Virus record (IMG/VR): IMGVR_UViG_3300012943_000009
Location: 1 to 51,980 of that record
Reading direction: 5' to 3' (one strand)
Length of the DNA: 51,980 bases
Source of the DNA: a virus
Lineage: Duplodnaviria > Caudoviricetes
In this document: in pieces, positions 1 through 51,980 of the stretch
How positions within the stretch are numbered: the stretch's first letter is position 1
Layout: each line of letters begins with the position of its first letter
Notes under the pieces: generated by a model
The model's database searches: none
What the model was told of the DNA's origin: nothing
What the model saw: the letters and a program-made list of their open reading frames with translations, nothing else
Program-made: the position numbers and the translations under genes

Positions 1-123
1 CCTGCAATAACCTTGTCCGGCACGATAGGTCGGATAAACTCTGCATATAGTTTTGAAGCCGCCTCAGCTTCGCTGACGTCCAGTTTCGCTGACTCAAAAT
101 GCACGATGTTGCCAAGAGCCTTA
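1..123. repeat. Exact terminal duplication (1-123 = 51858-51980); circular assembly overlap
   Basis: The two ends are identical and the primase-helicase ORF continues in frame across the join. Confidence 0.97.
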
Positions 124-308
124 CCACAGGCATGGCATCGGGCGCCTCCATGTCGGAGGTTGACTGAAAGAGAAGGTTTGATTTCGCGTCCATCTTTATG
201 CCATGGGCAGATTTGGTTTGCTCGGTTGATAGGTGTCCATTTCGGGAAACGCTTGGTGTAGAAAACTTGAGAGGGAACGGTTGCGATTACGTGTTGTTTT
301 AAGTCCAT
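1..308 (-). CDS. N-terminal CHC2 zinc-finger part of the primase-MCM helicase (continues into 51857..49196)
   Basis: Manual translation from ATG at 308 gives MDLKQHVIATVPSQ...ICPWHKD...PSLSVN...ARCHACGKALGNIVHFES, in frame with the 921-aa ORF; full protein about 989 aa. Confidence 0.9.
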   Translation of the reverse strand, partial: MDLKQHVIATVPSQVFYTKRFPKWTPINRANQICPWHKDGREIKPSLSVNLRHGGARCHACGKALGNIVHFESAKLDVSEAEAASKLYAEFIRPIVPDKVIA

Positions 309-422
309 TCACAGTGGAACTAGCAGAGGGTAGAAAGTCCGTATCGTGGACCAGACGCCCAGCTTATGGGCGGTTATACGTAACCGGCGGTAACGATGCG
401 CCCTGATTTGCAGGGCTGCAAA

Positions 423-1250
423 CTATTCGGACTCGGCGAGGCCTTGCAGGTAGGCGTTGGTGTATTGCCCATTCTGCTTGACCTTGACGATGACCTCGGG
501 ATTCTCCGCGGCCACGTCCTCGAAGATTTCCTCGAGGTCAGCGAGCAGGACGTCCTCGTAGCCGAGGACATCCAAGTCACCCTTGAGGAACGGAATGCCG
601 GGACCGGCTTCGCCGTCGTCGTCGCAGATTTGATACCACTGGCTGATGGTCTTGCCAGCGACACCTTCGTCTTCGTCTTCGTGACCCTCGTAGGTAACCT
701 TCACCTTGAGAGCACCTTGCTCTTCGTCCTCACCGGCGATTTCGCCTTCGAGTTCGTAGCCGCGGACGAGCATCTTGAAGTCGCCAGCAGGCATGAGGCC
801 GCGGCCGGGCTTGGTGGAGTCGAAGATATCGGCGAGGGAGCGCTTCTTCTTGCCCTTCGCCTTCTTCTTCTTGCTGCCCTTGCGAGGAGCAGGAGCTTCC
901 TCCTCCTCTTCTTCGTCCTCTTCGGGTTCATCTTCCGACACGTCGGCTTCGTCCTCGTCGGGTTCGTCCTCGTCAACGTCGGCTTCGTTGTCCTCGTCGA
1001 CCTCTTCGTCTTCGTCTTCGTCTTCGTCAACGGGAGCAGGAGCGGGCTTCTTCTTCTTCGCGGCGGCGGCGGCCTCCAAGAGGCGAGCTTTGCGCTGTTT
1101 CGGAGTTTCCACTTCCTCCTCCTCCTCCTCTTCGTCCTCGTCGACCTCTTCGGGTTCGACTTCACGAGCACGCTTCTTGAGCTTGGAAGAAGCCGGGGCC
1201 GGTGCCTTGGTATAAGGCTTCAGTTTGGTAACGGGCTTTTTAATGGCCAT
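423..1250 (-). CDS. Probable single-stranded DNA-binding protein (OB-fold C-terminus) with a long charged N-terminal low-complexity region
   Basis: C-terminal MPAGDFKMLV...LKVKVTY...GKTISQWY...VIVKVKQNGQYTNAY resembles phage SSB/DUF669-type proteins; directly downstream of the Sak4-like gene. Confidence 0.65.
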   Translation of the reverse strand: MAIKKPVTKLKPYTKAPAPASSKLKKRAREVEPEEVDEDEEEEEEEVETPKQRKARLLEAAAAAKKKKPAPAPVDEDEDEDEEVDEDNEADVDEDEPDEDEADVSEDEPEEDEEEEEEAPAPRKGSKKKKAKGKKKRSLADIFDSTKPGRGLMPAGDFKMLVRGYELEGEIAGEDEEQGALKVKVTYEGHEDEDEGVAGKTISQWYQICDDDGEAGPGIPFLKGDLDVLGYEDVLLADLEEIFEDVAAENPEVIVKVKQNGQYTNAYLQGLAESE

Positions 1251-1320
1251 ATGTTTTGGTGTCTAAGTTCCCTGTGGTTTGTTTGCTTGCAGCTTAGCAG
1301 TAATTTGCAGGGCTGCAAAA

Positions 1321-2226
1321 TCAACGCCGGGAGTGCGTCGAAAGTGTTTTCTTCTTAAGTTTTTTCTTGGCAGGACGACCCTCATCCTCCGCATCACGGT
1401 CTTCCTTGATCGCACCGATGTCTGCGGCGGCAGCCGCATCAGGGTTGGTGAAAAATTCCAGCAGTTGCTTGTAAGGTTTGTCGGGGTCCACGACATATTT
1501 CGCAGGCATGTAAATATCACGAGTGCGATTGCCCGCCAGCACTTCTTCATCGCCCTCGGTTTGCCAGATGCGGTCACGATACTTGTTCCCCTCTTGCCGT
1601 TGGCCGAACGATCCATGCAGGATCACATCCGCCTGAGAGTGTAGGAACTTGTAGATGCCACCGGGCAAGGAGGTTTCCTTCTTCGCAATCTTGGTCTTGT
1701 TCTTACCTAGCGATGCCTCATTGACTTGCTGGTGAGTAGTGAACGCGATGCCACGTCCAGTTGCCATGATAGCGCCGACCATCTGACGGAACGGTGTGTT
1801 CTGCACGATGTCGTAGCCGCGGCCGAAGTCACCACCATCTTGAGCATGTTGCCAGCGATATTTCTCGAGGTAGTAATCCGAGCACTTCTTTGCGGCCATG
1901 TCTGCCGTGTCGAAGATCACGAACTTGTATTTGTCTGAGGCGACGAGCGTCTTCTGACACTGCGTCATGGTCATGTGCATGATGCCATCGTCGTCGATGT
2001 AAGGCTTGAAGTCTTTGTCGTGCCATTTGTCGATGAAGATCGTCGGGCACTTCTGAAACTGGAAGCCGCGCTCAAAAGCAACGAGCACAGCCTCGGGGAA
2101 GTCGCAGAAGAATGTGGTCTTACCCCACTTGGGGACGGTGATGGCGAGATACACCAGCGACAGCGGTGTAGCCAGTGGCTTGCGTGGTTTGGTGGGAAGC
2201 ATGGCTTCCATTTCTTCGAGGTCCAT
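1321..2226 (-). CDS. Sak4/AAA_24-like P-loop ssDNA-annealing recombinase
   Basis: PKWGKTT Walker A, VIFDT Walker B, FTTHQ and ADVILH motifs; lies between an exonuclease and an SSB. Confidence 0.75.
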   Translation of the reverse strand: MDLEEMEAMLPTKPRKPLATPLSLVYLAITVPKWGKTTFFCDFPEAVLVAFERGFQFQKCPTIFIDKWHDKDFKPYIDDDGIMHMTMTQCQKTLVASDKYKFVIFDTADMAAKKCSDYYLEKYRWQHAQDGGDFGRGYDIVQNTPFRQMVGAIMATGRGIAFTTHQQVNEASLGKNKTKIAKKETSLPGGIYKFLHSQADVILHGSFGQRQEGNKYRDRIWQTEGDEEVLAGNRTRDIYMPAKYVVDPDKPYKQLLEFFTNPDAAAAADIGAIKEDRDAEDEGRPAKKKLKKKTLSTHSRR

Positions 2227-2255
2227 AATGTGATTTTGCAGGGCTGCAAAAAGGG

Positions 2256-3242
2256 TTAAGCTAGTTCGACGTGTTTGGTTTCGCGGCGGGTGTAATTGTG
2301 ACCATCACGCAGGTAGCCGTGTTTGCAGATGGAGAGGAACTGACAGGTCGATCCATACTTCACACAAGTGTGAGTATTTTGGTTTCGAGCCAATGCTTCT
2401 ACTATATTAGCAGGTGTGGCAGCTTGTGTCAATAGCTTGATCCGTTCCACCTTAGGGATCAGGACACGTTGCTCGAAGTGTTCCATCGAGTTCTTGATCA
2501 TCGGCAAGGGGTGACGCTGGAAATACTTCAACGGCTCTTGAATCATGGCCTGACGAACACGGACCATGAACGATGCAACGCTTTCGTTCTTGCCCAGCCG
2601 CAACTGTGGCTTGCGGATACCGTTCACGAGGAACTTGTCGATCTTGATCTTCTTCGCCTTCTGCACAAGCCAGATGTAGAACATGAACTGGAAGCGGAAG
2701 TTCCAACCCTCGTAGTCATCAAGGCCATACGTCTTATGATCGTCGAGCACGTTGCCCTTCACGCCATCGACACAGTGACCCACGTCGATCTTGCCCTTGA
2801 GCTTCACGTCTCTGAATGTGAACTCGACTGTCTCTTCGACAGCCCACGTGGACCATGTAGCCAGATCGTCAGCATAGAACTGGAAGTATTGCTCCATCTG
2901 CACTTGCAAGATGCCTTGCCACATGTCCCGCTCCTGCTCTTGTTGGCTGGTGAGGATAGTGCCTTCCGGAAATTGCAGGGCTGCAATTTTCTCCGTGCCG
3001 TCTCGATAGAAGTCAGCGAGAGTCTCATGCACAGCATCGCCATACACGAAGTGCCACTCGAAGCCACCCTTCTTCTCCAGTCGTTGGTTGTAGCTGAGAT
3101 ACCACTTCTCTGCACAGTCGTCCCACGTGCCAATCTCTGACTGTGTGAAGCCTTCCTTGAACGTCTGCGGAAGCAGGACGGTGTGATTGTCAGCAGGCAG
3201 CAGCAGCTTAGGGCTGCGCTTCTCAATAGGTAGGAGTGCCAT
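2256..3242 (-). CDS. PD-(D/E)xK exonuclease (Cas4/RecB-like)
   Basis: S..WDDC..KWY, GDAVHE, EE, GKID, DHKT and C-terminal C..C.F..IC; start placed at ATG 3242 just after the upstream stop. Confidence 0.85.
   Translation of the reverse strand: MALLPIEKRSPKLLLPADNHTVLLPQTFKEGFTQSEIGTWDDCAEKWYLSYNQRLEKKGGFEWHFVYGDAVHETLADFYRDGTEKIAALQFPEGTILTSQQEQERDMWQGILQVQMEQYFQFYADDLATWSTWAVEETVEFTFRDVKLKGKIDVGHCVDGVKGNVLDDHKTYGLDDYEGWNFRFQFMFYIWLVQKAKKIKIDKFLVNGIRKPQLRLGKNESVASFMVRVRQAMIQEPLKYFQRHPLPMIKNSMEHFEQRVLIPKVERIKLLTQAATPANIVEALARNQNTHTCVKYGSTCQFLSICKHGYLRDGHNYTRRETKHVELA
2404..2432 (-). promoter_or_regulatory. Internal sigma70-type promoter
   Basis: TTGACA-N17-TAATAT on the minus strand inside the nuclease gene, pointing at Sak4/SSB. 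Confidence 0.6.
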
Positions 3243-3243
3243 G

Positions 3244-4026
3244 TTAGTGCTTCTTGCGGCTGCGTTTGCGTTTGCCATTGCCCGGTCCTTTGCTTGGCGG
3301 AGCCTCGGGTTGCTTTGGCTTAGGCTCAGGGTCAGGCATCCTTTCCTTTCGGAGAACGAGCGGCGGAACCTCAGGTCCACCGTCAATGACTGTTACCTCT
3401 GTCGTTGCAGGAGGCACGACTTGCAGACCTGCAATTCCGAACAACGGAGGCACAGGTGCAGAAGGATGCTCTTCTGGAGGCGGAGTAAACTCCATCACTT
3501 TGGGCTCTTCCGGTTCACCACGCTTCGCAGCAAGCGTAGCCTGCCGCACACGGAGTTCACCAATCCAGTTGCTCGTCCATTGCATGCAAGAGATAACCAA
3601 GCACGCCACTCGCAGGAGAGATTCCTGAAAGGAAACGGGGTGTAGAATCGCTTGAGCACACTCACGAATCTGGAGCATGACCTGTTCGATCAGTTCACGC
3701 GGATCGCCAGCACCCATCATCTCCCACATGAGTTTGCCCTCGAACTCTGGCGATGCTTCCTGTCGGAGCAACTCCCGTTCGATAGCCATGTAGTAGTCCT
3801 CACGACCTGATGAGAGGGGAAAGACTGCGAAGTTGCTGGCCTCTGATAGGTTAGCTAACTCCAGCGCCTTCCAGATAGCTTGTTCGAGTGTCATCGTAGC
3901 GATCGGCCCGAGAGGAATGTCGATTCCGCTGGGCTTTCGCACCACGAATGTGGGCTGTGTGTCTTTGTCACCTGCCACCTGAATGTCGAGGACGGTAGCG
4001 AGAGCTTGAGAGAGTTGAAGTTTCAC
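3244..4026 (-). CDS. Hypothetical protein with a possible degenerate MazG-like helical segment
   Basis: Coupled ORF; AIERELLRQE...ESLLRVACLVISCMQW weakly resembles phage MazG-like proteins; Pro-rich tail. Confidence 0.5.
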   Translation of the reverse strand: MKLQLSQALATVLDIQVAGDKDTQPTFVVRKPSGIDIPLGPIATMTLEQAIWKALELANLSEASNFAVFPLSSGREDYYMAIERELLRQEASPEFEGKLMWEMMGAGDPRELIEQVMLQIRECAQAILHPVSFQESLLRVACLVISCMQWTSNWIGELRVRQATLAAKRGEPEEPKVMEFTPPPEEHPSAPVPPLFGIAGLQVVPPATTEVTVIDGGPEVPPLVLRKERMPDPEPKPKQPEAPPSKGPGNGKRKRSRKKH

Positions 4027-4568
4027 GATTGTTTGAAGAGGCTGAGGAGGAGTTCGTATTCCGATGTATTGATAGACGCAGGGTTGAGCATGGCTCGAGT
4101 GATCAGGCCATTCTCTAACTCTGAGAACTGTGCAGCACTACTATGCAGACGGCTGGCAATCTCAGTCATGACCACTGCTTGAGCAGGGGTAATCGTTTTT
4201 GCAGGGCTGCAAAAGTTTTCGACCTGACCGCTACCTACCGTTTCGCCGGTGCTTTTCATCGGCAGGTCAGGCTGCGCAGGAAGCGGAGCGAGTTCGCCAG
4301 CGATGCCAGCATACCCACCGATATCGACGTAATTGTCAGCGTGAGTGGGGTTGAGGGCGATGCGCGCTACCTTCTGGAGGACGCACATCACAGCCACATC
4401 ATGTGGCATCAGTGGACCTTGAGGGTGAACGGACAGGTAGTTTGTCCACAGCGCGGCGATCAACTCATGTGATACATGAGGGTCGCCGTATTCTTCTTGG
4501 CGCGAGCCGGTGATTTTGGTGATGGCATCCGTGAGGATGTCAGCGCGATTATGGGTGGATGCTTTCAT
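4023..4568 (-). CDS. DUF6378-like phage protein
   Basis: IL..A...ITG.RQ.EYGDP...IA.LW..YL...DVA.M..L.KVAR...H.DNYVDI.GYA signature. Confidence 0.8.
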   Translation of the reverse strand: MKASTHNRADILTDAITKITGSRQEEYGDPHVSHELIAALWTNYLSVHPQGPLMPHDVAVMCVLQKVARIALNPTHADNYVDIGGYAGIAGELAPLPAQPDLPMKSTGETVGSGQVENFCSPAKTITPAQAVVMTEIASRLHSSAAQFSELENGLITRAMLNPASINTSEYELLLSLFKQS

Positions 4569-4891
4569 GCGATTACAATGCGGCCGATGTTGAGTTCGAT
4601 AGAGACTTGGCCAAATTCATCTACCTCGGTGGTGTTTTCGATCGCCTCTTTGAGAGGGATCATGATGGAGTTGAAGATCGAAGAAAACGATTTGTTCACA
4701 CGAGGATCATTGCACCAGTTACGGATCACGAAGTATGCTCCTTCGATTTCACCTATACGTGGGCGGAAGCCTGTGTATGTGTTCTCTTGGTTGATTTTAC
4801 GACCTCGGTTAAAGGCACGGACGAGTTCGCCCGACCCCCAACCTTTGCCCGATCTTGTTTTAGGTGGTGTTATTTTGGTTGTTGTGCTCAT
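4565..4891 (-). CDS. Hypothetical protein
   Basis: Overlapping start/stop with both neighbours. Confidence 0.65.
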   Translation of the reverse strand: MSTTTKITPPKTRSGKGWGSGELVRAFNRGRKINQENTYTGFRPRIGEIEGAYFVIRNWCNDPRVNKSFSSIFNSIMIPLKEAIENTTEVDEFGQVSIELNIGRIVIA

Positions 4892-6297
4892 GTTGATTTG
4901 ATCCAGTCGGCTACGCCTTCGGTGATAAGTTTGCGTTCATCACGGCCAGAAGCCAATGTCGTGCGATAGACATGGGAATCCAACGACCCAGCCACTTGGA
5001 GATACTTGTAGAAACACGTAGAATGTTGCGAAGCCCGTCCCCGATCGGTCCGTCCGCGGGACTGCTGCATATCAAGCCATTTGAAATTAGATGAATAGTA
5101 AATGGCGTAAGGAGTGTTTGCGAAATGATTGACTGACGACCCGCTCGCTTCTGTTGCCAGACATACACGAGCGTCACCGCGGCGCCAAGCGTCCAAGTCA
5201 AAAGGGTGTCCAGATAACATTTGCAGGACTGCAAATGGAGCATGGCGAGCGAGCATCTTAACATCATGACGGAACGCACACCATACGACGACCGAGTGTC
5301 CGGCAGTAACAATGTCGGAGACTTCATCCCACAGCTTTTCAGCTTTATTGCTTGGGACAGGGCGATAGATTCCCTCGTCAGTCTTGATCCAACCATCTGC
5401 AATCTGTTGAGCCTTAACGCTAATGACGATAGCGTGATCATACTCCAGATCAAGCTCTTCAATCGAGTAGAATTCTTTGAGTTCATGGAAGTATTGAAGT
5501 TGCTTAGGAGTTGGTTCAATCGTGTGGAACTGTTCGTGTATGAGACGGTCGCCTTCGGGAAAGTGAATAGAGGCAACCTCACGTAGGGAACGCATGATCT
5601 TCTTGTAGCTACCTTTACGCGGGACGGTGCGAGGAAAGTGTTCATTGCCTATTTGGATGGACTTCTGATAGAGAGAGCGGAACTTGGTTAGGGATGGGGC
5701 TAGGAATCTGTGTTTCTGCACAGCGGATGCTTGGTTATACACTTCGCATGTATCTCGTGCCTTCATGATGGTGCCACTTAACCCAGCGGAGAAGCGGTTA
5801 CGTGTCAGCAAGTGAGCACACTTGGATCGTTCGGACTTGTTATTTGCATACATCCACAGTTCGTCGATCACTACGAAGCGGATCATTGGGTTGTTTTGCA
5901 GGGCTGCAAAACGCTGATTGCGGGTGGTCTTTCCTTTGCGCTTGCGACCACGGGCCATGTCGCCTGCGCTGATCAACAGGAAGACGGGCTTGCGACCGGG
6001 AGGGTGAACGGGTATGTCGTTAGTGTAGACTGAGGGTTTGTAAAAGCAGCGACGGATTTCCTCTTCCCAATCTTGGAAGGCAGACTTGCGGCACACCACC
6101 AAGCAGATGCTCGGCAATGCCCAGCGATATGCATTTTGCAGGGCTGCAAAAAGGAACAATGCGATGCGAGTCTTACCCTCGCCCACCTTCCACCACACGA
6201 TGCCTCCTCGTGAGCGCGTGAGCTTACGAACAGCATCATGCTGCTGCGGAAACAGAAAGCGCTCTGCGTATTTAGCGTAGAGGGGGTAACGATTCAT
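4888..6297 (-). CDS. SF2 (SNF2-like) helicase/ATPase
   Basis: LFPQQ, VGEGKT, VIDE, LSGT, VVWC.F and QQSRGRTDR motifs. Confidence 0.85.
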   Translation of the reverse strand: MNRYPLYAKYAERFLFPQQHDAVRKLTRSRGGIVWWKVGEGKTRIALFLFAALQNAYRWALPSICLVVCRKSAFQDWEEEIRRCFYKPSVYTNDIPVHPPGRKPVFLLISAGDMARGRKRKGKTTRNQRFAALQNNPMIRFVVIDELWMYANNKSERSKCAHLLTRNRFSAGLSGTIMKARDTCEVYNQASAVQKHRFLAPSLTKFRSLYQKSIQIGNEHFPRTVPRKGSYKKIMRSLREVASIHFPEGDRLIHEQFHTIEPTPKQLQYFHELKEFYSIEELDLEYDHAIVISVKAQQIADGWIKTDEGIYRPVPSNKAEKLWDEVSDIVTAGHSVVVWCAFRHDVKMLARHAPFAVLQMLSGHPFDLDAWRRGDARVCLATEASGSSVNHFANTPYAIYYSSNFKWLDMQQSRGRTDRGRASQHSTCFYKYLQVAGSLDSHVYRTTLASGRDERKLITEGVADWIKST

Positions 6298-6932
6298 TGA
6301 AGCACGATGGTATTAGCAGTCTCGAAGGATTGGAAGAAGTGACGGTTGCGGATTTCGTGGTTGAGTTCTTTGAGCAAGCGCTCGTCGCTATGCCAGAATG
6401 CACTCAACTGGCAGATGCCTACCCATGCAATCTCTGTCTCCACTTGCCACGAGCGGTAGTATAGGCGAGCCGCATGTGGGCCGAACGACTCGCCCGGATA
6501 GCGTTCGATAGTGATAAAGAACCCCTTCGAGTAGCCGATGAAGATAACGTCGAACCCGCCGAACACAGGCATCCTTTCCTTTTCAGGATTCCGTGCCCAC
6601 ACCATAGGTGTGCGCCACCAACGCCACTCACGCCTGAATTTGCGCAGCAGCATTGCACCATTCGTAACCTCCAAGTCCTTCGGCGCAAGCTCCCAGCACG
6701 CAGCGTCTGAGTCAGCGAACTTGAATCCTGCAATGTCCATGCCAATAGGCTCAGGCTTGGAAGGACCGAGCGGCAGCGACCAACTTGAGGTCGTGCACCT
6801 AAACCACTTCTGCCCCGGCGGCAGAGTGGGTAGCTTAGACACACGCTCAAGCTTGATCTTAGGGCGTGGACTCTTCTTAAACCTAGGTTCACGCTTCGGT
6901 TTATTCCGGCGGGGATCATCGCTGAAATTCAT
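6294..6932 (-). CDS. Hypothetical protein
   Basis: Coupled 212-aa ORF within the operon. Confidence 0.6.
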   Translation of the reverse strand: MNFSDDPRRNKPKREPRFKKSPRPKIKLERVSKLPTLPPGQKWFRCTTSSWSLPLGPSKPEPIGMDIAGFKFADSDAACWELAPKDLEVTNGAMLLRKFRREWRWWRTPMVWARNPEKERMPVFGGFDVIFIGYSKGFFITIERYPGESFGPHAARLYYRSWQVETEIAWVGICQLSAFWHSDERLLKELNHEIRNRHFFQSFETANTIVLQ

Positions 6933-6933
6933 G

Positions 6934-7800
6934 TCAGCTAGCTTGGCCAGCAGCGATCAGTTTCTTGACTTGCTTGACCAGCCCGATGAACTCGGGCAGC
7001 CGCTTGTGTTTGATGGCGTGGCTCGCCTCATGGACGATGGAGTTCTCGATTGCCCGTCCTGAGACTTCGAACTCGGACAGCTTCTCGCATTGCGCCGTCG
7101 TGAGTTGCATCGGGAACCGCTTGGGAATCTTACATTGCCACAAGCGGACTCGCTCAGCATAGCCCGGCATTCCGATTTGCAGGGCTGCAAAACACCGACT
7201 CTTTAATGCGGGGTCGATGATATCCTCGCGGTTCGTAGCTGCCACGACCAAGCCCGGATACTTAGCAACCTGCATGAGGATTTCGTCGATGACACCGACC
7301 ATCCACATCGAGTCAGAACCCGCACGGCCACGGTCCCACACGACAGCCTCACACTCGTCCATGAATACGGTTTTCATTCCGTTCAACCGAGCTTGAGTGA
7401 ATGTCTCGTGCACCATGCGTTCTGTATGACCGGGAGCTTTACCTCCCACGTCCTTCATGTTCAGCGTGTCCATGCCACGGCCACAACGCTTGCTCATATA
7501 CTCCGCGATCTTGGTCTTACCTGTGCCCGGAGGCCCATAGAGCAGGACCATGTTGCCTTGCTTGCGGATCGTGTCCATGCCCCACTCAACCCACCGTTGC
7601 TTGTTGGTGAACTGTGCGAGGGCAGCCTCGACCTCGTCCTCGATTTCCGGGGACATGATGGGCTTGTTTGCTATCGTTATTTTTACTTTGCTCATTTTGC
7701 GTATGCGATCGTTAATTTTTACTAGGATTTGCAGGGCTGCAAATTCTGCAGCTTCACTGGAGTCAGGTTTCACAGACCGTTCTCTATTTCTTACTTTCAT
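6934..7800 (-). CDS. Classic AAA+ ATPase
   Basis: GPPGTGKT, VFMDECE and second region of homology AATNREDIIDPALKSR. Confidence 0.9.
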   Translation of the reverse strand: MKVRNRERSVKPDSSEAAEFAALQILVKINDRIRKMSKVKITIANKPIMSPEIEDEVEAALAQFTNKQRWVEWGMDTIRKQGNMVLLYGPPGTGKTKIAEYMSKRCGRGMDTLNMKDVGGKAPGHTERMVHETFTQARLNGMKTVFMDECEAVVWDRGRAGSDSMWMVGVIDEILMQVAKYPGLVVAATNREDIIDPALKSRCFAALQIGMPGYAERVRLWQCKIPKRFPMQLTTAQCEKLSEFEVSGRAIENSIVHEASHAIKHKRLPEFIGLVKQVKKLIAAGQAS

Positions 7801-7805
7801 ATAAT

Positions 7806-7833
7806 ATTATACCACATCTACAGCTTGTGTCAA
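7806..7833 (-). promoter_or_regulatory. Sigma70-type promoter, leaderless
   Basis: TTGACA-N16-TATAAT with an extended TG, 5 nt before ATG 7800. Confidence 0.75.
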
Positions 7834-7870
7834 GCTCTAAGTGTGGCACGTAACTGAAAGGAAAGGATTA

Positions 7871-8218
7871 CTACTTGGCGGGGAACAGCTTCGCAGCTAT
7901 GTCGTTACGGAAGAGAATGACGTTCGATTCTTTGATCACGAACACCACCATTTCACCGAGGTCGAGACGATACTCGGAGGTAGAGTCGAACGTGACGAAC
8001 ATGCCTTCCTTGAGATCGGACCCTACGTCTGGCCCGAGCTTGAGTATCTGCCCCTCGTTGAGAAACTTACGTGCCTGTTCGGGAATGATGATACCACCTG
8101 CGGTCTGCTCCTCTTCCTGTTCAGGCTTGAGCATGATGTAGTCGCCGAAGGGGTGATAGTCCGTGGCCTTGACCACAGGATTGGGTTTGCGTTTGCGGGG
8201 TGCGGGTTGGGTAGCCAT
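7871..8218 (-). CDS. groES: Co-chaperonin GroES (Cpn10) homolog
   Basis: HPFGDYIMLK.E.EEQTAGGIIIPEQA...GQILKLGP...LKEG..V.F...VIKESNVI. Confidence 0.9.
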   Translation of the reverse strand: MATQPAPRKRKPNPVVKATDYHPFGDYIMLKPEQEEEQTAGGIIIPEQARKFLNEGQILKLGPDVGSDLKEGMFVTFDSTSEYRLDLGEMVVFVIKESNVILFRNDIAAKLFPAK

Positions 8219-8303
8219 AAAGTTGGGTTTTGCAGGGCTGCAAAAGTGCGAAGAAGAGGGGCAGGACTCTGTGAAAGTCCCACCCCTCCCATCGCACCGC
8301 AAG

Positions 8304-8915
8304 TTACTTGATCTGGGCGGCTTTGAGTTCGGCTTCGACGCCGACCAAGATTTCCCGGCGAGCGAGGCCGGACTCTTTGGCCGCGGCAATGAACGCCTTG
8401 AGTGTGTTGGTATAGCGCGCTTCCTTGGCCGCCGGTTTGGACGACTTCGGATTCTTCTGCGTCTCCTTGGTGCGCTCACGGGCGATCTTCATGGTGATCT
8501 TGCCTGCCTTCAACTCTTCGAGGACTTCCTCGTTGTTGAAGATTTTCTTCATGCGGGAATACTGCGTCTGCGCAGTCTCGTAGTTGATGCCGCGGGCCTG
8601 CATCATGGACACGACGACCGTGTTGCGGTCGAGTTGCTTGTCCTGAATGAGTTCGACGAGTTCGACGAACACGGACTCGGCCTTGGCAACGGCTTCGTCG
8701 TAGCTTTCGAACAAGCCCACGAGTTCCTCGTTCGGCTTCGCATCTTCCTTGCTCGTGACCTTGGCTTTCGCCTTGGCGCCGGGCTTGGCACCAGCAGTCT
8801 CTTCATTTTCGTCCTCGTCCTCTTCGACAGCGGCTGAGGGGGCGCCCCGACCCGGACCCTTCTTGAGGACGGACGTGGACGTTGCGGCGATTGCGGATTT
8901 CTTTTTAATGGCCAT
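8304..8915 (-). CDS. Putative DNA-binding protein with a ParB/KorB-like HTH segment
   Basis: INYETAQTQYSRMKKIFNNEEVLEELKAGKITMKIARE resembles the ParB HTH followed by the L.eev...l..Gkis.ghAr segment; has its own promoter. Function is inferred. Confidence 0.45.
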   Translation of the reverse strand: MAIKKKSAIAATSTSVLKKGPGRGAPSAAVEEDEDENEETAGAKPGAKAKAKVTSKEDAKPNEELVGLFESYDEAVAKAESVFVELVELIQDKQLDRNTVVVSMMQARGINYETAQTQYSRMKKIFNNEEVLEELKAGKITMKIARERTKETQKNPKSSKPAAKEARYTNTLKAFIAAAKESGLARREILVGVEAELKAAQIK

Positions 8916-9008
8916 ATGGCATTCTGTGGTTTTGTTTGGTTTGTGATTTTGCAGGGCTGCAAAACCGGAGTGGCTTTGCTCTTGGCCCTGTTTCAATCGT
9001 GAGTCTAA

Positions 9009-9037
9009 ATATTAACAGGTTATGTTGCTTAAGTCAA
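9009..9037 (-). promoter_or_regulatory. Sigma70-type promoter
   Basis: TTGACT-N17-TAATAT upstream of 8915, with a palindrome copy (8947) in the leader. Confidence 0.65.
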
Positions 9038-9306
9038 GGAGAATCTGGCATACCCCACTGACCTTGGCCGCCTATATCGTAGGGTAGTTTCTCCTTTGCT
9101 TTTTGCAGGGCTGCAATTTTGTTCTCCAGCTTTTCCACCTGCCGAGTGAGTTCCGCACGGTCACGAATGAGAGATCGGATGACCTTGAGACATAGCGTGT
9201 AGTTGTCCTTGCCGAATCGTTGCTTGGACTCTTGCTTAACCAGCCACGCCAGTGCCTCCATAGGGTTAACAGATTCATCGGGCTCAGGCTCATCCACGGG
9301 GATCAC
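9034..9306 (-). CDS. Hypothetical coiled-coil protein
   Basis: ORF overlapping the end of the ligase gene; heptad-like segment. Confidence 0.6.
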   Translation of the reverse strand: MIPVDEPEPDESVNPMEALAWLVKQESKQRFGKDNYTLCLKVIRSLIRDRAELTRQVEKLENKIAALQKAKEKLPYDIGGQGQWGMPDSP

Positions 9307-10207
9307 GAATGGATTTGAACACGGGAGCCCGAGGGAGAACCTTCATGCCGTGGTGCTGGTATTTGAATGTGATATGCTTACCGATGATGCGGCTAGGGTC
9401 TGCCCACCATTGTATCTTCTGCGACTCAGTCATTCCTGACGCCACATAGATGGTGTGCTTGCGCCAGCGGCATACGAGTTTACCCACCATCCCTTTTCCT
9501 TTCAGTCCTGCCATGTGTTTGCTGCGTTGTATGAGGCCGCGTTCATTTAACTTTGCAGGGTTGCAATTCTCCTGCTCTTCCTCGACACCGATGACTTCTG
9601 CCTCGTCGTCTGTGAAGCGTTTCACCTTGAGCAGGTATGCCTCATTGAGGGTAGAGCGCCCCTCCTTATACCATCCACCGGGGGAGCGCAGCATGATGCC
9701 CTCTTTCCCCCGACGCAAAGCGTGGGCTTCGCGCGCTTCGATATCGTGGATGGTATTGCACTTATACTGGCGCAGCCATGCTAGATGAAAGCCGTGCTCG
9801 TCGTTTGTCTGGAAGCGCTCGACTGTCTCCTGCCCCAGCAATGCACGTTCGAGATATGGATCGTAGATGTTCTCATAATAATCAAACACACGATAGACGA
9901 AGTTGGGATCGCCCTCCTGTGACATGACTGCGGACTGCGTGTCGTTGAAGCTGAGGTCACGCCCATACTTATCTAGGCATACGAGTTCCCCATCGCAATA
10001 GTTCAGGTTATCATCACCTAACACCATGCAGATATACTTGTTGGGCACAGGCTTCATCTGCCCTGTGATAGCTCCGCGTTGCGGACATATGAGACAGCGT
10101 ATGCCGTCCTCCTTATCGCTTGCCCATAGCGGAAGAGTGTTTTGCAGGCCTGCAAAATCCAACACCGGCTCGGTTGGTGCCTTGAGCGGTCTAGTTAGAA
10201 TGCGCAT
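9290..10207 (-). CDS. ATP-dependent DNA ligase
   Basis: KEDGIRC (motif I), DGEL, VFD, EGIMLR, LLKVK and a C-terminal OB domain ending PRAPVFKSIRD. Confidence 0.93.
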   Translation of the reverse strand: MRILTRPLKAPTEPVLDFAGLQNTLPLWASDKEDGIRCLICPQRGAITGQMKPVPNKYICMVLGDDNLNYCDGELVCLDKYGRDLSFNDTQSAVMSQEGDPNFVYRVFDYYENIYDPYLERALLGQETVERFQTNDEHGFHLAWLRQYKCNTIHDIEAREAHALRRGKEGIMLRSPGGWYKEGRSTLNEAYLLKVKRFTDDEAEVIGVEEEQENCNPAKLNERGLIQRSKHMAGLKGKGMVGKLVCRWRKHTIYVASGMTESQKIQWWADPSRIIGKHITFKYQHHGMKVLPRAPVFKSIRDPRG

Positions 10208-10279
10208 AAATTTCTTGCCAGTAACGGTAATTGTGTCGGGAGTTTAGTCCGTGATGGGCGAACATTTCTTGGAATAGAA

Positions 10280-10810
10280 TCATTTGCGTGAAACGAGCCA
10301 TGACTTCGTGAGTTTGGTGATTTTGATGGGGACTTGAGTCTCCTGTTTGATTGCATAGGTGAGTTGCTCAGGATGTGATACATACCAATCAGGTATGCTA
10401 GCGATGGGCAGACGCAGGCGTTTGAATCGCGGCTCATCAAGTGCGATCCACGCCTTGATTGTGCCTTTGACCGAGGGTCGAAGGGTGGTGCGAACATTGC
10501 GCTCCTTAGCCTGCATAGACAGACGGACTGTAATGTGAGTGGGTGAGGTCAGATGCCCTGAGCATGACTCCCAATCGCCATCATCACGTTGGAGACGGAC
10601 GAGCACCTTCGCTGCGAGCAGAGACGGATTACCCTTGTAGGAGTCCGCAAGCAGGGACTTGCTGATGATAGCCGTGAAGGGTTCATTGCTGCCCGTAGTC
10701 TGCGTATAGGCGTAGCCCGCAAGCAACACGACTATACCTTCTCCGTTTTGCAGCCCTGCAATTTCTGCTGCGGCTTGCAGGTCAGCCTCGTTATTGAGTT
10801 TGAGTTTCAA
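10280..10810 (-). CDS. Hypothetical protein
   Basis: 176-aa ORF co-oriented with neighbours. Confidence 0.55.
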   Translation of the reverse strand: MKLKLNNEADLQAAAEIAGLQNGEGIVVLLAGYAYTQTTGSNEPFTAIISKSLLADSYKGNPSLLAAKVLVRLQRDDGDWESCSGHLTSPTHITVRLSMQAKERNVRTTLRPSVKGTIKAWIALDEPRFKRLRLPIASIPDWYVSHPEQLTYAIKQETQVPIKITKLTKSWLVSRK

Positions 10811-11027
10811 GGTGTTTGATGATGATGTTGACTGCGGTGATTTGTCGCGTGAGTTTGGAGCACTTCACCTTGCTGCGCCGGTAGCCGGGTGTCGAGCGGA
10901 CAGAGATACCTTGCATGAGATTGTCAATCTCACGGAAGCGTGTGCACATGTCATCGCGCACGGATTTGAGTTGTTGGATTTCGTTCTTAGTTGGCGTGGG
11001 CGTGTGCGTGGGCGTGGGTGTGGACAT
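10791..11027 (-). CDS. Hypothetical protein
   Basis: Start MSTPTPTHT at 11027 after a CA-rich leader. Confidence 0.55.
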   Translation of the reverse strand: MSTPTPTHTPTPTKNEIQQLKSVRDDMCTRFREIDNLMQGISVRSTPGYRRSKVKCSKLTRQITAVNIIIKHLETQTQ

Positions 11028-11049
11028 ATAGGTGGGGTTGTGGTATGAT
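11021..11049 (+). promoter_or_regulatory. Sigma70-type promoter, leaderless
   Basis: TGGACA-N17-TATGAT with an extended TG, 6 nt before ATG 11056. Confidence 0.6.
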
Positions 11050-11055
11050 AATGGT

Positions 11056-11670
11056 ATGCACTTTACAAAAATGACAACTGCTAAAAAGACCCTCGTTCCC
11101 AAGCAGCGCCCGAAGGTGATTGCGGGAGCGGCTGGAATGCGTGACGCCACTGTTCGTATGAAGCGAGTAGTGGGCGGAGGCTCTGCTCTGAAACGCATGG
11201 GGCAGGACGGTGAAGCAACGCACGAGAACATCGTGCGCACTCTCGCCTTGACGGATCACACTCACAATGCACGCGGAACTGCAACGGTGCCGCTGGAGAT
11301 TGAGAAGGAAGCGATAGCCGAAATCGTGGGTGGTGCATCACCAGCTGAAATCGAGACGAAATATCAACTCGCCAAGGGGTATGTGAGTCACGCATTGAAA
11401 CGTCGGTTTGGATCGCAGGAAGCGGCTTTTGCAGCCCTGCAAGGACTGACTTTGGAGGTTGCATTGGCGTGTAATGTGCATGCGCTGACACAGGTAGAGC
11501 ACATGTCAGGGCCACAAGCAGTGATGTCAGGCGCCATCGCCACGGATAAGGCATTAGCATTGCAGAAGGCTATTCAAGATCGGCCAAAGACGATAGACTT
11601 TGGACAACTGGCTGAGATGGGAAAAGTCTTGAAGGTGTTACGGGAGATTTCGACTCCGACGGATTCTTGA
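11056..11670 (+). CDS. HTH DNA-binding protein (terminase small subunit-like or regulator)
   Basis: GASPAEIETKYQLAKGYVSHALKR is HTH-like; helical GAIATDKALAL; the only plus-strand gene in the left arm. Confidence 0.55.
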   Translation: MHFTKMTTAKKTLVPKQRPKVIAGAAGMRDATVRMKRVVGGGSALKRMGQDGEATHENIVRTLALTDHTHNARGTATVPLEIEKEAIAEIVGGASPAEIETKYQLAKGYVSHALKRRFGSQEAAFAALQGLTLEVALACNVHALTQVEHMSGPQAVMSGAIATDKALALQKAIQDRPKTIDFGQLAEMGKVLKVLREISTPTDS

Positions 11671-11920
11671 TCTTCATGATGCGGGCAGCGATCTGCTCGG
11701 GAGTGCCCCATGATTTGAATGTGGCGGCACACTGAGCACGCTTGTAGAGAGCGGTGACGACACCGCAAACGATTTGATGATGCCGAGGCACGGGCGGGAA
11801 CGCCTCCGGTCGTGCAATGCGAGGCGGCACCTTCTTGCGCTTCTTGGACTTGGGCACGGTGGTGTGGAACTTGAGCATGAGGCGATCCACGATCGCATCG
11901 ACGTTAGTTGAATTGGACAT
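11570..11920 (-). CDS. Hypothetical basic protein
   Basis: ATG 11920; convergent overlap with the HTH gene. Confidence 0.5.
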   Translation of the reverse strand: MSNSTNVDAIVDRLMLKFHTTVPKSKKRKKVPPRIARPEAFPPVPRHHQIVCGVVTALYKRAQCAATFKSWGTPEQIAARIMKIKNPSESKSPVTPSRLFPSQPVVQSLSSLADLE

Positions 11921-12173
11921 TTTGTTTTTGCAGGGCTGCAATCATGTTTTGCTGGGTGATGTATTGCTTGATGTGTTGAACGCAGTGAAAGATGGCTTTC
12001 TGCGACATTTCAGGGAAGGCACGGCTGATCATATCCATGAGTATGGGACCGTTAGGGTAAGGCTGCTGAATGATCTGCTTTTGCAGATCAGTGATGCGAT
12101 CAAGCATGCGGATCACTTCGATTGCATCGTCAGAACTCAGAAAGAAGAACTTAGAGAACGGTGGCTGGCTCAT
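11904..12173 (-). CDS. Hypothetical protein
   Basis: Coupled ORF. Confidence 0.6.
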   Translation of the reverse strand: MSQPPFSKFFFLSSDDAIEVIRMLDRITDLQKQIIQQPYPNGPILMDMISRAFPEMSQKAIFHCVQHIKQYITQQNMIAALQKQNVQFN

Positions 12174-12619
12174 TTGTGGGAGAGTTCGGCGTTGGGCCAG
12201 ATGCGTTTGAGTTGGCGGCAGAATGTGTGACGTGCTTCTGCGGTGTTCTCAACCTCGGCACGGACAGCTCCATAGAGCCTGTGATATGCGAGCATATGAC
12301 AAACACCATGACGCAGGTCCCATGTGAGTTCGTATGAGATAGGACGACCGGTCCTGCGGGCCTTGCTCACGTCGAGCGTCAGATCAGCGTTGCGGGAAGT
12401 GTCGATCGCATCAGGCACGGTGTAGAGCGTGTAGCGATACTTGCTGATGCTGCTGTTGCCTGCGTCTTTGAATGATGTGGCCTGTGATTGCAATGTGTGC
12501 AGGCACAAGGCCGCTTCTTCCTTTGATGTGCGGGAAAACTTGGCGACGACAGACTTGATGCCTTTTTGCTTGGGGTCAGGATTGAACAGACGGCGATAGA
12601 TGATGTATTTGGTGGTCAT
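12170..12619 (-). CDS. Hypothetical protein
   Basis: ATG 12619 overlaps the upstream stop. Confidence 0.6.
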   Translation of the reverse strand: MTTKYIIYRRLFNPDPKQKGIKSVVAKFSRTSKEEAALCLHTLQSQATSFKDAGNSSISKYRYTLYTVPDAIDTSRNADLTLDVSKARRTGRPISYELTWDLRHGVCHMLAYHRLYGAVRAEVENTAEARHTFCRQLKRIWPNAELSHK

Positions 12620-12957
12620 GATTTGGGTGCGGTGGGTGCGGTGGGTGCGGTGGGTGCGATGAGGGTGTGAGCGACGGTGGTGAGAACTTTCTCGACTACG
12701 ATCACTTCGCATGTGCCTAAGTTGTTGACGTAGATTTCGATGTTGAACTTCATGTTGTTGTGGAGTGACTCAGCAGTGACGGTGTGATGGTGGCCGTTGC
12801 TGTGAATTGCAGCCCTGCAAAACATATCACCGCGATGCTGATAGACTTGAACATCGGTTATCGCATGGATGTGATGTGAGGGCATGATTTGGAACGTGAG
12901 AGTGAATTCCTCGCTCTCATCGTTCTTACTGTTGAACTTTAAGGAGTATTTCTTCAT
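12616..12957 (-). CDS. Hypothetical protein with a C-terminal (PTA)n repeat
   Basis: ATG 12957 overlaps the upstream stop; 9-bp tandem repeat at about 12626-12658. Confidence 0.6.
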   Translation of the reverse strand: MKKYSLKFNSKNDESEEFTLTFQIMPSHHIHAITDVQVYQHRGDMFCRAAIHSNGHHHTVTAESLHNNMKFNIEIYVNNLGTCEVIVVEKVLTTVAHTLIAPTAPTAPTAPKS

Positions 12958-13178
12958 AGGTAGTTTTGGTGAGTATGCTGGTCGATCTTCCGGTTGAATG
13001 TGATTGACCACAATTCAAGGTGCATCCCACATCCCTTCTCTTTCAGAACGGTGAACAACTGCCGAGCGTGCTCGCAGCTGAGTTCGTGTGTGGTCACAGC
13101 ATAGAGTTTGGTCTTGATGCGCACCACGAACGGACTGAAAGGAAAGGATGGTCTGGGATTCTTTATTCCGACTGACAT
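12954..13178 (-). CDS. Hypothetical protein
   Basis: Directly follows a leaderless promoter. Confidence 0.65.
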   Translation of the reverse strand: MSVGIKNPRPSFPFSPFVVRIKTKLYAVTTHELSCEHARQLFTVLKEKGCGMHLELWSITFNRKIDQHTHQNYL

Positions 13179-13184
13179 ACAATT

Positions 13185-13212
13185 AGTATAACAGGTATTC
13201 GTGTTAAGTCAA
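13185..13212 (-). promoter_or_regulatory. Sigma70-type promoter, leaderless
   Basis: TTGACT-N16-TATACT, 6 nt before ATG 13178; palindrome copy 13215-13230 lies immediately upstream of the -35. Confidence 0.75.
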
Positions 13213-13233
13213 TATTTGCAGGGCTGCAAAGAG

Positions 13234-13650
13234 CTAGAGAACTTCGACTTCAATGGCGATGGAGTTCCCAAATTGCATGAGAGCAATGCCATAGAATGTG
13301 CCTGTGCGGTCGTGATGCAGAGACTCAGACATGCGATCGAATTGCATCTTAGCCTTCTCACGTGTCATGAGATCGCTGGTGAGATCAGTCTTGTATTCAG
13401 TAGCGAAGCCCACAGTGAGAATGACGTAGTGATCCTGTGTTGGTGTTGGTGTTGGTGTTGGTGTTGGTGTTGGTGTTGGTGTTGGTGTTGGTGGGGAGGG
13501 GAGAGGGTAGCGAGCACTCAGACGATCGAGCAGGTTGTGACCTTGCTCGTGTGTGAGACGCAGTTGTAGCTGACGGGGCGTGGCTGCCCATGAGAGAACT
13601 TCATCGGGAAATATGTGGAAGTTGAATGGTGGTTGTTTGGGTGTTGACAT
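13234..13650 (-). CDS. Hypothetical protein with a (PT)n linker
   Basis: ATG 13650 after a CA-repeat leader. Confidence 0.6.
   Translation of the reverse strand: MSTPKQPPFNFHIFPDEVLSWAATPRQLQLRLTHEQGHNLLDRLSARYPLPSPPTPTPTPTPTPTPTPTPTQDHYVILTVGFATEYKTDLTSDLMTREKAKMQFDRMSESLHHDRTGTFYGIALMQFGNSIAIEVEVL
13437..13493. repeat. (TGTTGG)n hexamer tandem repeat, about 9 units
   Basis: Seen directly; encodes PTPTPT on the minus strand. Confidence 0.9.
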
Positions 13651-13669
13651 GGCATGGTGTGTGTGTGTG

Positions 13670-13891
13670 TTAGAGGCTGCTGTTGAGCGGGCAGGATGGA
13701 AGCGGATGTTCTTGCGTGAGTTCGTCTTTGTCGTCGTCATCGACGGTGATCGTCAGGCGGCAGTTAGGATTGATACAGCGTCCCACATAACCTTCGATTT
13801 CGCGGGAGAGCGTCCATATGATGTCGTGGCCTTGATTTCTCGCGTTGATGTGAATGCGCTGTGCGGCTGTGTGTGTGGATGGTTTTGGCAT
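13670..13891 (-). CDS. Small Cys/His-containing hypothetical protein
   Basis: ATG 13891 after a CA-repeat leader; H...C.NP.C...C. Confidence 0.55.
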   Translation of the reverse strand: MPKPSTHTAAQRIHINARNQGHDIIWTLSREIEGYVGRCINPNCRLTITVDDDDKDELTQEHPLPSCPLNSSL

Positions 13892-13911
13892 GGTGTGTGT
13901 GTGGGTGTGGG

Positions 13912-14316
13912 TTAGCGCTTTTTGGAGTGATCGACGGTGAGCACCATCACCTTTTGGAGGGCTTTGCCGTAGCGAATTTGCAGGGCTGCAAACTGAGCAC
14001 AATCACGGATGCTCATGTAGCGACCGGATGGCGAGAGTTGATAGTCGAGGCCACGGTAGAAGAAGTCTTCGACCTCTGCGGCTGTGACGGGACGGCGACC
14101 GTAGGCGGATATGAGGTTGGCGCTGACGAGCTTGAGCTCGGCTGTGGTGGTGTAGTGACATCCCCGGCAGATGGCTACGGTGACGCCGCTACGGACACGG
14201 GATTTGACCTTGGCGCCACAGCACTTGGATACGAGCATTTGCTCATAGCCAGTGGGGATGGATGGATTTTGCAGGGCTGCAATTTTGGGATTTGATTTGT
14301 TGGTTTTGCGTTTCAT
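13912..14316 (-). CDS. Hypothetical protein with a Zn-ribbon-like CC...CxxC
   Basis: ATG 14316 after an A/C-rich leader; SKCCGA...CRGCH. Confidence 0.6.
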   Translation of the reverse strand: MKRKTNKSNPKIAALQNPSIPTGYEQMLVSKCCGAKVKSRVRSGVTVAICRGCHYTTTAELKLVSANLISAYGRRPVTAAEVEDFFYRGLDYQLSPSGRYMSIRDCAQFAALQIRYGKALQKVMVLTVDHSKKR

Positions 14317-14359
14317 GTGGTTTGGTTTGGTTTTGTGTGGATTTCTACTGTCAAGCCCT

Positions 14360-14387
14360 AGTATAGCATGTGGAGAGCTTATGTCAA
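14360..14387 (-). promoter_or_regulatory. Sigma70-type promoter
   Basis: TTGACA-N16-TATACT. Confidence 0.7.
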
Positions 14388-14417
14388 GCACAAATGTGTG
14401 GTATAGTTGAGCTCAGA

Positions 14418-14611
14418 CTATAGGTTAGCTATAGGTTATTATAGTCTGAGAACTAAAGGGGGGAATGAATATGAATTTGGAGAAATGGAGTTAGGTAGTT
14501 ATATGTATAGATATATATATATATATTTAACTAACTAACTCTATATAACTGAACATATTTATATCTGGTGGGGTAGCTCTCCGACTATACTAACCTATAT
14601 CTAACCTATAG
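14418..14611. repeat. 194-bp imperfect AT-rich palindrome; candidate replication origin
   Basis: Outer arms 14418-14455/14574-14611 (34/38 match), inner arms 14488-14501/14528-14541 and an (AT)n core all share the axis 14514/14515. Confidence 0.85.
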
Positions 14612-14669
14612 ATAGACAATATGGATCAGTGGATAGATTTGCAGGGCTGCAAATTCGGGATTGGGCAGC

Positions 14670-14699
14670 AAAAAGCCCCAACCCTTTCGGGTTGAGGCT
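14670..14699 (-). terminator. Intrinsic terminator
   Basis: AGCCTCAACCC-GAAA-GGGTTGGGGCT followed by TTTT on the minus strand. Confidence 0.75.
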
Positions 14700-14731
14700 G
14701 ATTGCGCTGAGCGCTGATTGCGCTGTGCGGG

Positions 14732-15325
14732 TTAGCGAGTGCGGGCTTGTGGGATGTGACTGAGTGTAGGGGTGCCGTTAGGCCACACGGCGCACCAACG
14801 GGCTGCTTCCTCGATTGCGCTGTTCGTGGACCAGTGGAACATGCGGTAGAGCTCGCTGGACGTGGTGTCGCATGTGATCGTGAGTTCGTAGGACAGGGTG
14901 TCCCCATCGAACGAGGAACGGATGGCTGCTGTGCATGGGGCGAGGAAGTCTGCGTTGTCGGGCAGACGCTCCTTGAACGCAGGAGGAATATCCCCTTGGC
15001 ACCACACGTTGTTGCTGACGACGGATGGGCGGTCATCATGCCAACGGATGCGGAATGTGGCACCACCGTGCCCAAGGTGAGACGGGTATGGCGGGTTGGG
15101 CTTGTTGGGCTTCACGACGTATTGTGTGCCCGCCACTCTCGCTATTTGCAGATCGTCATGTTGCTCAACGAGGTTGAGCCAGAAGTCGCAGGTGTGGCAC
15201 GTGCTGGTATGCAGCAAGCGGGTGTGGGTGGGTTCGGTGAAATACACCGAGAAGTTGGGTGTGCCGCACTCCCGGCAGGGAGTGGGTGATGTGCGGAGCG
15301 TGGGTTGTTGGCGTTTGCGTGGCAT
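14732..15325 (-). CDS. Hypothetical early protein with CxxC motifs
   Basis: CRECG...CHTCDFW; CA-repeat leader. Confidence 0.65.
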   Translation of the reverse strand: MPRKRQQPTLRTSPTPCRECGTPNFSVYFTEPTHTRLLHTSTCHTCDFWLNLVEQHDDLQIARVAGTQYVVKPNKPNPPYPSHLGHGGATFRIRWHDDRPSVVSNNVWCQGDIPPAFKERLPDNADFLAPCTAAIRSSFDGDTLSYELTITCDTTSSELYRMFHWSTNSAIEEAARWCAVWPNGTPTLSHIPQARTR

Positions 15326-15361
15326 GTGTGTGTGTGTGTGTTGATTTTGCAGGGCTGCAAA

Positions 15362-15661
15362 TTAGTAGTAGGTTGGGGTGACGTTGAAGAGCAGGTCGAA
15401 ATCGTTGCTGAGGCGTTGCTCTGCCCCGAGAGCACGCAACGTGCGGATGCGGTCGGCTGCGCTCTGGCGGGACATCACGACGGTTGTGCGGGACACAACG
15501 CCTGCGGTCGATCCTGTGGACGGGACGAACGCATGGATGATGCAGCACTCGACGCGATGCCGAATGATGAGGTAGTGATGCCAGATGTGGTTGAACTGGA
15601 ACGCGTATGAGCGGGCTTGCATATGTGTGGGTTGGTGTGGGAGCGGATGTGTGGTTTTCAT
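15362..15661 (-). CDS. Hypothetical early protein
   Basis: ATG 15661; flanked by palindrome copies on both sides. Confidence 0.55.
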   Translation of the reverse strand: MKTTHPLPHQPTHMQARSYAFQFNHIWHHYLIIRHRVECCIIHAFVPSTGSTAGVVSRTTVVMSRQSAADRIRTLRALGAEQRLSNDFDLLFNVTPTYY

Positions 15662-15740
15662 TGGTGGGTTTTTGCAGGGCTGCAAATTGTGGTTTGGCTT
15701 GGTTGGTTTTGGCTTGGTTGGTTTTCTACGTTGAGTCTGT

Positions 15741-15769
15741 ATGGTAGGTTATGTGATGGCTTATGTCAA
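15741..15769 (-). promoter_or_regulatory. Sigma70-type promoter
   Basis: TTGACA-N17-TACCAT. Confidence 0.65.
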
Positions 15770-15781
15770 GCACGAAATGCG

Positions 15782-15811
15782 AATGCCCCAACCCGCTAGG
15801 GTTGAGGCATT
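15782..15811 (-). terminator. Hairpin/terminator with the same stem as 14670-14699
   Basis: AATGCCCCAACCC-GCTA-GGGTTGAGGCATT on the + strand; weak U tract. Confidence 0.55.
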
Positions 15812-15847
15812 TGTGTGTGTGTGTGTGTGTGGGTCGCGGGTCGTGGA

Positions 15848-16090
15848 TCAGATGTAAGTGATGGGTGCGGGTGGGCGTGGGATGGATGTGAGTATGCGAT
15901 CTGTGCGGTCGAGGATCATGTATGCGTCAGTGCGTGTCGCACCATAGCGATCTGCGAGGTCGAGTATGCGCTGTATGTCGCCGGGATCACCATCGTCAAG
16001 CAACGTCAGGTGATAACCGGGCGTGAGGTTGTATGTGTCGGCAATGTATTGCTCGATGGATGTGCGTGGGATGTATGCGTCGGGTGTCAT
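15848..16090 (-). CDS. Hypothetical early protein
   Basis: ATG 16090 after a palindrome copy and a CA-repeat leader. Confidence 0.6.
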   Translation of the reverse strand: MTPDAYIPRTSIEQYIADTYNLTPGYHLTLLDDGDPGDIQRILDLADRYGATRTDAYMILDRTDRILTSIPRPPAPITYI

Positions 16091-16154
16091 ATATGTGTGT
16101 GTGTGTGGTTTTGCAGGGCTGCAAACTTGGATGTGAATTGGATACTGAGCCGCC

Positions 16155-16182
16155 ATCGTATGTGATGTAGCGGGTGAGTCAA
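16155..16182 (-). promoter_or_regulatory. Sigma70-type promoter
   Basis: TTGACT-N16-TACGAT. Confidence 0.6.
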
Positions 16183-16189
16183 GCATAGA

Positions 16190-16310
16190 ATGTGAGGGTG
16201 AGGGTGAGTGTGAGTGTGCTGATCCCTTTCCTTTCAGATTGGGCGCGTGTGTGCCGTGTGTGTGGTGTGTGGTGTGTGGTGTGTGGTGTGTGGTGTGTGT
16301 GGTGTGTGTC
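16190..16310. repeat. GT-rich simple repeats ((GTGTG)n, (GTGAGG)n)
   Basis: Seen directly; intergenic. Confidence 0.85.
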
Positions 16311-16362
16311 GCATGAATGTGATGAGGTTTTGCAGGGCTGCAAAATGCTGATGTCAGGGCAC

Positions 16363-16395
16363 AAAAAACCCCGCCAGCCTTTCGGCTGACGGGGT
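16363..16395 (-). terminator. Intrinsic terminator
   Basis: ACCCCGTCAGCC-GAAA-GGCTGGCGGGGT followed by a T run, just after the 16404 stop. Confidence 0.85.
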
Positions 16396-16403
16396 CTTTG
16401 TCT

Positions 16404-17084
16404 CTACTCTGCGCTGTCGTCGTCGTCGTCGGACTCTTCGTCTTCGGACTCTTCCTCTTCCTCTTCGTCGAAGAGTTCGGACTCTGCGAAAGCGCGCTCT
16501 ACAACGGCGCGGCAGTCGGTTTCATCGTACTCCTCTTCAACCAATTCCTTCAGGATTGCAATCAGCGTGGTGACTGCATCGTTCTCGCGAGCCTTAATGG
16601 ACTTCGGCTTCGTGGCGGATTTCTTTTCCGTCTGATTTGTCTCCCCGCCGGGAGCGCGCTCGCTGGGCTTGGCGATTGCCGCCTTCGCTTGTTCGATGGA
16701 CATCGGCTCTTTGGCGCTGGCGATTTTCTCCAAGACTTCGCGAGACACGCGCTTGTTCGGGTTCGTCTCTTTGGAGTTGGTTTCCATAATCTTGTCGAGG
16801 GTCTTACGATTCTCGGCGCACGCCGGGAACACGAAAGCCGCGACTTTGGAAACACGCGAGCCGTTCAAGTCGCCGCACGTCATGAGAAATGCGGTTAACT
16901 GGCGGCGATCAGCGATGCCAAGCCGCACCGTTTCTGCTTTCGCAGTGATACGGTAGCTGTCCATAAAGACGGCCAATTCCTTCTGGAATTTGGTTTCCAG
17001 AGTATTGATTTTCGTGATGACGCCGGACAGCTTTTCGCTGGTCTTAGGGGCGGGAGTTGGGGCGGGATTTGCGTTTGTAGCCAT
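16404..17084 (-). CDS. First early gene; distant paralog of the 8304-8915 protein with an acidic tail
   Basis: Has its own promoter, structured leader and terminator; shares four colinear blocks with the 8304-8915 protein. Confidence 0.7.
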   Translation of the reverse strand: MATNANPAPTPAPKTSEKLSGVITKINTLETKFQKELAVFMDSYRITAKAETVRLGIADRRQLTAFLMTCGDLNGSRVSKVAAFVFPACAENRKTLDKIMETNSKETNPNKRVSREVLEKIASAKEPMSIEQAKAAIAKPSERAPGGETNQTEKKSATKPKSIKARENDAVTTLIAILKELVEEEYDETDCRAVVERAFAESELFDEEEEEESEDEESDDDDDSAE

Positions 17085-17280
17085 ATGATTAGATGCGCTT
17101 TCGCGCGGTTAACTGTCAGACTGCCAAGCGTAAATTCCCTTTGCGACTAGGCAAAGGGCGCTTGTCTCAAAGGATTGGATACCTTTGAGACTTCACCCTT
17201 TGCGCAGAGTTGAGATGAGAAAGAGCAGCGACACTCTCAAGGAGTGCCGTTTTCAGTGTCGGACCAAATCCGACACTGAG
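17085..17280 (-). ncRNA. Structured 5' leader / candidate cis-regulatory RNA
   Basis: Stems at 17253-17263/17269-17279 and 17164-17173/17182-17191; GCAAAGGG (17151-17158) can pair with either 17137-17144 or 17196-17203. Confidence 0.5.
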
Positions 17281-17285
17281 CCATA

Positions 17286-17313
17286 AAGTTACCAGAACGT
17301 AGGCTAGTGTCAA
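17286..17313 (-). promoter_or_regulatory. Sigma70-type promoter
   Basis: TTGACA-N16-TAACTT with an extended TG. Confidence 0.55.
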
Positions 17314-17629
17314 GAGGTAAAGCGCAAGTGCCTATAGTAGAAGGAGTTATGCGTTTTGCAGACCTGCAAAAACTCTCTCCCTAGTCTGGAAATGCTTCAC
17401 TTTGCAGGGCTGCAAAAGTCATAAACCGCTGTCGCTTAGGCACTTACACCCAACACACTATGCGATAGCACGAAGAGAGAAGAGAGAAGCGACGAGCAGC
17501 ACGAGGCGAGAGACGAGCAGCACGCGCGCGCGGTCCTGATGTAACGCATCATGCCTGACTGACCGGACCTACCTAGCCACCCACCCTCCCGCCTCACCCC
17601 CGCCCGCGCGTCATGGTTGATAATCCGAG

Positions 17630-17686
17630 TTGCTCGGACAGATTTTGAACTAAAGAGCGCAAACATTGCTCGGACAGATTTTGAAC
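17630..17686. repeat. Direct repeat TTGCTCGGACAGATTTTGAAC x2
   Basis: Copies at 17630-17650 and 17666-17686 in the largest non-coding region. Confidence 0.85.
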
Positions 17687-17700
17687 GCAAGTTTTTCATC

Positions 17701-18018
17701 TTAGGTGGTGTAGTGAGGAACTTCATGCACTCGCTTCTGTAGACAGTAGCGCGACGCCAATGAAGTCACAGCTTCGTGAAAGATCGTCGGCGTTCCTCGC
17801 TTCCAACCGTTAACGATCACTAATTCGTTCAATGGAGTGGAAAAGTCGATTCCTCGACAGGATTCCTCGGTTGAAACCATTTTGCAGTCCTGCAATTTCT
17901 TTCCGGTCTGTTTGACGTATTCGAGGAACCACTCACTGTTCTTGCACACGACATACGTGCGCACACTCAAACTGCGTAAGGGTTCCGCTGGTGGGGCGGG
18001 TTTAGGGCGGATGCTCAT
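17701..18018 (-). CDS. Hypothetical protein
   Basis: ATG 18018 lies 9 nt downstream of a consensus -10. Confidence 0.65.
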   Translation of the reverse strand: MSIRPKPAPPAEPLRSLSVRTYVVCKNSEWFLEYVKQTGKKLQDCKMVSTEESCRGIDFSTPLNELVIVNGWKRGTPTIFHEAVTSLASRYCLQKRVHEVPHYTT

Positions 18019-18027
18019 TGTCCGAAG

Positions 18028-18056
18028 ATTATACCACATCTCACGCCCTATGTCAA
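18028..18056 (-). promoter_or_regulatory. Consensus sigma70 promoter (leftward of a divergent pair)
   Basis: TTGACA-N17-TATAAT. Confidence 0.8.
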
Positions 18057-18083
18057 GCGCGCGCGCACACGCACGAGACAGAC

Positions 18084-18112
18084 TTGACACAACCCTCACA
18101 AGCAATTACATT
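18084..18112 (+). promoter_or_regulatory. Sigma70-type promoter (rightward of a divergent pair)
   Basis: TTGACA-N17-TACATT. Confidence 0.7.
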
Positions 18113-18205
18113 ATTCCCTCACAACAGTCCCAGCAAGCTCCACCACCAAAACGGATTTTGCAGGGCTGCAAAAACCAAAACCGCAGTCGCATCAAACAAA
18201 CCATC

Positions 18206-18715
18206 ATGAAACAACAGTATCTACTCCTGCTCGGCGCCCTCCTTGCATTGGCTCGCACTCCCAAAGGCGAAGACGAGTCCGAAGACTCCATCGCCACTCA
18301 GAAGGACAACATCCAGCTGATCCGCGACGAGATCGACACCCTACACGGCGACGAAGAGTTCAATGACCCGGAAGTCAAAGACCTCATCGACGATCTGATC
18401 GAAGTCGCCGGCTCCAGCGAGCCCGACACCGAATACGCCGAGTTCCCGGCGGAAGTCGTCACCGGCGAGAAGAAAGGCAAAGGCAAGGGCAAGAAGCCCG
18501 CCCCGGTCGAGCCCGAGCCCGAGGAGGAAGAGGAGGAAGAGGAAGAGGAGCCCGAGGCTGACGAAGAGGAAGCCGAAGCCGAAGCCGAGCCCGAGGAGGA
18601 AGAGGAGGAAGAGGAAGAGGAGGAGCCCGAGCCCGAAGAGACGGTGAAGCAGAAGCGTGCCCGTCTCGCCGCCGAAGCCGCAGCCGCTGCCAAGAAGAAG
18701 AAGAAGCGCCACTAG
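18206..18715 (+). CDS. Highly acidic low-complexity protein with a basic C-terminus
   Basis: ATG 18206 after an A/C-rich leader; poly-Glu tracts; own promoter and terminator. Confidence 0.75.
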   Translation: MKQQYLLLLGALLALARTPKGEDESEDSIATQKDNIQLIRDEIDTLHGDEEFNDPEVKDLIDDLIEVAGSSEPDTEYAEFPAEVVTGEKKGKGKGKKPAPVEPEPEEEEEEEEEEPEADEEEAEAEAEPEEEEEEEEEEEPEPEETVKQKRARLAAEAAAAAKKKKKRH

Positions 18716-18751
18716 GCATCGCGGCTTAAGCTGGCGGCCAGCCACGATTCA

Positions 18752-18789
18752 AACTGCCAGTCTCCGCAAGGAGGCTGGCAGTTCCTTTT
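18752..18789 (+). terminator. Intrinsic terminator
   Basis: AACTGCCAGTCTCC-GCAA-GGAGGCTGGCAGTT followed by CCTTTT, where the T run is the start of a palindrome copy. Confidence 0.75.
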
Positions 18790-18902
18790 GCAGCCCTGCA
18801 AAACTCTGCCACCAGTCACCAGCCACCAGCCACCAGTCGCCACCAGCAGCCAGTCGACGCACAATTGAATCCCATTTGTAACCCGTTTCCTTTCAGAAGG
18901 GC

Positions 18903-18930
18903 TTGACCTAACCCACCTACGTGCTATACT
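18903..18930 (+). promoter_or_regulatory. Sigma70-type promoter, leaderless, for the packaging operon
   Basis: TTGACC-N16-TATACT with an extended TG, 6 nt before ATG 18937. Confidence 0.75.
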
Positions 18931-18936
18931 TGTATT

Positions 18937-19269
18937 ATGTCAGATGACTCGGATATCCCTCGGTTGGGGGACATTGTCTACTTCTACGACGACAACAAGA
19001 ACGCCTTCTCGGCGATTGTTGCGTTTGTGCATGACCGGGTGTCACCGCGGTGTGATCGGCCTTTGGTCAATCTGGCTATCTTCAAACACGATGGGCGGAA
19101 CAGGGCGCAAACGGAAGTCGAGCCTGCCTACGATACGGGCAATGGCTGGCGAGTGGTGGAAAAATGGTCGTGGCCAGACGAGGTTCCCGAGGACGATTAC
19201 AACCCATCCGCACAACCGGGCATGCGCCATCGGCAGGTTGGGATTACTGACCCCATTCAGACGAACTAG
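18937..19269 (+). CDS. Small beta-rich phage hypothetical protein
   Basis: PRLGDIVYF...AIVAFVH...VNLAIF..DG pattern; precedes TerL. Confidence 0.7.
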   Translation: MSDDSDIPRLGDIVYFYDDNKNAFSAIVAFVHDRVSPRCDRPLVNLAIFKHDGRNRAQTEVEPAYDTGNGWRVVEKWSWPDEVPEDDYNPSAQPGMRHRQVGITDPIQTN

Positions 19270-19271
19270 TC

Positions 19272-21317
19272 ATGATGAAGAAACGCAAAAAGCGGGATTT
19301 TGCAGGGCTGCAAAATGAGGATTTCCCTGATCCAGTTGAGCAATCAGAATGGTGGACGCACCCTCCGCGTGATGTGGAGGGAATGTTGCATATACTCAGC
19401 ACTCGTGCTTTCAAACTCCGCTCTGAAGGTCCCGAAGGAAATGCCCTACGTCAACTCTTGGAAATTGTCTCGGAGCAATACGAGGAAACGCAAGCCGAGA
19501 TTCGTCGGCAGTATCCGATTGCATACTTCAAACCGTCTTATGAACAATCGCTTCTACTCAACTGCTGGATTTGGGGTATTGATTTTGTTGTTTGCTTTGC
19601 TGCAAACCGCATCGGCAAAACTACCTGTCTTGGAGTCATCAACCCTTGTCTCTGGATTCTACCCAACAATCCAGAGTGGGAAGTCTTTGCCGCCCGCACT
19701 AAGCCCAACCCTGCGGACGAAGGTCAGACTTTCATTGAGAACGAGCATTCTGATGCTCGATATTACGTCGACCTCTTCGAGCGTCCCGTTCAAGTGCTCC
19801 AGCGTCCTGACATTGAAGCCCTAGACCTACTGCGGTTCACACTCAAACTCCACCCTGAATTGGCGGGCAATCCTGCCAAGTCGCATCTTGATCCTGAGAA
19901 TGCTGAGAAATTTGCAGCCCTGCAAAAACTGTGTCCTGCGGCCTTTTCTCCAGCTTGGCCTGCTCCTGCCATTTCTGATAATGGTTCTGTTTGGCTCGGT
20001 GCTCCCGACAATGAGTTCCATCAGAACGTCATATTACCTGAGTGGAAACGATGGCTACCGCAATCGTGCATTACTAAATGGTCTGATTCGGACCTTGCGT
20101 TCACTATCACGACGGCAGATACGACCAACCCCAAGCCAACGTCGCATCGTGTCATCTGTAAATCCTATGAGTCCGAAGATACTAAGTGGTCGGGGTCGGC
20201 GGTCCGTGGCATCGTTCTCACCGAGGGGCTTCCGCAGGAAATCCTGAACGAAATCAAGCAGCGGTTTAAGGTGAATGGTTTTGGCTCATGGGACTACACA
20301 CCTTATGAAGCACGAAACGTCGGCAACAAGACTGCACTTGCTTACAAGGTCTTCAAAGGTGAAGAGCAACTACCCTTGCGAGCACACATCTTTACGAGAT
20401 TCTCTGCTCGTAAAGCACCGGCTCACATCATTCCTCCAAGCAAGCTTGCGGACTTGGTTCGCATGTGGGAGGGCAAGAAGGAGGGCGAGGCACGCCTTGA
20501 TGGTATCTTCTACTCTTCCAGTCCTCTTGTGCTCAGTCGGCTTGATCGAACATTCCACACTGTTCCTTGGTCTGTGGACGAACTCTTTGAGCGCTACCCC
20601 GACGGCCAAGTCTATCGTGGTCTTGATCCCGGCTATGACCACCCGTCTGTATGCTGCTGGGGTATGCTCGTGCCCGGTAACATTTGGTTCATTTACCGAT
20701 ATTATTCGGAGCGCGGGAAAACTATCAGCGAGCGGTGTAAGGATATTGTTCGCCTCTCGGGCAATGAATTGAAAAAGGACAAGTATGGACCGGGCAAAGG
20801 GGACTATCATTTGAGGGAGATTCACCCGCACGAAATCAGCGAAGCTGCGATGCTCACAGCCGCGGACTTCCATCTATTCAAGACAGACGAGACGACAGGA
20901 GTGAATTACTCTCTGAACTATCAGAAGTCAGGATTGGTTCTCACTGAGAGCACGCACATGGCACCGGAGGACCGTGCTCTCGATCTGGACGACAAGCTCG
21001 ACAAGTCTATGTATCACACTCACCCCGTATCGCGCACCACTCCCGGCTGTCGCGTGTTCTTTGTTCTCAACGGATTGGGAGTTGATGCCGCTCTTGGAAA
21101 GATGGAGTCTCTCTTTTGGGATCGTCTCGCATCGGGACCAAACAAAGGTGAGGCGAAGGACAAGGTTCCGAGTCACGGCGACGACGAACTCGATGCCACA
21201 TGCTATCTGGCCTGCGGCCCATACGTCTGGACGAACGTTCCTGCTATGCGCTTTGACGCATGGGTGGACGAAGAAGATTTGGAGAACTTAGAAACTAGCC
21301 AACTGAAAGCTGCTTAA
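19272..21317 (+). CDS. terL: Terminase large subunit
   Basis: FAANRIGKTT Walker A, YRGLDPGYDHPS RNase H-like nuclease motif, DELDATCY; precedes the portal gene. Confidence 0.88.
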   Translation: MMKKRKKRDFAGLQNEDFPDPVEQSEWWTHPPRDVEGMLHILSTRAFKLRSEGPEGNALRQLLEIVSEQYEETQAEIRRQYPIAYFKPSYEQSLLLNCWIWGIDFVVCFAANRIGKTTCLGVINPCLWILPNNPEWEVFAARTKPNPADEGQTFIENEHSDARYYVDLFERPVQVLQRPDIEALDLLRFTLKLHPELAGNPAKSHLDPENAEKFAALQKLCPAAFSPAWPAPAISDNGSVWLGAPDNEFHQNVILPEWKRWLPQSCITKWSDSDLAFTITTADTTNPKPTSHRVICKSYESEDTKWSGSAVRGIVLTEGLPQEILNEIKQRFKVNGFGSWDYTPYEARNVGNKTALAYKVFKGEEQLPLRAHIFTRFSARKAPAHIIPPSKLADLVRMWEGKKEGEARLDGIFYSSSPLVLSRLDRTFHTVPWSVDELFERYPDGQVYRGLDPGYDHPSVCCWGMLVPGNIWFIYRYYSERGKTISERCKDIVRLSGNELKKDKYGPGKGDYHLREIHPHEISEAAMLTAADFHLFKTDETTGVNYSLNYQKSGLVLTESTHMAPEDRALDLDDKLDKSMYHTHPVSRTTPGCRVFFVLNGLGVDAALGKMESLFWDRLASGPNKGEAKDKVPSHGDDELDATCYLACGPYVWTNVPAMRFDAWVDEEDLENLETSQLKAA

Positions 21318-21345
21318 GCAGGTTTTGCAGCCCTGCAAAAACATT

Positions 21346-23664
21346 ATGCCCCAACAATATATTCCTGAAATGCCACCGGAGATGATGAGCCGGTATGCCA
21401 ACGGAACTCCGGCTCAACTGCCGCAGCGGTTCCCTACAAACCTCGCGGCTAGCCTCACACCTGAGACTGCCAAGAAAATGTTGATGTGGCTCAATACCAA
21501 ATACGTTTGGCCGCAGGCACAGGAACGGCGCGCATTCGAGGCAATGTGGGACAAGATGCTGGAAATGGCCCGCATCACACTCCCTTACGATGCGATGTTC
21601 GACAATACTCGGCACGATGCCAGTCGGATCAAGAACGAGGCGGATCAGGCGAATAAGTCACAGGCGCGTGTGAGCGACTCCGTGGTGCATGATGCGATTC
21701 AGCGTCTGACCGATATCACTTACTTCATCGCGTTCAAGGAGGGTCTGCCCTGTCAGTTCGCCATTCCGGACTACATCAAGCAGCCGCTCGCCACGAAGGA
21801 GTATCGTCCGCTGGCAGATCGCATCTCTGCCGGGAACAGCCTGCTGCAATGGAACAGCGGCAATATGAACGTGAAGCGTAACTCGCTGATCACGTATCGC
21901 CATCATTACACCTACGGCTGTGCGTTTGTCATGTCGGACTACAAGTTCCGTCTTGAAATGATCAACCGGCAGGATAACACAGGTAACATCGTGCCTCGTC
22001 CAGAGATTACTGAAATCGGCACGACATTTGAACCCATTTCCCTTCGGAAACTGTGGTTCAACTGGCGCCTGCCTGTCTACGATATGGACAGTCAGCCTTG
22101 TCCGTTCTTCTTCGACGAGACTCCACGTTTTGCAGTCCTGCAAAATCAGTATGACCCGGTCAATAACCCGTTCGGCTATCTGAATCTCGACAAGCTGCTG
22201 GCGGGGCAATTCATTTATTCTGAGCCGGAAACCGAAGCGGTGCGCAATGCGTTGAAGATCACCTTCAACAGCATGGGGATCAACGATATCAATGCATCGA
22301 CGCTGGCGCAGATTCTCCAACCGGAATACTCGGTCGAGGCCAAGTGGACGCTGTTTCCGATCATGCCTTTCGATCCTGCTTCGGGCATGTTCGAGTTCTT
22401 CGACGAGCAAAAGACGCAGCCCATTCCTCCGCGTCGCTTCGTGATGGAAACCTTCGGCCCAAACATTCACTCCGGCAGCCAAGTCATTCTCCGCTTACAG
22501 GAGAACTACTACCCAAAACGCCGCCTGCCGATCTATGCCTCTTCGCATATGCCCGACCTCGATTCGGGCGCATATGCCCCGAGCATCGGGCAGATTCTCT
22601 ACAACCATTTCAAGGAACTCTGCATCTGCATGGAGCAGTTCCTCGAAAACAAGGATTTGATCAACGACACTCCTGCATGGGTGCAAGCATCGTCTCCGTC
22701 CCGTAACAGCAACCTCAACGCCAAGGGAGCGAAGATCATCGTCAATGGTCCCAACGACTTTGGTTACAAGTCTCAAGTCGATGGCACGAACTCTACGGTG
22801 CAGATGGTGCAGATGCTACGTGATCAGGCACAGACTACCAGTAAAGCTGTCGATGCCATTCTCGGCAAAGCGATGGGCTCGAGAACCAGCGCGTCGGAAG
22901 CGAACAACGCGTTCCAAGCCAGCATGTCCAGCATCACCACCGATATCGACATGGTGTCCTCGGATATCCACGGCAACTATGCGCATCGCGTGTGGGACTA
23001 CTCGGGCATGTGGATGGACCCTGATCTACTTCGGCATATTACTGGACAGTTTGGCTTTGCCATCCAGCCGGAAGATATGTGGATCAATGTCGGTGTCGTG
23101 ACCAATGTCGGATCGACGTATGTCGAGAAGATCGTGAAGCAGCAGAACGTCCGCTATGTGCTCGAGAGCAGCCGCATGGAACCGGGACTTGATCGCGCCG
23201 CACTCTGGAAAATGCTACTCGACGACATGGGCTTCGACGGGGGTGACATCGTGGACGATGGTGGACGTGAGCAGCAGATTCAGTTCTCCACTGATCAGGC
23301 AATTCAGACTTATCTCGGCTATCCTGTCATGGTTGATCCCGATCAAGATCATCAGCTGGCAATGCGGATCAAGACCGCCTTCATTAAGGACCGCAACAGT
23401 ATCTGGAACACTACGCCAGATTTCGCGGCCAATGCCCCGCTGCTCATCGAGCAGATCAAGCAGCACCAGTTCATCTTCCAGTTGCAGCAACAGATGATGC
23501 TCGTGCAACAGCAAATGCAGGTCGCACAAGCTCAACTGAAGATTCACCAAGAGAACCCGCCACTTCCTCCGAAGGAAGGAGAAGGAGGAGGCGCAGGACG
23601 AAACGCCGGTCCTCCCGCTCAGTCTTCCGGTCAAGTGGCACAACAAGGAGGAGCGGCTGCATGA
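21346..23664 (+). CDS. Portal protein (podovirus-like)
   Basis: About 770 aa after TerL; RTSASEA motif and Gln-rich C-terminal barrel; ATG 21346 chosen over the TTG inside the palindrome. Confidence 0.8.
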   Translation: MPQQYIPEMPPEMMSRYANGTPAQLPQRFPTNLAASLTPETAKKMLMWLNTKYVWPQAQERRAFEAMWDKMLEMARITLPYDAMFDNTRHDASRIKNEADQANKSQARVSDSVVHDAIQRLTDITYFIAFKEGLPCQFAIPDYIKQPLATKEYRPLADRISAGNSLLQWNSGNMNVKRNSLITYRHHYTYGCAFVMSDYKFRLEMINRQDNTGNIVPRPEITEIGTTFEPISLRKLWFNWRLPVYDMDSQPCPFFFDETPRFAVLQNQYDPVNNPFGYLNLDKLLAGQFIYSEPETEAVRNALKITFNSMGINDINASTLAQILQPEYSVEAKWTLFPIMPFDPASGMFEFFDEQKTQPIPPRRFVMETFGPNIHSGSQVILRLQENYYPKRRLPIYASSHMPDLDSGAYAPSIGQILYNHFKELCICMEQFLENKDLINDTPAWVQASSPSRNSNLNAKGAKIIVNGPNDFGYKSQVDGTNSTVQMVQMLRDQAQTTSKAVDAILGKAMGSRTSASEANNAFQASMSSITTDIDMVSSDIHGNYAHRVWDYSGMWMDPDLLRHITGQFGFAIQPEDMWINVGVVTNVGSTYVEKIVKQQNVRYVLESSRMEPGLDRAALWKMLLDDMGFDGGDIVDDGGREQQIQFSTDQAIQTYLGYPVMVDPDQDHQLAMRIKTAFIKDRNSIWNTTPDFAANAPLLIEQIKQHQFIFQLQQQMMLVQQQMQVAQAQLKIHQENPPLPPKEGEGGGAGRNAGPPAQSSGQVAQQGGAAA

Positions 23665-23682
23665 TTTTGCAGCCCTGCAAAA

Positions 23683-23778
23683 ATGAAACTACCCGATACA
23701 ACAGTTCTGCTGATTGCTACCGTTTCCGCGGCTGCCATCGTAATGCTGCTTCTGTGGGTCTTACACTTCTTTAAATGA
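23683..23778 (+). CDS. 31-aa single-pass membrane peptide
   Basis: MKLPDTTVLLIATVSAAAIVMLLLWVLHFFK; ATGA overlap with the next gene. Confidence 0.6.
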   Translation: MKLPDTTVLLIATVSAAAIVMLLLWVLHFFK

Positions 23779-23990
23779 ATACTAACGAATTCCATATTCC
23801 CGGCGAAATGCTGGAAGCCCTTAAGACGCGTCCTCAAGCTGAGTGGGTTCGCTTCTTCGAGGGACTTGTCGCCGAGAAGCTCAAGCAGATTACCGGCTGC
23901 ACTACTACAGAACAGCTTCTGCAAGTGCAGGCGGGAGCCAAAGAACTTCAAACCTTGCAGCAATTTTTCCTCGCTGAAATGCAGCGATAA
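23775..23990 (+). CDS. Small post-portal helical protein
   Basis: Typical short gene between portal and scaffold. Confidence 0.65.
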   Translation: MNTNEFHIPGEMLEALKTRPQAEWVRFFEGLVAEKLKQITGCTTTEQLLQVQAGAKELQTLQQFFLAEMQR

Positions 23991-24076
23991 CCATTTTGCA
24001 GCCCTGCAAAAAGCCAATCGGGGTGGGGTTCACCCGGTCGGTTCATAATACTAACCCCTTGACATAACACGCCCAT

Positions 24077-25033
24077 ATGATAAGATATAGTAAGTATTCG
24101 AGAATCTTTCTCGCTCCTCCCGACGACCGGGGTGGCGCTGGTAACCCAGCTGCTGCTCAAGGTGGTGCGGTCGAGGACGGAAACGGTTCCTCGTTCAAAG
24201 ACCCGACAGCGGGTATCGACCTTGATGATCTTCCGCCTGATGTGCGGGGCATCATTGAGGAAAGCCGGAAAGGTTTTGCAGCCCTGCAAAAACAGGCTGC
24301 CGATGCAGAAGCTGCTCGGATACTCGAAGAGAATCGCCGGAAGGACTTCCAGTCCAACTACGACAAACTCCGGGTGCAAGTGGAGTCCCTCACCAATGCA
24401 GGCGACGTCAAGAAAGACGACCCTGCTGCTGAGCAACTCAAGAAGTTCACTCAAATCCTCGTCAAGCGTGGTGTCGCTGCGCCGCAAGCTGCGGTTCAAG
24501 CTGAAGTCATGGTCGAAATGATGGGAGACTTTGGGGCTGAACTGAAGAAGCAAATCGGTTCTGATTTGCGGCCCTTCGCTGCTACGGTTGTTTCCCGAGA
24601 GGCGGAATCATCGTGGCACCAAGCAGTCCACTCCGACCGCGTTGGAGTCCTGCAAAACCCTGAACTCGCTCAGGAAGTCTGGGCACAGGTTCAGGATATG
24701 GCCTTGAATGGCCAGCAAGTAACTCCGCAGATCGTAACAAATCTCGCTGGTATGGCTTACATGAACCACCTGCAAAAGGGCGGTCAGCCTATCAACGGCA
24801 ACCAAACTCAGACCGTGCCACAACAACAGCAGCAGCTTCCGAATGTCAGCCGCCTCACCTACCCGGGTGCGGGCGCATCTGCCGTTCGGCCTCCATCATT
24901 CGATCCGAGCGCAGCCCGTTCGATCCTCGATCCTGATACGGATGCAGCCCTGCAAAGTGTGATGAAAACGTGGTCTAAAGGACAAGGTGGCGTGAAAGCG
25001 CCGGGTCTGCGTGATACGAAAGGAGGGCGCTAG
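24077..25033 (+). CDS. Capsid scaffolding protein (probable)
   Basis: IFLAPPDDRGGAG N-terminus, coiled coil, position upstream of the capsid genes. Confidence 0.65.
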   Translation: MIRYSKYSRIFLAPPDDRGGAGNPAAAQGGAVEDGNGSSFKDPTAGIDLDDLPPDVRGIIEESRKGFAALQKQAADAEAARILEENRRKDFQSNYDKLRVQVESLTNAGDVKKDDPAAEQLKKFTQILVKRGVAAPQAAVQAEVMVEMMGDFGAELKKQIGSDLRPFAATVVSREAESSWHQAVHSDRVGVLQNPELAQEVWAQVQDMALNGQQVTPQIVTNLAGMAYMNHLQKGGQPINGNQTQTVPQQQQQLPNVSRLTYPGAGASAVRPPSFDPSAARSILDPDTDAALQSVMKTWSKGQGGVKAPGLRDTKGGR

Positions 25034-25035
25034 TC

Positions 25036-25563
25036 ATGGGTATTCAAGTCCTCAAAACTCCAGCCGGTTCCGGCGGCGAAACGCCCGGACCGCTCAATCT
25101 CCCGGTTGCCTTCGACCGGAAGAAACACGCGGCGAAGTGGGTCAAAGAAGGACCTGCGGTTGCGGCCGCAGCAGAGCGTGAATGGATTCCGTCCACGCAA
25201 ATGACCGCCGATGGCTGGGAAGTCTGGCGGGATTCACAAACGAACAAACCGCACAAGGTTGCTCTTCAGAGCGGCGTGCATGTCCTTCTTCACCGCCCTC
25301 GCGTGGTGCAGGATGCCGTGAATGCCATCTGCGGCAACATTGGCAAGGAACGTCTTTCCAACGAGAGGAAGGGCGAAACCGTGGCAGGAGCGGCTCCAAA
25401 TGATCCGGGCATGTTGAGCGATGATAAGCTCAATAAAGTCATGGGCATTGAGGAAGCGGAAGAAGGGGACGTAGAACCTAATCTCGTGCCGGGTGATTCC
25501 GACGGACAGCGTGTTTCCAAGTCCACGCTGCAAACCGCTGGCTCCCGTCGAACTCGCCGATAA
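25036..25563 (+). CDS. Head-region hypothetical protein
   Basis: Synteny between scaffold and capsid. Confidence 0.65.
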   Translation: MGIQVLKTPAGSGGETPGPLNLPVAFDRKKHAAKWVKEGPAVAAAAEREWIPSTQMTADGWEVWRDSQTNKPHKVALQSGVHVLLHRPRVVQDAVNAICGNIGKERLSNERKGETVAGAAPNDPGMLSDDKLNKVMGIEEAEEGDVEPNLVPGDSDGQRVSKSTLQTAGSRRTRR

Positions 25564-25604
25564 CGACTTGCAGCCCTGCAAAAACCAAAAACCAAACTAA
25601 CATC

Positions 25605-26165
25605 ATGGCTCGTCAAATTCCATTGCTCGCCGTCGATCTGGTCCGCCAGTTCGGCAACATGAATGTGCAAAAACCACCAGTGCCTGACGCTGGTAACACG
25701 TTCATCAAAGGTGCCCTCGTCTACATTGTAGCGGGCGCTCTCGCCGCGATTCCGTCCGACGGTGTTCTGTGCTACGGCCAGACGCCCGACAAGTCGCACA
25801 CCGCAACTGAACTTCCGCCGGACATCCTCCCGCGGCCGGTCGGGGAAGGTGAACTCCACTACCCATTCTCGCCGCTCGACGCCGAGTTTGAAATCAACCT
25901 CGCGGTCGTTACCGCTGGCGCGCCTGTCATTGGCGCTACGGCGCAGACGCTTGCTGCGGTTGTGGTGGGTGGGCAATACGGCATCACCATTGCCACCACC
26001 GGGCAATACGCGGGACTCCAGTTCCTCGACCCAACCGAAGTCACAGCCTTGCTGTTTCAGGTCGTGGCGATCGACGTCAAAGCGCCGGACGGCCAGACTC
26101 AGGCGTCCGACGACTACAATCCGCGGGTGCGGGTCAAGATCATCCCTAGCAAAATCCAGAACTAA
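25605..26165 (+). CDS. Capsid decoration/cement protein (probable)
   Basis: Beta-rich, FIKGALVY motif, immediately before the major capsid gene. Confidence 0.55.
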   Translation: MARQIPLLAVDLVRQFGNMNVQKPPVPDAGNTFIKGALVYIVAGALAAIPSDGVLCYGQTPDKSHTATELPPDILPRPVGEGELHYPFSPLDAEFEINLAVVTAGAPVIGATAQTLAAVVVGGQYGITIATTGQYAGLQFLDPTEVTALLFQVVAIDVKAPDGQTQASDDYNPRVRVKIIPSKIQN

Positions 26166-26215
26166 CTACTGGTTTTGCAGGCCTGCAAATTCTAACTCAG
26201 TAACTACCAAATATT

Positions 26216-27166
26216 ATGGGAGCAGTTGTTGTTGAATCCTTCGTGGAGCACTTCGATCGCAATTTCAACGCGATCAAAGATGAAATGTATTCGGAACTCC
26301 CCAAAGAGTATCCGATGTTTCTCACTGTCGATGAAACGCAAAAAGCGTTCATTAAGTCCACCTACATGGGTGGTCTCGGTATGCCCGAGCGCAATCGTGA
26401 TCTGGAGCCGATCCCGTTCCGGACTCCGCCGAAAGGCCCGATCGCTACGTTCGTTCCGGTCGGATACCGTTCCGGCTATCAGATCGAACGCCAGATGATC
26501 GAGCAGGAGGAGTGGGGACTCCTCGCGAACCGTCCTCGCACGATGCTCTACGGAGCGAACGTGCTCATGGACATTGCCGCGGCGAACCTGTTCAACAACG
26601 GGTTCACGGTCCAGAACTACGACCAAGGCTACGATCAGGGCGGCACCGCTCTGCCGTTGTTCTCCGGGGTCAACACGTTGGAGAACCTCTCCGGCACGTG
26701 GTCGAACGTCATCGCGCAGAACCTGCCGATCACGGTCGAGACGGTCTTCTACGTGATCACCGCGTTGCTCTACAACATGGTGGACTCGCGCGGCCTGCCG
26801 ATCAGCTACACAGGTGCGTTCCGCATCTATGTGCCGACGATCAGCCCGACGCTCTGGCAGCAGGGCATCGAGGTCGTCAACAGCGTGATGAACCCCGGCA
26901 CGACGGATAACAAGATCAACGCCGTGATGAAGCAGTTCCGGCTCGAGGTCGTGCCGCTCCGTCATCTCACGAACCCGGATCACTGGTTCATTACGTGGGA
27001 GCCATCATCGCCGAACTACGGCCTCAAGATGGTGGTCAACGTCTATCCGGACATCACGCCGCTCACGCCATTCGGCGGCAATCCGGACGCGTGGTTCAGC
27101 CGCTTGCGTATGCGGTTCACTGTCGGCTACGACAACAAGCGCGGCGTGGCCGCGGTCGGAGCCTAG
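26216..27166 (+). CDS. Major capsid protein (HK97 fold, Mu gpT-like)
   Basis: 316 aa with strong codon bias; AANLFNNGF...GGTALPLFS...L.NPDHWF...RMRFTVGY pattern. Confidence 0.8.
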   Translation: MGAVVVESFVEHFDRNFNAIKDEMYSELPKEYPMFLTVDETQKAFIKSTYMGGLGMPERNRDLEPIPFRTPPKGPIATFVPVGYRSGYQIERQMIEQEEWGLLANRPRTMLYGANVLMDIAAANLFNNGFTVQNYDQGYDQGGTALPLFSGVNTLENLSGTWSNVIAQNLPITVETVFYVITALLYNMVDSRGLPISYTGAFRIYVPTISPTLWQQGIEVVNSVMNPGTTDNKINAVMKQFRLEVVPLRHLTNPDHWFITWEPSSPNYGLKMVVNVYPDITPLTPFGGNPDAWFSRLRMRFTVGYDNKRGVAAVGA

Positions 27167-27172
27167 TCGCTT

Positions 27173-27228
27173 GGGAGGGAGTCCGCGGGTCGCCATGTTG
27201 CCATAGCATGGCGATCCGCCTCTTTCCT
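27173..27228 (+). terminator. Long hairpin after the capsid gene (terminator, processing or stability element)
   Basis: GCGGGTCGCCATGTT...AGCATGGCGATCCGC, extended by GGGAGGGA/TCTTTCCT. Confidence 0.6.
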
Positions 27229-27262
27229 GATTTGCAGCCCTGCAAAAACCAAAGAACCAATC

Positions 27263-27685
27263 ATGCAATCTCACGAAACAGGAGCCATCGAAGGAGTTCG
27301 GCAAGGCTCCGTAGTTGTTGTTCAGTCGGTGGTGCTCGATGCTTTGCTTTCGCCTCCGGCGTCTGCGACGAAGAAGCTGATCTCCATCCCTGCAACGCCA
27401 CAGAAGCCCGTGGCGTATAAACTGTCGACGGTTGTTCTCGCGCCCATCACGGGTTCCACAACCGCCAATCTTAACGTCGGTTCTTCCAATGGTGCTACGG
27501 ACTTGCTGACCTCTGACGCGAAAGCGGCGGCAGGCACAGCCAATCCTGCAACGGCACCTGTTGTCAAGGTCATCACCGCGAAGCTCGAAATTTGGGTGGG
27601 CTTCTCGTCGACTGGTCCGACGGCGACCGGAGGAAAGACCGCGGTCATCATCGAGCTCTACGAGCTCAACACCACGAAACCGTAA
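27263..27685 (+). CDS. Virion structural protein (minor capsid/decoration-like)
   Basis: Ala/Thr/Val-rich beta protein after the capsid gene. Confidence 0.6.
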   Translation: MQSHETGAIEGVRQGSVVVVQSVVLDALLSPPASATKKLISIPATPQKPVAYKLSTVVLAPITGSTTANLNVGSSNGATDLLTSDAKAAAGTANPATAPVVKVITAKLEIWVGFSSTGPTATGGKTAVIIELYELNTTKP

Positions 27686-27691
27686 CTCCCC

Positions 27692-27733
27692 GGGGTCGTC
27701 CCTCCGAAAGGAAGGGCGGCCCCACCACTTTTT
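27692..27733 (+). terminator. Intrinsic terminator
   Basis: GGGGTCGTCCCTCC-GAAA-GGAAGGGCGGCCCC followed by a T run that begins a palindrome copy. Confidence 0.7.
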
Positions 27734-27750
27734 GCAGCCCTGCAAATCTT

Positions 27751-27993
27751 ATGAACTCTAACATTATCTATCTCGGACCACAGGAAACTGTTGTCGGTGG
27801 CACGATCACTCGCCCTATCCTGATCATTCATGCTGAGTCTGATCTTGTGATCACAGGGCTGGTCTACATTCACCAAGCTGCCCCTGCTGCTCCCGGCAAG
27901 GTTGCTGCATTCACTCTTGGCGCAGGCCGGTATCTGACCCACGTCAAAGGGTTGACTTTCACCGGCACGGCAACAATCATCTACAAAAACTGA
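27751..27993 (+). CDS. Small structural protein
   Basis: ATG 27751, 4 nt after a palindrome copy. Confidence 0.6.
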   Translation: MNSNIIYLGPQETVVGGTITRPILIIHAESDLVITGLVYIHQAAPAAPGKVAAFTLGAGRYLTHVKGLTFTGTATIIYKN

Positions 27994-27994
27994 C

Positions 27995-28135
27995 ATGGCC
28001 GGAACCCTCACTCTCTTCTCGGGAAAAGCCTCCGCGGGTGGAGGCGAGCCTCCTACAACTCAACCCGTCGACTGGACGCGGGCGGACATCCTTTGGTCAA
28101 ACGCAGCTATCACTTGGGAAACCACTGAATACTGA
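27995..28135 (+). CDS. 46-aa hypothetical protein
   Basis: MAGTLTLFSG...WTRADILWSNAAITWETTEY; TGATG coupling to the next gene. Confidence 0.55.
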   Translation: MAGTLTLFSGKASAGGGEPPTTQPVDWTRADILWSNAAITWETTEY

Positions 28136-28671
28136 TGAAACAAGTTATCAACGCAACTGACAATCTTCCGATCAGCCTTCCGAAGATCAACGCCAACTTC
28201 ACCGAACTCTACGACCGTCCAATCGGGGGTGATGCAGGTAATCCTCGTGGCAATCTCGACGATGCAGTTTCGGTTCGTGCTACCAACAGCCTTGCGTTTT
28301 CTGCAGGTGTCGCGAAACAAATGTTGTTCGACACCAAAGACAACGACGTCAACAATCGTTTCGCCTCCAATGCCTACACCGTCGCAGCAGCGGGTTGGTA
28401 TCAACTCACTTGCCTGTTCTACACCATAGTGACTGGCGGTGCCGGAACTGAAATCTTCGCGGAGCTTTTTGTCAATGGAGTTGCACGCAAACGCCTTGCG
28501 GATGTCGTCACTGTTACCGTCAATCAGAACTGCTACGCCTTTGGTGTTGGCTCGTTCTACCTCAACGCGGGGGATGTTCTCACGTTGTGGACTACCTCGA
28601 CGGCAACAGGTGACACCTTCGTTGCTGGTGGTTCGCTGTCTCAGCCACAGTGGGTTATCGTTCCGCTCTAG
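28135..28671 (+). CDS. Fibre/spike protein with a C1q-like C-terminal domain
   Basis: KINANFTELY anchor; FDT...F..NAYTVAAAGWYQLT...LNAGDVLTL. Confidence 0.65.
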   Translation: MKQVINATDNLPISLPKINANFTELYDRPIGGDAGNPRGNLDDAVSVRATNSLAFSAGVAKQMLFDTKDNDVNNRFASNAYTVAAAGWYQLTCLFYTIVTGGAGTEIFAELFVNGVARKRLADVVTVTVNQNCYAFGVGSFYLNAGDVLTLWTTSTATGDTFVAGGSLSQPQWVIVPL

Positions 28672-28691
28672 TCTTTGCAGCCCTGCAAATC

Positions 28692-28817
28692 ATGAAAGCG
28701 ATCGCGATGCTGTTCTTAATCCCTTTCCTTTCAGGATGCACGCACATTTCGATCACACATACTGAGGAGACTGCGGCCTTGCGTGCTATTCGGCTTCAAC
28801 CACTCAACGAAAAATGA
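28692..28817 (+). CDS. 41-aa lipoprotein
   Basis: MKAIAMLFLIPFLSG-C lipobox; ATGA overlap with the next gene. Confidence 0.6.
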   Translation: MKAIAMLFLIPFLSGCTHISITHTEETAALRAIRLQPLNEK

Positions 28818-29395
28818 CTAAGCTTCAATTACGTAACGCTATTAAGCGTGAGGCTCGTGTTCAAGCGAATGCGAATCTCGATCCGCTGATCGACGATATC
28901 GTCGTTGATATCCTTCGTGACTTCTGCAATCTCGCTCGGTATCACGAGCTTCTGAAAGTAGGGGTTGCTATTCCGCTTGTCGATCATCAGCAGGCTTATC
29001 AGCTGCCTGCTGATTGCGGCAATCTCGCAGTGCTGCGGTATGGTCGCGGGCCTGTTCCGCATGTTTATCGTGAACTCATGCTGCAAACGGATAACGTGCG
29101 ACAGACTTCTCGCAATGGATATCCTCGGTTCTATCGTTTCATCCAAGGCAATCAGATTTCGTTCTGGCCTTACTATGACATCGCTGTCGCCGATGAACTT
29201 CTTATTGATTACTACGTCGATCCACTCACGCTGTTCGTATTGGATACCGACGTATTCCCTGTTGATCGTTTGGAATCTGCTGTGAAGAAAGCCGCGATTG
29301 CTCGCGTGCAACGTTTCCACTCTTCCAACGAAGAAGCCAACATGACTCAAAACGATACGAGTCGCTCGTTCTCTGCTGCTGATGGAGCCGCGTAA
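28814..29395 (+). CDS. Head-tail adaptor / tail tubular protein A-like
   Basis: MT..QLR..I N-terminus, Y.LP.D and FWP motifs; size and synteny. Confidence 0.65.
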   Translation: MTKLQLRNAIKREARVQANANLDPLIDDIVVDILRDFCNLARYHELLKVGVAIPLVDHQQAYQLPADCGNLAVLRYGRGPVPHVYRELMLQTDNVRQTSRNGYPRFYRFIQGNQISFWPYYDIAVADELLIDYYVDPLTLFVLDTDVFPVDRLESAVKKAAIARVQRFHSSNEEANMTQNDTSRSFSAADGAA

Positions 29396-30498
29396 TGTCC
29401 CGTCGAGAGACACAGATTCAGCCGCTTTCTCTACTTACGGTAGGTGGAGTAAATCAGCGTGTTCGTTCGACTGAACTACAGCCGCACGAATACGTCACCT
29501 TAGAGGGAGTCTTTCCGGAATTTGCAGGGCTGCAAAGCCGTATTTGGGGCAAACGTTTGCTCCAGAAATACCCCGGTCCTATCTTCGGAATCTATCAGTT
29601 CTGGACTCCACAGGGATATGGCGGAGGACTGTATCAGTTCCAAGACACGATTGATTTCGGATACTGGCTAACGCCTTACGCACGGTTTGATTTCTCTCTT
29701 CCCTCGTTAGATTTTGATGGAGGAGGAATGACTCTCGATGATTTCGGGAATGGGTATGGAGAGAACTTCGGCTACGGTGACGTCAACACTTGCGTGCTGT
29801 CTTTTCTCGAGGGTGGCACGGACCACTCTGCCTGCGCTCCCCCACCTGCTCCAGCCGGAACTCCCGACGATTCCAACGGGGGTCCTGCTGGGCAGGGACG
29901 TAATTGCAAATGGGTAGGCGGATCGGGTGCTGAAGAAGAGTATCTTCTCGCAGACTTCTTTGTGAGTGGAACGATGCAGAGGTCAACTCCGGGAGAGGTT
30001 AATGAAGAACTGTGGAGAGTTTCTCCCCCACCTGATCCTCCTACTCCCCTAGAGCCTTTCCCTATCGCACTTAGAGATTATCATGCTATCACATTTGAGC
30101 CTGCTGCCTCAAATGTGTATAACATTTCATGGCAAACTTTCAGAAACACTCAGGCTATTTTCAATGTCTATCATGAGTGGTCGGCATTTTCTCACACTGT
30201 GCTTAAAGGAACTCAAGGGGATTACGATATTACAAGCCTAGTTACACCGGGCTTGGTATCTCTTCGGTTGCGGATTTTTCTTTCTCGTGGATCGCCATAT
30301 GCCGATGAGCCAATCGAAGTTGCAGTGCCGATTCCAGAACCGGACCCTAGCGGTAACTATATCGTGCATCTGAGTGGACAGAATTACCAGTTTGAGAACA
30401 TTCCTTATTTGAATAGCGATCACGGTTATAGACAGGATGTAGCCACTAGCTATGCAGAAAATTTAATCGCCACTTATAGCGCACGCGTCTGCACATGA
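29395..30498 (+). CDS. Tail-associated protein
   Basis: N-terminal GGVNQR motif; AT-richer C-terminal half. Confidence 0.55.
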   Translation: MSRRETQIQPLSLLTVGGVNQRVRSTELQPHEYVTLEGVFPEFAGLQSRIWGKRLLQKYPGPIFGIYQFWTPQGYGGGLYQFQDTIDFGYWLTPYARFDFSLPSLDFDGGGMTLDDFGNGYGENFGYGDVNTCVLSFLEGGTDHSACAPPPAPAGTPDDSNGGPAGQGRNCKWVGGSGAEEEYLLADFFVSGTMQRSTPGEVNEELWRVSPPPDPPTPLEPFPIALRDYHAITFEPAASNVYNISWQTFRNTQAIFNVYHEWSAFSHTVLKGTQGDYDITSLVTPGLVSLRLRIFLSRGSPYADEPIEVAVPIPEPDPSGNYIVHLSGQNYQFENIPYLNSDHGYRQDVATSYAENLIATYSARVCT

Positions 30499-31541
30499 GC
30501 ACGAGAGAAACATTAGGACCAATCAGTTTGCAGCAGTGGAAAGGTGTCGATCAACGCACTTCTCCTACGCTCGTGCAGTCCGGTTTCTTCGTGATGTCTC
30601 GCGGAGTTTTCTTCGGCTTAGGAGATAACGCTGAGCGCATTCCCGGTAAGAAGCTAGTGATTCGACTGGATGATCCAGTCCTCAATATCTTTCAGTTTGA
30701 AGAGAATGTAATCCTCCAGACAGCAGATAGCGTTATGTTCTGCACAGTGGAGGAACTGACTGACTTTGCGATAGCAATTCGGCCTCACGTGCCGGTAGCT
30801 CCGACGTTTAGTTCCGTAAGTAATACGTCCTTGAATGTCGTGTTGCCCGTTTTGTCTGCCTTTGCACTTACCTTGAATTTACAGAAGTCGTTAGATGGAA
30901 TGTCTTGGACTACTGAAGGAACAGGTTTTGCAGGGCTGCAAATCATTCCTCAGACTGGTCTTACTCCTTCTACGACTTACTACTATCGAGCGATTGCTGT
31001 CAATACAGCAGGCACTACAGAGGGAGTTTCCTCAAGTGTAATCACTACCTCAACCCCTGTAACTCCCTCTAACTTAGAAGAAGATATGAGCCAAGCACTT
31101 TTAGAATATCAAGCAGCAGCCGGAAGTATTCTGGCAAGCACGACCGGAGGCTGGAAGACTGTTCCTATCAATGCAGTGACCAGCGATCCTGATGCAATCA
31201 TCATGGTTTTGGCGTCTAACGTAATCACCCTGGACGCAGGGGCTTATCGCTGGAAATCCTATCTCAGCTTGAAGGGAGGCGATCGCGGAAAGACTCGTAT
31301 CTACGATGTCACTAATGCTGTGGAGTTGAAGAGGGGAATGAACTGCTTGGCAAACTCACCTAATGAAAGTGCTATAAGTTTTATTCAACATCGCTTTGTT
31401 TTGTCTGCAATGACAAACATTCGTTTCGAGTATCTGACCTCTACCGCACAGGCAGAAGGCTTGCTCTATTACGCTCCGTTCCCTTCAGGTTCTGGAGGAA
31501 TTGAAACTGGTGCTCAGATCGAAATTCTGAAAGAATCTTAA
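30495..31541 (+). CDS. Tail-associated protein with a fibronectin type III domain
   Basis: TGLTPSTTYYYRAIAVNTAG FN3 signature; N-terminus similar to the preceding gene. Confidence 0.65.
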   Translation: MSTRETLGPISLQQWKGVDQRTSPTLVQSGFFVMSRGVFFGLGDNAERIPGKKLVIRLDDPVLNIFQFEENVILQTADSVMFCTVEELTDFAIAIRPHVPVAPTFSSVSNTSLNVVLPVLSAFALTLNLQKSLDGMSWTTEGTGFAGLQIIPQTGLTPSTTYYYRAIAVNTAGTTEGVSSSVITTSTPVTPSNLEEDMSQALLEYQAAAGSILASTTGGWKTVPINAVTSDPDAIIMVLASNVITLDAGAYRWKSYLSLKGGDRGKTRIYDVTNAVELKRGMNCLANSPNESAISFIQHRFVLSAMTNIRFEYLTSTAQAEGLLYYAPFPSGSGGIETGAQIEILKES

Positions 31542-31562
31542 TTTGCAGCCCTGCAAAATCTT

Positions 31563-33731
31563 ATGGCATTACAAACCATCATCGTAGATGCTCAGAGTCG
31601 AGTTAAGGACTCCTATGCGTCTAGCCCTGCCGTCGGTCTAGCTGTTCGCGCCAATGGTGAAGAAGTAGTCAAGATCATTGATGGACGTGGGAATGTCTAT
31701 CGTGCAGGTTTTGACGCACCCACCATTGCTCCTACCGTGACCGATGACGGTCCCGGTCTGCTGCCTAACGCGCGCTGGGCTGCATACCTTTATGTATATG
31801 CTTCGAGCCGTTTCTCTTTTGTGGAGTCTGATCTGGCAGTGGATGGGAAGCTGTATCCACGGAGTAATCCTTCTCCTGCAACAGCTTATCAATACGTAGG
31901 ATCAGGCAGCCGCAAAGTAGCAGGGACCGTAACCAAGACTACGGCTCCCGGAATTGATAGGATTTGGATTTTCCGCACTACCTTCTTCGATACGGAGATT
32001 GAAGCACAGACCGCAGGAGCCGCGGGCCAAGCTTTCTTTATTGCCGAAGTTCCAAATGACGGAATTGCAGGGCTGCAAAACTGGACTGACAACAACCCTG
32101 TGGATTCTGCGGACCAAGTGCAGCTGGATAATTACACTGCTGCGCAGTTCCAGTTCACTGTTTATTACGATCCTTACTGGTGGGGATTTGGCAACCTGCC
32201 TTTCGTTGCCGAAGCTACATGGACTGTTGGTGGCATCATCACCATTACTGCTCCCGACAAATGGTATGACGGACGCAATGGACAAAACCTTACGTTGGAA
32301 GATGTATCGACAGGAGGGTCTGACAACAACGGAACCTTCCGTTTTAAATGGCTTTCTAATACAACTGCACAGGCAACGCTGGATGGGACAACACCTGCCG
32401 CGATACCTGTCGCAGGTGCAGGTAAGGTGACGATTCAGGGGCCAGCAACGACTTTGTATCGCAGCAAACCACGTAATCCATTCTCTTGGGGATGGACTGA
32501 AATCATAGGAGATATCAATGTTCCACAGCAATACGCCTTCAAAGTCGGCGGTGGATTGGGAACCGCTCTCGCGACCGTTCCTAATAACGCAACTCTCAAA
32601 CTCGATTGTGAATATCCGACGAAATGTTTTACTCTCAATCTGCGGTCTGCGGGAACTACCGCCTTCGAGAGCACGCTGCGTATTATCTCTGACGTATATT
32701 CAGTTAGTGCGAATGCGTCGCAGTTCGCAGCGGTGACGCAGGAAGGACAGACCGTGCTTTGGGGATTGGACTATAAAAACTTCTCGATCGTTCAGTGCGA
32801 TGGTATCTCGCAGATTCCTGTGTCCGGTCCTATCCCGAAAGTATTGCGCGCGCTCACTACGGATCGCACCCGCCAGCTTCTTGCACATGGCGTGTATGAT
32901 CCGAGGACAGAGTTGAACTGCATTTGGGTAAGCACAGTGCAATCATTGTCGCTGGTGAATTATCTTATCTATCAACATGCGCCCACTGGCTTTTGGGGAT
33001 TCTCAAACGAACAAGACTTGCTGTGCTCCGCCATGATTCAAGACACGCTAACGGGCAATGCCAAAACATTTGTCGGCACGCAAACTGGCTTCCTTGGCCA
33101 AGCGTTCGTCGATCAAGTGTGGAACAACTGGCTGCCCGACACCGGCGCATTCACTGGAGTTTGCACTGCTGCAACTGCGAATAGTCTGACTACTGCTGCT
33201 GTATTCAACATTGAAGATGATGGCATCGTGGGAAATTGGGTAATGGTCACTGATCCTACCGGACAGCAAGAGCAGATGGGACGAGTGTCCGCGGTCACGT
33301 CTAATCAACTTACCTTTGATTGGATTCGCCCTCTCATGGGAGGTAACACTACAGCTTTCAATCCTGTTCCTGCCGCGGGTTGGAAGTTCCACATTGGTCT
33401 GATCGAATGCCGCCTGCTCAAATACTTCGACTTCAATCAGCCGCAAACTGATAAGCAGTTGATGGAAATGTGGCTGACGCAGGAGAACGTAGACTCCGCT
33501 ACAGCGGGGACGCTCATTCGTTGGTATCGTGAACGAGCCAACACGTATCAGCAATTTGCAGCCCTGCAAAACCAATACGGCATCAACGTCAACGAGCCGT
33601 CTGATTCTTGGTTCGCACAAGAAGAAGTGCCCGCAGAACTGGTGAAAATGTTTGGTCTTGAGATTATCAATCGTGGATACCAGCAATGGCGTTTCGTGAA
33701 CATGGTGCTCAAGCCCCGCCTGAATCCTTAA
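31563..33731 (+). CDS. Tail nozzle / tubular protein B-like
   Basis: 722 aa, beta-rich, AHGVYDPR motif, podovirus synteny. Confidence 0.55.
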   Translation: MALQTIIVDAQSRVKDSYASSPAVGLAVRANGEEVVKIIDGRGNVYRAGFDAPTIAPTVTDDGPGLLPNARWAAYLYVYASSRFSFVESDLAVDGKLYPRSNPSPATAYQYVGSGSRKVAGTVTKTTAPGIDRIWIFRTTFFDTEIEAQTAGAAGQAFFIAEVPNDGIAGLQNWTDNNPVDSADQVQLDNYTAAQFQFTVYYDPYWWGFGNLPFVAEATWTVGGIITITAPDKWYDGRNGQNLTLEDVSTGGSDNNGTFRFKWLSNTTAQATLDGTTPAAIPVAGAGKVTIQGPATTLYRSKPRNPFSWGWTEIIGDINVPQQYAFKVGGGLGTALATVPNNATLKLDCEYPTKCFTLNLRSAGTTAFESTLRIISDVYSVSANASQFAAVTQEGQTVLWGLDYKNFSIVQCDGISQIPVSGPIPKVLRALTTDRTRQLLAHGVYDPRTELNCIWVSTVQSLSLVNYLIYQHAPTGFWGFSNEQDLLCSAMIQDTLTGNAKTFVGTQTGFLGQAFVDQVWNNWLPDTGAFTGVCTAATANSLTTAAVFNIEDDGIVGNWVMVTDPTGQQEQMGRVSAVTSNQLTFDWIRPLMGGNTTAFNPVPAAGWKFHIGLIECRLLKYFDFNQPQTDKQLMEMWLTQENVDSATAGTLIRWYRERANTYQQFAALQNQYGINVNEPSDSWFAQEEVPAELVKMFGLEIINRGYQQWRFVNMVLKPRLNP

Positions 33732-33746
33732 TCCCTTTCCTTTCAG

Positions 33747-34502
33747 ATGTCCCGCGTCTATCTCGATTCTAGCTTAAAGAACTTTGATCCTCGTCTTTTG
33801 AAGGCGGGGATTGAAACTATCTTTCAGCAGCTTGAAGATCAGCTGAATGCAGGCACCGATATCGTTACGCTGACTGACACGAAACAAACTTTGCCTGTAG
33901 GAATGCAGCGTGGAGATATTGTATTCAACATTCAGCGTGGAGAATTACTGATCGGCGTCTACAATGGTGCTGATGTTTTCTATGCAAGCTTCGGCTCATT
34001 TACCGGAGCAATTACTGATGCGCAGCATGGCACTCGCGCAGGTGGAAATTTACATCCAGTTGTAACCACTTCGGTAGCAGGCTTCATGCACCCTGCTGAC
34101 AAGGCAAAGCTGGATGGCGTAGTTTCATCTAACATTGCGCCTCTCGTTGTTGCATCTTGGCAATACTATTCAACTTCCGCGACACCTACTGCGAATAACC
34201 ATTTTCATTTTAACAACTCATCTTATGGTTCGGTCACAGAGCTTTACGCTACGCGCATCGGTGACGCGAACCAAGATTGGTCGTTGGTCATGGACAATCT
34301 CATTTCAGGTAATCGAATCACAATTCAAGATGCCAATGATTCTTTGCGCTGGGTGAAGTTTGCGGTCACTGGTCCTCCTACTTCTCTCCCCTCCGGCACC
34401 GGAAGTTATTACACAATTCCCGTCACAATGGTTAGTGAATCGGGAGCACTCATCGCCAACAACCAAACCGCTTCAGTCGGTTTCACTTTCTCCGCATCAT
34501 GA
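33747..34502 (+). CDS. Tail fibre-like protein
   Basis: AGFMHPADKAKLDG fibre motif followed by a beta-rich C-terminal domain. Confidence 0.6.
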   Translation: MSRVYLDSSLKNFDPRLLKAGIETIFQQLEDQLNAGTDIVTLTDTKQTLPVGMQRGDIVFNIQRGELLIGVYNGADVFYASFGSFTGAITDAQHGTRAGGNLHPVVTTSVAGFMHPADKAKLDGVVSSNIAPLVVASWQYYSTSATPTANNHFHFNNSSYGSVTELYATRIGDANQDWSLVMDNLISGNRITIQDANDSLRWVKFAVTGPPTSLPSGTGSYYTIPVTMVSESGALIANNQTASVGFTFSAS

Positions 34503-34539
34503 GCGCGACCGATAACACAAAACAGACACATCAACTATT

Positions 34540-35181
34540 ATGAATGATACACCTACACCTGAGACATTCGGACCACCTTGGATTCCTCCTTCTACGGGGT
34601 ATCCTACAGATGAGGCCGATAATAAAAGCCGTCAATTTCCTCTGGATTCTATTCCTCAATACCCTCTTTTAAAGAAGCTTATTCCGCAATGGATGGGTGC
34701 GCGTAATAGCTTGACTGGAAGGGGGCCGTCTCAAGGATACGTATGGGGCAGTCCAACTGAAAGTTACGGTAATACTGTTGATTATTCTAGTGCTCGTGGA
34801 GATTCAAATTATTTTGGAATGTCCAATGATATGGCTGCGCGAGCAGCGCAAAATGATCCTGATGCTATGGGCGGCTTAGGTTACGGGTTGGCACGGCACT
34901 ATCAAGATATGTATGGGCGGGCGTCCTCAGCCCCATCAACGTGGGACAATCCATCTGTGGGATTTTTCATGCAAGATATCGACGCGAGGCGGAACACAAG
35001 CCGTAATTTTGCTCCTCTATATGAGCAGGAGCAAGCAGCAGGCAGAGCGCCTCAAAGTTTCTTTGCTCCTGCCTATGTCGAGGAGGCAGCTATTATGAGG
35101 AGACTTGCTCGAATGTATGCAAGCGTGCAAAATGCAGAAGCACAGCAGCAGAAATACGCTCCTGAATTACGTCCACACTAA
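34540..35181 (+). CDS. Hypothetical protein (possible internal virion protein)
   Basis: Synteny only. Confidence 0.55.
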   Translation: MNDTPTPETFGPPWIPPSTGYPTDEADNKSRQFPLDSIPQYPLLKKLIPQWMGARNSLTGRGPSQGYVWGSPTESYGNTVDYSSARGDSNYFGMSNDMAARAAQNDPDAMGGLGYGLARHYQDMYGRASSAPSTWDNPSVGFFMQDIDARRNTSRNFAPLYEQEQAAGRAPQSFFAPAYVEEAAIMRRLARMYASVQNAEAQQQKYAPELRPH

Positions 35182-35194
35182 CTAGCCAATCACT

Positions 35195-36058
35195 ATGAGC
35201 AACATCTACAACGTCTACGATTCCACCGGGAAGAGTCTCTACTCGGGCAACAATGCCTCGAAGTATCAGTCGGCTTTTGCAGGGCTGCAAAAAGCAAATC
35301 CGCCCTCGGCTTTCGGCGGGCCTGCTTCTGTGCCCGGCATTAACAACATCGAACTGCCAAGCTGGATGGGTAAGAATCCTGACTCGCAGATCGGAGAGTT
35401 GCTGCAAAGCTACTCCAACATCGGAGCGGCTTTCGATCCTTCAGGGCAAGTTGCTGCACGCAACAACGCCATCGGTTATAATACCAGCGCAGGCAATCAA
35501 GCGGCTAACAATGCAGCGACTGAATATTCCAACCGTGCTTCACAGAGCGGAGCTAGCGGGCTGGGTGCTGGTGCTGTTAGAGCGCAAGCTCTGATGCCAG
35601 TGTTCGCTCAGAACGCAGCCTTGAAGAATGATGCCGCGGACGTTGCAGCCAAGGCGCATCAAGAGGGAGCTACGCTGGCTAGCCAGATCGCCAGCACTAT
35701 CGGGCAGCTTCGCACAAGTTATCTCTCATCCTTGACCAGCTACGCGCAGGGTCAGCAAGGGTTAGCTCTGGAGAAATACAAAGCCGAGCAGAGTGCTGCC
35801 GCAGCTAACGCGCAGAATCAACTTGGATATGCACAGTTGCAAGCGCAGCAATACCAACAGTCGCAGGCGATGAAGCAGCAGAACAGCGGCAACGCTTTGA
35901 GCGCAGCCAACTCCCTCTTGGGAATCGCACAGCCGGGAGGCGCTTACACTATGAACAATCAAGGCCAAGTTACTAATGGCTTGGACTACTACAACCAGCT
36001 GAAAGATTGGCGATCGAATCGTAATACAGCGCAGAATGCGTTGCTTGGAATGCTTTAA
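35195..36058 (+). CDS. Internal virion / ejection protein
   Basis: Ala/Gln/Asn-rich helical protein before the giant gene. Confidence 0.6.
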   Translation: MSNIYNVYDSTGKSLYSGNNASKYQSAFAGLQKANPPSAFGGPASVPGINNIELPSWMGKNPDSQIGELLQSYSNIGAAFDPSGQVAARNNAIGYNTSAGNQAANNAATEYSNRASQSGASGLGAGAVRAQALMPVFAQNAALKNDAADVAAKAHQEGATLASQIASTIGQLRTSYLSSLTSYAQGQQGLALEKYKAEQSAAAANAQNQLGYAQLQAQQYQQSQAMKQQNSGNALSAANSLLGIAQPGGAYTMNNQGQVTNGLDYYNQLKDWRSNRNTAQNALLGML

Positions 36059-36084
36059 TTTGCAGCCCTGCAAAAACCAAACAT

Positions 36085-37419
36085 ATGAACTTTAATGTAA
36101 ATAGGCCTGCCTCTTTGGGGCAGATCGCAGCACTCTATAACCAGCGGGGAGTGACACCGGATCAAGTCGACTCGGACTTGATGATGAACGCCCCTCAAGG
36201 TTACAGCTACATTCAACAGCAAGCTCGCGCGCAGGGTATTAACAACCCTGCTGAGTATTTCCGCCAGAAGCAGCTAGCTACGCAGATGGCAAACACTCCT
36301 ACGTATCAGATGCAGGAGGATGCTCGGATGCGTCGTGCCAATGCGCTCGAAGCAGCGCAGACAGCAGAGCAGCAACATCTTGCGACTGCGAGAGCAGCCT
36401 ACATGGAAAAGCAATACCCGATTCCGACAATTGGAACGCAGCCCGAGTTTTCACCTATGGAGCAGCAAGATATGACCAGCAGGGGAATTACTAATCCTAT
36501 GGAGTATCTTGTTCGTCGGCGTCTGGCATTGAGCGGAGCGGGTGCGCAAGCGGGCAAATACATGCAGTCCTTGCCGGACATGATGCAGCATCTTCCGAAG
36601 ACCGGGGAGCTATTCAACAACACACAATTCAAAAACATGGCGGCGAGGAACCCTGAGCTTGCTTCACAGTTCTTTCAAGGCATGACTGGAAGCAACTTGG
36701 ACAATTATACTAAGGTGAACACCGCCAATCAACTCGCCATGACTAAGGCCGGCGTGGAGGATTTGCACGATGCCTTGGCCAAGCAGCACGCCCGTATCAA
36801 TGAAGCGGGAGAAGTCGAGTGGAGCAAGATGCGGTTCGATGAAGTATCGAACAAGATGGTGCCTACTGGTGTGTTTGGTCCCGGTGATATCTTCCAGAAG
36901 TCACGCGAGAAATACCTTGGCAACATCGATTCTGACATCATCGAAATGCAGCAGCTTGCTGCCCGCAAAGCTCGTGAAGGTCGTGCCGCCGGAGCAAGAG
37001 CCGGAACTGGTTTTGCAGGGCTGCAAAATCCTGCAAGGCCAGTAGATGCAGCACAGCAACGTGCTCTGGCTACAGGTAATGCATATACTCCAATTGAATC
37101 TCACGACGAGTATGCTCCCTACATGGTTCCAAAAATGGCCGAGCCTACTTTCGCAGAAGGCTATCGGGGCGTTTACAATCAGTATCAACACCTGCTGAGT
37201 TCGATGGGTGTAAAGCCTGAATACTACGGGAGTGAAGCTCCGTTACAACTGAACAACGAAGCGCTCTCGTTCATGACTACGCCTACCTACAAAGCATGGG
37301 CACGCAATAATCCAGCGAAAGCCCGACAGCGCCTGTTGGAGTTGCAGGAAGGACGTGATGTCCGAAACACTCCTTTGATGGGCAGTGATCCGCTACAAGG
37401 TTCCTACAGCAATTTCTAA
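36085..37419 (+). CDS. Internal virion / ejection protein
   Basis: Gln/Met/Ala-rich helical protein; synteny. Confidence 0.55.
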   Translation: MNFNVNRPASLGQIAALYNQRGVTPDQVDSDLMMNAPQGYSYIQQQARAQGINNPAEYFRQKQLATQMANTPTYQMQEDARMRRANALEAAQTAEQQHLATARAAYMEKQYPIPTIGTQPEFSPMEQQDMTSRGITNPMEYLVRRRLALSGAGAQAGKYMQSLPDMMQHLPKTGELFNNTQFKNMAARNPELASQFFQGMTGSNLDNYTKVNTANQLAMTKAGVEDLHDALAKQHARINEAGEVEWSKMRFDEVSNKMVPTGVFGPGDIFQKSREKYLGNIDSDIIEMQQLAARKAREGRAAGARAGTGFAGLQNPARPVDAAQQRALATGNAYTPIESHDEYAPYMVPKMAEPTFAEGYRGVYNQYQHLLSSMGVKPEYYGSEAPLQLNNEALSFMTTPTYKAWARNNPAKARQRLLELQEGRDVRNTPLMGSDPLQGSYSNF

Positions 37420-37422
37420 ATT

Positions 37423-40400
37423 ATGTGGACTCAACAAGACGAAGCAAGGCTGCAAGAATTGCAGCATTCACTAGGCGCTGGCCCTCAGCAAGTTCCAGCC
37501 GAAAACCCTGAAGGCTACGGCATCTTAGGGTTTTCGGGACGAACAGCCGCGAACATCCTACCGGGTGCGCTGGAGAAGCTCATCAACATTCCCGAAGGCA
37601 TTCTCAACATGGGCGTGCCTGAGGACTATCAGTCTCAGCTGACTACGGTGCCGAACTTCTTTGACGTTCGCGCGCCACAAAGCATTTCTGAGCATATCAT
37701 TGGAGGAGCCGGAGAGATTGCAGAGTATCTACCTTCGATCATTGCAACCGAGGGCGCAGCCGCCAGCGGGCTTGCTCGCCTCGGCATGGCAGTCCCACGC
37801 ACTGCGGAAGCAATCGCTGCGGGTGCACGTCTCGCTCCGACTCGCGCTGCCCGCATCGCTGCGTCAGGTATTGGACAAGGTTTACCGATGACCCCGCATG
37901 GAGCAGAGACAACGATGGAGCAAGGTGGGGTTGGCGCGCTGCAAACTGCTGCAATGGATTGGGGGTGGAGGGGCAAAGCCGCTGCCAGTCTGATCGGTGG
38001 TGGTATTGGTTATTACCAAGGAGCACACGGCCCCGATGGCACGCCTTTGCAGGGTGCAATCTACGGCGGGCTAAACGCTCTCGGGCCTATCGCTATCGAC
38101 CCGCTTGTGAACAAGCTGACTGGCTATAAGCCGGGCGCCAAACCGGGCGGCGACCCGATTCCGGGACAACCTGCTACTCCGTATGGACCAGCCGAACGTC
38201 CTGACATTCTGCAGACCGGACGAACGGGTCTGCCTTTCGGCGTGGATGAAGCAATGGCCGATGCACAACGGACAACGGGTGCAGGTGCTCCTTATGACGT
38301 TTTTGGTGGGCGCGTGGAGCCGTGGTCTGGCTTGCGTCGTTCAACCGATCAAGGTCCGCTCCAACCCGGTCCCAACGGTTTGCCCTTCTACGAGGCACCT
38401 GACACCAGCGGGATGAGTCTGCGCCAAGACCCCGCGCAAACTGCGGCTGCTGCGGAAATGGCTGCTCCTTCTGCACGTGTTCGTCGCACTGATTACCCAC
38501 AAGCCAACCTGATGCAGCGCCAACTGTTCCCCATTCAAGGTGAAGTGGGCATGGGCAATCTGTTTGGCGGATTGGACCCTCGCATTGAAAACATCGCGCA
38601 GAGTCCTTACGGAAACGCAACCAGCCCTTATGACATTTTTGCAGGGCTGCAAACTGAGTTCCTCTCGCCTGCGGAGCGTGCGCACTTCCGCGACGGACCA
38701 CCTGCCAAGACTCGCACGCAAGAGACTCTGCGGCTGCCTGATCCCAACTCCACTCCATCAGCGAGCGGACTTCGGTTGACAGATCGCCCAGCACCTGAAC
38801 CCGGAATCCCTTTCCTTTCAGATACTACGCCAAGCGGCATGAAGCTGTGGACCGACCCGCTCTCTCCCAACGAGCGTGCCACTCAGCGTGGACAAGTGCA
38901 AGTCTGGAACAATCCAGATCAGTCTGCTCCTTACGTGCAAGGTGTCTCCCCTCACCCCGGTCTGAACTTTGGTCTGATGGGAACGGGTTCGGAATTCGCC
39001 TACGGTCGGGGCACTGATCCATTCGACATCTTCGGTGCGCGGGGTGTCCAGCCTGCTCCGATCATGTCGCAAGGTGAGACGTTCGCCAAAGGAGGTCTGT
39101 TTCCGCAAGCTCCTCTCTCCCCCGGTGAACAGGTGGCAATCTCAGGACACCGTGCGGGTCGTGACGTGCCTGTGCCGCAGATGCCTGAGCGCAAGCCTAC
39201 TCCTGTTACTTCCACTCCGGCAGGCAAAGGTAAAATTGCAGCCCTGCAAAATGTCTTCACTCCTCAAGGCAAGCCCTTCAAAGCTAAGCCTACGGGAAAG
39301 CCACGTATCGTTGCATCTGCTGTTCGCGATAACGCTACGGGCAAGATTGTTACTGGTGCTGTGTGGAACGATATGCACAAGAGCGTCAAAGAACAGAACA
39401 AAATGGCACATCTGTTCGATGTTGGCGACGATGCACAAGAAGCAACACACGGTTTCATCGTTGAAGATGAAGCAGGTAACATTCGTCCCGAGTTCGACCG
39501 TGATGCGGCAGGCGTGATCGCAGATGCTGCAAGACAACGAGATACGGAGTATGGTGGATACAGGTTACAAAGCGAGCACCTGCGAAACCCCACTAAGCCG
39601 GTTGAACCGGCACCCGCCGCAGCGGGACCTGCTCCTCATATCGCTGAACTTGAAGCGCTGAAAGAAGCAGCTAGCTTAGCTAACACTAAGCACCAAAATA
39701 TGTGGGGTGCTAAGGCGGACTATCCTTACAAGCAACGTAGAAAAGTTCGTGATGAGGCATATGCGTTAAATGACAAGGTTGATGCGATGTGGGAGAAGCA
39801 CTATGGCTCACGACTGACCGGCAGGAACGAAGCTGGCCAGACGTTCTCGGAGTGGATGACAGGTATCACGCCCGAGTATAAGGCCATGATGAAGAAGATC
39901 GAAGCAGAAGAAGCTGCTCGTGCTGCTGCTCCTTCTTTGCAGAAACTCGAGGATGCTGAGATTGCGCTCAACTACATGGCGGATAAACTGTTCAAGATGC
40001 AGCATGGCAAGATAAAGGGAGCTACTGCAAAAGGCATTGCCGATCATATTGCGGAAGTTGCACGCCTGCAAAAGGTCTATAACGACTTACGTGAAGCACG
40101 CTATGGTAAGCGGGACAACGTCGCGCCAAAAGCTGCGGACGTTGCGCCTGAGCCTGCCCCTGCCGCAGCGGGAAGCATGCCAGTTGCAGGCCTGCAAACT
40201 CCAAGTGGTATAGCTGCTCATGTATCCAGCATTCCTATGTATCGAGGCGTCCGTGGCGCACATAAGGGGGCGGGGATTAAAGGACCACAATACTTCATCA
40301 GTTCTGAATCGTTCGCTAAAACTTACGGACCAACCGAAGCGCACACTCTCAATCTTAAAAATCCCAAGATCGTCTCGGATGCGGAATGGCCTGCGTATTC

Positions 40401-43400
40401 GAGCAACGCGTTCAATCCTGCTAGCGAGATTGCACAGAAGCTAATCGCGGAAGGTCACGATAGTGTAGTCAATATCCGCAAGACCACAGCAGGTGATATG
40501 ATCACCACAATGGTCGTGGATGCAGAACAAGCACTAAAGTCCAAGGTCGAACCTGTTGTAGCCCCGGTCAAAACCAACAAGGCTCCGACAAAGGCTGACG
40601 TTGCACCTGAGCCTGCTCTGATCAAACCTGACGCGGTGCCCGAAGACGGACGCCCGAAAGTGATGGTGCCCAGCAAGCTCGAAGGTGCATGGGTGGAAGC
40701 CACTGTGATCGGAAAGGACAGGGATGTATTGACGGTGAAGGTCAACGATATCCACGATCCGATCTACGGCGACCGCACGATGGACATTGCCGAGAAGGAG
40801 ACACGACCTTTTGCAGCCCTGCAAAAAGCTGCCGAGGGCGGAGGCACCGTGCCATTCAAAGACGTTGAGTCTTCCCCTCTCACTCGCAAAGACGCGGTCA
40901 AGGGAGAGAACTACGGTGGTGCTGGTGACGAGACAATGCTGGGCAGCGTAATCGAAAGCAGCGGTCCGGCCAAGACTCACAAGACTCTGAAAGGAAAGGC
41001 GGGAACACAGAAGTGGGTTCTGGGAATTAAGGAAGCACTAGACCTTCTACCTGCTGAACCGCGCGCAATACTGGCGGAGATTCTCCACCAAGTGAATGTG
41101 GCGGTAGGGCGCGATATGCCCATCCACTTTGAGCGGGACATGCAAGGCGCGAAAGGTGGGTCGTATACTCTCTCCGGGCGCATCGGCGTTAATCTGCATT
41201 GGTTGAATCAAGTAGTGCAGGATTGGGAGAAGATGTCTCCCGCTAAGCAGGCGGATGCGCTGATGCAAGCTACGGCTTTGCTTGGGCATGAAGTCACCCA
41301 CACGGTCCAACGCTTTGCCGAGCAGTCCGGCATGGCGATCAATGGAGTGCCCATCACTGATGTTATTGTGGCAAGTGTGAACGGCATGTCGCTCTCTTCG
41401 CGCAAGTATGTTGCGGAGCAAATTCTGAAAGCAAAGGGACAGAAGAATGCCAGCCAGCGTGTGATCGACTACTTGTCTGGCGATTCGGCCATGATCAAAA
41501 AGTGGTATGAGCAGAAGCGTGGACCTCTCTCACAAGCGCAGGTCGAGCGACTAGCTGCTGGCGAGGTCATGGCGGAAGTTGGATCAATCGAATTGGTCAA
41601 GCGCATGAAGTTTGATGGCTTGCCTCAGACCTTTCGCGAGGCGGTTGACCGCTTCAAACAAGTGCTTGTTAATGTCACTAAGTGGATCACCGGCACCAGC
41701 AAGGATCACGATATTGCAGCCCTGCAAAACCTGCAAAGTATCGCCTCGAAGATGTATGACCACTTCGGTGCAGCGGACGAGCATGGTCTGGCTAAGGCTT
41801 TCCAGCATAGCACGCAATGGAAAGAGGCACCCACGGTTAATCCTTTCTCTTCAGCAGCCCCGAAGCCTCCGGGCACGCCGGGTAGCACGGTCACAGTTCC
41901 TCCTGACGTGGAGGTTCTCAATGGCGCGCTGTTGAGGCACGAGATACTGCGTCTCGGTGTGCGGGGTGCTGTCGGTGGAACCATCGGTGCTTTTGCAGGT
42001 CCTGCAATAGCGCCCAATCAGATCACCACCGCGGAAGGTATCTTGCTTGGTGGTATTGCGGGCGTGTTCGGTGTTACCGTCGCGAAGAAACTGATGAGTG
42101 GGAACCTTGCTGTCGAAGCGGCTGCTGCACTCAAAGCTCACCCGAAGAACCCTCTCAAAGCATTGGGTCATATCTTGGGCGGTGGCAAGTCGCTGCAAGA
42201 ACTCGGCATCGAAGGGAGGCACGGATGGAACGGCATTGGAAGCAGCATGGCCAAGTGGGTGCGTCAGTTTGAAAAGGACTTCGACCTCAACCTCGATCCA
42301 AAGCAGAAGGCATTGTTCGAGGATGCGCGTGGTGCGGGTGCTGAGCAGATTGCAATTATGACTGACGCGTTTGATAAGACACGCTGGTTCAAGCCAAACG
42401 CCAGCATGATCGAAGCGGTCGGCCATTATCTGGAAGGGCGTATCAGCAAGGACGATTATATGCGTCTGCTCACTACTCCCGAACAGCAGCAATACGGCAA
42501 CTTCATCGTGACTGCACGTGAGGCAATGACCAACCTGAGCAATATGTTTGCGGACGGTTTGCCTAATGGTGCATTCAAGAAGCATGTGATGGAAACGAGC
42601 GAGACATATCTCGGCAAATTCTACACCGCTTATACCGACGGCAAGTTCAAGATGGAGCATTTCGATGCTGCCAAAAAGGACATGATGGCTAAGCTCAATT
42701 ACTCGGATCAGACCGCAGATGCACTAATGCATGAGTATATGCGCGAGGTCCATGCGAACCGCAAAATGTTCAGCACTGGTCGGCGTGGTGAGTCAGGTGA
42801 GAAATATGATACCAGCACGCTCATGCGTCGTATGGCTACCGAGGAAGAAATCCAAGGGCAGAGCATGGTGGTCGCAGGATTGGAGCATGATAAGCACGGC
42901 ACTGACTACATTCGCGAGAAAGCAAAGCTCGACTGGATGGAGGAGCACAAGATCACGGACAACTGGCGTCGGTGGTTAGGCGAAGTTGAAAACCCATTGC
43001 AGCGTATGGTCTACACCATTCAGAAGATTCATGCTTCTGCGATCAGCGGTAAAGCCTTTGATCTGCTGGATACGATGACGCATACCAATGGAAACAAGTT
43101 CAGCTACACGTCGAAAGATATTCTGCAAGCACGCGCGTTACTTGAGAGCGAGATTGCCAAAGCCACTCCAGATAAAATTGCAGGCCTGCAAATTCGGCTT
43201 CGCGACTTGAATGGTTACGGGCCTCTTCCTCAAGGTGCAGCTTACGGCAAACTCTCGGGCAAGTGGGTAGATCGCTTCACTCGCGATGGCATCAACACTT
43301 ACGACTCGCCATATAAATGGTTGGAACAGCCGATCATTCGCTCTATGGCGGAGTTCAACAACCTGATCAAGATTGGGCATACCGCATACAATCCGCTGAC

Positions 43401-44772
43401 GGTCATGCGAAACTACATGCAGGCTCCTATAATGGGACTGATCGCACGCACGACCGCGGGCGATGTCGGGTCTGCGTGGAAAGAGATTCACTACACCAAA
43501 GGTGAGGACTACCGACTCATGCTGCGTAAGCATGTGATCGGTAGTGACTTCTCCACGCAAGAGTTGAGCAAGGGACCGGGCACAATCTTCTCAGGCCATA
43601 TGGACGCAGACATTGCGGTCAAAGCCGGAAAGGAAATTCATCGCGCTGTGCTCAAGGGCTACCAGCAGCCTGACATGATTATTCGTGCCGGTGCATTCAT
43701 TAGTGCTCGTAAGCGTTTCGCTCAACAGGCGTTGGAGAAGGGGATTGAAGTGATGGACGATCAAGGCGTTAAATCGGCACAGCATTTTGCAGACCTGCAA
43801 GAAGCGATGAAGCATGAAGGCGTCATCAACCAAGCAGTCGAGTTCACCAACCGTTACACGATGAACTACGCGACAGTGCCTGCCATCGTGAAGGCTGGGC
43901 GGCAGTTGCCCTTCATCAATCTGTATATCTCTTACACGTCGGAGATTACGCGCATCCTCAAGAACCTAACCGAGGACATGATTGCTCCCGGCCCGAACTC
44001 GGCTGGCCGTATGCACGCGATCACTACGCTGGCTGCGATGGCAGCGATCCCCACGATCATGACGATGGGCGGAAGGTCTATGCTCAGTGACCGCGACCGG
44101 AAAGATTGGGACCAAGTCGAAGCGCTCTCGCCCGGCTACAATCGCTCGCGCTTCCGCATACCTTACAAGCGCGAGGCTGACGGACGGTTTCGTTACTTCG
44201 ACATCACGAATCTACTGCCTGCCGATAACTTCTCACAGATGACGAAAGCGTTGGTGCAGGGAGATAACGCAGCATTCTGGAGCGCCAACCCGCTTGTCTC
44301 GATGCAGAACACTCCTTTGCTCAACATGGCTACGGAGCAGATCACGGGCAAGGATATGCGGACAGAGCAGTCTATTGAAGGCTTTGGCCGCGTGCGAGAG
44401 ATTCTGAAAGAAGTGTTGCCTCCTATCCTGCCTCCCGGCTACGAGGGTCAGCGGTTGCAGCGCGCCTTCTCCACGAATGTGGAAGGGACCGCAGGTCTGA
44501 CCAACATGCGAACTGGCGTGCAGTATCGCCCCTCGGACATTGTCGCGAACTACCTGACGGGCATGCGCTTCGGCAACGTCATGCTCTCGACTATGCAGAA
44601 GGGAGCAATCTCGGAGGCCAAGCAGCAGATCGCCGAGCAGCAACAGTTGATGCGCGAGACGACCAACATGAATGCAGGTCCCGCTGCCGCGCAACATGCG
44701 ACGGAGATTTACAACAAGGCCGTCGAGCAGATCATGCTCCAGCTGCACAGCAAGATGCCCAGCACGCAGTAG
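37423..44772 (+). CDS. Giant polyvalent internal virion protein (ART-like module, HExxH zincin motif, membrane-type segments, LPD38-like C-terminus)
   Basis: 2449 aa; MYRG...QYFISS..FAKTY...LNLKNP...GHDSVV; LGHEVTH; GxxxG-rich hydrophobic stretches. Confidence 0.7.
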   Translation: MWTQQDEARLQELQHSLGAGPQQVPAENPEGYGILGFSGRTAANILPGALEKLINIPEGILNMGVPEDYQSQLTTVPNFFDVRAPQSISEHIIGGAGEIAEYLPSIIATEGAAASGLARLGMAVPRTAEAIAAGARLAPTRAARIAASGIGQGLPMTPHGAETTMEQGGVGALQTAAMDWGWRGKAAASLIGGGIGYYQGAHGPDGTPLQGAIYGGLNALGPIAIDPLVNKLTGYKPGAKPGGDPIPGQPATPYGPAERPDILQTGRTGLPFGVDEAMADAQRTTGAGAPYDVFGGRVEPWSGLRRSTDQGPLQPGPNGLPFYEAPDTSGMSLRQDPAQTAAAAEMAAPSARVRRTDYPQANLMQRQLFPIQGEVGMGNLFGGLDPRIENIAQSPYGNATSPYDIFAGLQTEFLSPAERAHFRDGPPAKTRTQETLRLPDPNSTPSASGLRLTDRPAPEPGIPFLSDTTPSGMKLWTDPLSPNERATQRGQVQVWNNPDQSAPYVQGVSPHPGLNFGLMGTGSEFAYGRGTDPFDIFGARGVQPAPIMSQGETFAKGGLFPQAPLSPGEQVAISGHRAGRDVPVPQMPERKPTPVTSTPAGKGKIAALQNVFTPQGKPFKAKPTGKPRIVASAVRDNATGKIVTGAVWNDMHKSVKEQNKMAHLFDVGDDAQEATHGFIVEDEAGNIRPEFDRDAAGVIADAARQRDTEYGGYRLQSEHLRNPTKPVEPAPAAAGPAPHIAELEALKEAASLANTKHQNMWGAKADYPYKQRRKVRDEAYALNDKVDAMWEKHYGSRLTGRNEAGQTFSEWMTGITPEYKAMMKKIEAEEAARAAAPSLQKLEDAEIALNYMADKLFKMQHGKIKGATAKGIADHIAEVARLQKVYNDLREARYGKRDNVAPKAADVAPEPAPAAAGSMPVAGLQTPSGIAAHVSSIPMYRGVRGAHKGAGIKGPQYFISSESFAKTYGPTEAHTLNLKNPKIVSDAEWPAYSSNAFNPASEIAQKLIAEGHDSVVNIRKTTAGDMITTMVVDAEQALKSKVEPVVAPVKTNKAPTKADVAPEPALIKPDAVPEDGRPKVMVPSKLEGAWVEATVIGKDRDVLTVKVNDIHDPIYGDRTMDIAEKETRPFAALQKAAEGGGTVPFKDVESSPLTRKDAVKGENYGGAGDETMLGSVIESSGPAKTHKTLKGKAGTQKWVLGIKEALDLLPAEPRAILAEILHQVNVAVGRDMPIHFERDMQGAKGGSYTLSGRIGVNLHWLNQVVQDWEKMSPAKQADALMQATALLGHEVTHTVQRFAEQSGMAINGVPITDVIVASVNGMSLSSRKYVAEQILKAKGQKNASQRVIDYLSGDSAMIKKWYEQKRGPLSQAQVERLAAGEVMAEVGSIELVKRMKFDGLPQTFREAVDRFKQVLVNVTKWITGTSKDHDIAALQNLQSIASKMYDHFGAADEHGLAKAFQHSTQWKEAPTVNPFSSAAPKPPGTPGSTVTVPPDVEVLNGALLRHEILRLGVRGAVGGTIGAFAGPAIAPNQITTAEGILLGGIAGVFGVTVAKKLMSGNLAVEAAAALKAHPKNPLKALGHILGGGKSLQELGIEGRHGWNGIGSSMAKWVRQFEKDFDLNLDPKQKALFEDARGAGAEQIAIMTDAFDKTRWFKPNASMIEAVGHYLEGRISKDDYMRLLTTPEQQQYGNFIVTAREAMTNLSNMFADGLPNGAFKKHVMETSETYLGKFYTAYTDGKFKMEHFDAAKKDMMAKLNYSDQTADALMHEYMREVHANRKMFSTGRRGESGEKYDTSTLMRRMATEEEIQGQSMVVAGLEHDKHGTDYIREKAKLDWMEEHKITDNWRRWLGEVENPLQRMVYTIQKIHASAISGKAFDLLDTMTHTNGNKFSYTSKDILQARALLESEIAKATPDKIAGLQIRLRDLNGYGPLPQGAAYGKLSGKWVDRFTRDGINTYDSPYKWLEQPIIRSMAEFNNLIKIGHTAYNPLTVMRNYMQAPIMGLIARTTAGDVGSAWKEIHYTKGEDYRLMLRKHVIGSDFSTQELSKGPGTIFSGHMDADIAVKAGKEIHRAVLKGYQQPDMIIRAGAFISARKRFAQQALEKGIEVMDDQGVKSAQHFADLQEAMKHEGVINQAVEFTNRYTMNYATVPAIVKAGRQLPFINLYISYTSEITRILKNLTEDMIAPGPNSAGRMHAITTLAAMAAIPTIMTMGGRSMLSDRDRKDWDQVEALSPGYNRSRFRIPYKREADGRFRYFDITNLLPADNFSQMTKALVQGDNAAFWSANPLVSMQNTPLLNMATEQITGKDMRTEQSIEGFGRVREILKEVLPPILPPGYEGQRLQRAFSTNVEGTAGLTNMRTGVQYRPSDIVANYLTGMRFGNVMLSTMQKGAISEAKQQIAEQQQLMRETTNMNAGPAAAQHATEIYNKAVEQIMLQLHSKMPSTQ

Positions 44773-44790
44773 GTTTTGCAGGGCTGCAAA

Positions 44791-45057
44791 TCAGAGCTTG
44801 TCCCGTTCGGCGATCCATGCCTCCTGTCGCTCGGTGGTAATGATCGTAGTCTTACCGTCAGTGCGGTAGGTCGAGAGCATGTCATTGATCAGGACTTTGG
44901 CTGCCGCGAGTTTCTCTTCAAGATCGAGGCGAGCATCTGCCTGAATCTTGGCGACAAGCTCTTCGACTTCTTTGCCGGGAGGGGACTTACCCCCACCGAA
45001 AGCAGAGAGCATTACGGTTTCGCCAAGGTCATTGATCCATTCAACGGGATGTTTCAT
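44791..45057 (-). CDS. Hypothetical protein
   Basis: ORF bracketed by two palindrome copies. Confidence 0.65.
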   Translation of the reverse strand: MKHPVEWINDLGETVMLSAFGGGKSPPGKEVEELVAKIQADARLDLEEKLAAAKVLINDMLSTYRTDGKTTIITTERQEAWIAERDKL

Positions 45058-45079
45058 ATAGTTTTGCAGGGCTGCAAAA

Positions 45080-45607
45080 TCAGCACAGCCTGTGCTTCTT
45101 GCAATGGTAGACCAGCATCATCACCGCGTCGATGGTGTCGTGGTCGATCTTCATTTCGCTCAAGCCGAATAGCTTGAAGAAGCGGCGCGCTGTCACCACC
45201 TTCTTGACCGTGCCCTTCCAGTCAGGTGCCGTGTAGAGGAACAGCTTGCGGAAGTCCACTTGGAAGTAACCCGCGATATACATGGCGATGCCTGCGAGAT
45301 TGATCGTGTAGCCCTTGCGCGCTGCTGTCTTACCCTTGTCGCTGTCGTAGTAGGTAGGCCACTCCATCACTAGCACGTCGAAGGCGAAGCCAAGGCCGAT
45401 GATCCAATCCTTCAAGTCAGAGCAGCGCATCTGGAAGTTCATGCCGCTGACCTCGAAGCTGCCGAAGTCCCAATCATCCCGAATAACTTTTCCTTTCAGA
45501 TCGCGTTCGATCTCAACAACGGCCCAGCCGCATCTGTTCATGACTGATGGATCGAGGGCTAGGATACGGAGGATAGGCCCTTTGCAGGGCTGCAATTTCT
45601 TTTTCAT
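45080..45607 (-). CDS. RuvC-like Holliday junction resolvase
   Basis: RILALDPS...GWAV, LVME, WKG..KK and DTIDAV catalytic motifs. Confidence 0.85.
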   Translation of the reverse strand: MKKKLQPCKGPILRILALDPSVMNRCGWAVVEIERDLKGKVIRDDWDFGSFEVSGMNFQMRCSDLKDWIIGLGFAFDVLVMEWPTYYDSDKGKTAARKGYTINLAGIAMYIAGYFQVDFRKLFLYTAPDWKGTVKKVVTARRFFKLFGLSEMKIDHDTIDAVMMLVYHCKKHRLC

Positions 45608-45921
45608 TGGTAGTCTTTCCAGTCTGACCATAGGTCTACTTCACCTTGGCCGCGTGGGTCTTCATGTGGTTGAATCTGAACGGGTGGGATAGCATACTTG
45701 CGGCAGACCCAGCACCACTTAGTAGGGGCTACTTTGCAAGTGCACAAATTCTTGAGGGCACGACCGCTGGGCATATGGCGCATGGGAATGAAGTCATCCT
45801 TCATCCACTCTAGGGTGCGATCAGGCGCGACCCGTGCTTTCTTAGCTGATGCCCATGCGTTGGTTAGCTTTTTGCCTTTGGCTTTGGGCTTCTTGACGGG
45901 CTTTGGACGTTTTTTCATCAT
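45604..45921 (-). CDS. Basic hypothetical protein with CxC...CxxC
   Basis: Start MMKKRPK; overlaps the RuvC start. Confidence 0.55.
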   Translation of the reverse strand: MMKKRPKPVKKPKAKGKKLTNAWASAKKARVAPDRTLEWMKDDFIPMRHMPSGRALKNLCTCKVAPTKWCWVCRKYAIPPVQIQPHEDPRGQGEVDLWSDWKDYQ

Positions 45922-46047
45922 GGAAAGTGAAAGCCATAGGAGGTCCAGACGGCACACCATTCGTGATAGGCCTTAGCTTTCGCTAGGTCTTTGTCCATGT
46001 TGCTCAACATCGTGTTCCAGTCCTCGTCAGTGAGGCATTGGTAAGCG

Positions 46048-48093
46048 CTAGTTAAGGAACGAGAGGATGGTTTTCTCGTCGTCGATTTGGACCTCACGCG
46101 CTTCATGACAAGTGGTGCGAGAGAGATACATCTTGGCCCGGAGTGGAATGTCGTCGAATCGTGGAGAGAACCGACCCGTCATGTTCCACATCAGTTCTTG
46201 CAGGGCTGCAATTATAGGACCCTGTCCAAGAGAGAGCCGCAGTCGAAGACTGTTCTCGTCATGACAGGTTCCACACATGACCCCCGACTTATAGTGGGTG
46301 TGCTGCGGACTTCTATGTCCAGCTTGTCCCCGAACGGTCCCATCATATTTACGAAGCGTATCGTAATTTGCCCTGATCTGTGCCTTGGGAAGTGATCCCG
46401 TTCCGCACCCTTGAATAAGATATGCAACAACCTTATATGCTGCTCTAATGTTGCCCGTGTAGATATGTCCAAATGCGTCAGAAACATGACCGTATTTTGC
46501 AAGATCATCGGCCACTCGTCTTTGGAGTCGGTGGATGGCAGGACACGCATCGTGCACAAGTCCAAACATATGCGCCCCAGTGTCTGTATCAACTCCGCAA
46601 GACTTACAGAATTTGGCAATGCCCATACCGAAGTTAAGGGCGAGCTTAATGGTCTTGAACTGTTTGTAGATAGACCAATGAGGAACTTGGGGACTCTGAA
46701 TAGAGTCAAGCTCTTGTTTAGACCTCGTGCCTCCCAATATACGATTGCAAAGCCACACGTATTCATTCCAATTCGGGTCCGCTTCGTATGCCTCTCGTCG
46801 GAGATAGTCGTCGGATTCATAAATGTGGACGACGTTCTCTACCTGAGTTGAATCGATCCACACTCCGAGGTAGCCTCGCGGAACCAGTTGAACCTTTTTC
46901 GCTTCTTTGTCGGGGTTCTGAAAGTTAAGCTTATACTTAGAATTACTCGTGTAACGTCGGGTTCGGGCATTGGAGATAGAGACTTGTATAGGGATCCAGC
47001 CACGCCGTAGATGATCTTCGCAATGGTGTAGAGCTTCCAGATAGTTTTCATAGTATTTAAGGGACGAGTTTACTTTACGGGTTTCCCAAGTGCATTGTGC
47101 AATCGGGTCTTTGGCGAACGTGACCTTGCCTTTGTCATCAAACTCCAGCAAGTCCATCAGTTCTTCTTTGGACACAGAGAACTCACCACCAGCGGTGAGG
47201 TCTAGTTCAAATCCTTCGCTAGCGAGGTAGCGTCCTACCTGTATGGACGAGTTGGGGTTCTCCACTCGGCCGCCAGATAGTTTGTGGGCCTGCTGTCCCC
47301 AATACATTTTCCGATTTTGCAGGGCTGCAATTCTAGCTTCCAGATCGGCAGCGTTGAGGAACAGCCCGCCCTCGGTTTCCATTTCACGGACGGGTGCGCC
47401 CTGCGATATGTCGAGGCAGTAGGCACGCCAGTGAGCCTTGCGAATCACCACGTCCCAAAACAGCTGGAACATATGCTTGGTCTGTGTGATGTCCCACAGA
47501 GCATACTCGTCCATCAGCGGTCCGGTTACCTCCCACTTACTAACCCCTTCTTTCAGAGCGTAACGCTCCAACCGCATTTCTGGAAAGTGCGGGTCTGCGA
47601 AGTAATGCCAGTTGACAAATTTCAACGAGTAGCTCGCCAGATGCGGCGCAACCGCCTTACACGCAAGCATAAGGTCATGCGAGTTTTCCTCGCAGATAGG
47701 ATACCCATGCCGAGCCAGAACAATATCGTCGAACGACTTATTGTTCCAACCAAACTTGAGCACAGTAGGATCAGCAAGCATAGCACGGAAGGTGCAATGC
47801 TGTTGCTCGGATCGGACGACGTAAGGTATTCCATCAATGCCGACTTGAGCGACAATGAGTTTGAGCTTTGCATAAGGGGCGAACTGACAGTCCGTTTCTA
47901 TGTCGTAGAATAGAATCTTACTGTCCGGTATCTCCTCGATCGGTAGGCGGGTGTGGGCTATCTTGCTTAGGCCTCGCGGCCGCCCGCTGATAGAAGTCCT
48001 CGAGGGCTTGGAGGAAAACCCGCTGGGCGTATGCTTGCGTTGCAGACTTGCGGCCTTGCGGCGTATGGGAAGATTGGAGCGCACGGATTTCAT
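46048..48093 (-). CDS. Family A DNA polymerase with 3'-5' exonuclease
   Basis: Exonuclease motifs DIETD, NNKSFD, YALWD; polymerase motifs A (IDSTQVE), B (KTIKLALNFGMG), IQG and C (CHDE). Confidence 0.9.
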   Translation of the reverse strand: MKSVRSNLPIRRKAASLQRKHTPSGFSSKPSRTSISGRPRGLSKIAHTRLPIEEIPDSKILFYDIETDCQFAPYAKLKLIVAQVGIDGIPYVVRSEQQHCTFRAMLADPTVLKFGWNNKSFDDIVLARHGYPICEENSHDLMLACKAVAPHLASYSLKFVNWHYFADPHFPEMRLERYALKEGVSKWEVTGPLMDEYALWDITQTKHMFQLFWDVVIRKAHWRAYCLDISQGAPVREMETEGGLFLNAADLEARIAALQNRKMYWGQQAHKLSGGRVENPNSSIQVGRYLASEGFELDLTAGGEFSVSKEELMDLLEFDDKGKVTFAKDPIAQCTWETRKVNSSLKYYENYLEALHHCEDHLRRGWIPIQVSISNARTRRYTSNSKYKLNFQNPDKEAKKVQLVPRGYLGVWIDSTQVENVVHIYESDDYLRREAYEADPNWNEYVWLCNRILGGTRSKQELDSIQSPQVPHWSIYKQFKTIKLALNFGMGIAKFCKSCGVDTDTGAHMFGLVHDACPAIHRLQRRVADDLAKYGHVSDAFGHIYTGNIRAAYKVVAYLIQGCGTGSLPKAQIRANYDTLRKYDGTVRGQAGHRSPQHTHYKSGVMCGTCHDENSLRLRLSLGQGPIIAALQELMWNMTGRFSPRFDDIPLRAKMYLSRTTCHEAREVQIDDEKTILSFLN

Positions 48094-48321
48094 TTAGGAT
48101 TTGGTTGACGTTGCAGGTCCGGATGAGTTGGATGATTTCTTCGGGTGACATAATTCTTTGAATACAGTTTTTACTAGGGTATGGACAGGGTGGCTAGCGT
48201 TGAAGTTGATGCCCGTCACAATGTCAGCCACTCCTCTAGTGGTCAGCTTATATGCGGTCGTGCTGAGCATTGCGTTTACTCGGTTGGCTACTTTGCGGAA
48301 TGGATTAGACTGCGAAGTCAT
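48094..48321 (-). CDS. Hypothetical protein
   Basis: TAA directly abuts the polymerase ATG. Confidence 0.45.
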   Translation of the reverse strand: MTSQSNPFRKVANRVNAMLSTTAYKLTTRGVADIVTGINFNASHPVHTLVKTVFKELCHPKKSSNSSGPATSTKS

Positions 48322-48910
48322 AAGGTTTGATTTCGAGATTCACTTCGGGTTTAAGACCAGCTTCCTCCGCTGCCATCCAGATGACACGGAAGATCGAGCC
48401 TGCTTCGGACGGCTGCTCCTTGAGCACACCGGGTGACATGCCGATCCAGATGTGATCGACGTACTGCTTCATGATCGGACTGATAGGTTCCCAATCAGAA
48501 CCAGCACGCTTGCCCACTTCCTTCACCAGTGTGAATGTCTCACAGGCTAGAGATCCCAGCCCGACGATTGCTTTGATGTGAGGAAGTTTTTGCAGGGCTG
48601 CAAAACGGTATTGCGAACAAGCACGAACACACGCCATGCGGTTCTCTTTCTGACCGGGCATCTTACCGGGGCAGCACTTCACGATGTAGTCGAGGAACAC
48701 GTTGTCGAGCGACACACTCATGCGCTTGAGACAGAACTTCACGAACTCGGCGTTGTCTGACACGAATGATCGTCCCCGCCTATCATCTAGGAAAGATGGC
48801 GAGTCGAGATAGATCGCAAGCACAGCGTCCTGCGTCCCGAGGGATGGCAGGCAGCGATGCTTCGCGCGTTCGTGCAGCACACAATCGGTGCACTCTGTGT
48901 TCTCAAACAT
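48305..48910 (-). CDS. Uracil-DNA glycosylase family 4-like (Fe-S) protein
   Basis: CTDCVLH, GRSFV, VKCCP, ACSQY, IVGLGSLA; the motif A position reads YLDSPS instead of GEAPG. Confidence 0.75.
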   Translation of the reverse strand: MFENTECTDCVLHERAKHRCLPSLGTQDAVLAIYLDSPSFLDDRRGRSFVSDNAEFVKFCLKRMSVSLDNVFLDYIVKCCPGKMPGQKENRMACVRACSQYRFAALQKLPHIKAIVGLGSLACETFTLVKEVGKRAGSDWEPISPIMKQYVDHIWIGMSPGVLKEQPSEAGSIFRVIWMAAEEAGLKPEVNLEIKPYDFAV

Positions 48911-49160
48911 TGGTTTGTAATGCGATAAGCCGCGTCCATGCGGTCAAGTTCTTGGGCCAGACAGGTTCAACACAGCAAGTGATAATTACTCGCCCATGAT
49001 AAGCCGCAAACAATTTTATTTCTTTTACGGTTTTGCGGTCCTGCAAATTTGGTTCGTCCCAAATTTTTGCTGTGCGACCGTAAGCCTCGACAAGCCGATT
49101 GGCCAGCCAAGTTTTACCTGACAGGACCGGACCGACAATAAGTATGATTTCTGATGACAT
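48903..49160 (-). CDS. Small P-loop protein
   Basis: MSSEIILIVGPVLSGKT...IWDE; 85 aa; leaderless start. Confidence 0.65.
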   Translation of the reverse strand: MSSEIILIVGPVLSGKTWLANRLVEAYGRTAKIWDEPNLQDRKTVKEIKLFAAYHGRVIITCCVEPVWPKNLTAWTRLIALQTNV

Positions 49161-49166
49161 GATAAT

Positions 49167-49195
49167 AGTATACCACACGTTTCGATCTAAGTCAA
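49167..49195 (-). promoter_or_regulatory. Sigma70-type promoter, leaderless
   Basis: TTGACT-N17-TATACT with an extended TG, 6 nt before ATG 49160. Confidence 0.75.
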
Positions 49196-51980
49196 TCAGA
49201 CTCGATTGAACCACTCGTGCTTCCCGTGCCCGTTCGTGCCGTTCTTCTTGATCGCCTCCAGCGGTTCGTCTTTGAGATGAGTGAGCATCCAGTCGCGGCC
49301 GGCAGGTGTAATCTCCCACAGATTCGCATCGCCCTTGCGAAGCACTCGCTCTCGAACCATGACCCCGATGAACATGTCGGCTGCCGAGATTTGCAGGCCT
49401 GCAACAGCACACAATTCGTCTCGGTTGAACTTCGCTGCGTGGACCAAGGACTCCATGACCTTGCCCCGAGTGCGAGCGTTGCGCAGAACTTCTTTGAGCT
49501 TGAAGTCGAGAGCAGCTACGTCCTTCACCCCATCACGATCAAACATTTGACGCGACCACTCGTCGTAGCCGAATGAGGATTTGTTGTAAAGAAGCTCGAG
49601 AAACTTTCCGGCAGCGATGACGTGATCTTCAAGAACGAGCACCGCTTTACCATTCCAAGAGAATTGCAGGCATGCAATAGCGGCAGCCACTCGGGCCAGT
49701 TTGTAACGTCCAGAGCCGCCCTTAAATACGGGAACCGCAGGATGATATATCTCGGCGAGCCGTTTTGTTTCTTCGAGACAGGCGAGGTAGGCATCGGTTG
49801 TTATTTTAATTTGCTCGGGCTTAAGTGCCCAGATGAACTGACATAGGCGTTGGTAAATCTCAGGCACAATAGCGTTGTGCCCGATCTTGCGTCCGTCGAG
49901 TGGGCGATTGATTACTTCGTTGGAAACTTCGCGATCGACGAGTGTGCTGATAAGATCAAAGCGCGCAATGTCCTCCCCATGTCCGATAAGTTCTTGAACT
50001 GCTTTAACTCCAGAGAGATAGCCAGCGAGATTGCGATTGACGGGTCGGACATTTGAAAGTGCGAGGAGTCTAGTTCGAGCATTAGTCTCCGCACTAAGTC
50101 CCCCTTTGTCGAGACGCGCAACCCCACTGGAACGCACGTCGGACATATTGCTAATTTCTTCGACTGATAATCCAGAAAGCTCTTCGATGACCACCAACTG
50201 CTTATCAGAAAGGGGAATCCTTCCCCATCGCAGCATAAACTGGCCGCTACCCATCTTGACTGCTCCACCCACCAGTCCAACATAAGTGCAATTTTCGGCG
50301 TTGATGATGGCACCACTTCTAAAAAGTCGTTGGAAGGTTTGAGTGACTTTGGATTTTCCGGTTTGGGTATCTCCGATGACGAGGGAGTTAAGCCATCCGC
50401 GTTGTATTTCTTCTTCATAAGGGAACATCCACCCGATCGGGCTAAGCCATGTAAGCAGAGCTACAAGGTGCCAGTCAGGGCGGTTATATATTTTAGTGTA
50501 GTATTTGCTGACGTCTTCTGCTGCCTCCATCATTCTGTCCCACACTGTCTGTCTACCCTCTGGACGAAAGATTTGCAGGGCTGCAATTTCCTCTGCGGAG
50601 AATGTTGCTGTCTCCACTGCACGAGCGATAGGCACAGCTTTAACAATGATGCCAATAGTCTCTTGTGACCTTGCATCGGTTGTGGGAATGATTTCAAGTT
50701 CATACGGAATGTTTGCTTCGATGCGCTGACCGATGAAGTAGCAGCGTTGAGTGACGTAGGGCACGTCCTCGTTAATGGCAGCGGTAGGAATCACTTCCAC
50801 TTCTGCCGCGGTGATGAATGTGTCTGGCTCGACCTGCGCTTTCTCATCCTCAAGCAATTCACGCACGAGGAACTTAATGGCGTTGTCGCTGGAGTGAATG
50901 AACGAGAGCAACGTGCGCCCCATTGGCACAGCAAAATACTGCTGCGGTGCCTTCTGCTTCTTCACCTTGAACTTCCATGGAATCGAGTAGGTCTTAGTGC
51001 TCTTGGCAGCCACGATGCCCGTCGTCTTTACAATCTGATTGAGCATGTCGGGATTGTGCCCCACGTCCACCAGCTTCACTGGCTCATCAGAGAATACGCT
51101 CGGGAGCGCAGGGCTCTGAAAGGGAAGGGATTTACCTACTCGCTTCGCGAAGAACGGATCAACTACTTTCGTCTTCGAGCGGCGTCCCATTTCAGCCGCC
51201 TCTCCCCTTGCGTCAGATGCCTTTCGCTCCTTGTTAAACGCAGCCAGCAGATGTATGCCTTGCCCTCCCTCTTCGACAACGAAGTCAGCAAAATCTTTGA
51301 GCTTAGTTGGGGGTTCAATGATGCACGCATAGTTTGAAACTTTTTGCAGGGCTGCAAATCTCTTCCCCGCAGCTTGCCGCCCGATCTTGTCGCGTTGTGC
51401 CACGACGCAGATGTCGTAGCCGAGGAAGTAGTCATTCCACTCTTCGTTCCATGATTGCTCACCTGCCGTGGCACATACGCATTGCAGTCCCTCCTGCATC
51501 CCGATAACCATTTCCTTTTCAGAGGGCATCACGAACACTGGCTTGTCCAGCGTGAACTCTTGGAAGTGTGGCCACGAGAACAAGTCGTTGCCCCCATAGC
51601 GCACTTCCTCGGGAGTGTTGCGTCCCGAGACGTAGTTCAATACCTTGAATGCTTCGTCCGCCTTAGAGCGGAACCGAGGCGGGCGATATAGTCGGAGGTT
51701 GACGACCTGCTCCCAACGGTCGAAGATGGGAATGGCAAGGCGTCTTGAAGCGGAGTCCCAGCCAAGAGCAAACAGTTCGATGCCCTCATCTGTGATTCCA
51801 CACTCACCAGCCAGAATACCTCTAACCTTACGATCCGCTGCGAGAGTCTTTTGCAGCCCTGCAATAACCTTGTCCGGCACGATAGGTCGGATAAACTCTG
51901 CATATAGTTTTGAAGCCGCCTCAGCTTCGCTGACGTCCAGTTTCGCTGACTCAAAATGCACGATGTTGCCAAGAGCCTTA
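49196..51980 (-). CDS. Primase(TOPRIM)-MCM-family helicase fusion (continues from 308..1)
   Basis: RLAIPIFD primase segment and KDFADF; MCM-type LVIGDTQTGKS, GLVG, VIEE, ARTRLLALSN and ARFDL. Confidence 0.85.
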   Translation of the reverse strand, partial: KALGNIVHFESAKLDVSEAEAASKLYAEFIRPIVPDKVIAGLQKTLAADRKVRGILAGECGITDEGIELFALGWDSASRRLAIPIFDRWEQVVNLRLYRPPRFRSKADEAFKVLNYVSGRNTPEEVRYGGNDLFSWPHFQEFTLDKPVFVMPSEKEMVIGMQEGLQCVCATAGEQSWNEEWNDYFLGYDICVVAQRDKIGRQAAGKRFAALQKVSNYACIIEPPTKLKDFADFVVEEGGQGIHLLAAFNKERKASDARGEAAEMGRRSKTKVVDPFFAKRVGKSLPFQSPALPSVFSDEPVKLVDVGHNPDMLNQIVKTTGIVAAKSTKTYSIPWKFKVKKQKAPQQYFAVPMGRTLLSFIHSSDNAIKFLVRELLEDEKAQVEPDTFITAAEVEVIPTAAINEDVPYVTQRCYFIGQRIEANIPYELEIIPTTDARSQETIGIIVKAVPIARAVETATFSAEEIAALQIFRPEGRQTVWDRMMEAAEDVSKYYTKIYNRPDWHLVALLTWLSPIGWMFPYEEEIQRGWLNSLVIGDTQTGKSKVTQTFQRLFRSGAIINAENCTYVGLVGGAVKMGSGQFMLRWGRIPLSDKQLVVIEELSGLSVEEISNMSDVRSSGVARLDKGGLSAETNARTRLLALSNVRPVNRNLAGYLSGVKAVQELIGHGEDIARFDLISTLVDREVSNEVINRPLDGRKIGHNAIVPEIYQRLCQFIWALKPEQIKITTDAYLACLEETKRLAEIYHPAVPVFKGGSGRYKLARVAAAIACLQFSWNGKAVLVLEDHVIAAGKFLELLYNKSSFGYDEWSRQMFDRDGVKDVAALDFKLKEVLRNARTRGKVMESLVHAAKFNRDELCAVAGLQISAADMFIGVMVRERVLRKGDANLWEITPAGRDWMLTHLKDEPLEAIKKNGTNGHGKHEWFNRV

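Follow-up and report, generated by a model that had tools for sequence, protein, structure and literature searches.

One palindrome, TTGCAG-NN-CTGCAA, recurs along the phage genome IMGVR_UViG_3300012943_000009, which raises the question of what such a dispersed site is for and what might read it. A motif search of the window, that is, the whole 51,980-nt stretch of DNA that was analysed, returned 69 exact copies spanning 408 to 51864, just the number given in the original prediction, whereas 100 shuffles that kept the dinucleotide content yielded none. Near-copies drop off sharply, seven carrying one mismatch and six carrying two, where about eight near-matches had been claimed. Bases 1–123 recur identically at 51858–51980, so the genome is complete or circularly assembled with 51,857 unique bases, and these still hold 69 copies after discounting the terminal repeat. 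Positions 10001–30000 show zero differing letters to Logan contigs (depth about 21, one soil-metagenome run), an independent assembly of what is probably the source sample and so not independent DNA. Because this second assembler gives the identical sequence, the copies are not an artefact of one assembly, and the palindrome set in this phage is real.

All copies are collected in Table 1, together with two candidate reader genes. In the refined ORF set 42 of the 69 lie inside ORFs (about 40 had been counted in genes at first reading), including those for TerL (2 copies), portal (1), PolA (2), ligase (1), SNF2 helicase (3) and primase-helicase (4), and the other 27 lie between ORFs. The mean spacing is about 750 nt throughout the genome, in genes and gaps alike, and is far more regular than chance: the coefficient of variation (CV) of the gaps is 0.503 versus 0.987 under random placement and the largest gap 1721 versus 3625, both values being unmatched in 20,000 simulations. 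The smallest gap, from the copy at 17356 to that at 17402, measures 46 bp, and the farthest that any base stands from a copy is 860 bp. All eight ORFs of at least 1300 nt contain a copy, as do 24 of the 32 junctions of at least 14 nt.

Table 1. Palindrome copies (exact-match search) and candidate reader genes in the window; centres are the two bases between the fixed arms, and peptides are the readings of coding copies.
Feature	Position	Strand	Centre	Context
Site copy	408..421	.	GG	between ORFs
Site copy	1305..1318	.	GG	between ORFs
Site copy	2236..2249	.	GG	between stop and next ATG
Site copy	2973..2986	.	GG	PD-(D/E)XK nuclease ORF 2256-3386(-), IAALQF
Site copy	3421..3434	.	AC	between refined ORFs
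Site copy	4199..4212	.	GG	ORF 4023-4568(-), other frame, FCSPAK
Site copy	5221..5234	.	GA	SNF2-like helicase ORF 4888-6297(-), FAVLQM
Site copy	5896..5909	.	GG	ORF 4888-6297(-), FAALQN
Site copy	6136..6149	.	GG	ORF 4888-6297(-), FAALQN; G001 site aligned
Site copy	7177..7190	.	GG	AAA ATPase ORF 6934-7800(-), FAALQI
Site copy	7729..7742	.	GG	ORF 6934-7800(-), FAALQI
Site copy	8230..8243	.	GG	between terminator-like hairpin and next ATG
Candidate reader 1	8304..8915	-		clade-restricted 203-aa protein; putative binder
Site copy	8949..8962	.	GG	leader of candidate reader gene 8304-8915
Site copy	9103..9116	.	GG	ORF 9034-9306(-), IAALQK
Site copy	10142..10155	.	GC	DNA ligase ORF 9290-10207(-), FAGLQN
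Site copy	10748..10761	.	CC	ORF 10280-10810(-), IAGLQN
Candidate reader 2	11032..11670	+		212-aa basic protein, strand opposite to neighbours
Site copy	11429..11442	.	CC	ORF 11032-11670(+), FAALQG
Site copy	11928..11941	.	GG	ORF 11904-12173(-), IAALQK
Site copy	12807..12820	.	CC	between refined ORFs; sole intergenic GG on presumed sense strand
Site copy	13216..13229	.	GG	after stop codon, abuts sigma70-like -35/-10 pair
Site copy	13978..13991	.	GG	ORF 13912-14391(-), FAALQI
Site copy	14269..14282	.	GG	ORF 13912-14391(-), IAALQN
Site copy	14639..14652	.	GG	right after intrinsic-terminator-like hairpin
Site copy	15347..15360	.	GG	between stop TAA and next ATG
Site copy	15672..15685	.	GG	10 nt before ATG
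Site copy	16111..16124	.	GG	in/just before ORF 15848-16186(-), other frame, VCSPAK
Site copy	16330..16343	.	GG	right after intrinsic-terminator-like hairpin
Site copy	17356..17369	.	AC	divergent control region, upstream of early promoter-like site
Site copy	17402..17415	.	GG	46 bp from 17356 copy
Site copy	17882..17895	.	TC	ORF 17837-18715(+), true start may be later, LQSCNF
Site copy	18158..18171	.	GG	ORF 17837-18715(+), LQGCKN
Site copy	18788..18801	.	CC	after hairpin, between ORFs
Site copy	19300..19313	.	GG	TerL 19272-21317(+), FAGLQN
Site copy	19912..19925	.	CC	TerL, FAALQK
Site copy	21325..21338	.	CC	between TerL stop and portal ATG
Site copy	22130..22143	.	TC	portal 21349-23664(+), FAVLQN
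Site copy	23667..23680	.	CC	between stop codon and ATG 2 nt downstream
Site copy	23996..24009	.	CC	between ORFs
Site copy	24276..24289	.	CC	ORF 24077-25033(+), FAALQK
Site copy	25568..25581	.	CC	between stop and next ATG
Site copy	26175..26188	.	GC	between stop codon and capsid-gene ATG
Site copy	27232..27245	.	CC	after terminator-like hairpin, before ATG
Site copy	27732..27745	.	CC	after terminator-like hairpin, before ATG
Site copy	28675..28688	.	CC	between stop TAG and ATG
Site copy	29522..29535	.	GG	ORF 29395-30498(+), FAGLQS
Site copy	30928..30941	.	GG	ORF 30495-31541(+), FAGLQI
Site copy	31543..31556	.	CC	between stop and next ATG
Site copy	32065..32078	.	GG	ORF 31563-33731(+), IAGLQN
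Site copy	33556..33569	.	CC	ORF 31563-33731(+), FAALQN
Site copy	35277..35290	.	GG	ORF 35195-36058(+), FAGLQK
Site copy	36060..36073	.	CC	between stop and next ATG
Site copy	37013..37026	.	GG	ORF 36085-37419(+), FAGLQN
Site copy	38639..38652	.	GG	2449-aa ORF 37423-44772(+), FAGLQT
Site copy	39236..39249	.	CC	2449-aa ORF, IAALQN
Site copy	40184..40197	.	GC	2449-aa ORF, VAGLQT
Site copy	40811..40824	.	CC	2449-aa ORF, FAALQK
Site copy	41714..41727	.	CC	2449-aa ORF, IAALQN
Site copy	43178..43191	.	GC	2449-aa ORF, IAGLQI
Site copy	43787..43800	.	AC	2449-aa ORF, FADLQE
Site copy	44776..44789	.	GG	exact convergence point of two gene arms
Site copy	45064..45077	.	GG	between stop TGA and next ATG
Site copy	45582..45595	.	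GG	near start of RuvC-like ORF 45080-45631(-), other frame, LQPCKG
Site copy	46198..46211	.	GG	PolA 46048-48093(-), IAALQE; G001 site aligned
Site copy	47317..47330	.	GG	PolA, IAALQN; G001 site aligned
Site copy	48590..48603	.	GG	UDG-like ORF 48305-48910(-), FAALQK
Site copy	49391..49404	.	GC	primase-helicase 49196-51961(-), VAGLQI
Site copy	50573..50586	.	GG	primase-helicase, IAALQI
Site copy	51344..51357	.	GG	primase-helicase, FAALQK
Site copy	51851..51864	.	CC	primase-helicase, IAGLQK; spans 123-bp terminal repeat start

Selection acts at the level of the DNA rather than on the peptide, as had been proposed. The excess persists in a codon-preserving count: 300 synonymous-codon shuffles gave a mean of 0.91 and a maximum of 4 coding copies, against the 42 present. 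Thirty-seven of these 42 read [F/I/V]-A-x-L-Q, and each of the 37 [FLIV]A[VADEG]LQ pentapeptides, of which 0.43 were expected (an approximately 86-fold excess), is written as the motif in DNA. The remaining coding frames read FCSPAK (4199), VCSPAK (16111), LQSCNF (17882), LQGCKN (18158) and LQPCKG (45582); frames other than FAxLQ do exist as first described, but the peptide spellings given for them at 12805 and 17880 were inexact. On alignment of the motif-bearing proteins with homologues the copies appear as substitutions, with no gaps and no insertions, and phage proteins are altered to accommodate the palindrome, as F/I-A-A/G-L-Q.

Within the site, the spacer in this phage is fixed as G-SS-C, T is favoured on the left flank and A on the right, each independently, and at flank position 2 the two sides are complementary in 32 of the 69 copies versus 31.0 expected. 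Compensated arm variants were not found within the genome, from which it follows that a specific sequence is read and not merely a stem. Symmetry and half-site behaviour fit a dimeric reader. The centre has a polarity: read on the sense strand, the 27 intergenic copies comprise CC 23, GG 1, GT 2 and GC 1 (about P = 0.004 versus local base composition, by arithmetic from the centre counts), and a relative's centres have the same polarity (CC 13, GC 6, GG 0). Given this polarity on the sense strand, a perfectly symmetric reader fails to explain the central dinucleotide. In the late arm orientation is not required, since the frame-1 coding copies there have CC 6 versus GG 7 on the sense strand.

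Related phages carry the same word. Among 32 loci found, 23 were examined (the nine left out being shorter than 2.2 kb), and in 22 of these 23 the top inverted repeat is TTGCA-N4/5-TGCAA, at 0.76–1.44 per kb. The common core across the clade is the inverted repeat TTGCA/TGCAA with A/T flanks, its arms being shared by phages of 44–55% G+C; the spacer is lineage-specific and differs in sequence and length (N4 or N5) between close lineages. In G001, a nearly complete relative, 52 sites have an N5 spacer, whose sequence is free, and 0 have N4; the gaps between sites there have a CV of 0.52. At distant loci, whose capsid proteins are 22–29% identical, none of 73 has an inverted repeat in more than three copies. 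Of 31 coding sites in the window, seven coincide on alignment with a site of G001, where 0.59 would be expected, a count unmatched in 5000 permutations; copies so aligned include those at 6136, 22130, 24276, 46198 and 47317. The portal position at 22130 is common to L240, L243 and G001, a site corresponding to 24276 occurs in each of the four aligned relatives and also in G001, the copy at 29522 is the same in L240, and at the position aligned with TerL copy 19912 relatives have their own version of the site. The clade as a whole retains the lattice, with a spacer that varies by lineage and with some positions kept. Even spacing, clade conservation, co-evolving spacers and the N4-to-N5 shift all go beyond the original prediction.

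A scan of 57 ORFs returned no ParB, KorB or Noc domain, no recognisable DNA-binding family at curated thresholds, and no methyltransferase or other modification family. The dimeric reader first put forward keeps its fit to symmetry and half-site behaviour. A ParB/KorB identity for it is unsupported, as neither these ORFs nor the family of the leading candidate yielded a ParB, KorB or Noc domain. That candidate, the best we have for a site-reading protein, is the 8304–8915 product, whose N-terminus is disordered and rich in lysine, alanine and acidic residues and whose C-terminal domain is all-helical. It has 54 homologues, on contigs up to about 53 kb, forming a family with no Pfam family and no ParB/KorB/Noc domain, in which 11 of the 16 invariant columns fall within residues 105–156. 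In the protein itself neither a helix-turn-helix nor a ParB or KorB family could be detected; sequence and profile searches of the PDB gave no match, Foldseek gave none at E ≤ 0.001, and the Atlas gave no hit. It is found in all four lineages whose available sequence covers the early region (the window, L361, G001 and L363). Its co-occurrence with the lattice is no better than that of any core gene of the clade. Modelling predicts a symmetric homodimer: residues 60–203 reach an ipSAE of 0.58 versus 0.01 for the best control, a mark attained by 20 of 30 same-chain-pair structures and by one of 23 single-chain structures, with contacts agreeing to at least 98% across three runs at a pLDDT of at least 77, and the predicted interface keeps residues 109–163 free. 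The 11032–11670 product, whose family gives a weak helix-turn-helix signal, is a second, weaker candidate reader and could alternatively be a small terminase or a regulator.

Our best explanation, to which we give about an even chance, is that the palindromes together make up a lattice spanning the genome, at whose sites a dimeric DNA-binding protein encoded by the phage docks. The copies would be recognition sites on double-stranded phage DNA, with both half-sites read by a symmetric dimer and the arms 4 or 5 bp apart according to lineage. Selection would maintain a site at most about 0.9 kb from every base, using gene junctions where available and elsewhere recoding proteins to F/I-A-A/G-L-Q. 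Against such a lattice stand the polar centre, the moderate hairpin stability given below, the candidate's lack of family and structure matches and of any distinctive co-occurrence, and the spacer shift: a hairpin loop would take a change from 4 to 5 bp more readily than a rigid dimer would. A hairpin signal with a 5–7 bp stem and a 4–5 nt loop, acting in single-stranded DNA at the fork or in mRNA, is unlikely but has several observations on its side. At the fork it would serve as a priming or loading signal for the phage primase-helicase at Okazaki-sized intervals, and in mRNA as a tag for an RNA-binding protein. The stem is conserved with loops of 4 or 5 nt, the loop sequence is free in the N5 lineage, and moderate stability is predicted for the hairpin, whether in RNA or in single-stranded DNA (−3.5 to −9.6 kcal/mol); the sense strand on which the centre is polar would template the lagging strand, provided that forks move in the direction of transcription; a mean spacing of some 750 nt with a largest gap of 1.7 kb is comparable to Okazaki-fragment lengths; and the phage has its own Toprim-like and MCM-like primase-helicase. 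However, no covariation extends the stem past the fixed arms, compensated stem variants are absent within the genome though equally able to pair, and window positions 6 and 9 (G, C) are fixed yet unable to pair over a 2-nt loop. The lack of a required orientation in late-arm frame-1 coding copies also speaks against a hairpin, mRNA cleavage or tight binding at 42 coding sites would be costly, and Toprim-type primases are known to read trinucleotides.

Sites for a host protein, either a nucleoid-associated or a CRP/FNR-like dimer that is recruited or soaked up as a decoy, seem distinctly improbable, even though many bacterial dimeric regulators recognise 5-bp arms starting in TTG and ending in CAA around a 4-bp spacer, much as here, the arms are conserved across phages of 44–55% G+C, and the 57 phage ORFs lack a recognisable DNA-binding family at curated thresholds. 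Spacer sequence and length vary between close lineages in a way that resembles co-evolution with a partner which the phage itself carries and which changes fast, and the clade has its own protein with a predicted dimer. A search for the 14-mer in the genomes of 185,579 species showed no enrichment among the 120 stretches listed, of which 117 had one copy and three had two, and argues weakly in the same direction. We think it very doubtful that the sites are targets of a phage enzyme (a site-specific nickase, endonuclease or base-modifying enzyme) whose nick or modification, rather than occupancy, would act. Strictly exact copies and a phage repertoire of ligase, PD-(D/E)XK nuclease and a weak RuvC-like resolvase match agree with such an enzyme, and localised nicks at consensus sites occur in T5 and some Pseudomonas phages; against it, the 57 ORFs yielded no methyltransferase or other modification family, and the nick systems known to us have few sites, on one strand only. 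That the copies have no function, being by-products of a protein motif, of a mobile mini-element or of biased repair, or else an assembly artefact, is scarcely credible and already largely refuted. Biased repair has been invoked for iterated palindromes such as cyanobacterial HIP1, but here the excess survives amino-acid-preserving shuffles with the peptide some 86-fold over-represented, insertions relative to homologues are lacking, 27 of the copies are not in any ORF, a second assembler gave the same sequence, and the even spacing and conserved positions call for selection.

For the docking-site lattice, the closest published analogues are the dyad repeats of Cluster O mycobacteriophages and the stoperators of Cluster A mycobacteriophages, and the earlier choice of stoperators and dispersed palindromes for comparison was right. 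The protein bound or loaded at each site would act over about 1 kb around it, and may serve to mark or coat the phage chromosome, to organise it or to regulate it globally.

The word TTGCAG-NN-CTGCAA is present in 69 exact copies in the 51.9 kb of the window, one per 0.75 kb, and was absent from all of 100 dinucleotide-preserving shuffles, reproducing the genome-wide count of exact palindromes in the original prediction. The extended consensus of the copies, ttTTGCAG-SS-CTGCAAaa (S being G or C), forms an inverted repeat whose arms and A/T flanks are both symmetric, with a 14-bp core that falls within the 13–16 bp palindrome length of parS-type loading sites and a length of 18 bp with the flanks included. 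The centre dinucleotide reads, on the + strand, GG in 38 copies, CC in 20, GC in 5, AC in 3, TC in 2 and GA in 1, and inexact copies are scarce in the window (seven with one mismatch, six with two). Assembly artefact as the origin of the copies was rejected, since a second assembly, from a soil metagenome run that is probably the source sample, is identical to the window over positions 10001–30000 with no letter differing, at a depth of about 21. The phage was matched in one public run, as DNA contigs, which cannot reveal nicks, ends or modified bases, and no RNA run containing it is listed among the public runs. Over the same 10001–30000 stretch, the Logan contigs of sequencing run X1 contain five joints, each starting and ending at motif copies (for instance 16352 to 18155 and 19928 to 21322) with the shorter side matching by 20–24 letters only, and these joints are therefore repeat-induced artefacts, not rearrangements. 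A 14-mer scan of genome and viral contig collections gave, among the matches listed, one copy in 236 of 239 loci and two copies in 3, the genome collections contributing, again among the matches listed, 117 single-copy stretches and 3 that have a second copy; these matches are due to chance only and have no bearing on the host, nor, consequently, on host-derived iterated words (DNA uptake sequences, HIP1-like palindromes, Chi), whose mark would be enrichment in the host chromosome. The 18-mer form was found in two IMG/VR contigs, with one copy in each. One locus from the 14-mer scan, L060 (see table), carries a copy pair that adjoins another short repeat and may be coincidental or belong to a local tandem repeat.

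A refined set of 49 ORFs, covering 88.5% of the genome, places 42 copies in coding and 27 in noncoding sequence. Selection works at the level of the DNA. When synonymous codons were shuffled inside each gene (300 shuffles), the mean was 0.91 copies and the maximum 4, against the 42 coding copies observed, and a protein motif as the cause is rejected because the enrichment survives these amino-acid-preserving shuffles. The only comfortable frame of the word reads [FLIV]-A-[VADEG]-L-Q, a peptide found 37 times in the proteome against 0.43 expected and spelled as the motif in 37 of 37 cases; when eight proteins were aligned with their relatives, the sites were always substitutions and never gaps. 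It follows from the peptide excess and the substitutions that the phage altered its proteins to carry the word. Selection on the nucleic acid rather than on the peptide, as originally predicted, thus withstands both the codon-preserving shuffles and the homologue alignments. Miniature mobile elements (REP, MITE and RPE-like in-frame insertions) were rejected on the grounds that the sites are ungapped in the eight alignments.

The copies are also evenly placed, with a gap CV of 0.503 against 0.987 at random placement and a largest gap of 1721 bp against 3625 bp expected, neither value being reached in 20,000 simulations, and the base farthest from any copy lies 860 bp away. All eight ORFs of at least 1300 nt contain at least one copy, and 24 of the 32 gene junctions of at least 14 nt contain one, usually 1–10 nt past the stop codon or just past the terminator, and 2–30 nt upstream of the next ATG. 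The record, which is classed as virus, begins and ends in the same sequence (see table), and is thus a complete or circularly assembled genome of 51,857 unique bp. Leftward genes run from about 17.4 kb through position 1 and round to 44.8 kb, and encode a Sak4-like ATPase, a PD-(D/E)XK nuclease, an SNF2-like helicase, an AAA ATPase, a Cpn10-like protein, an ATP-dependent ligase, a UDG-like protein, a family A polymerase and a primase-helicase that is both Toprim-like (weak) and MCM-like; rightward genes, from 17.8 to 44.8 kb, encode TerL, the capsid protein (Phage_capsid_4), an SU10-type adaptor and a 2449-aa ORF. A Pfam/HMM scan of 57 ORFs returned no methyltransferase, integrase, ParA/ParB or repressor family, absence from such a scan not being proof. 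Neither tRNA genes nor Rfam families were found in the window, and no cultured-phage relative was returned by megablast of positions 1–25000 or by tblastn of the portal. Sigma70-like promoters (TTGACA-N17-TAnnnT) and G+C-rich hairpins with T runs adjoin copies as separate elements, and the T run of the motif comes before its stem. The motif is therefore neither promoter nor intrinsic terminator, identities that were rejected because the genome's own −35/−10 pairs and hairpins stand apart from the copies. Coordinates of these and other features are collected in the table.

Coordinates of features in the window and of one copy pair elsewhere
Position	Strand	Feature
1–123 and 51858–51980		Exact direct terminal repeat, 123 bp
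423–1250	−	Product with long Asp/Glu runs adjoining Lys-rich segments; beside the Sak4-like gene and, judging from that position only, may be a single-strand-binding protein
8304–8915	−	Candidate reader
11032–11670	+	Candidate reader, on the strand opposite to its neighbours
13200–16400	−	Early-gene leaders C/A-rich, e.g. (CA)n abutting ATG, without Shine-Dalgarno
13200–16400	+	GC skew +0.285
~13430–13500		Coding (CCAACA)n run, giving a (PT)n repeat
14400–14640		A+T-rich, repeated TATAGGTTA-like units, (AT)n core, terminator and promoter on either side; possible replication origin
16404–17084	−	Product with long Asp/Glu runs adjoining Lys-rich segments
17356–17415		Two copies 46 bp apart where the gene arms diverge, 40–90 bp upstream of the sigma70-like promoter of the first early gene; looks like an operator arrangement
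17837–18715	+	Product with long Asp/Glu runs adjoining Lys-rich segments
37423–44772	+	2449-aa ORF of the virion module; unmatched in Pfam and PHROG; aligns with its counterpart in relative G001 at 25% identity over 984 residues
3626, 7855, 9504, 13136, 16236, 18895, 28733, 33745, 38820, 40988, 45498		Second dispersed word cTGAAAGGAAAGGGAT, 11 copies, opposite to local transcription at 8 of 11 places
28733, 33745		At these cTGAAAGGAAAGGGAT copies, pyrimidine tract CCCTTTCCTTTCAG on the sense strand, ATG directly after
L060: 218–231 and 344–357		Window's 14-mer twice, 126 bp apart, in a 2.2-kb contig of a Treponema MAG

Homologues of the capsid protein number 214, many from contigs of 50–53 kb, and relatives were surveyed among IMG/VR and JGI metagenome loci, 23 of 32 metagenome loci being used and 9 shorter than 2.2 kb dropped. 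In 22 of these 23 loci, the exception being a 2.6-kb piece, the top inverted repeat is TTGCA-N4-TGCAA or TTGCA-N5-TGCAA, at densities of 0.76–1.44 sites per kb. The spacer sequence is characteristic of each lineage: ACGT in most lineages at 64–68% capsid identity, G-SS-C in the window, R-SS-Y in the lineage at 90% identity, AGCT in one lineage, ACAC in another, and a free 5-bp sequence in several of the lineages at 57–61% identity, while one lineage has the arm variant TTGTA/TACAA. The R-SS-Y lineage, with its degenerate spacers, looks like an intermediate state. Among distant loci, with capsids 22–29% identical, none of 73 contained an inverted repeat of more than three copies. The near-complete relative G001 (50,619 bp) has 52 sites with the 5-bp spacer and none with the 4-bp spacer, and its gaps have a CV of 0.52 and reach 2070 bp at most. 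Of the 31 window sites compared across 15 orthologue pairs, 7 have a G001 counterpart at the aligned position (0.59 expected); none of 5000 permutations gave as many, and the frame at aligned sites is often shifted by the extra spacer base. In the gene at 24077, the same aligned position carries each lineage's own word, read as faalq, fatlq, fvtlq and vatlq.

The likeliest reading, which we consider an even call, is that the lattice formed by these copies comprises the sites of a phage-encoded dimeric DNA-binding protein, for which a candidate reader exists. Its main rival, a strand-specific hairpin signal, we think unlikely, even though a 4- or 5-nt spacer of free sequence resembles a hairpin loop, the stem has moderate stability (−3.5 to −9.6 kcal/mol) and the centre is polar on the sense strand. 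The flank T and A preferences are independent, with complementarity at flank position 2 at chance level (32 of 69 copies against 31.0 expected), and compensated arm variants are absent from the window genome; it is thus a specific sequence that is read, as two half-sites, and this half-site behaviour favours a dimeric protein on duplex DNA. Orientation is carried by the central 2 bp only. Intergenic copies read, on the sense strand, CC in 23 cases, GG in 1, GT in 2 and GC in 1 (P estimated at about 0.004 against local base composition), and the centres in one relative are CC 13, GC 6 and GG 0. Frame-1 coding copies of the early arm read CC 15 and GG 2, whereas those of the late arm, with CC 6 and GG 7 on the sense strand, speak against a strand-specific signal. 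Some of the centre bias in coding copies may come from the choice between alanine and glycine in the middle codon, which does not account for the intergenic bias. Transcription and possible bidirectional replication share direction in this genome, and the two are therefore inseparable here.

Two gene products were considered as candidates for the dimeric reader. The product of 8304–8915 has 54 homologues, belongs to no Pfam family and is present in all four lineages with early region sequence. It has a charged, disordered N-terminus and a C-terminal domain that is modelled as helical (block pLDDT 74–94 over residues 61–150 and 63–79 beyond), and 11 of the 16 invariant columns of the family lie within residues 105–156. 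A homodimer model of residues 60–203 gave an ipSAE of 0.58 against 0.01 for the best control and so passed the mark of the method, which 20 of 30 proteins solved as one-chain pairs reached but only 1 of 23 single-chain structures, with three runs agreeing in at least 98% of contacts, a pLDDT of at least 77 and an interface that leaves residues 109–163 outside. The model supports a symmetric dimer, and speaks to dimerisation, not to DNA binding. The ParB/KorB identity proposed for this protein found no fold or profile match, ParBc and KorB being absent from the 57 ORFs and from 20 members of the family at E ≤ 5, and its supposed paralogy with the product of 16404–17084 fell away at a BLASTP E of 1.8; no longer or fused form of the protein was found. 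The gene at 11032–11670 is conserved in G001 and in L361, another related locus, and its family shows weak helix-turn-helix matches in 6–7 of 31 members. It returned no fold match, its weak BFVD rows include three small terminases (E 0.4–1.4), and it could encode the small terminase instead of the reader; an IMG/VR search found no relatives of it. Sequence and profile searches of the PDB gave nothing significant (best E 0.83, 0.93, 0.079 and 0.15), neither candidate's model had a Foldseek match with E ≤ 0.001 in PDB or BFVD, and an Atlas search gave no usable match.

As exact words, TTGCAACGTTGCAA, TTGCAGCCCTGCAA and TTGCAGGGCTGCAA occurred in 0 papers of a literature search with supplements outside its scope, and, judging by titles and abstract starts, no paper on an evenly spaced palindrome lattice in phages was found. 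The nearest published description is the 17-bp dyad repeat of the Cluster O mycobacteriophages, among them Corndog, with a genome of about 70 kb. This repeat, TGTTCGG-N3-CCGAACA, has 34 copies in Corndog, 10–11 of them clearly internal to genes, is missing from the host genome and shows little evidence of spacer orientation with transcription, and the authors take the copies to be sites of a dimeric protein for which no regulatory role is clear (Cresawn et al. 2015, PMC4351075). Both have inverted arms that stay invariant around a short, variable spacer, and dozens of dispersed copies, in short intergenic gaps and inside genes, with positions shared by relatives (mostly so in Cluster O); in arms, spacer, copies and placement the window thus fits the descriptive class of dispersed dyad repeats. 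The word and the phage lineage are, however, unrelated to Cluster O, and the window is denser (69 copies in its 51.9 kb, where Corndog has 34), has 42 of 69 copies in ORFs with 37 peptides rewritten, against 10–11 internal copies, and has strongly polar intergenic copies where the Cluster O spacer is little oriented. The window also differs in its demonstrably even spacing and in a spacer length that shifts between lineages.

Many dispersed sites and a consensus tracking lineage are also shared with the stoperators of Cluster A mycobacteriophages, of which 20–30 lie throughout the genome, mostly away from promoters and oriented with transcription, and whose consensus changes together with phage lineage and reader (Mavrich and Hatfull 2019, PMC6550527). 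In the window, a polarity of this kind is confined to the central 2 bp and differs between the early-arm and late-arm coding copies. Stoperators, as described there, lack symmetry; their reader, the two-domain repressor of a temperate phage, binds as a monomer and blocks elongation (PMC6550527, PMC9283540). The window has tens of dispersed non-promoter sites (69), but these are near-palindromic inverted repeats, most of them intragenic and evenly spaced, and the integrase, or parABS, and repressor of a temperate phage were not found by Pfam in 57 ORFs, an HMM absence that is not proof. The KorB-OB, ParB-parS and Noc-NBS systems have in common with the lattice short palindromes dispersed over a replicon and a dimer as the known or presumed reader. 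Plasmid RK2 has about a dozen KorB sites, against 69 sites in the window. On RK2, KorB slides and acts up to 1.5 kb from its loading site (McLean et al. 2025, PMC11790492), a reach close to the largest lattice gaps of 1.7–2.1 kb in the window and G001. Neither the ParB N-terminal CTPase domain nor a ParB/KorB DNA-binding family was found in the 57 ORFs or the 8304–8915 family, and the KorB likeness is one of working logic only, not of membership.

The feature is real, strongly selected and common to the clade. A fuller reading, which we put forward tentatively and hold to be on the doubtful side, is that of a clade-specific, sequence-coded chromatin, in which a dimer would load at the private word and coat, condense or label the phage chromosome as self. 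The reader would here be the 8304–8915 product, with a histone-H1-like charged tail, and the word would be written at least every 1.7 kb as its loading point. Such a self-label would set the phage chromosome apart from host DNA, for example in replication, packaging or protection; the demand for sites would be strong enough for essential proteins to have received 37 F/I-A-x-L-Q peptides, and from lineage to lineage the word would drift in step with its reader. In practical terms the private words can be used as clade markers, and do harm by causing repeat-induced false assembly joints. Should the reader be confirmed, no denser lattice of specific protein sites would be known from a viral genome, and dozens of places would clearly show a DNA signal taking precedence over protein sequence. 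The lattice would then provide a tractable system for how a phage marks or organises its whole chromosome, with a 14-bp word, more than 200 natural variants and relatives that supply natural spacer changes, and would show how 50–70 sites and their reader shift specificity together.

Follow-up and report, generated by a model that had tools for sequence, protein, structure and literature searches.

A dispersed, asymmetric word in an uncultured soil phage looks like a lineage-specific signal read on DNA and may mark primer-start sites

The complete virus record of an uncultured soil phage (51.9 kb, analysed here over its whole length as 'the window'), for which no relative was found among GenBank phages, contains a short asymmetric word at dispersed positions, raising the question of what reads the word and for which purpose. 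Exact copies of the 11-mer TTTCCTTTCAG number 11, with 7 on the plus strand (9495, 16227, 18886, 28724, 33736, 38811 and 45489) and 4 on the minus strand (3625, 7854, 13135 and 40987). Four copies extend to the 16-mer ATCCCTTTCCTTTCAG (16222, 28719, 33731 and 38806), which is found at 10 places in the window when up to two mismatches are allowed. With up to one mismatch the 11-mer has 15 matches against 1.13 expected, hence four variants. A sequence-only reading had listed 11 exact copies against about 0.03 expected, four extensions and several one-off variants; that observation is confirmed as a whole, and all coordinates and strands agree.

Significance is retained under both Markov and codon-aware backgrounds. 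Markov models of orders 1–4 predict 0.03–0.04 copies of the 11-mer and order 5 predicts 0.15; masking the copies during training brings the prediction to 0.02–0.04 for orders 1–5. The order 6 expectation of 0.89 is circular, as the training set contained the copies themselves. The mean in 100 dinucleotide shuffles was 0.04, with none of the 100 reaching 11, and among 300 genomes with synonymous codons permuted inside each gene the count averaged 0.13 and never exceeded 2. Read backwards, the word does not occur in the window. Its layout is bipartite, consisting of (A)ATCC(C), a pyrimidine run and CAG, usually with a purine next (directly 3′ of CAG in 8 of the 11 window copies). As a class, pyrimidine runs with a terminal AG show no enrichment in the window (29 versus 28 in the reversed control). 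The word is also a second signal separate from the 58-copy palindrome, as had been proposed: none of the copies overlaps a palindrome, and the nearest pair is 47 nt apart from centre to centre.

As the earlier reading had it, copies occur in both orientations, inside and between genes. Between 4 and 5 of the 11 exact copies are intergenic and thus over-represented relative to the 7 % of non-coding DNA. Three exact copies are located less than 50 nt from strong sigma-70-like promoters (7854, 13135 and 18886), and two of these had been placed just upstream of −35 boxes, correctly so. The first (7854..7869, minus strand) lies between the stop (7871) of a GroES-like gene and a minus-strand promoter at 7833–7806 (TTGACA-16-TATAAT, 12/12), which is followed by ATG 7800. 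The second (18881..18896, plus strand) precedes by 6 nt the −35 box of the promoter at 18903–18930 (TTGACC-16-TATACT, 10/12), and the first late gene starts downstream of that promoter at the leaderless ATG 18937. The third (13135..13150, minus strand) is located 35 nt downstream of the −10 box of a sigma-70-like promoter at 13212–13185, within a small leaderless ORF (12954–13178, minus strand), and faces a degenerate copy, ATCCCTTCTCTTTCAG, at 13031..13046 on the plus strand (two mismatches to the 16-mer), with 88 nt between them. Copy–promoter distance and orientation are different at every site.

The exact 16-mer at 16222..16237 (plus strand) is intergenic, bordered by (GTGAGG)n and (GTGTGTG)n repeats, and runs opposite to the adjoining minus-strand genes. 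The 16-mer at 28719..28734 (plus strand) begins 43 nt after a palindrome and precedes the adaptor gene ATG (28814) by 80 nt, while that at 33731..33746 (plus strand) closes the gap between a stop codon (last base 33731) and the start ATG of the gene at 33747–34502, a placement that had already been described. CAG directly abuts ATG in the window and in the relatives G001 and G005. Use of leaderless mRNAs by this phage is clear: four sigma-70-like promoters have an ATG 6–7 nt past the −10 box, a fifth has one 10 nt past it, and the window leaders contain almost no Shine–Dalgarno sequences.

Within genes, exact sense copies are found in the ORF at 3244–4026 (3625..3640, minus strand, ACACCCCG-TTTCCTTTCAG) and, as the full 16-mer reading IPFLSD, in the gene for a 2449-aa protein (38806..38821, plus strand). 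The three antisense genic copies are located in the DNA ligase gene at 9290–10207 on the minus strand (9490..9505, plus strand; CTG AAA GGA AAA), in the 2449-aa gene (40987..41002, minus strand; CTG AAA GGA AAG) and in the minus-strand gene at 45080–45631 (45484..45499, plus strand). All three are in one frame, CTG AAA GGA AAR, encoding LKGK, and account for 3 of the 4 LKGK occurrences in 15,921 aa of the window. One-mismatch copies are TTTGCTTTCAG, antisense in the 2449-aa gene (41425..41440, minus strand), and ATCCCTTCCCTTTCAG, sense in the primase-helicase gene (51116..51131, minus strand). As both strands are used and copies are imposed on coding sequence, the word appears to be read at the DNA level.

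Relatives were identified through TerL, and their words were counted against a Markov-3 expectation. The closest relative, G001, has CTTTCAG 10 times versus 3.8 expected, with ATCC upstream in 7 of 10; the distant L144 has CCCTTTCAG 9 times versus 0.2, G005 has CCCYTCAG 36 times versus 3.6, and G007 has its word 11 times versus 1.4. In G006 the word TTCTGTAG occurs 23 times versus 2.6 and is possibly part of the same system. The presence in relatives to which the earlier reading had looked is therefore found in G001, L144, G005 and G007, and possibly in G006. All relatives' spellings end in CAG with the exception of G006, which has TAG; a purine follows CAG in 24 of 36 copies in G005, and the base after the G006 word is a purine in 19 of 23. 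The G005 core is 8 nt long, and 30 of the 36 G005 copies are inside genes by longest-ORF calls. Spelling differs among close relatives with 71–90 % protein identity; the window and L144 have near-identical word cores and different palindromes.

The window and G001 share four syntenic sites. At the counterpart of 18881..18896, the G001 copy is located 17 nt before the ATG of the first-late-gene homologue, with no promoter downstream of it; the sites at 28719..28734, before the adaptor gene, and 33731..33746 also have syntenic copies, the latter immediately before the ATG. The antisense genic site at 41425..41440 is retained at homologous codons in G001, where it is exact, and the copies at 38806..38821 and 40987..41002 are not kept there. 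Inverted pairs are present in L145 (497/527), G007 (11198/11226), G006 (12420/12445) and the window (13031/13135), and opposed copies 18–109 nt apart are found in L145, G006, G007 and G005. L144 has copies before TerL and the portal gene as well as after a post-capsid intrinsic terminator. In the 'AACGTTGCAA' group of relatives, the longer words have 0–1 copies each and CTTTCAG 0–4, and no word of a comparable kind was found in these 12–26 kb fragments. This group carries the same primase-helicase (42 % identity at the N-terminus in G011), so that the word is not a general requirement of the enzyme family.

Across genomes, the TerL-coding strand holds 65 of 97 copies (P 0.001). With respect to genes, 59 of the 97 copies are co-oriented and 38 opposed. 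With arms assigned by hand, 40 of 55 structural-arm copies are co-oriented with genes (P 0.001), and 17 of 37 replication-arm copies are, showing no link to gene direction there (3 of 10 in the G006 replication arm). The bias tracks the DNA strand, not gene direction. The strand split is 22:14 in G005 and 7:16 in G006. Spacing on the same strand is more even than random (seven strand sets, Fisher combined P 0.0025), the most even single set being the G007 plus strand (CV 0.36, P 0.005). No consistent switch of orientation along the genome was observed: a two-domain fit accommodates 9 of 11 window copies post hoc only, the G005 copies alternate strands rather than forming domains, and GC skew does not follow copy orientation. 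The 11–15 window copies amount to one per 7–13 kb per strand. Taken from sequence, the word looks like a lineage-specific and strand-specific signal that is read on DNA by a phage-encoded enzyme.

A candidate reader is encoded by a gene that spans both record ends. Its main part is located at 49196..51980 on the minus strand (989-aa full product, MCM P-loop domain, E 5e-12) and its 5′ end at 1..308 on the same strand, with the ATG at 308 and a CHC2 zinc ribbon (CPWH...CHAC). The zinc ribbon (Zn_ribbon_DnaG) at the window N-terminus matches with E 7.3e-5 and 22.9 bits versus a cut-off of 24.9. In the relative P0030 the zinc ribbon is above the Pfam cut-off (29 bits) and is accompanied by Toprim_2 (1.4e-3); precomputed Pfam annotation of 93 homologues gives the zinc ribbon in five and Toprim_2 in two. 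The phage thus encodes a fusion of a zinc-ribbon and Toprim type primase with an MCM helicase; Toprim itself is matched weakly in the window protein (E 0.02–0.08).

Our preferred reading, held tentatively and at less than even odds, is that the copies are preferred start sites for this primase. The reader would be a DnaG/T7-type zinc ribbon and Toprim primase fused to the MCM-type helicase. The purine-rich strand, 5′-CTG-AAAGGAAAGGGAT-3′, would then represent a template d(CTG) with a conserved 3′ flank of 8–13 nt, and primer synthesis would start on the AG of CAG and continue into the next base, the weakly conserved purine. Known priming sites are trinucleotides with loose flanks, and we know of no primase with a dispersed, near-exact priming word of 11–16 nt. 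The complement of every spelling begins with CTG or CTA followed by a conserved run, a compatibility at the level of sequence, and DnaG primases are described as beginning pppAG primers on d(CTG) and d(CTA) (PMC2978363). For T7, active priming sites are given as a pentanucleotide ending in d(GTC) with a required 10-nt 3′ flank, with about 14–26 active sites in 40 kb, 1–6 kb apart (PMC12839067). The phage word resembles such sites in its trinucleotide (d(CTG), or d(CTA) in G006) and conserved flank of about 8–13 nt, in numbering at most a few tens of sites per 40–50 kb at kilobase-scale spacing on both strands, and in the presence of a phage-encoded zinc-ribbon and Toprim primase. It differs in that T7 sites share loose features only, whereas the phage word is a near-exact 11–16-mer, in that the T7 partner helicase is of the DnaB/gp4 type rather than the MCM type, and in that phage relatives with the same primase are without the word. 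The copies are too thinly spread in the window to be the sole priming sites, and a simple template-composition preference fails because pyrimidine–AG runs are not enriched as a class. The intergenic excess, late-gene positions and CAG–ATG junctions would be better fitted by an expression signal. That the primase reads the word, and that primers start there, are both inferred.

The copies could alternatively be docking sites for a phage-encoded, sequence-specific DNA-binding protein acting as a regulator, roadblock or architectural factor, a reading that we regard as unlikely. Such a stoperator-like protein would recognise its asymmetric site as a monomer, and some sites would be paired in inverted orientation. 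The stoperators of cluster A mycobacteriophages are asymmetric, 13–16 bp long, present in dozens of copies and bound by an L5 gp71-type repressor; in both arms they are oriented along transcription, and their phages are temperate with a known repressor. The word is likewise asymmetric, near-exact and dispersed, is often at gene boundaries with an intergenic excess of exact copies in the window, and has a spelling that follows lineage; the three copies near promoters, the inverted pairs in L145, G007, G006 and the window, and the four sites syntenic with G001 also favour docking. However, the replication-arm copies are unrelated in orientation to transcription, so that the uniform orientation of stoperators is lacking; promoter distance and orientation are inconsistent, no promoter follows the G001 syntenic copy, and strand bias with even same-strand spacing is not expected of operator-like sites. 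No candidate DNA-binding protein was found among 71 scanned window ORFs, no repressor or integrase domain was found in them (unannotated small proteins remain), and a prophage search of 185,579 species genomes found no relative. Localized single-strand nicking by a phage nickase, in the manner of T5, phiKMV-like phages, tf and Rembedalsseter, is less probable still. T5 and phiKMV-like phages have localized single-strand interruptions, and the tf nick motif is on one strand only. The statistical footprint is similar, with 11 copies in 52 kb inside and outside genes and in relatives too: Rembedalsseter carries a 9-mer, WACTRTGAC, 13 times in about 45 kb versus 0.7 expected, which is conserved in 61 related phages that share little at the nucleotide level and lies both across coding sequences and beyond them (PMC11780129). 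Both kinds of word are short, asymmetric, present at about 10–15 per 45–50 kb, far above chance, and enriched in relatives with little DNA similarity, in and outside genes. Yet all 13 Rembedalsseter copies are on one strand and the tf-type motif is described as stable across its family (PMC11780129), whereas the phage word is split 7:4 (22:14 in G005) and its spelling drifts between close relatives. If all were nicked, the opposed copies 18–109 nt apart would produce staggered double-strand breaks, and ORF scans of the window and G005 found no HNH or other nickase domain.

A phage-specific promoter, with RNA starting from CAG or just after it and serving late genes through leaderless or short-leader mRNAs, is improbable in our estimate. 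T7, T3 and SP6 promoters are lineage-specific words of about 17 nt ending at the start site with a purine next, and some copies of the phage word do stand directly before genes with a purine after them. Co-oriented copies precede the first late gene and the adaptor/tail genes in the window and G001, and the L144 copies before TerL, the portal gene and after the terminator, the CAG–ATG junctions, the leaderless mRNAs and the 40 of 55 co-oriented structural-arm copies are all in keeping with a promoter. Against it, T7-type promoters point with the genes they serve, but 38 of 97 copies oppose the local genes, replication-arm copies are unoriented, 30 of 36 G005 copies are intragenic and an antisense intragenic copy is conserved in G001. 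A word ending at −1 also misfits sigma-70-family promoter geometry. PHROGs and Pfam gave no match to a phage RNA polymerase or sigma factor among 71 window and 40 G005 ORFs, where a very divergent enzyme could have escaped them; the 2449-aa protein lacks a DxDxD motif, matches no PDB sequence significantly (best E 0.38) and is similar to the polyvalent-protein domains LPD38/LPD39. Accumulation of a host-derived polar signal, Chi-like or uptake-sequence-like, is very improbable. A strand bias of about 2:1, the G-rich complement and the Chi-sized G005 core point towards it, but known Chi sites are 5–8 nt and the exact word is 11–16 nt, and its spelling already differs between the window and G001. 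The matches listed for the 16-mer in the 185,579 species genomes are single ones in unrelated taxa; this is weak evidence, and the host may be outside the collection. In viral contigs the 14-mer likewise has single matches only. The sequence-only reading had suggested a protein-binding, Chi-like or priming signal: an independent signal at the DNA level stands, the Chi-like part is not supported, given the length of the word and its spelling changes at 71–90 % protein identity, protein binding holds only in the trivial sense that any remaining reading implies it, and priming survives as the preferred, still doubtful, choice.

Primer-start sites, on that reading, would mean that this family of uncultured, roughly 50-kb phages may possess a lineage-specific, extended primase start word that co-evolves with its enzyme, a proposal with perhaps a modest chance of being right. 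If true, these phages would write their own replication punctuation every few kilobases per strand, even through essential genes, and the word would become the first priming signal of a double-stranded DNA phage that is both dispersed and sequence-defined.

The word, a short asymmetric motif of ATCC-type bases, a pyrimidine run and CAG, usually followed by a purine, occurs in the window as 11 copies of TTTCCTTTCAG (7 on the plus and 4 on the minus strand), with coordinates exactly as in the sequence-only reading; the 16-mer ATCCCTTTCCTTTCAG reported there is indeed common to four copies. Dinucleotide shuffles give an expectation of 0.04 copies. The enrichment also survives Markov backgrounds, for which orders 1–4 expect 0.03–0.04 copies and order 5 expects 0.15, or 0.02–0.04 for orders 1–5 with the copies masked from training. 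Likewise, a codon-aware background of 300 genomes with shuffled synonymous codons gave a mean of 0.13 and a maximum of 2 copies. Only 4 one-mismatch variants are present against 1.1 expected, and the word is thus sharply defined. Outside the 16-mer set, copies are preceded at a distance of a few bases by ATCC, AACCC or ACCCC, and often there is a second (G)AATCC(C) before that. CAG is followed by A or G in 8 of the 11 copies and in none by C. As had been proposed, the word is distinct from the palindrome TTTGCAGGGCTGCAAA, a second dispersed motif with 58 sites in the window: the closest centres are 47 nt apart, and the closeness of the two (median 123 nt vs 247 nt for random positions) is not significant (P 0.06). 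Palindrome-masked k-mer ratios were too noisy for use. A full-text literature search for the 11-mer with ‘phage’ matched only unrelated papers, mostly through primer sequences and ‘macrophage’.

With a gene set covering 92.9 % of the window, 4 of the 11 exact copies lie outside genes (P 0.0055), or 5 of 11 without the weak ORF at 28650–28817 (P 0.0007). The placements described earlier for three copies hold: a perfect sigma-70-like promoter has its −35 box 20 nt downstream of the copy at 7854, a 10-of-12 promoter has its −35 box 6 nt downstream of that at 18886, and the copy at 33731–33746 occupies the whole gap between a stop codon and the next ATG. The other exact copies are intragenic. All three antisense copies (9495, 40987 and 45489) are in the frame that reads CTG AAA GGA AAR, or LKGK; one of the two other frames contains a stop codon. 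LKGK is found four times in 15,921 residues, three of them from antisense copies of the word. The word is thus imposed on the coding sequence and is not its by-product.

At 51,980 bases, the window comprises a complete IMG/VR virus record. Its first 123 bases are identical to its last 123 and the primase-helicase gene spans both ends, which makes the map circular or permuted and leaves 51,857 unique bases. Two arms of genes can be distinguished. The plus arm (18.9–44.8 kb, plus strand) encodes a possible small terminase, TerL (19272–21317), then a 779-aa ORF that is possibly the portal and is without a family match, the capsid (26216–27166), an SU10-type adaptor (28814–29395), tail proteins and a 2449-aa protein (37423–44772). 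The minus arm runs on the minus strand from 18.7 kb downward via position 1 to 44.8 kb. It contains numerous small unknown early genes and genes for a ligase, a GroES-like protein, an AAA ATPase, a helicase, a PD-(D/E)XK-type exonuclease, a Sak4-like protein, the primase-helicase, a UDG-like protein and PolA. No matches were found among 50,697 GenBank phage records (megablast of 25 kb, tblastn of TerL), nor for PolA among viral contigs. A TerL profile found no relative in 185,579 species genomes and thus no host clue; the sole sequencing run with the window sequence is a soil metagenome, possibly its source sample, and no RNA run is listed for it.

Several other features of the map are apparent. 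The GC skew of 10000–17000 is very high (+0.17 to +0.30) and coding scores there are low; the region includes the GT/CA microsatellites (GTGTTG)9.5 at 13437–13493 and (GTGTGTG)6 at 16258–16299, and its ORFs have no homologues in the related records G005 or G006. A 340-nt non-coding stretch at 14391–14740, with (TA)13 at 14500–14526, two pairs of 10–11-nt direct repeats and a strong, bidirectional-looking hairpin at 14674–14699, is a candidate replication origin. Tandem repeats of GCCACCA/GCCACCAGCA at 18808–18856 lie between a palindrome and the word copy at 18881, directly upstream of the first late promoter. On the minus strand, at 423–1250, GAC/GAG-rich tandem repeats encode a very acidic 275-aa protein that has homologues in G005 and the related record G011 and might act as an SSB-like protein or as a DNA mimic.

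Relatives were found by TerL profiles in IMG/VR and JGI metagenomes as fragments and three further records of ~46–51 kb. Several carry the same kind of word, each with its own spelling, as judged by observed counts against a Markov-3 expectation. G001 (24.5 kb, TerL 71 %) has ATCCC-N2-5-CTTTCAG, with CTTTCAG present 10 times vs 3.8 expected and ATCC upstream in 7 of the 10. The near-identical L144 and L145 (14 kb each, TerL 42 %) have ATCC(N)ATCCCTTTCAGA, 9 and 11 times vs 0.2; the divergent region of L144 also contains four 21-nt iterons (ATTCATTGGG...) ~80 nt ahead of a word copy. G005 (50.6 kb, TerL 43 %) has CTCCCCYTCAG 36 times vs 3.6, with ATCC 3–9 nt upstream in about a third of copies, and G007 (17 kb) has CTCCCCCTTCAG 11 times vs 1.4. 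A pyrimidine run followed by TTCTGTAG in G006 (46.5 kb, TerL 38 %; 23 vs 2.6) is a possible member of the same word system. G010, a copy of G005 offset by 9 nt, and G002, a repeat of G001, were left out as non-independent. A search with the L144 TerL returned only the two known contigs, and a primase profile run against viral contigs added only G010 and the word-less G011.

A middle group (G004, G008, G009, G011 and L143; TerL 48–53 %) carries a different, very abundant palindrome, AACGTTGCAA. No comparable word was found in these 12–26 kb fragments, with longer words present 0–1 times each and CTTTCAG 0–4 times. As alternative words, TCCACCTG in G009 was rejected because it is clustered and looks coding-driven, and AGCTAA in G011 because it is too short and no more than 3-fold enriched. 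As the replication arm lies outside the word-less fragments, a phyletic comparison for the reader protein failed. Four sites are syntenic in the window and G001. One precedes the first late gene, one lies between a palindrome and the adaptor gene, and one immediately precedes the ATG of the gene homologous to that at 33747. The fourth is an antisense site in the gene for the 2449-aa protein, at homologous codons, exact in G001 and with one mismatch in the window. Two exact copies in the window's version of this gene are absent from G001, and the G001 homologue of the 779-aa gene next to TerL has two copies that the window is without. Word sites have thus been both kept and turned over.

The palindrome itself has a 6-bp stem and a GGGC/GCCC centre, with sites at, for example, 409, 1306, 2237, 21326, 25569, 27233, 31544, 36061 and 44777; its central asymmetry mostly matches the direction of transcription. 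Relatives have TTGCAAGGCTGCAA (G001), AACGTTGCAA (G004, G008, G009 and G011) or TGTAACGTTACA (G003). In 7 of 39 genes checked the palindrome ends 4–25 nt ahead of the ATG, and a one-base variant stands in front of the capsid gene. The leaders after pre-ATG palindromes are A/C-rich and have no Shine-Dalgarno sequence, which is present at almost none of the 39 gene starts checked. At the sigma-70-like promoters (promoter to ATG: 7833–7798, 13212–13176, 11021–11058, 18903–18939 and 18056–18017), the ATG follows the −10 box by 6–7 nt (10 nt at 18056) and opens an ORF of 74–288 aa; this proximity suggests leaderless mRNAs. One such gene, 11056–11670, is on the plus strand inside the minus arm.

Counting six records as independent (97 copies), 65 copies are on the TerL-coding strand (P 0.001) and 59 point with the local genes (P 0.04). 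After division by hand from the copy lists, 40 of 55 copies in structural arms are co-oriented with genes (P 0.001), vs only 17 of 37 in replication arms (P 0.74); in the replication arm of G006, 7 of 10 oppose the genes. The bias is thus one of DNA strand and not of gene direction. Same-strand spacing is more even than random placements in most strand sets (P values: G005+ 0.048, G000+ 0.10, G006+ 0.040, G007+ 0.005; not significant for G005−, G006− and L144+), with a Fisher combined P of 0.0025. Copies on opposite strands can be close, with gaps of 18–109 nt in L145, G006, G007 and G005 and of 88 nt in the window. No consistent polarity switch along the genome and no link to GC skew were found, nor did GC skew indicate a consistent origin. 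A two-domain replication polarity fits 9 of 11 window copies only post hoc and does not fit G005. Copies in G005 alternate strands beyond chance (27 runs vs 18.1 expected, P 0.0004), and its converging pairs are tighter than diverging ones (median gap about 720 vs 1440 nt); this alternation is absent with a stricter word and in other genomes.

Of the 71 window ORFs and 40 G005 ORFs scanned, none was recognized as encoding an RNA polymerase, sigma factor, nickase or repressor. The 2449-aa protein was rejected as a hidden RNA polymerase (no significant match among PDB sequences, best E 0.38; no DxDxD motif). It has one HExxH motif, at residue 1289, and language-model scores of 0.93–0.95 for likeness of its C-terminal 1447 aa to the polyvalent-protein domains LPD38/LPD39, a predicted likeness that serves as a lead rather than proof; it is probably an ejected multi-domain virion protein. 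The replication module is kept in G005. Within it, the 989-aa primase-helicase (49196–51980 joined to 1–308, minus strand) begins with a DnaG-type CHC2 zinc ribbon, CPWH...CHAC (E 7.3e-5), a match just below the Pfam cut-off in the window and above it in the homologue P0030. A Toprim domain comes next, weakly matched in the window protein and at 1.4e-3 in P0030, then an MCM P-loop helicase domain (E 5e-12) whose top PDB sequence matches are archaeal MCM. The 93 homologues, many on ~47–53 kb contigs, include P0003–P0007 at 79–83 % identity; cultured relatives are distant (25 % identity) proteins of Bacillus and Microbacterium phages annotated as primase or primase/helicase. These homologues suggest a large, uncultured phage family in which no cultured member exceeds 25 % identity. 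The zinc ribbon of the TAG lineage (G006, a single case) differs from those of the CAG lineages.

DnaG-type primases are described as beginning pppAG primers on template d(CTG) or d(CTA), at the middle base (PMC2978363). According to PMC12839067, T7 primase also requires about 10 nt of 3′ flank, and its sites in the T7 genome number only about 14–26, 1–6 kb apart. The complement of the word reads 5′-CTG followed by a conserved purine-rich run of 8–13 nt (5′-CTA in G006), and so matches the T7 layout of a trinucleotide plus conserved flank. This layout, together with the occurrence on both strands, the intragenic copies, the strand bias and the even spacing, leads us to prefer, tentatively and from sequence features, the reading that the word may mark preferred primer-start sites of the phage primase. 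Against it, the word-less relatives encode the same primase-helicase, the window copies are too few for the word to be the sole priming site, and AG-terminated pyrimidine runs as a whole are not enriched. We also know of no precedent for a priming word so long and exact. In addition, the conserved sites just upstream of late genes and the CAG/ATG junctions look more like expression signals.

Dispersed asymmetric words in phages are known as promoters, stoperators and nick sites. The word fits none of these cleanly, since it is on both strands, intragenic, independent of gene direction in the replication arm, evenly spaced per strand and drifting in spelling. A role as promoter would fit the intergenic copies that are co-oriented with genes in this phage, with its evident use of leaderless mRNAs and of leaders free of Shine-Dalgarno sequences, yet no phage polymerase was found in the ORFs scanned and 38 of 97 copies oppose the local genes, which makes it improbable. 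There is a modest chance that the word is a docking site for a putative DNA-binding protein, which would account for the intergenic excess, the promoter-proximal copies and the inverted pairs but would leave strand bias and spacing unexplained. Nick sites, to which no function has been assigned in 50 years (PMC11780129), are rather doubtful: the tf/Rembedalsseter nick motif has a similar statistical footprint (PMC11780129), but that motif is confined to one strand, whereas the word is on both, where close opposed pairs would break the DNA. The Chi-like signal suggested earlier is very unlikely as a host word, with single matches only, among the matches listed, for the 16-mer in genome contigs and the 14-mer in viral contigs. 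Functions other than those considered likewise have a modest chance of being the correct one.

The replication enzyme of the phage is unusual in joining a bacterial-type primase to an MCM helicase. Should the word be the start signal of this enzyme, it would provide a directly testable system for primase site choice, and primase specificity could be read off genome sequences alone. Otherwise, the word would still be a signal conserved in a phage family with a large presence in metagenomes and no cultured member.
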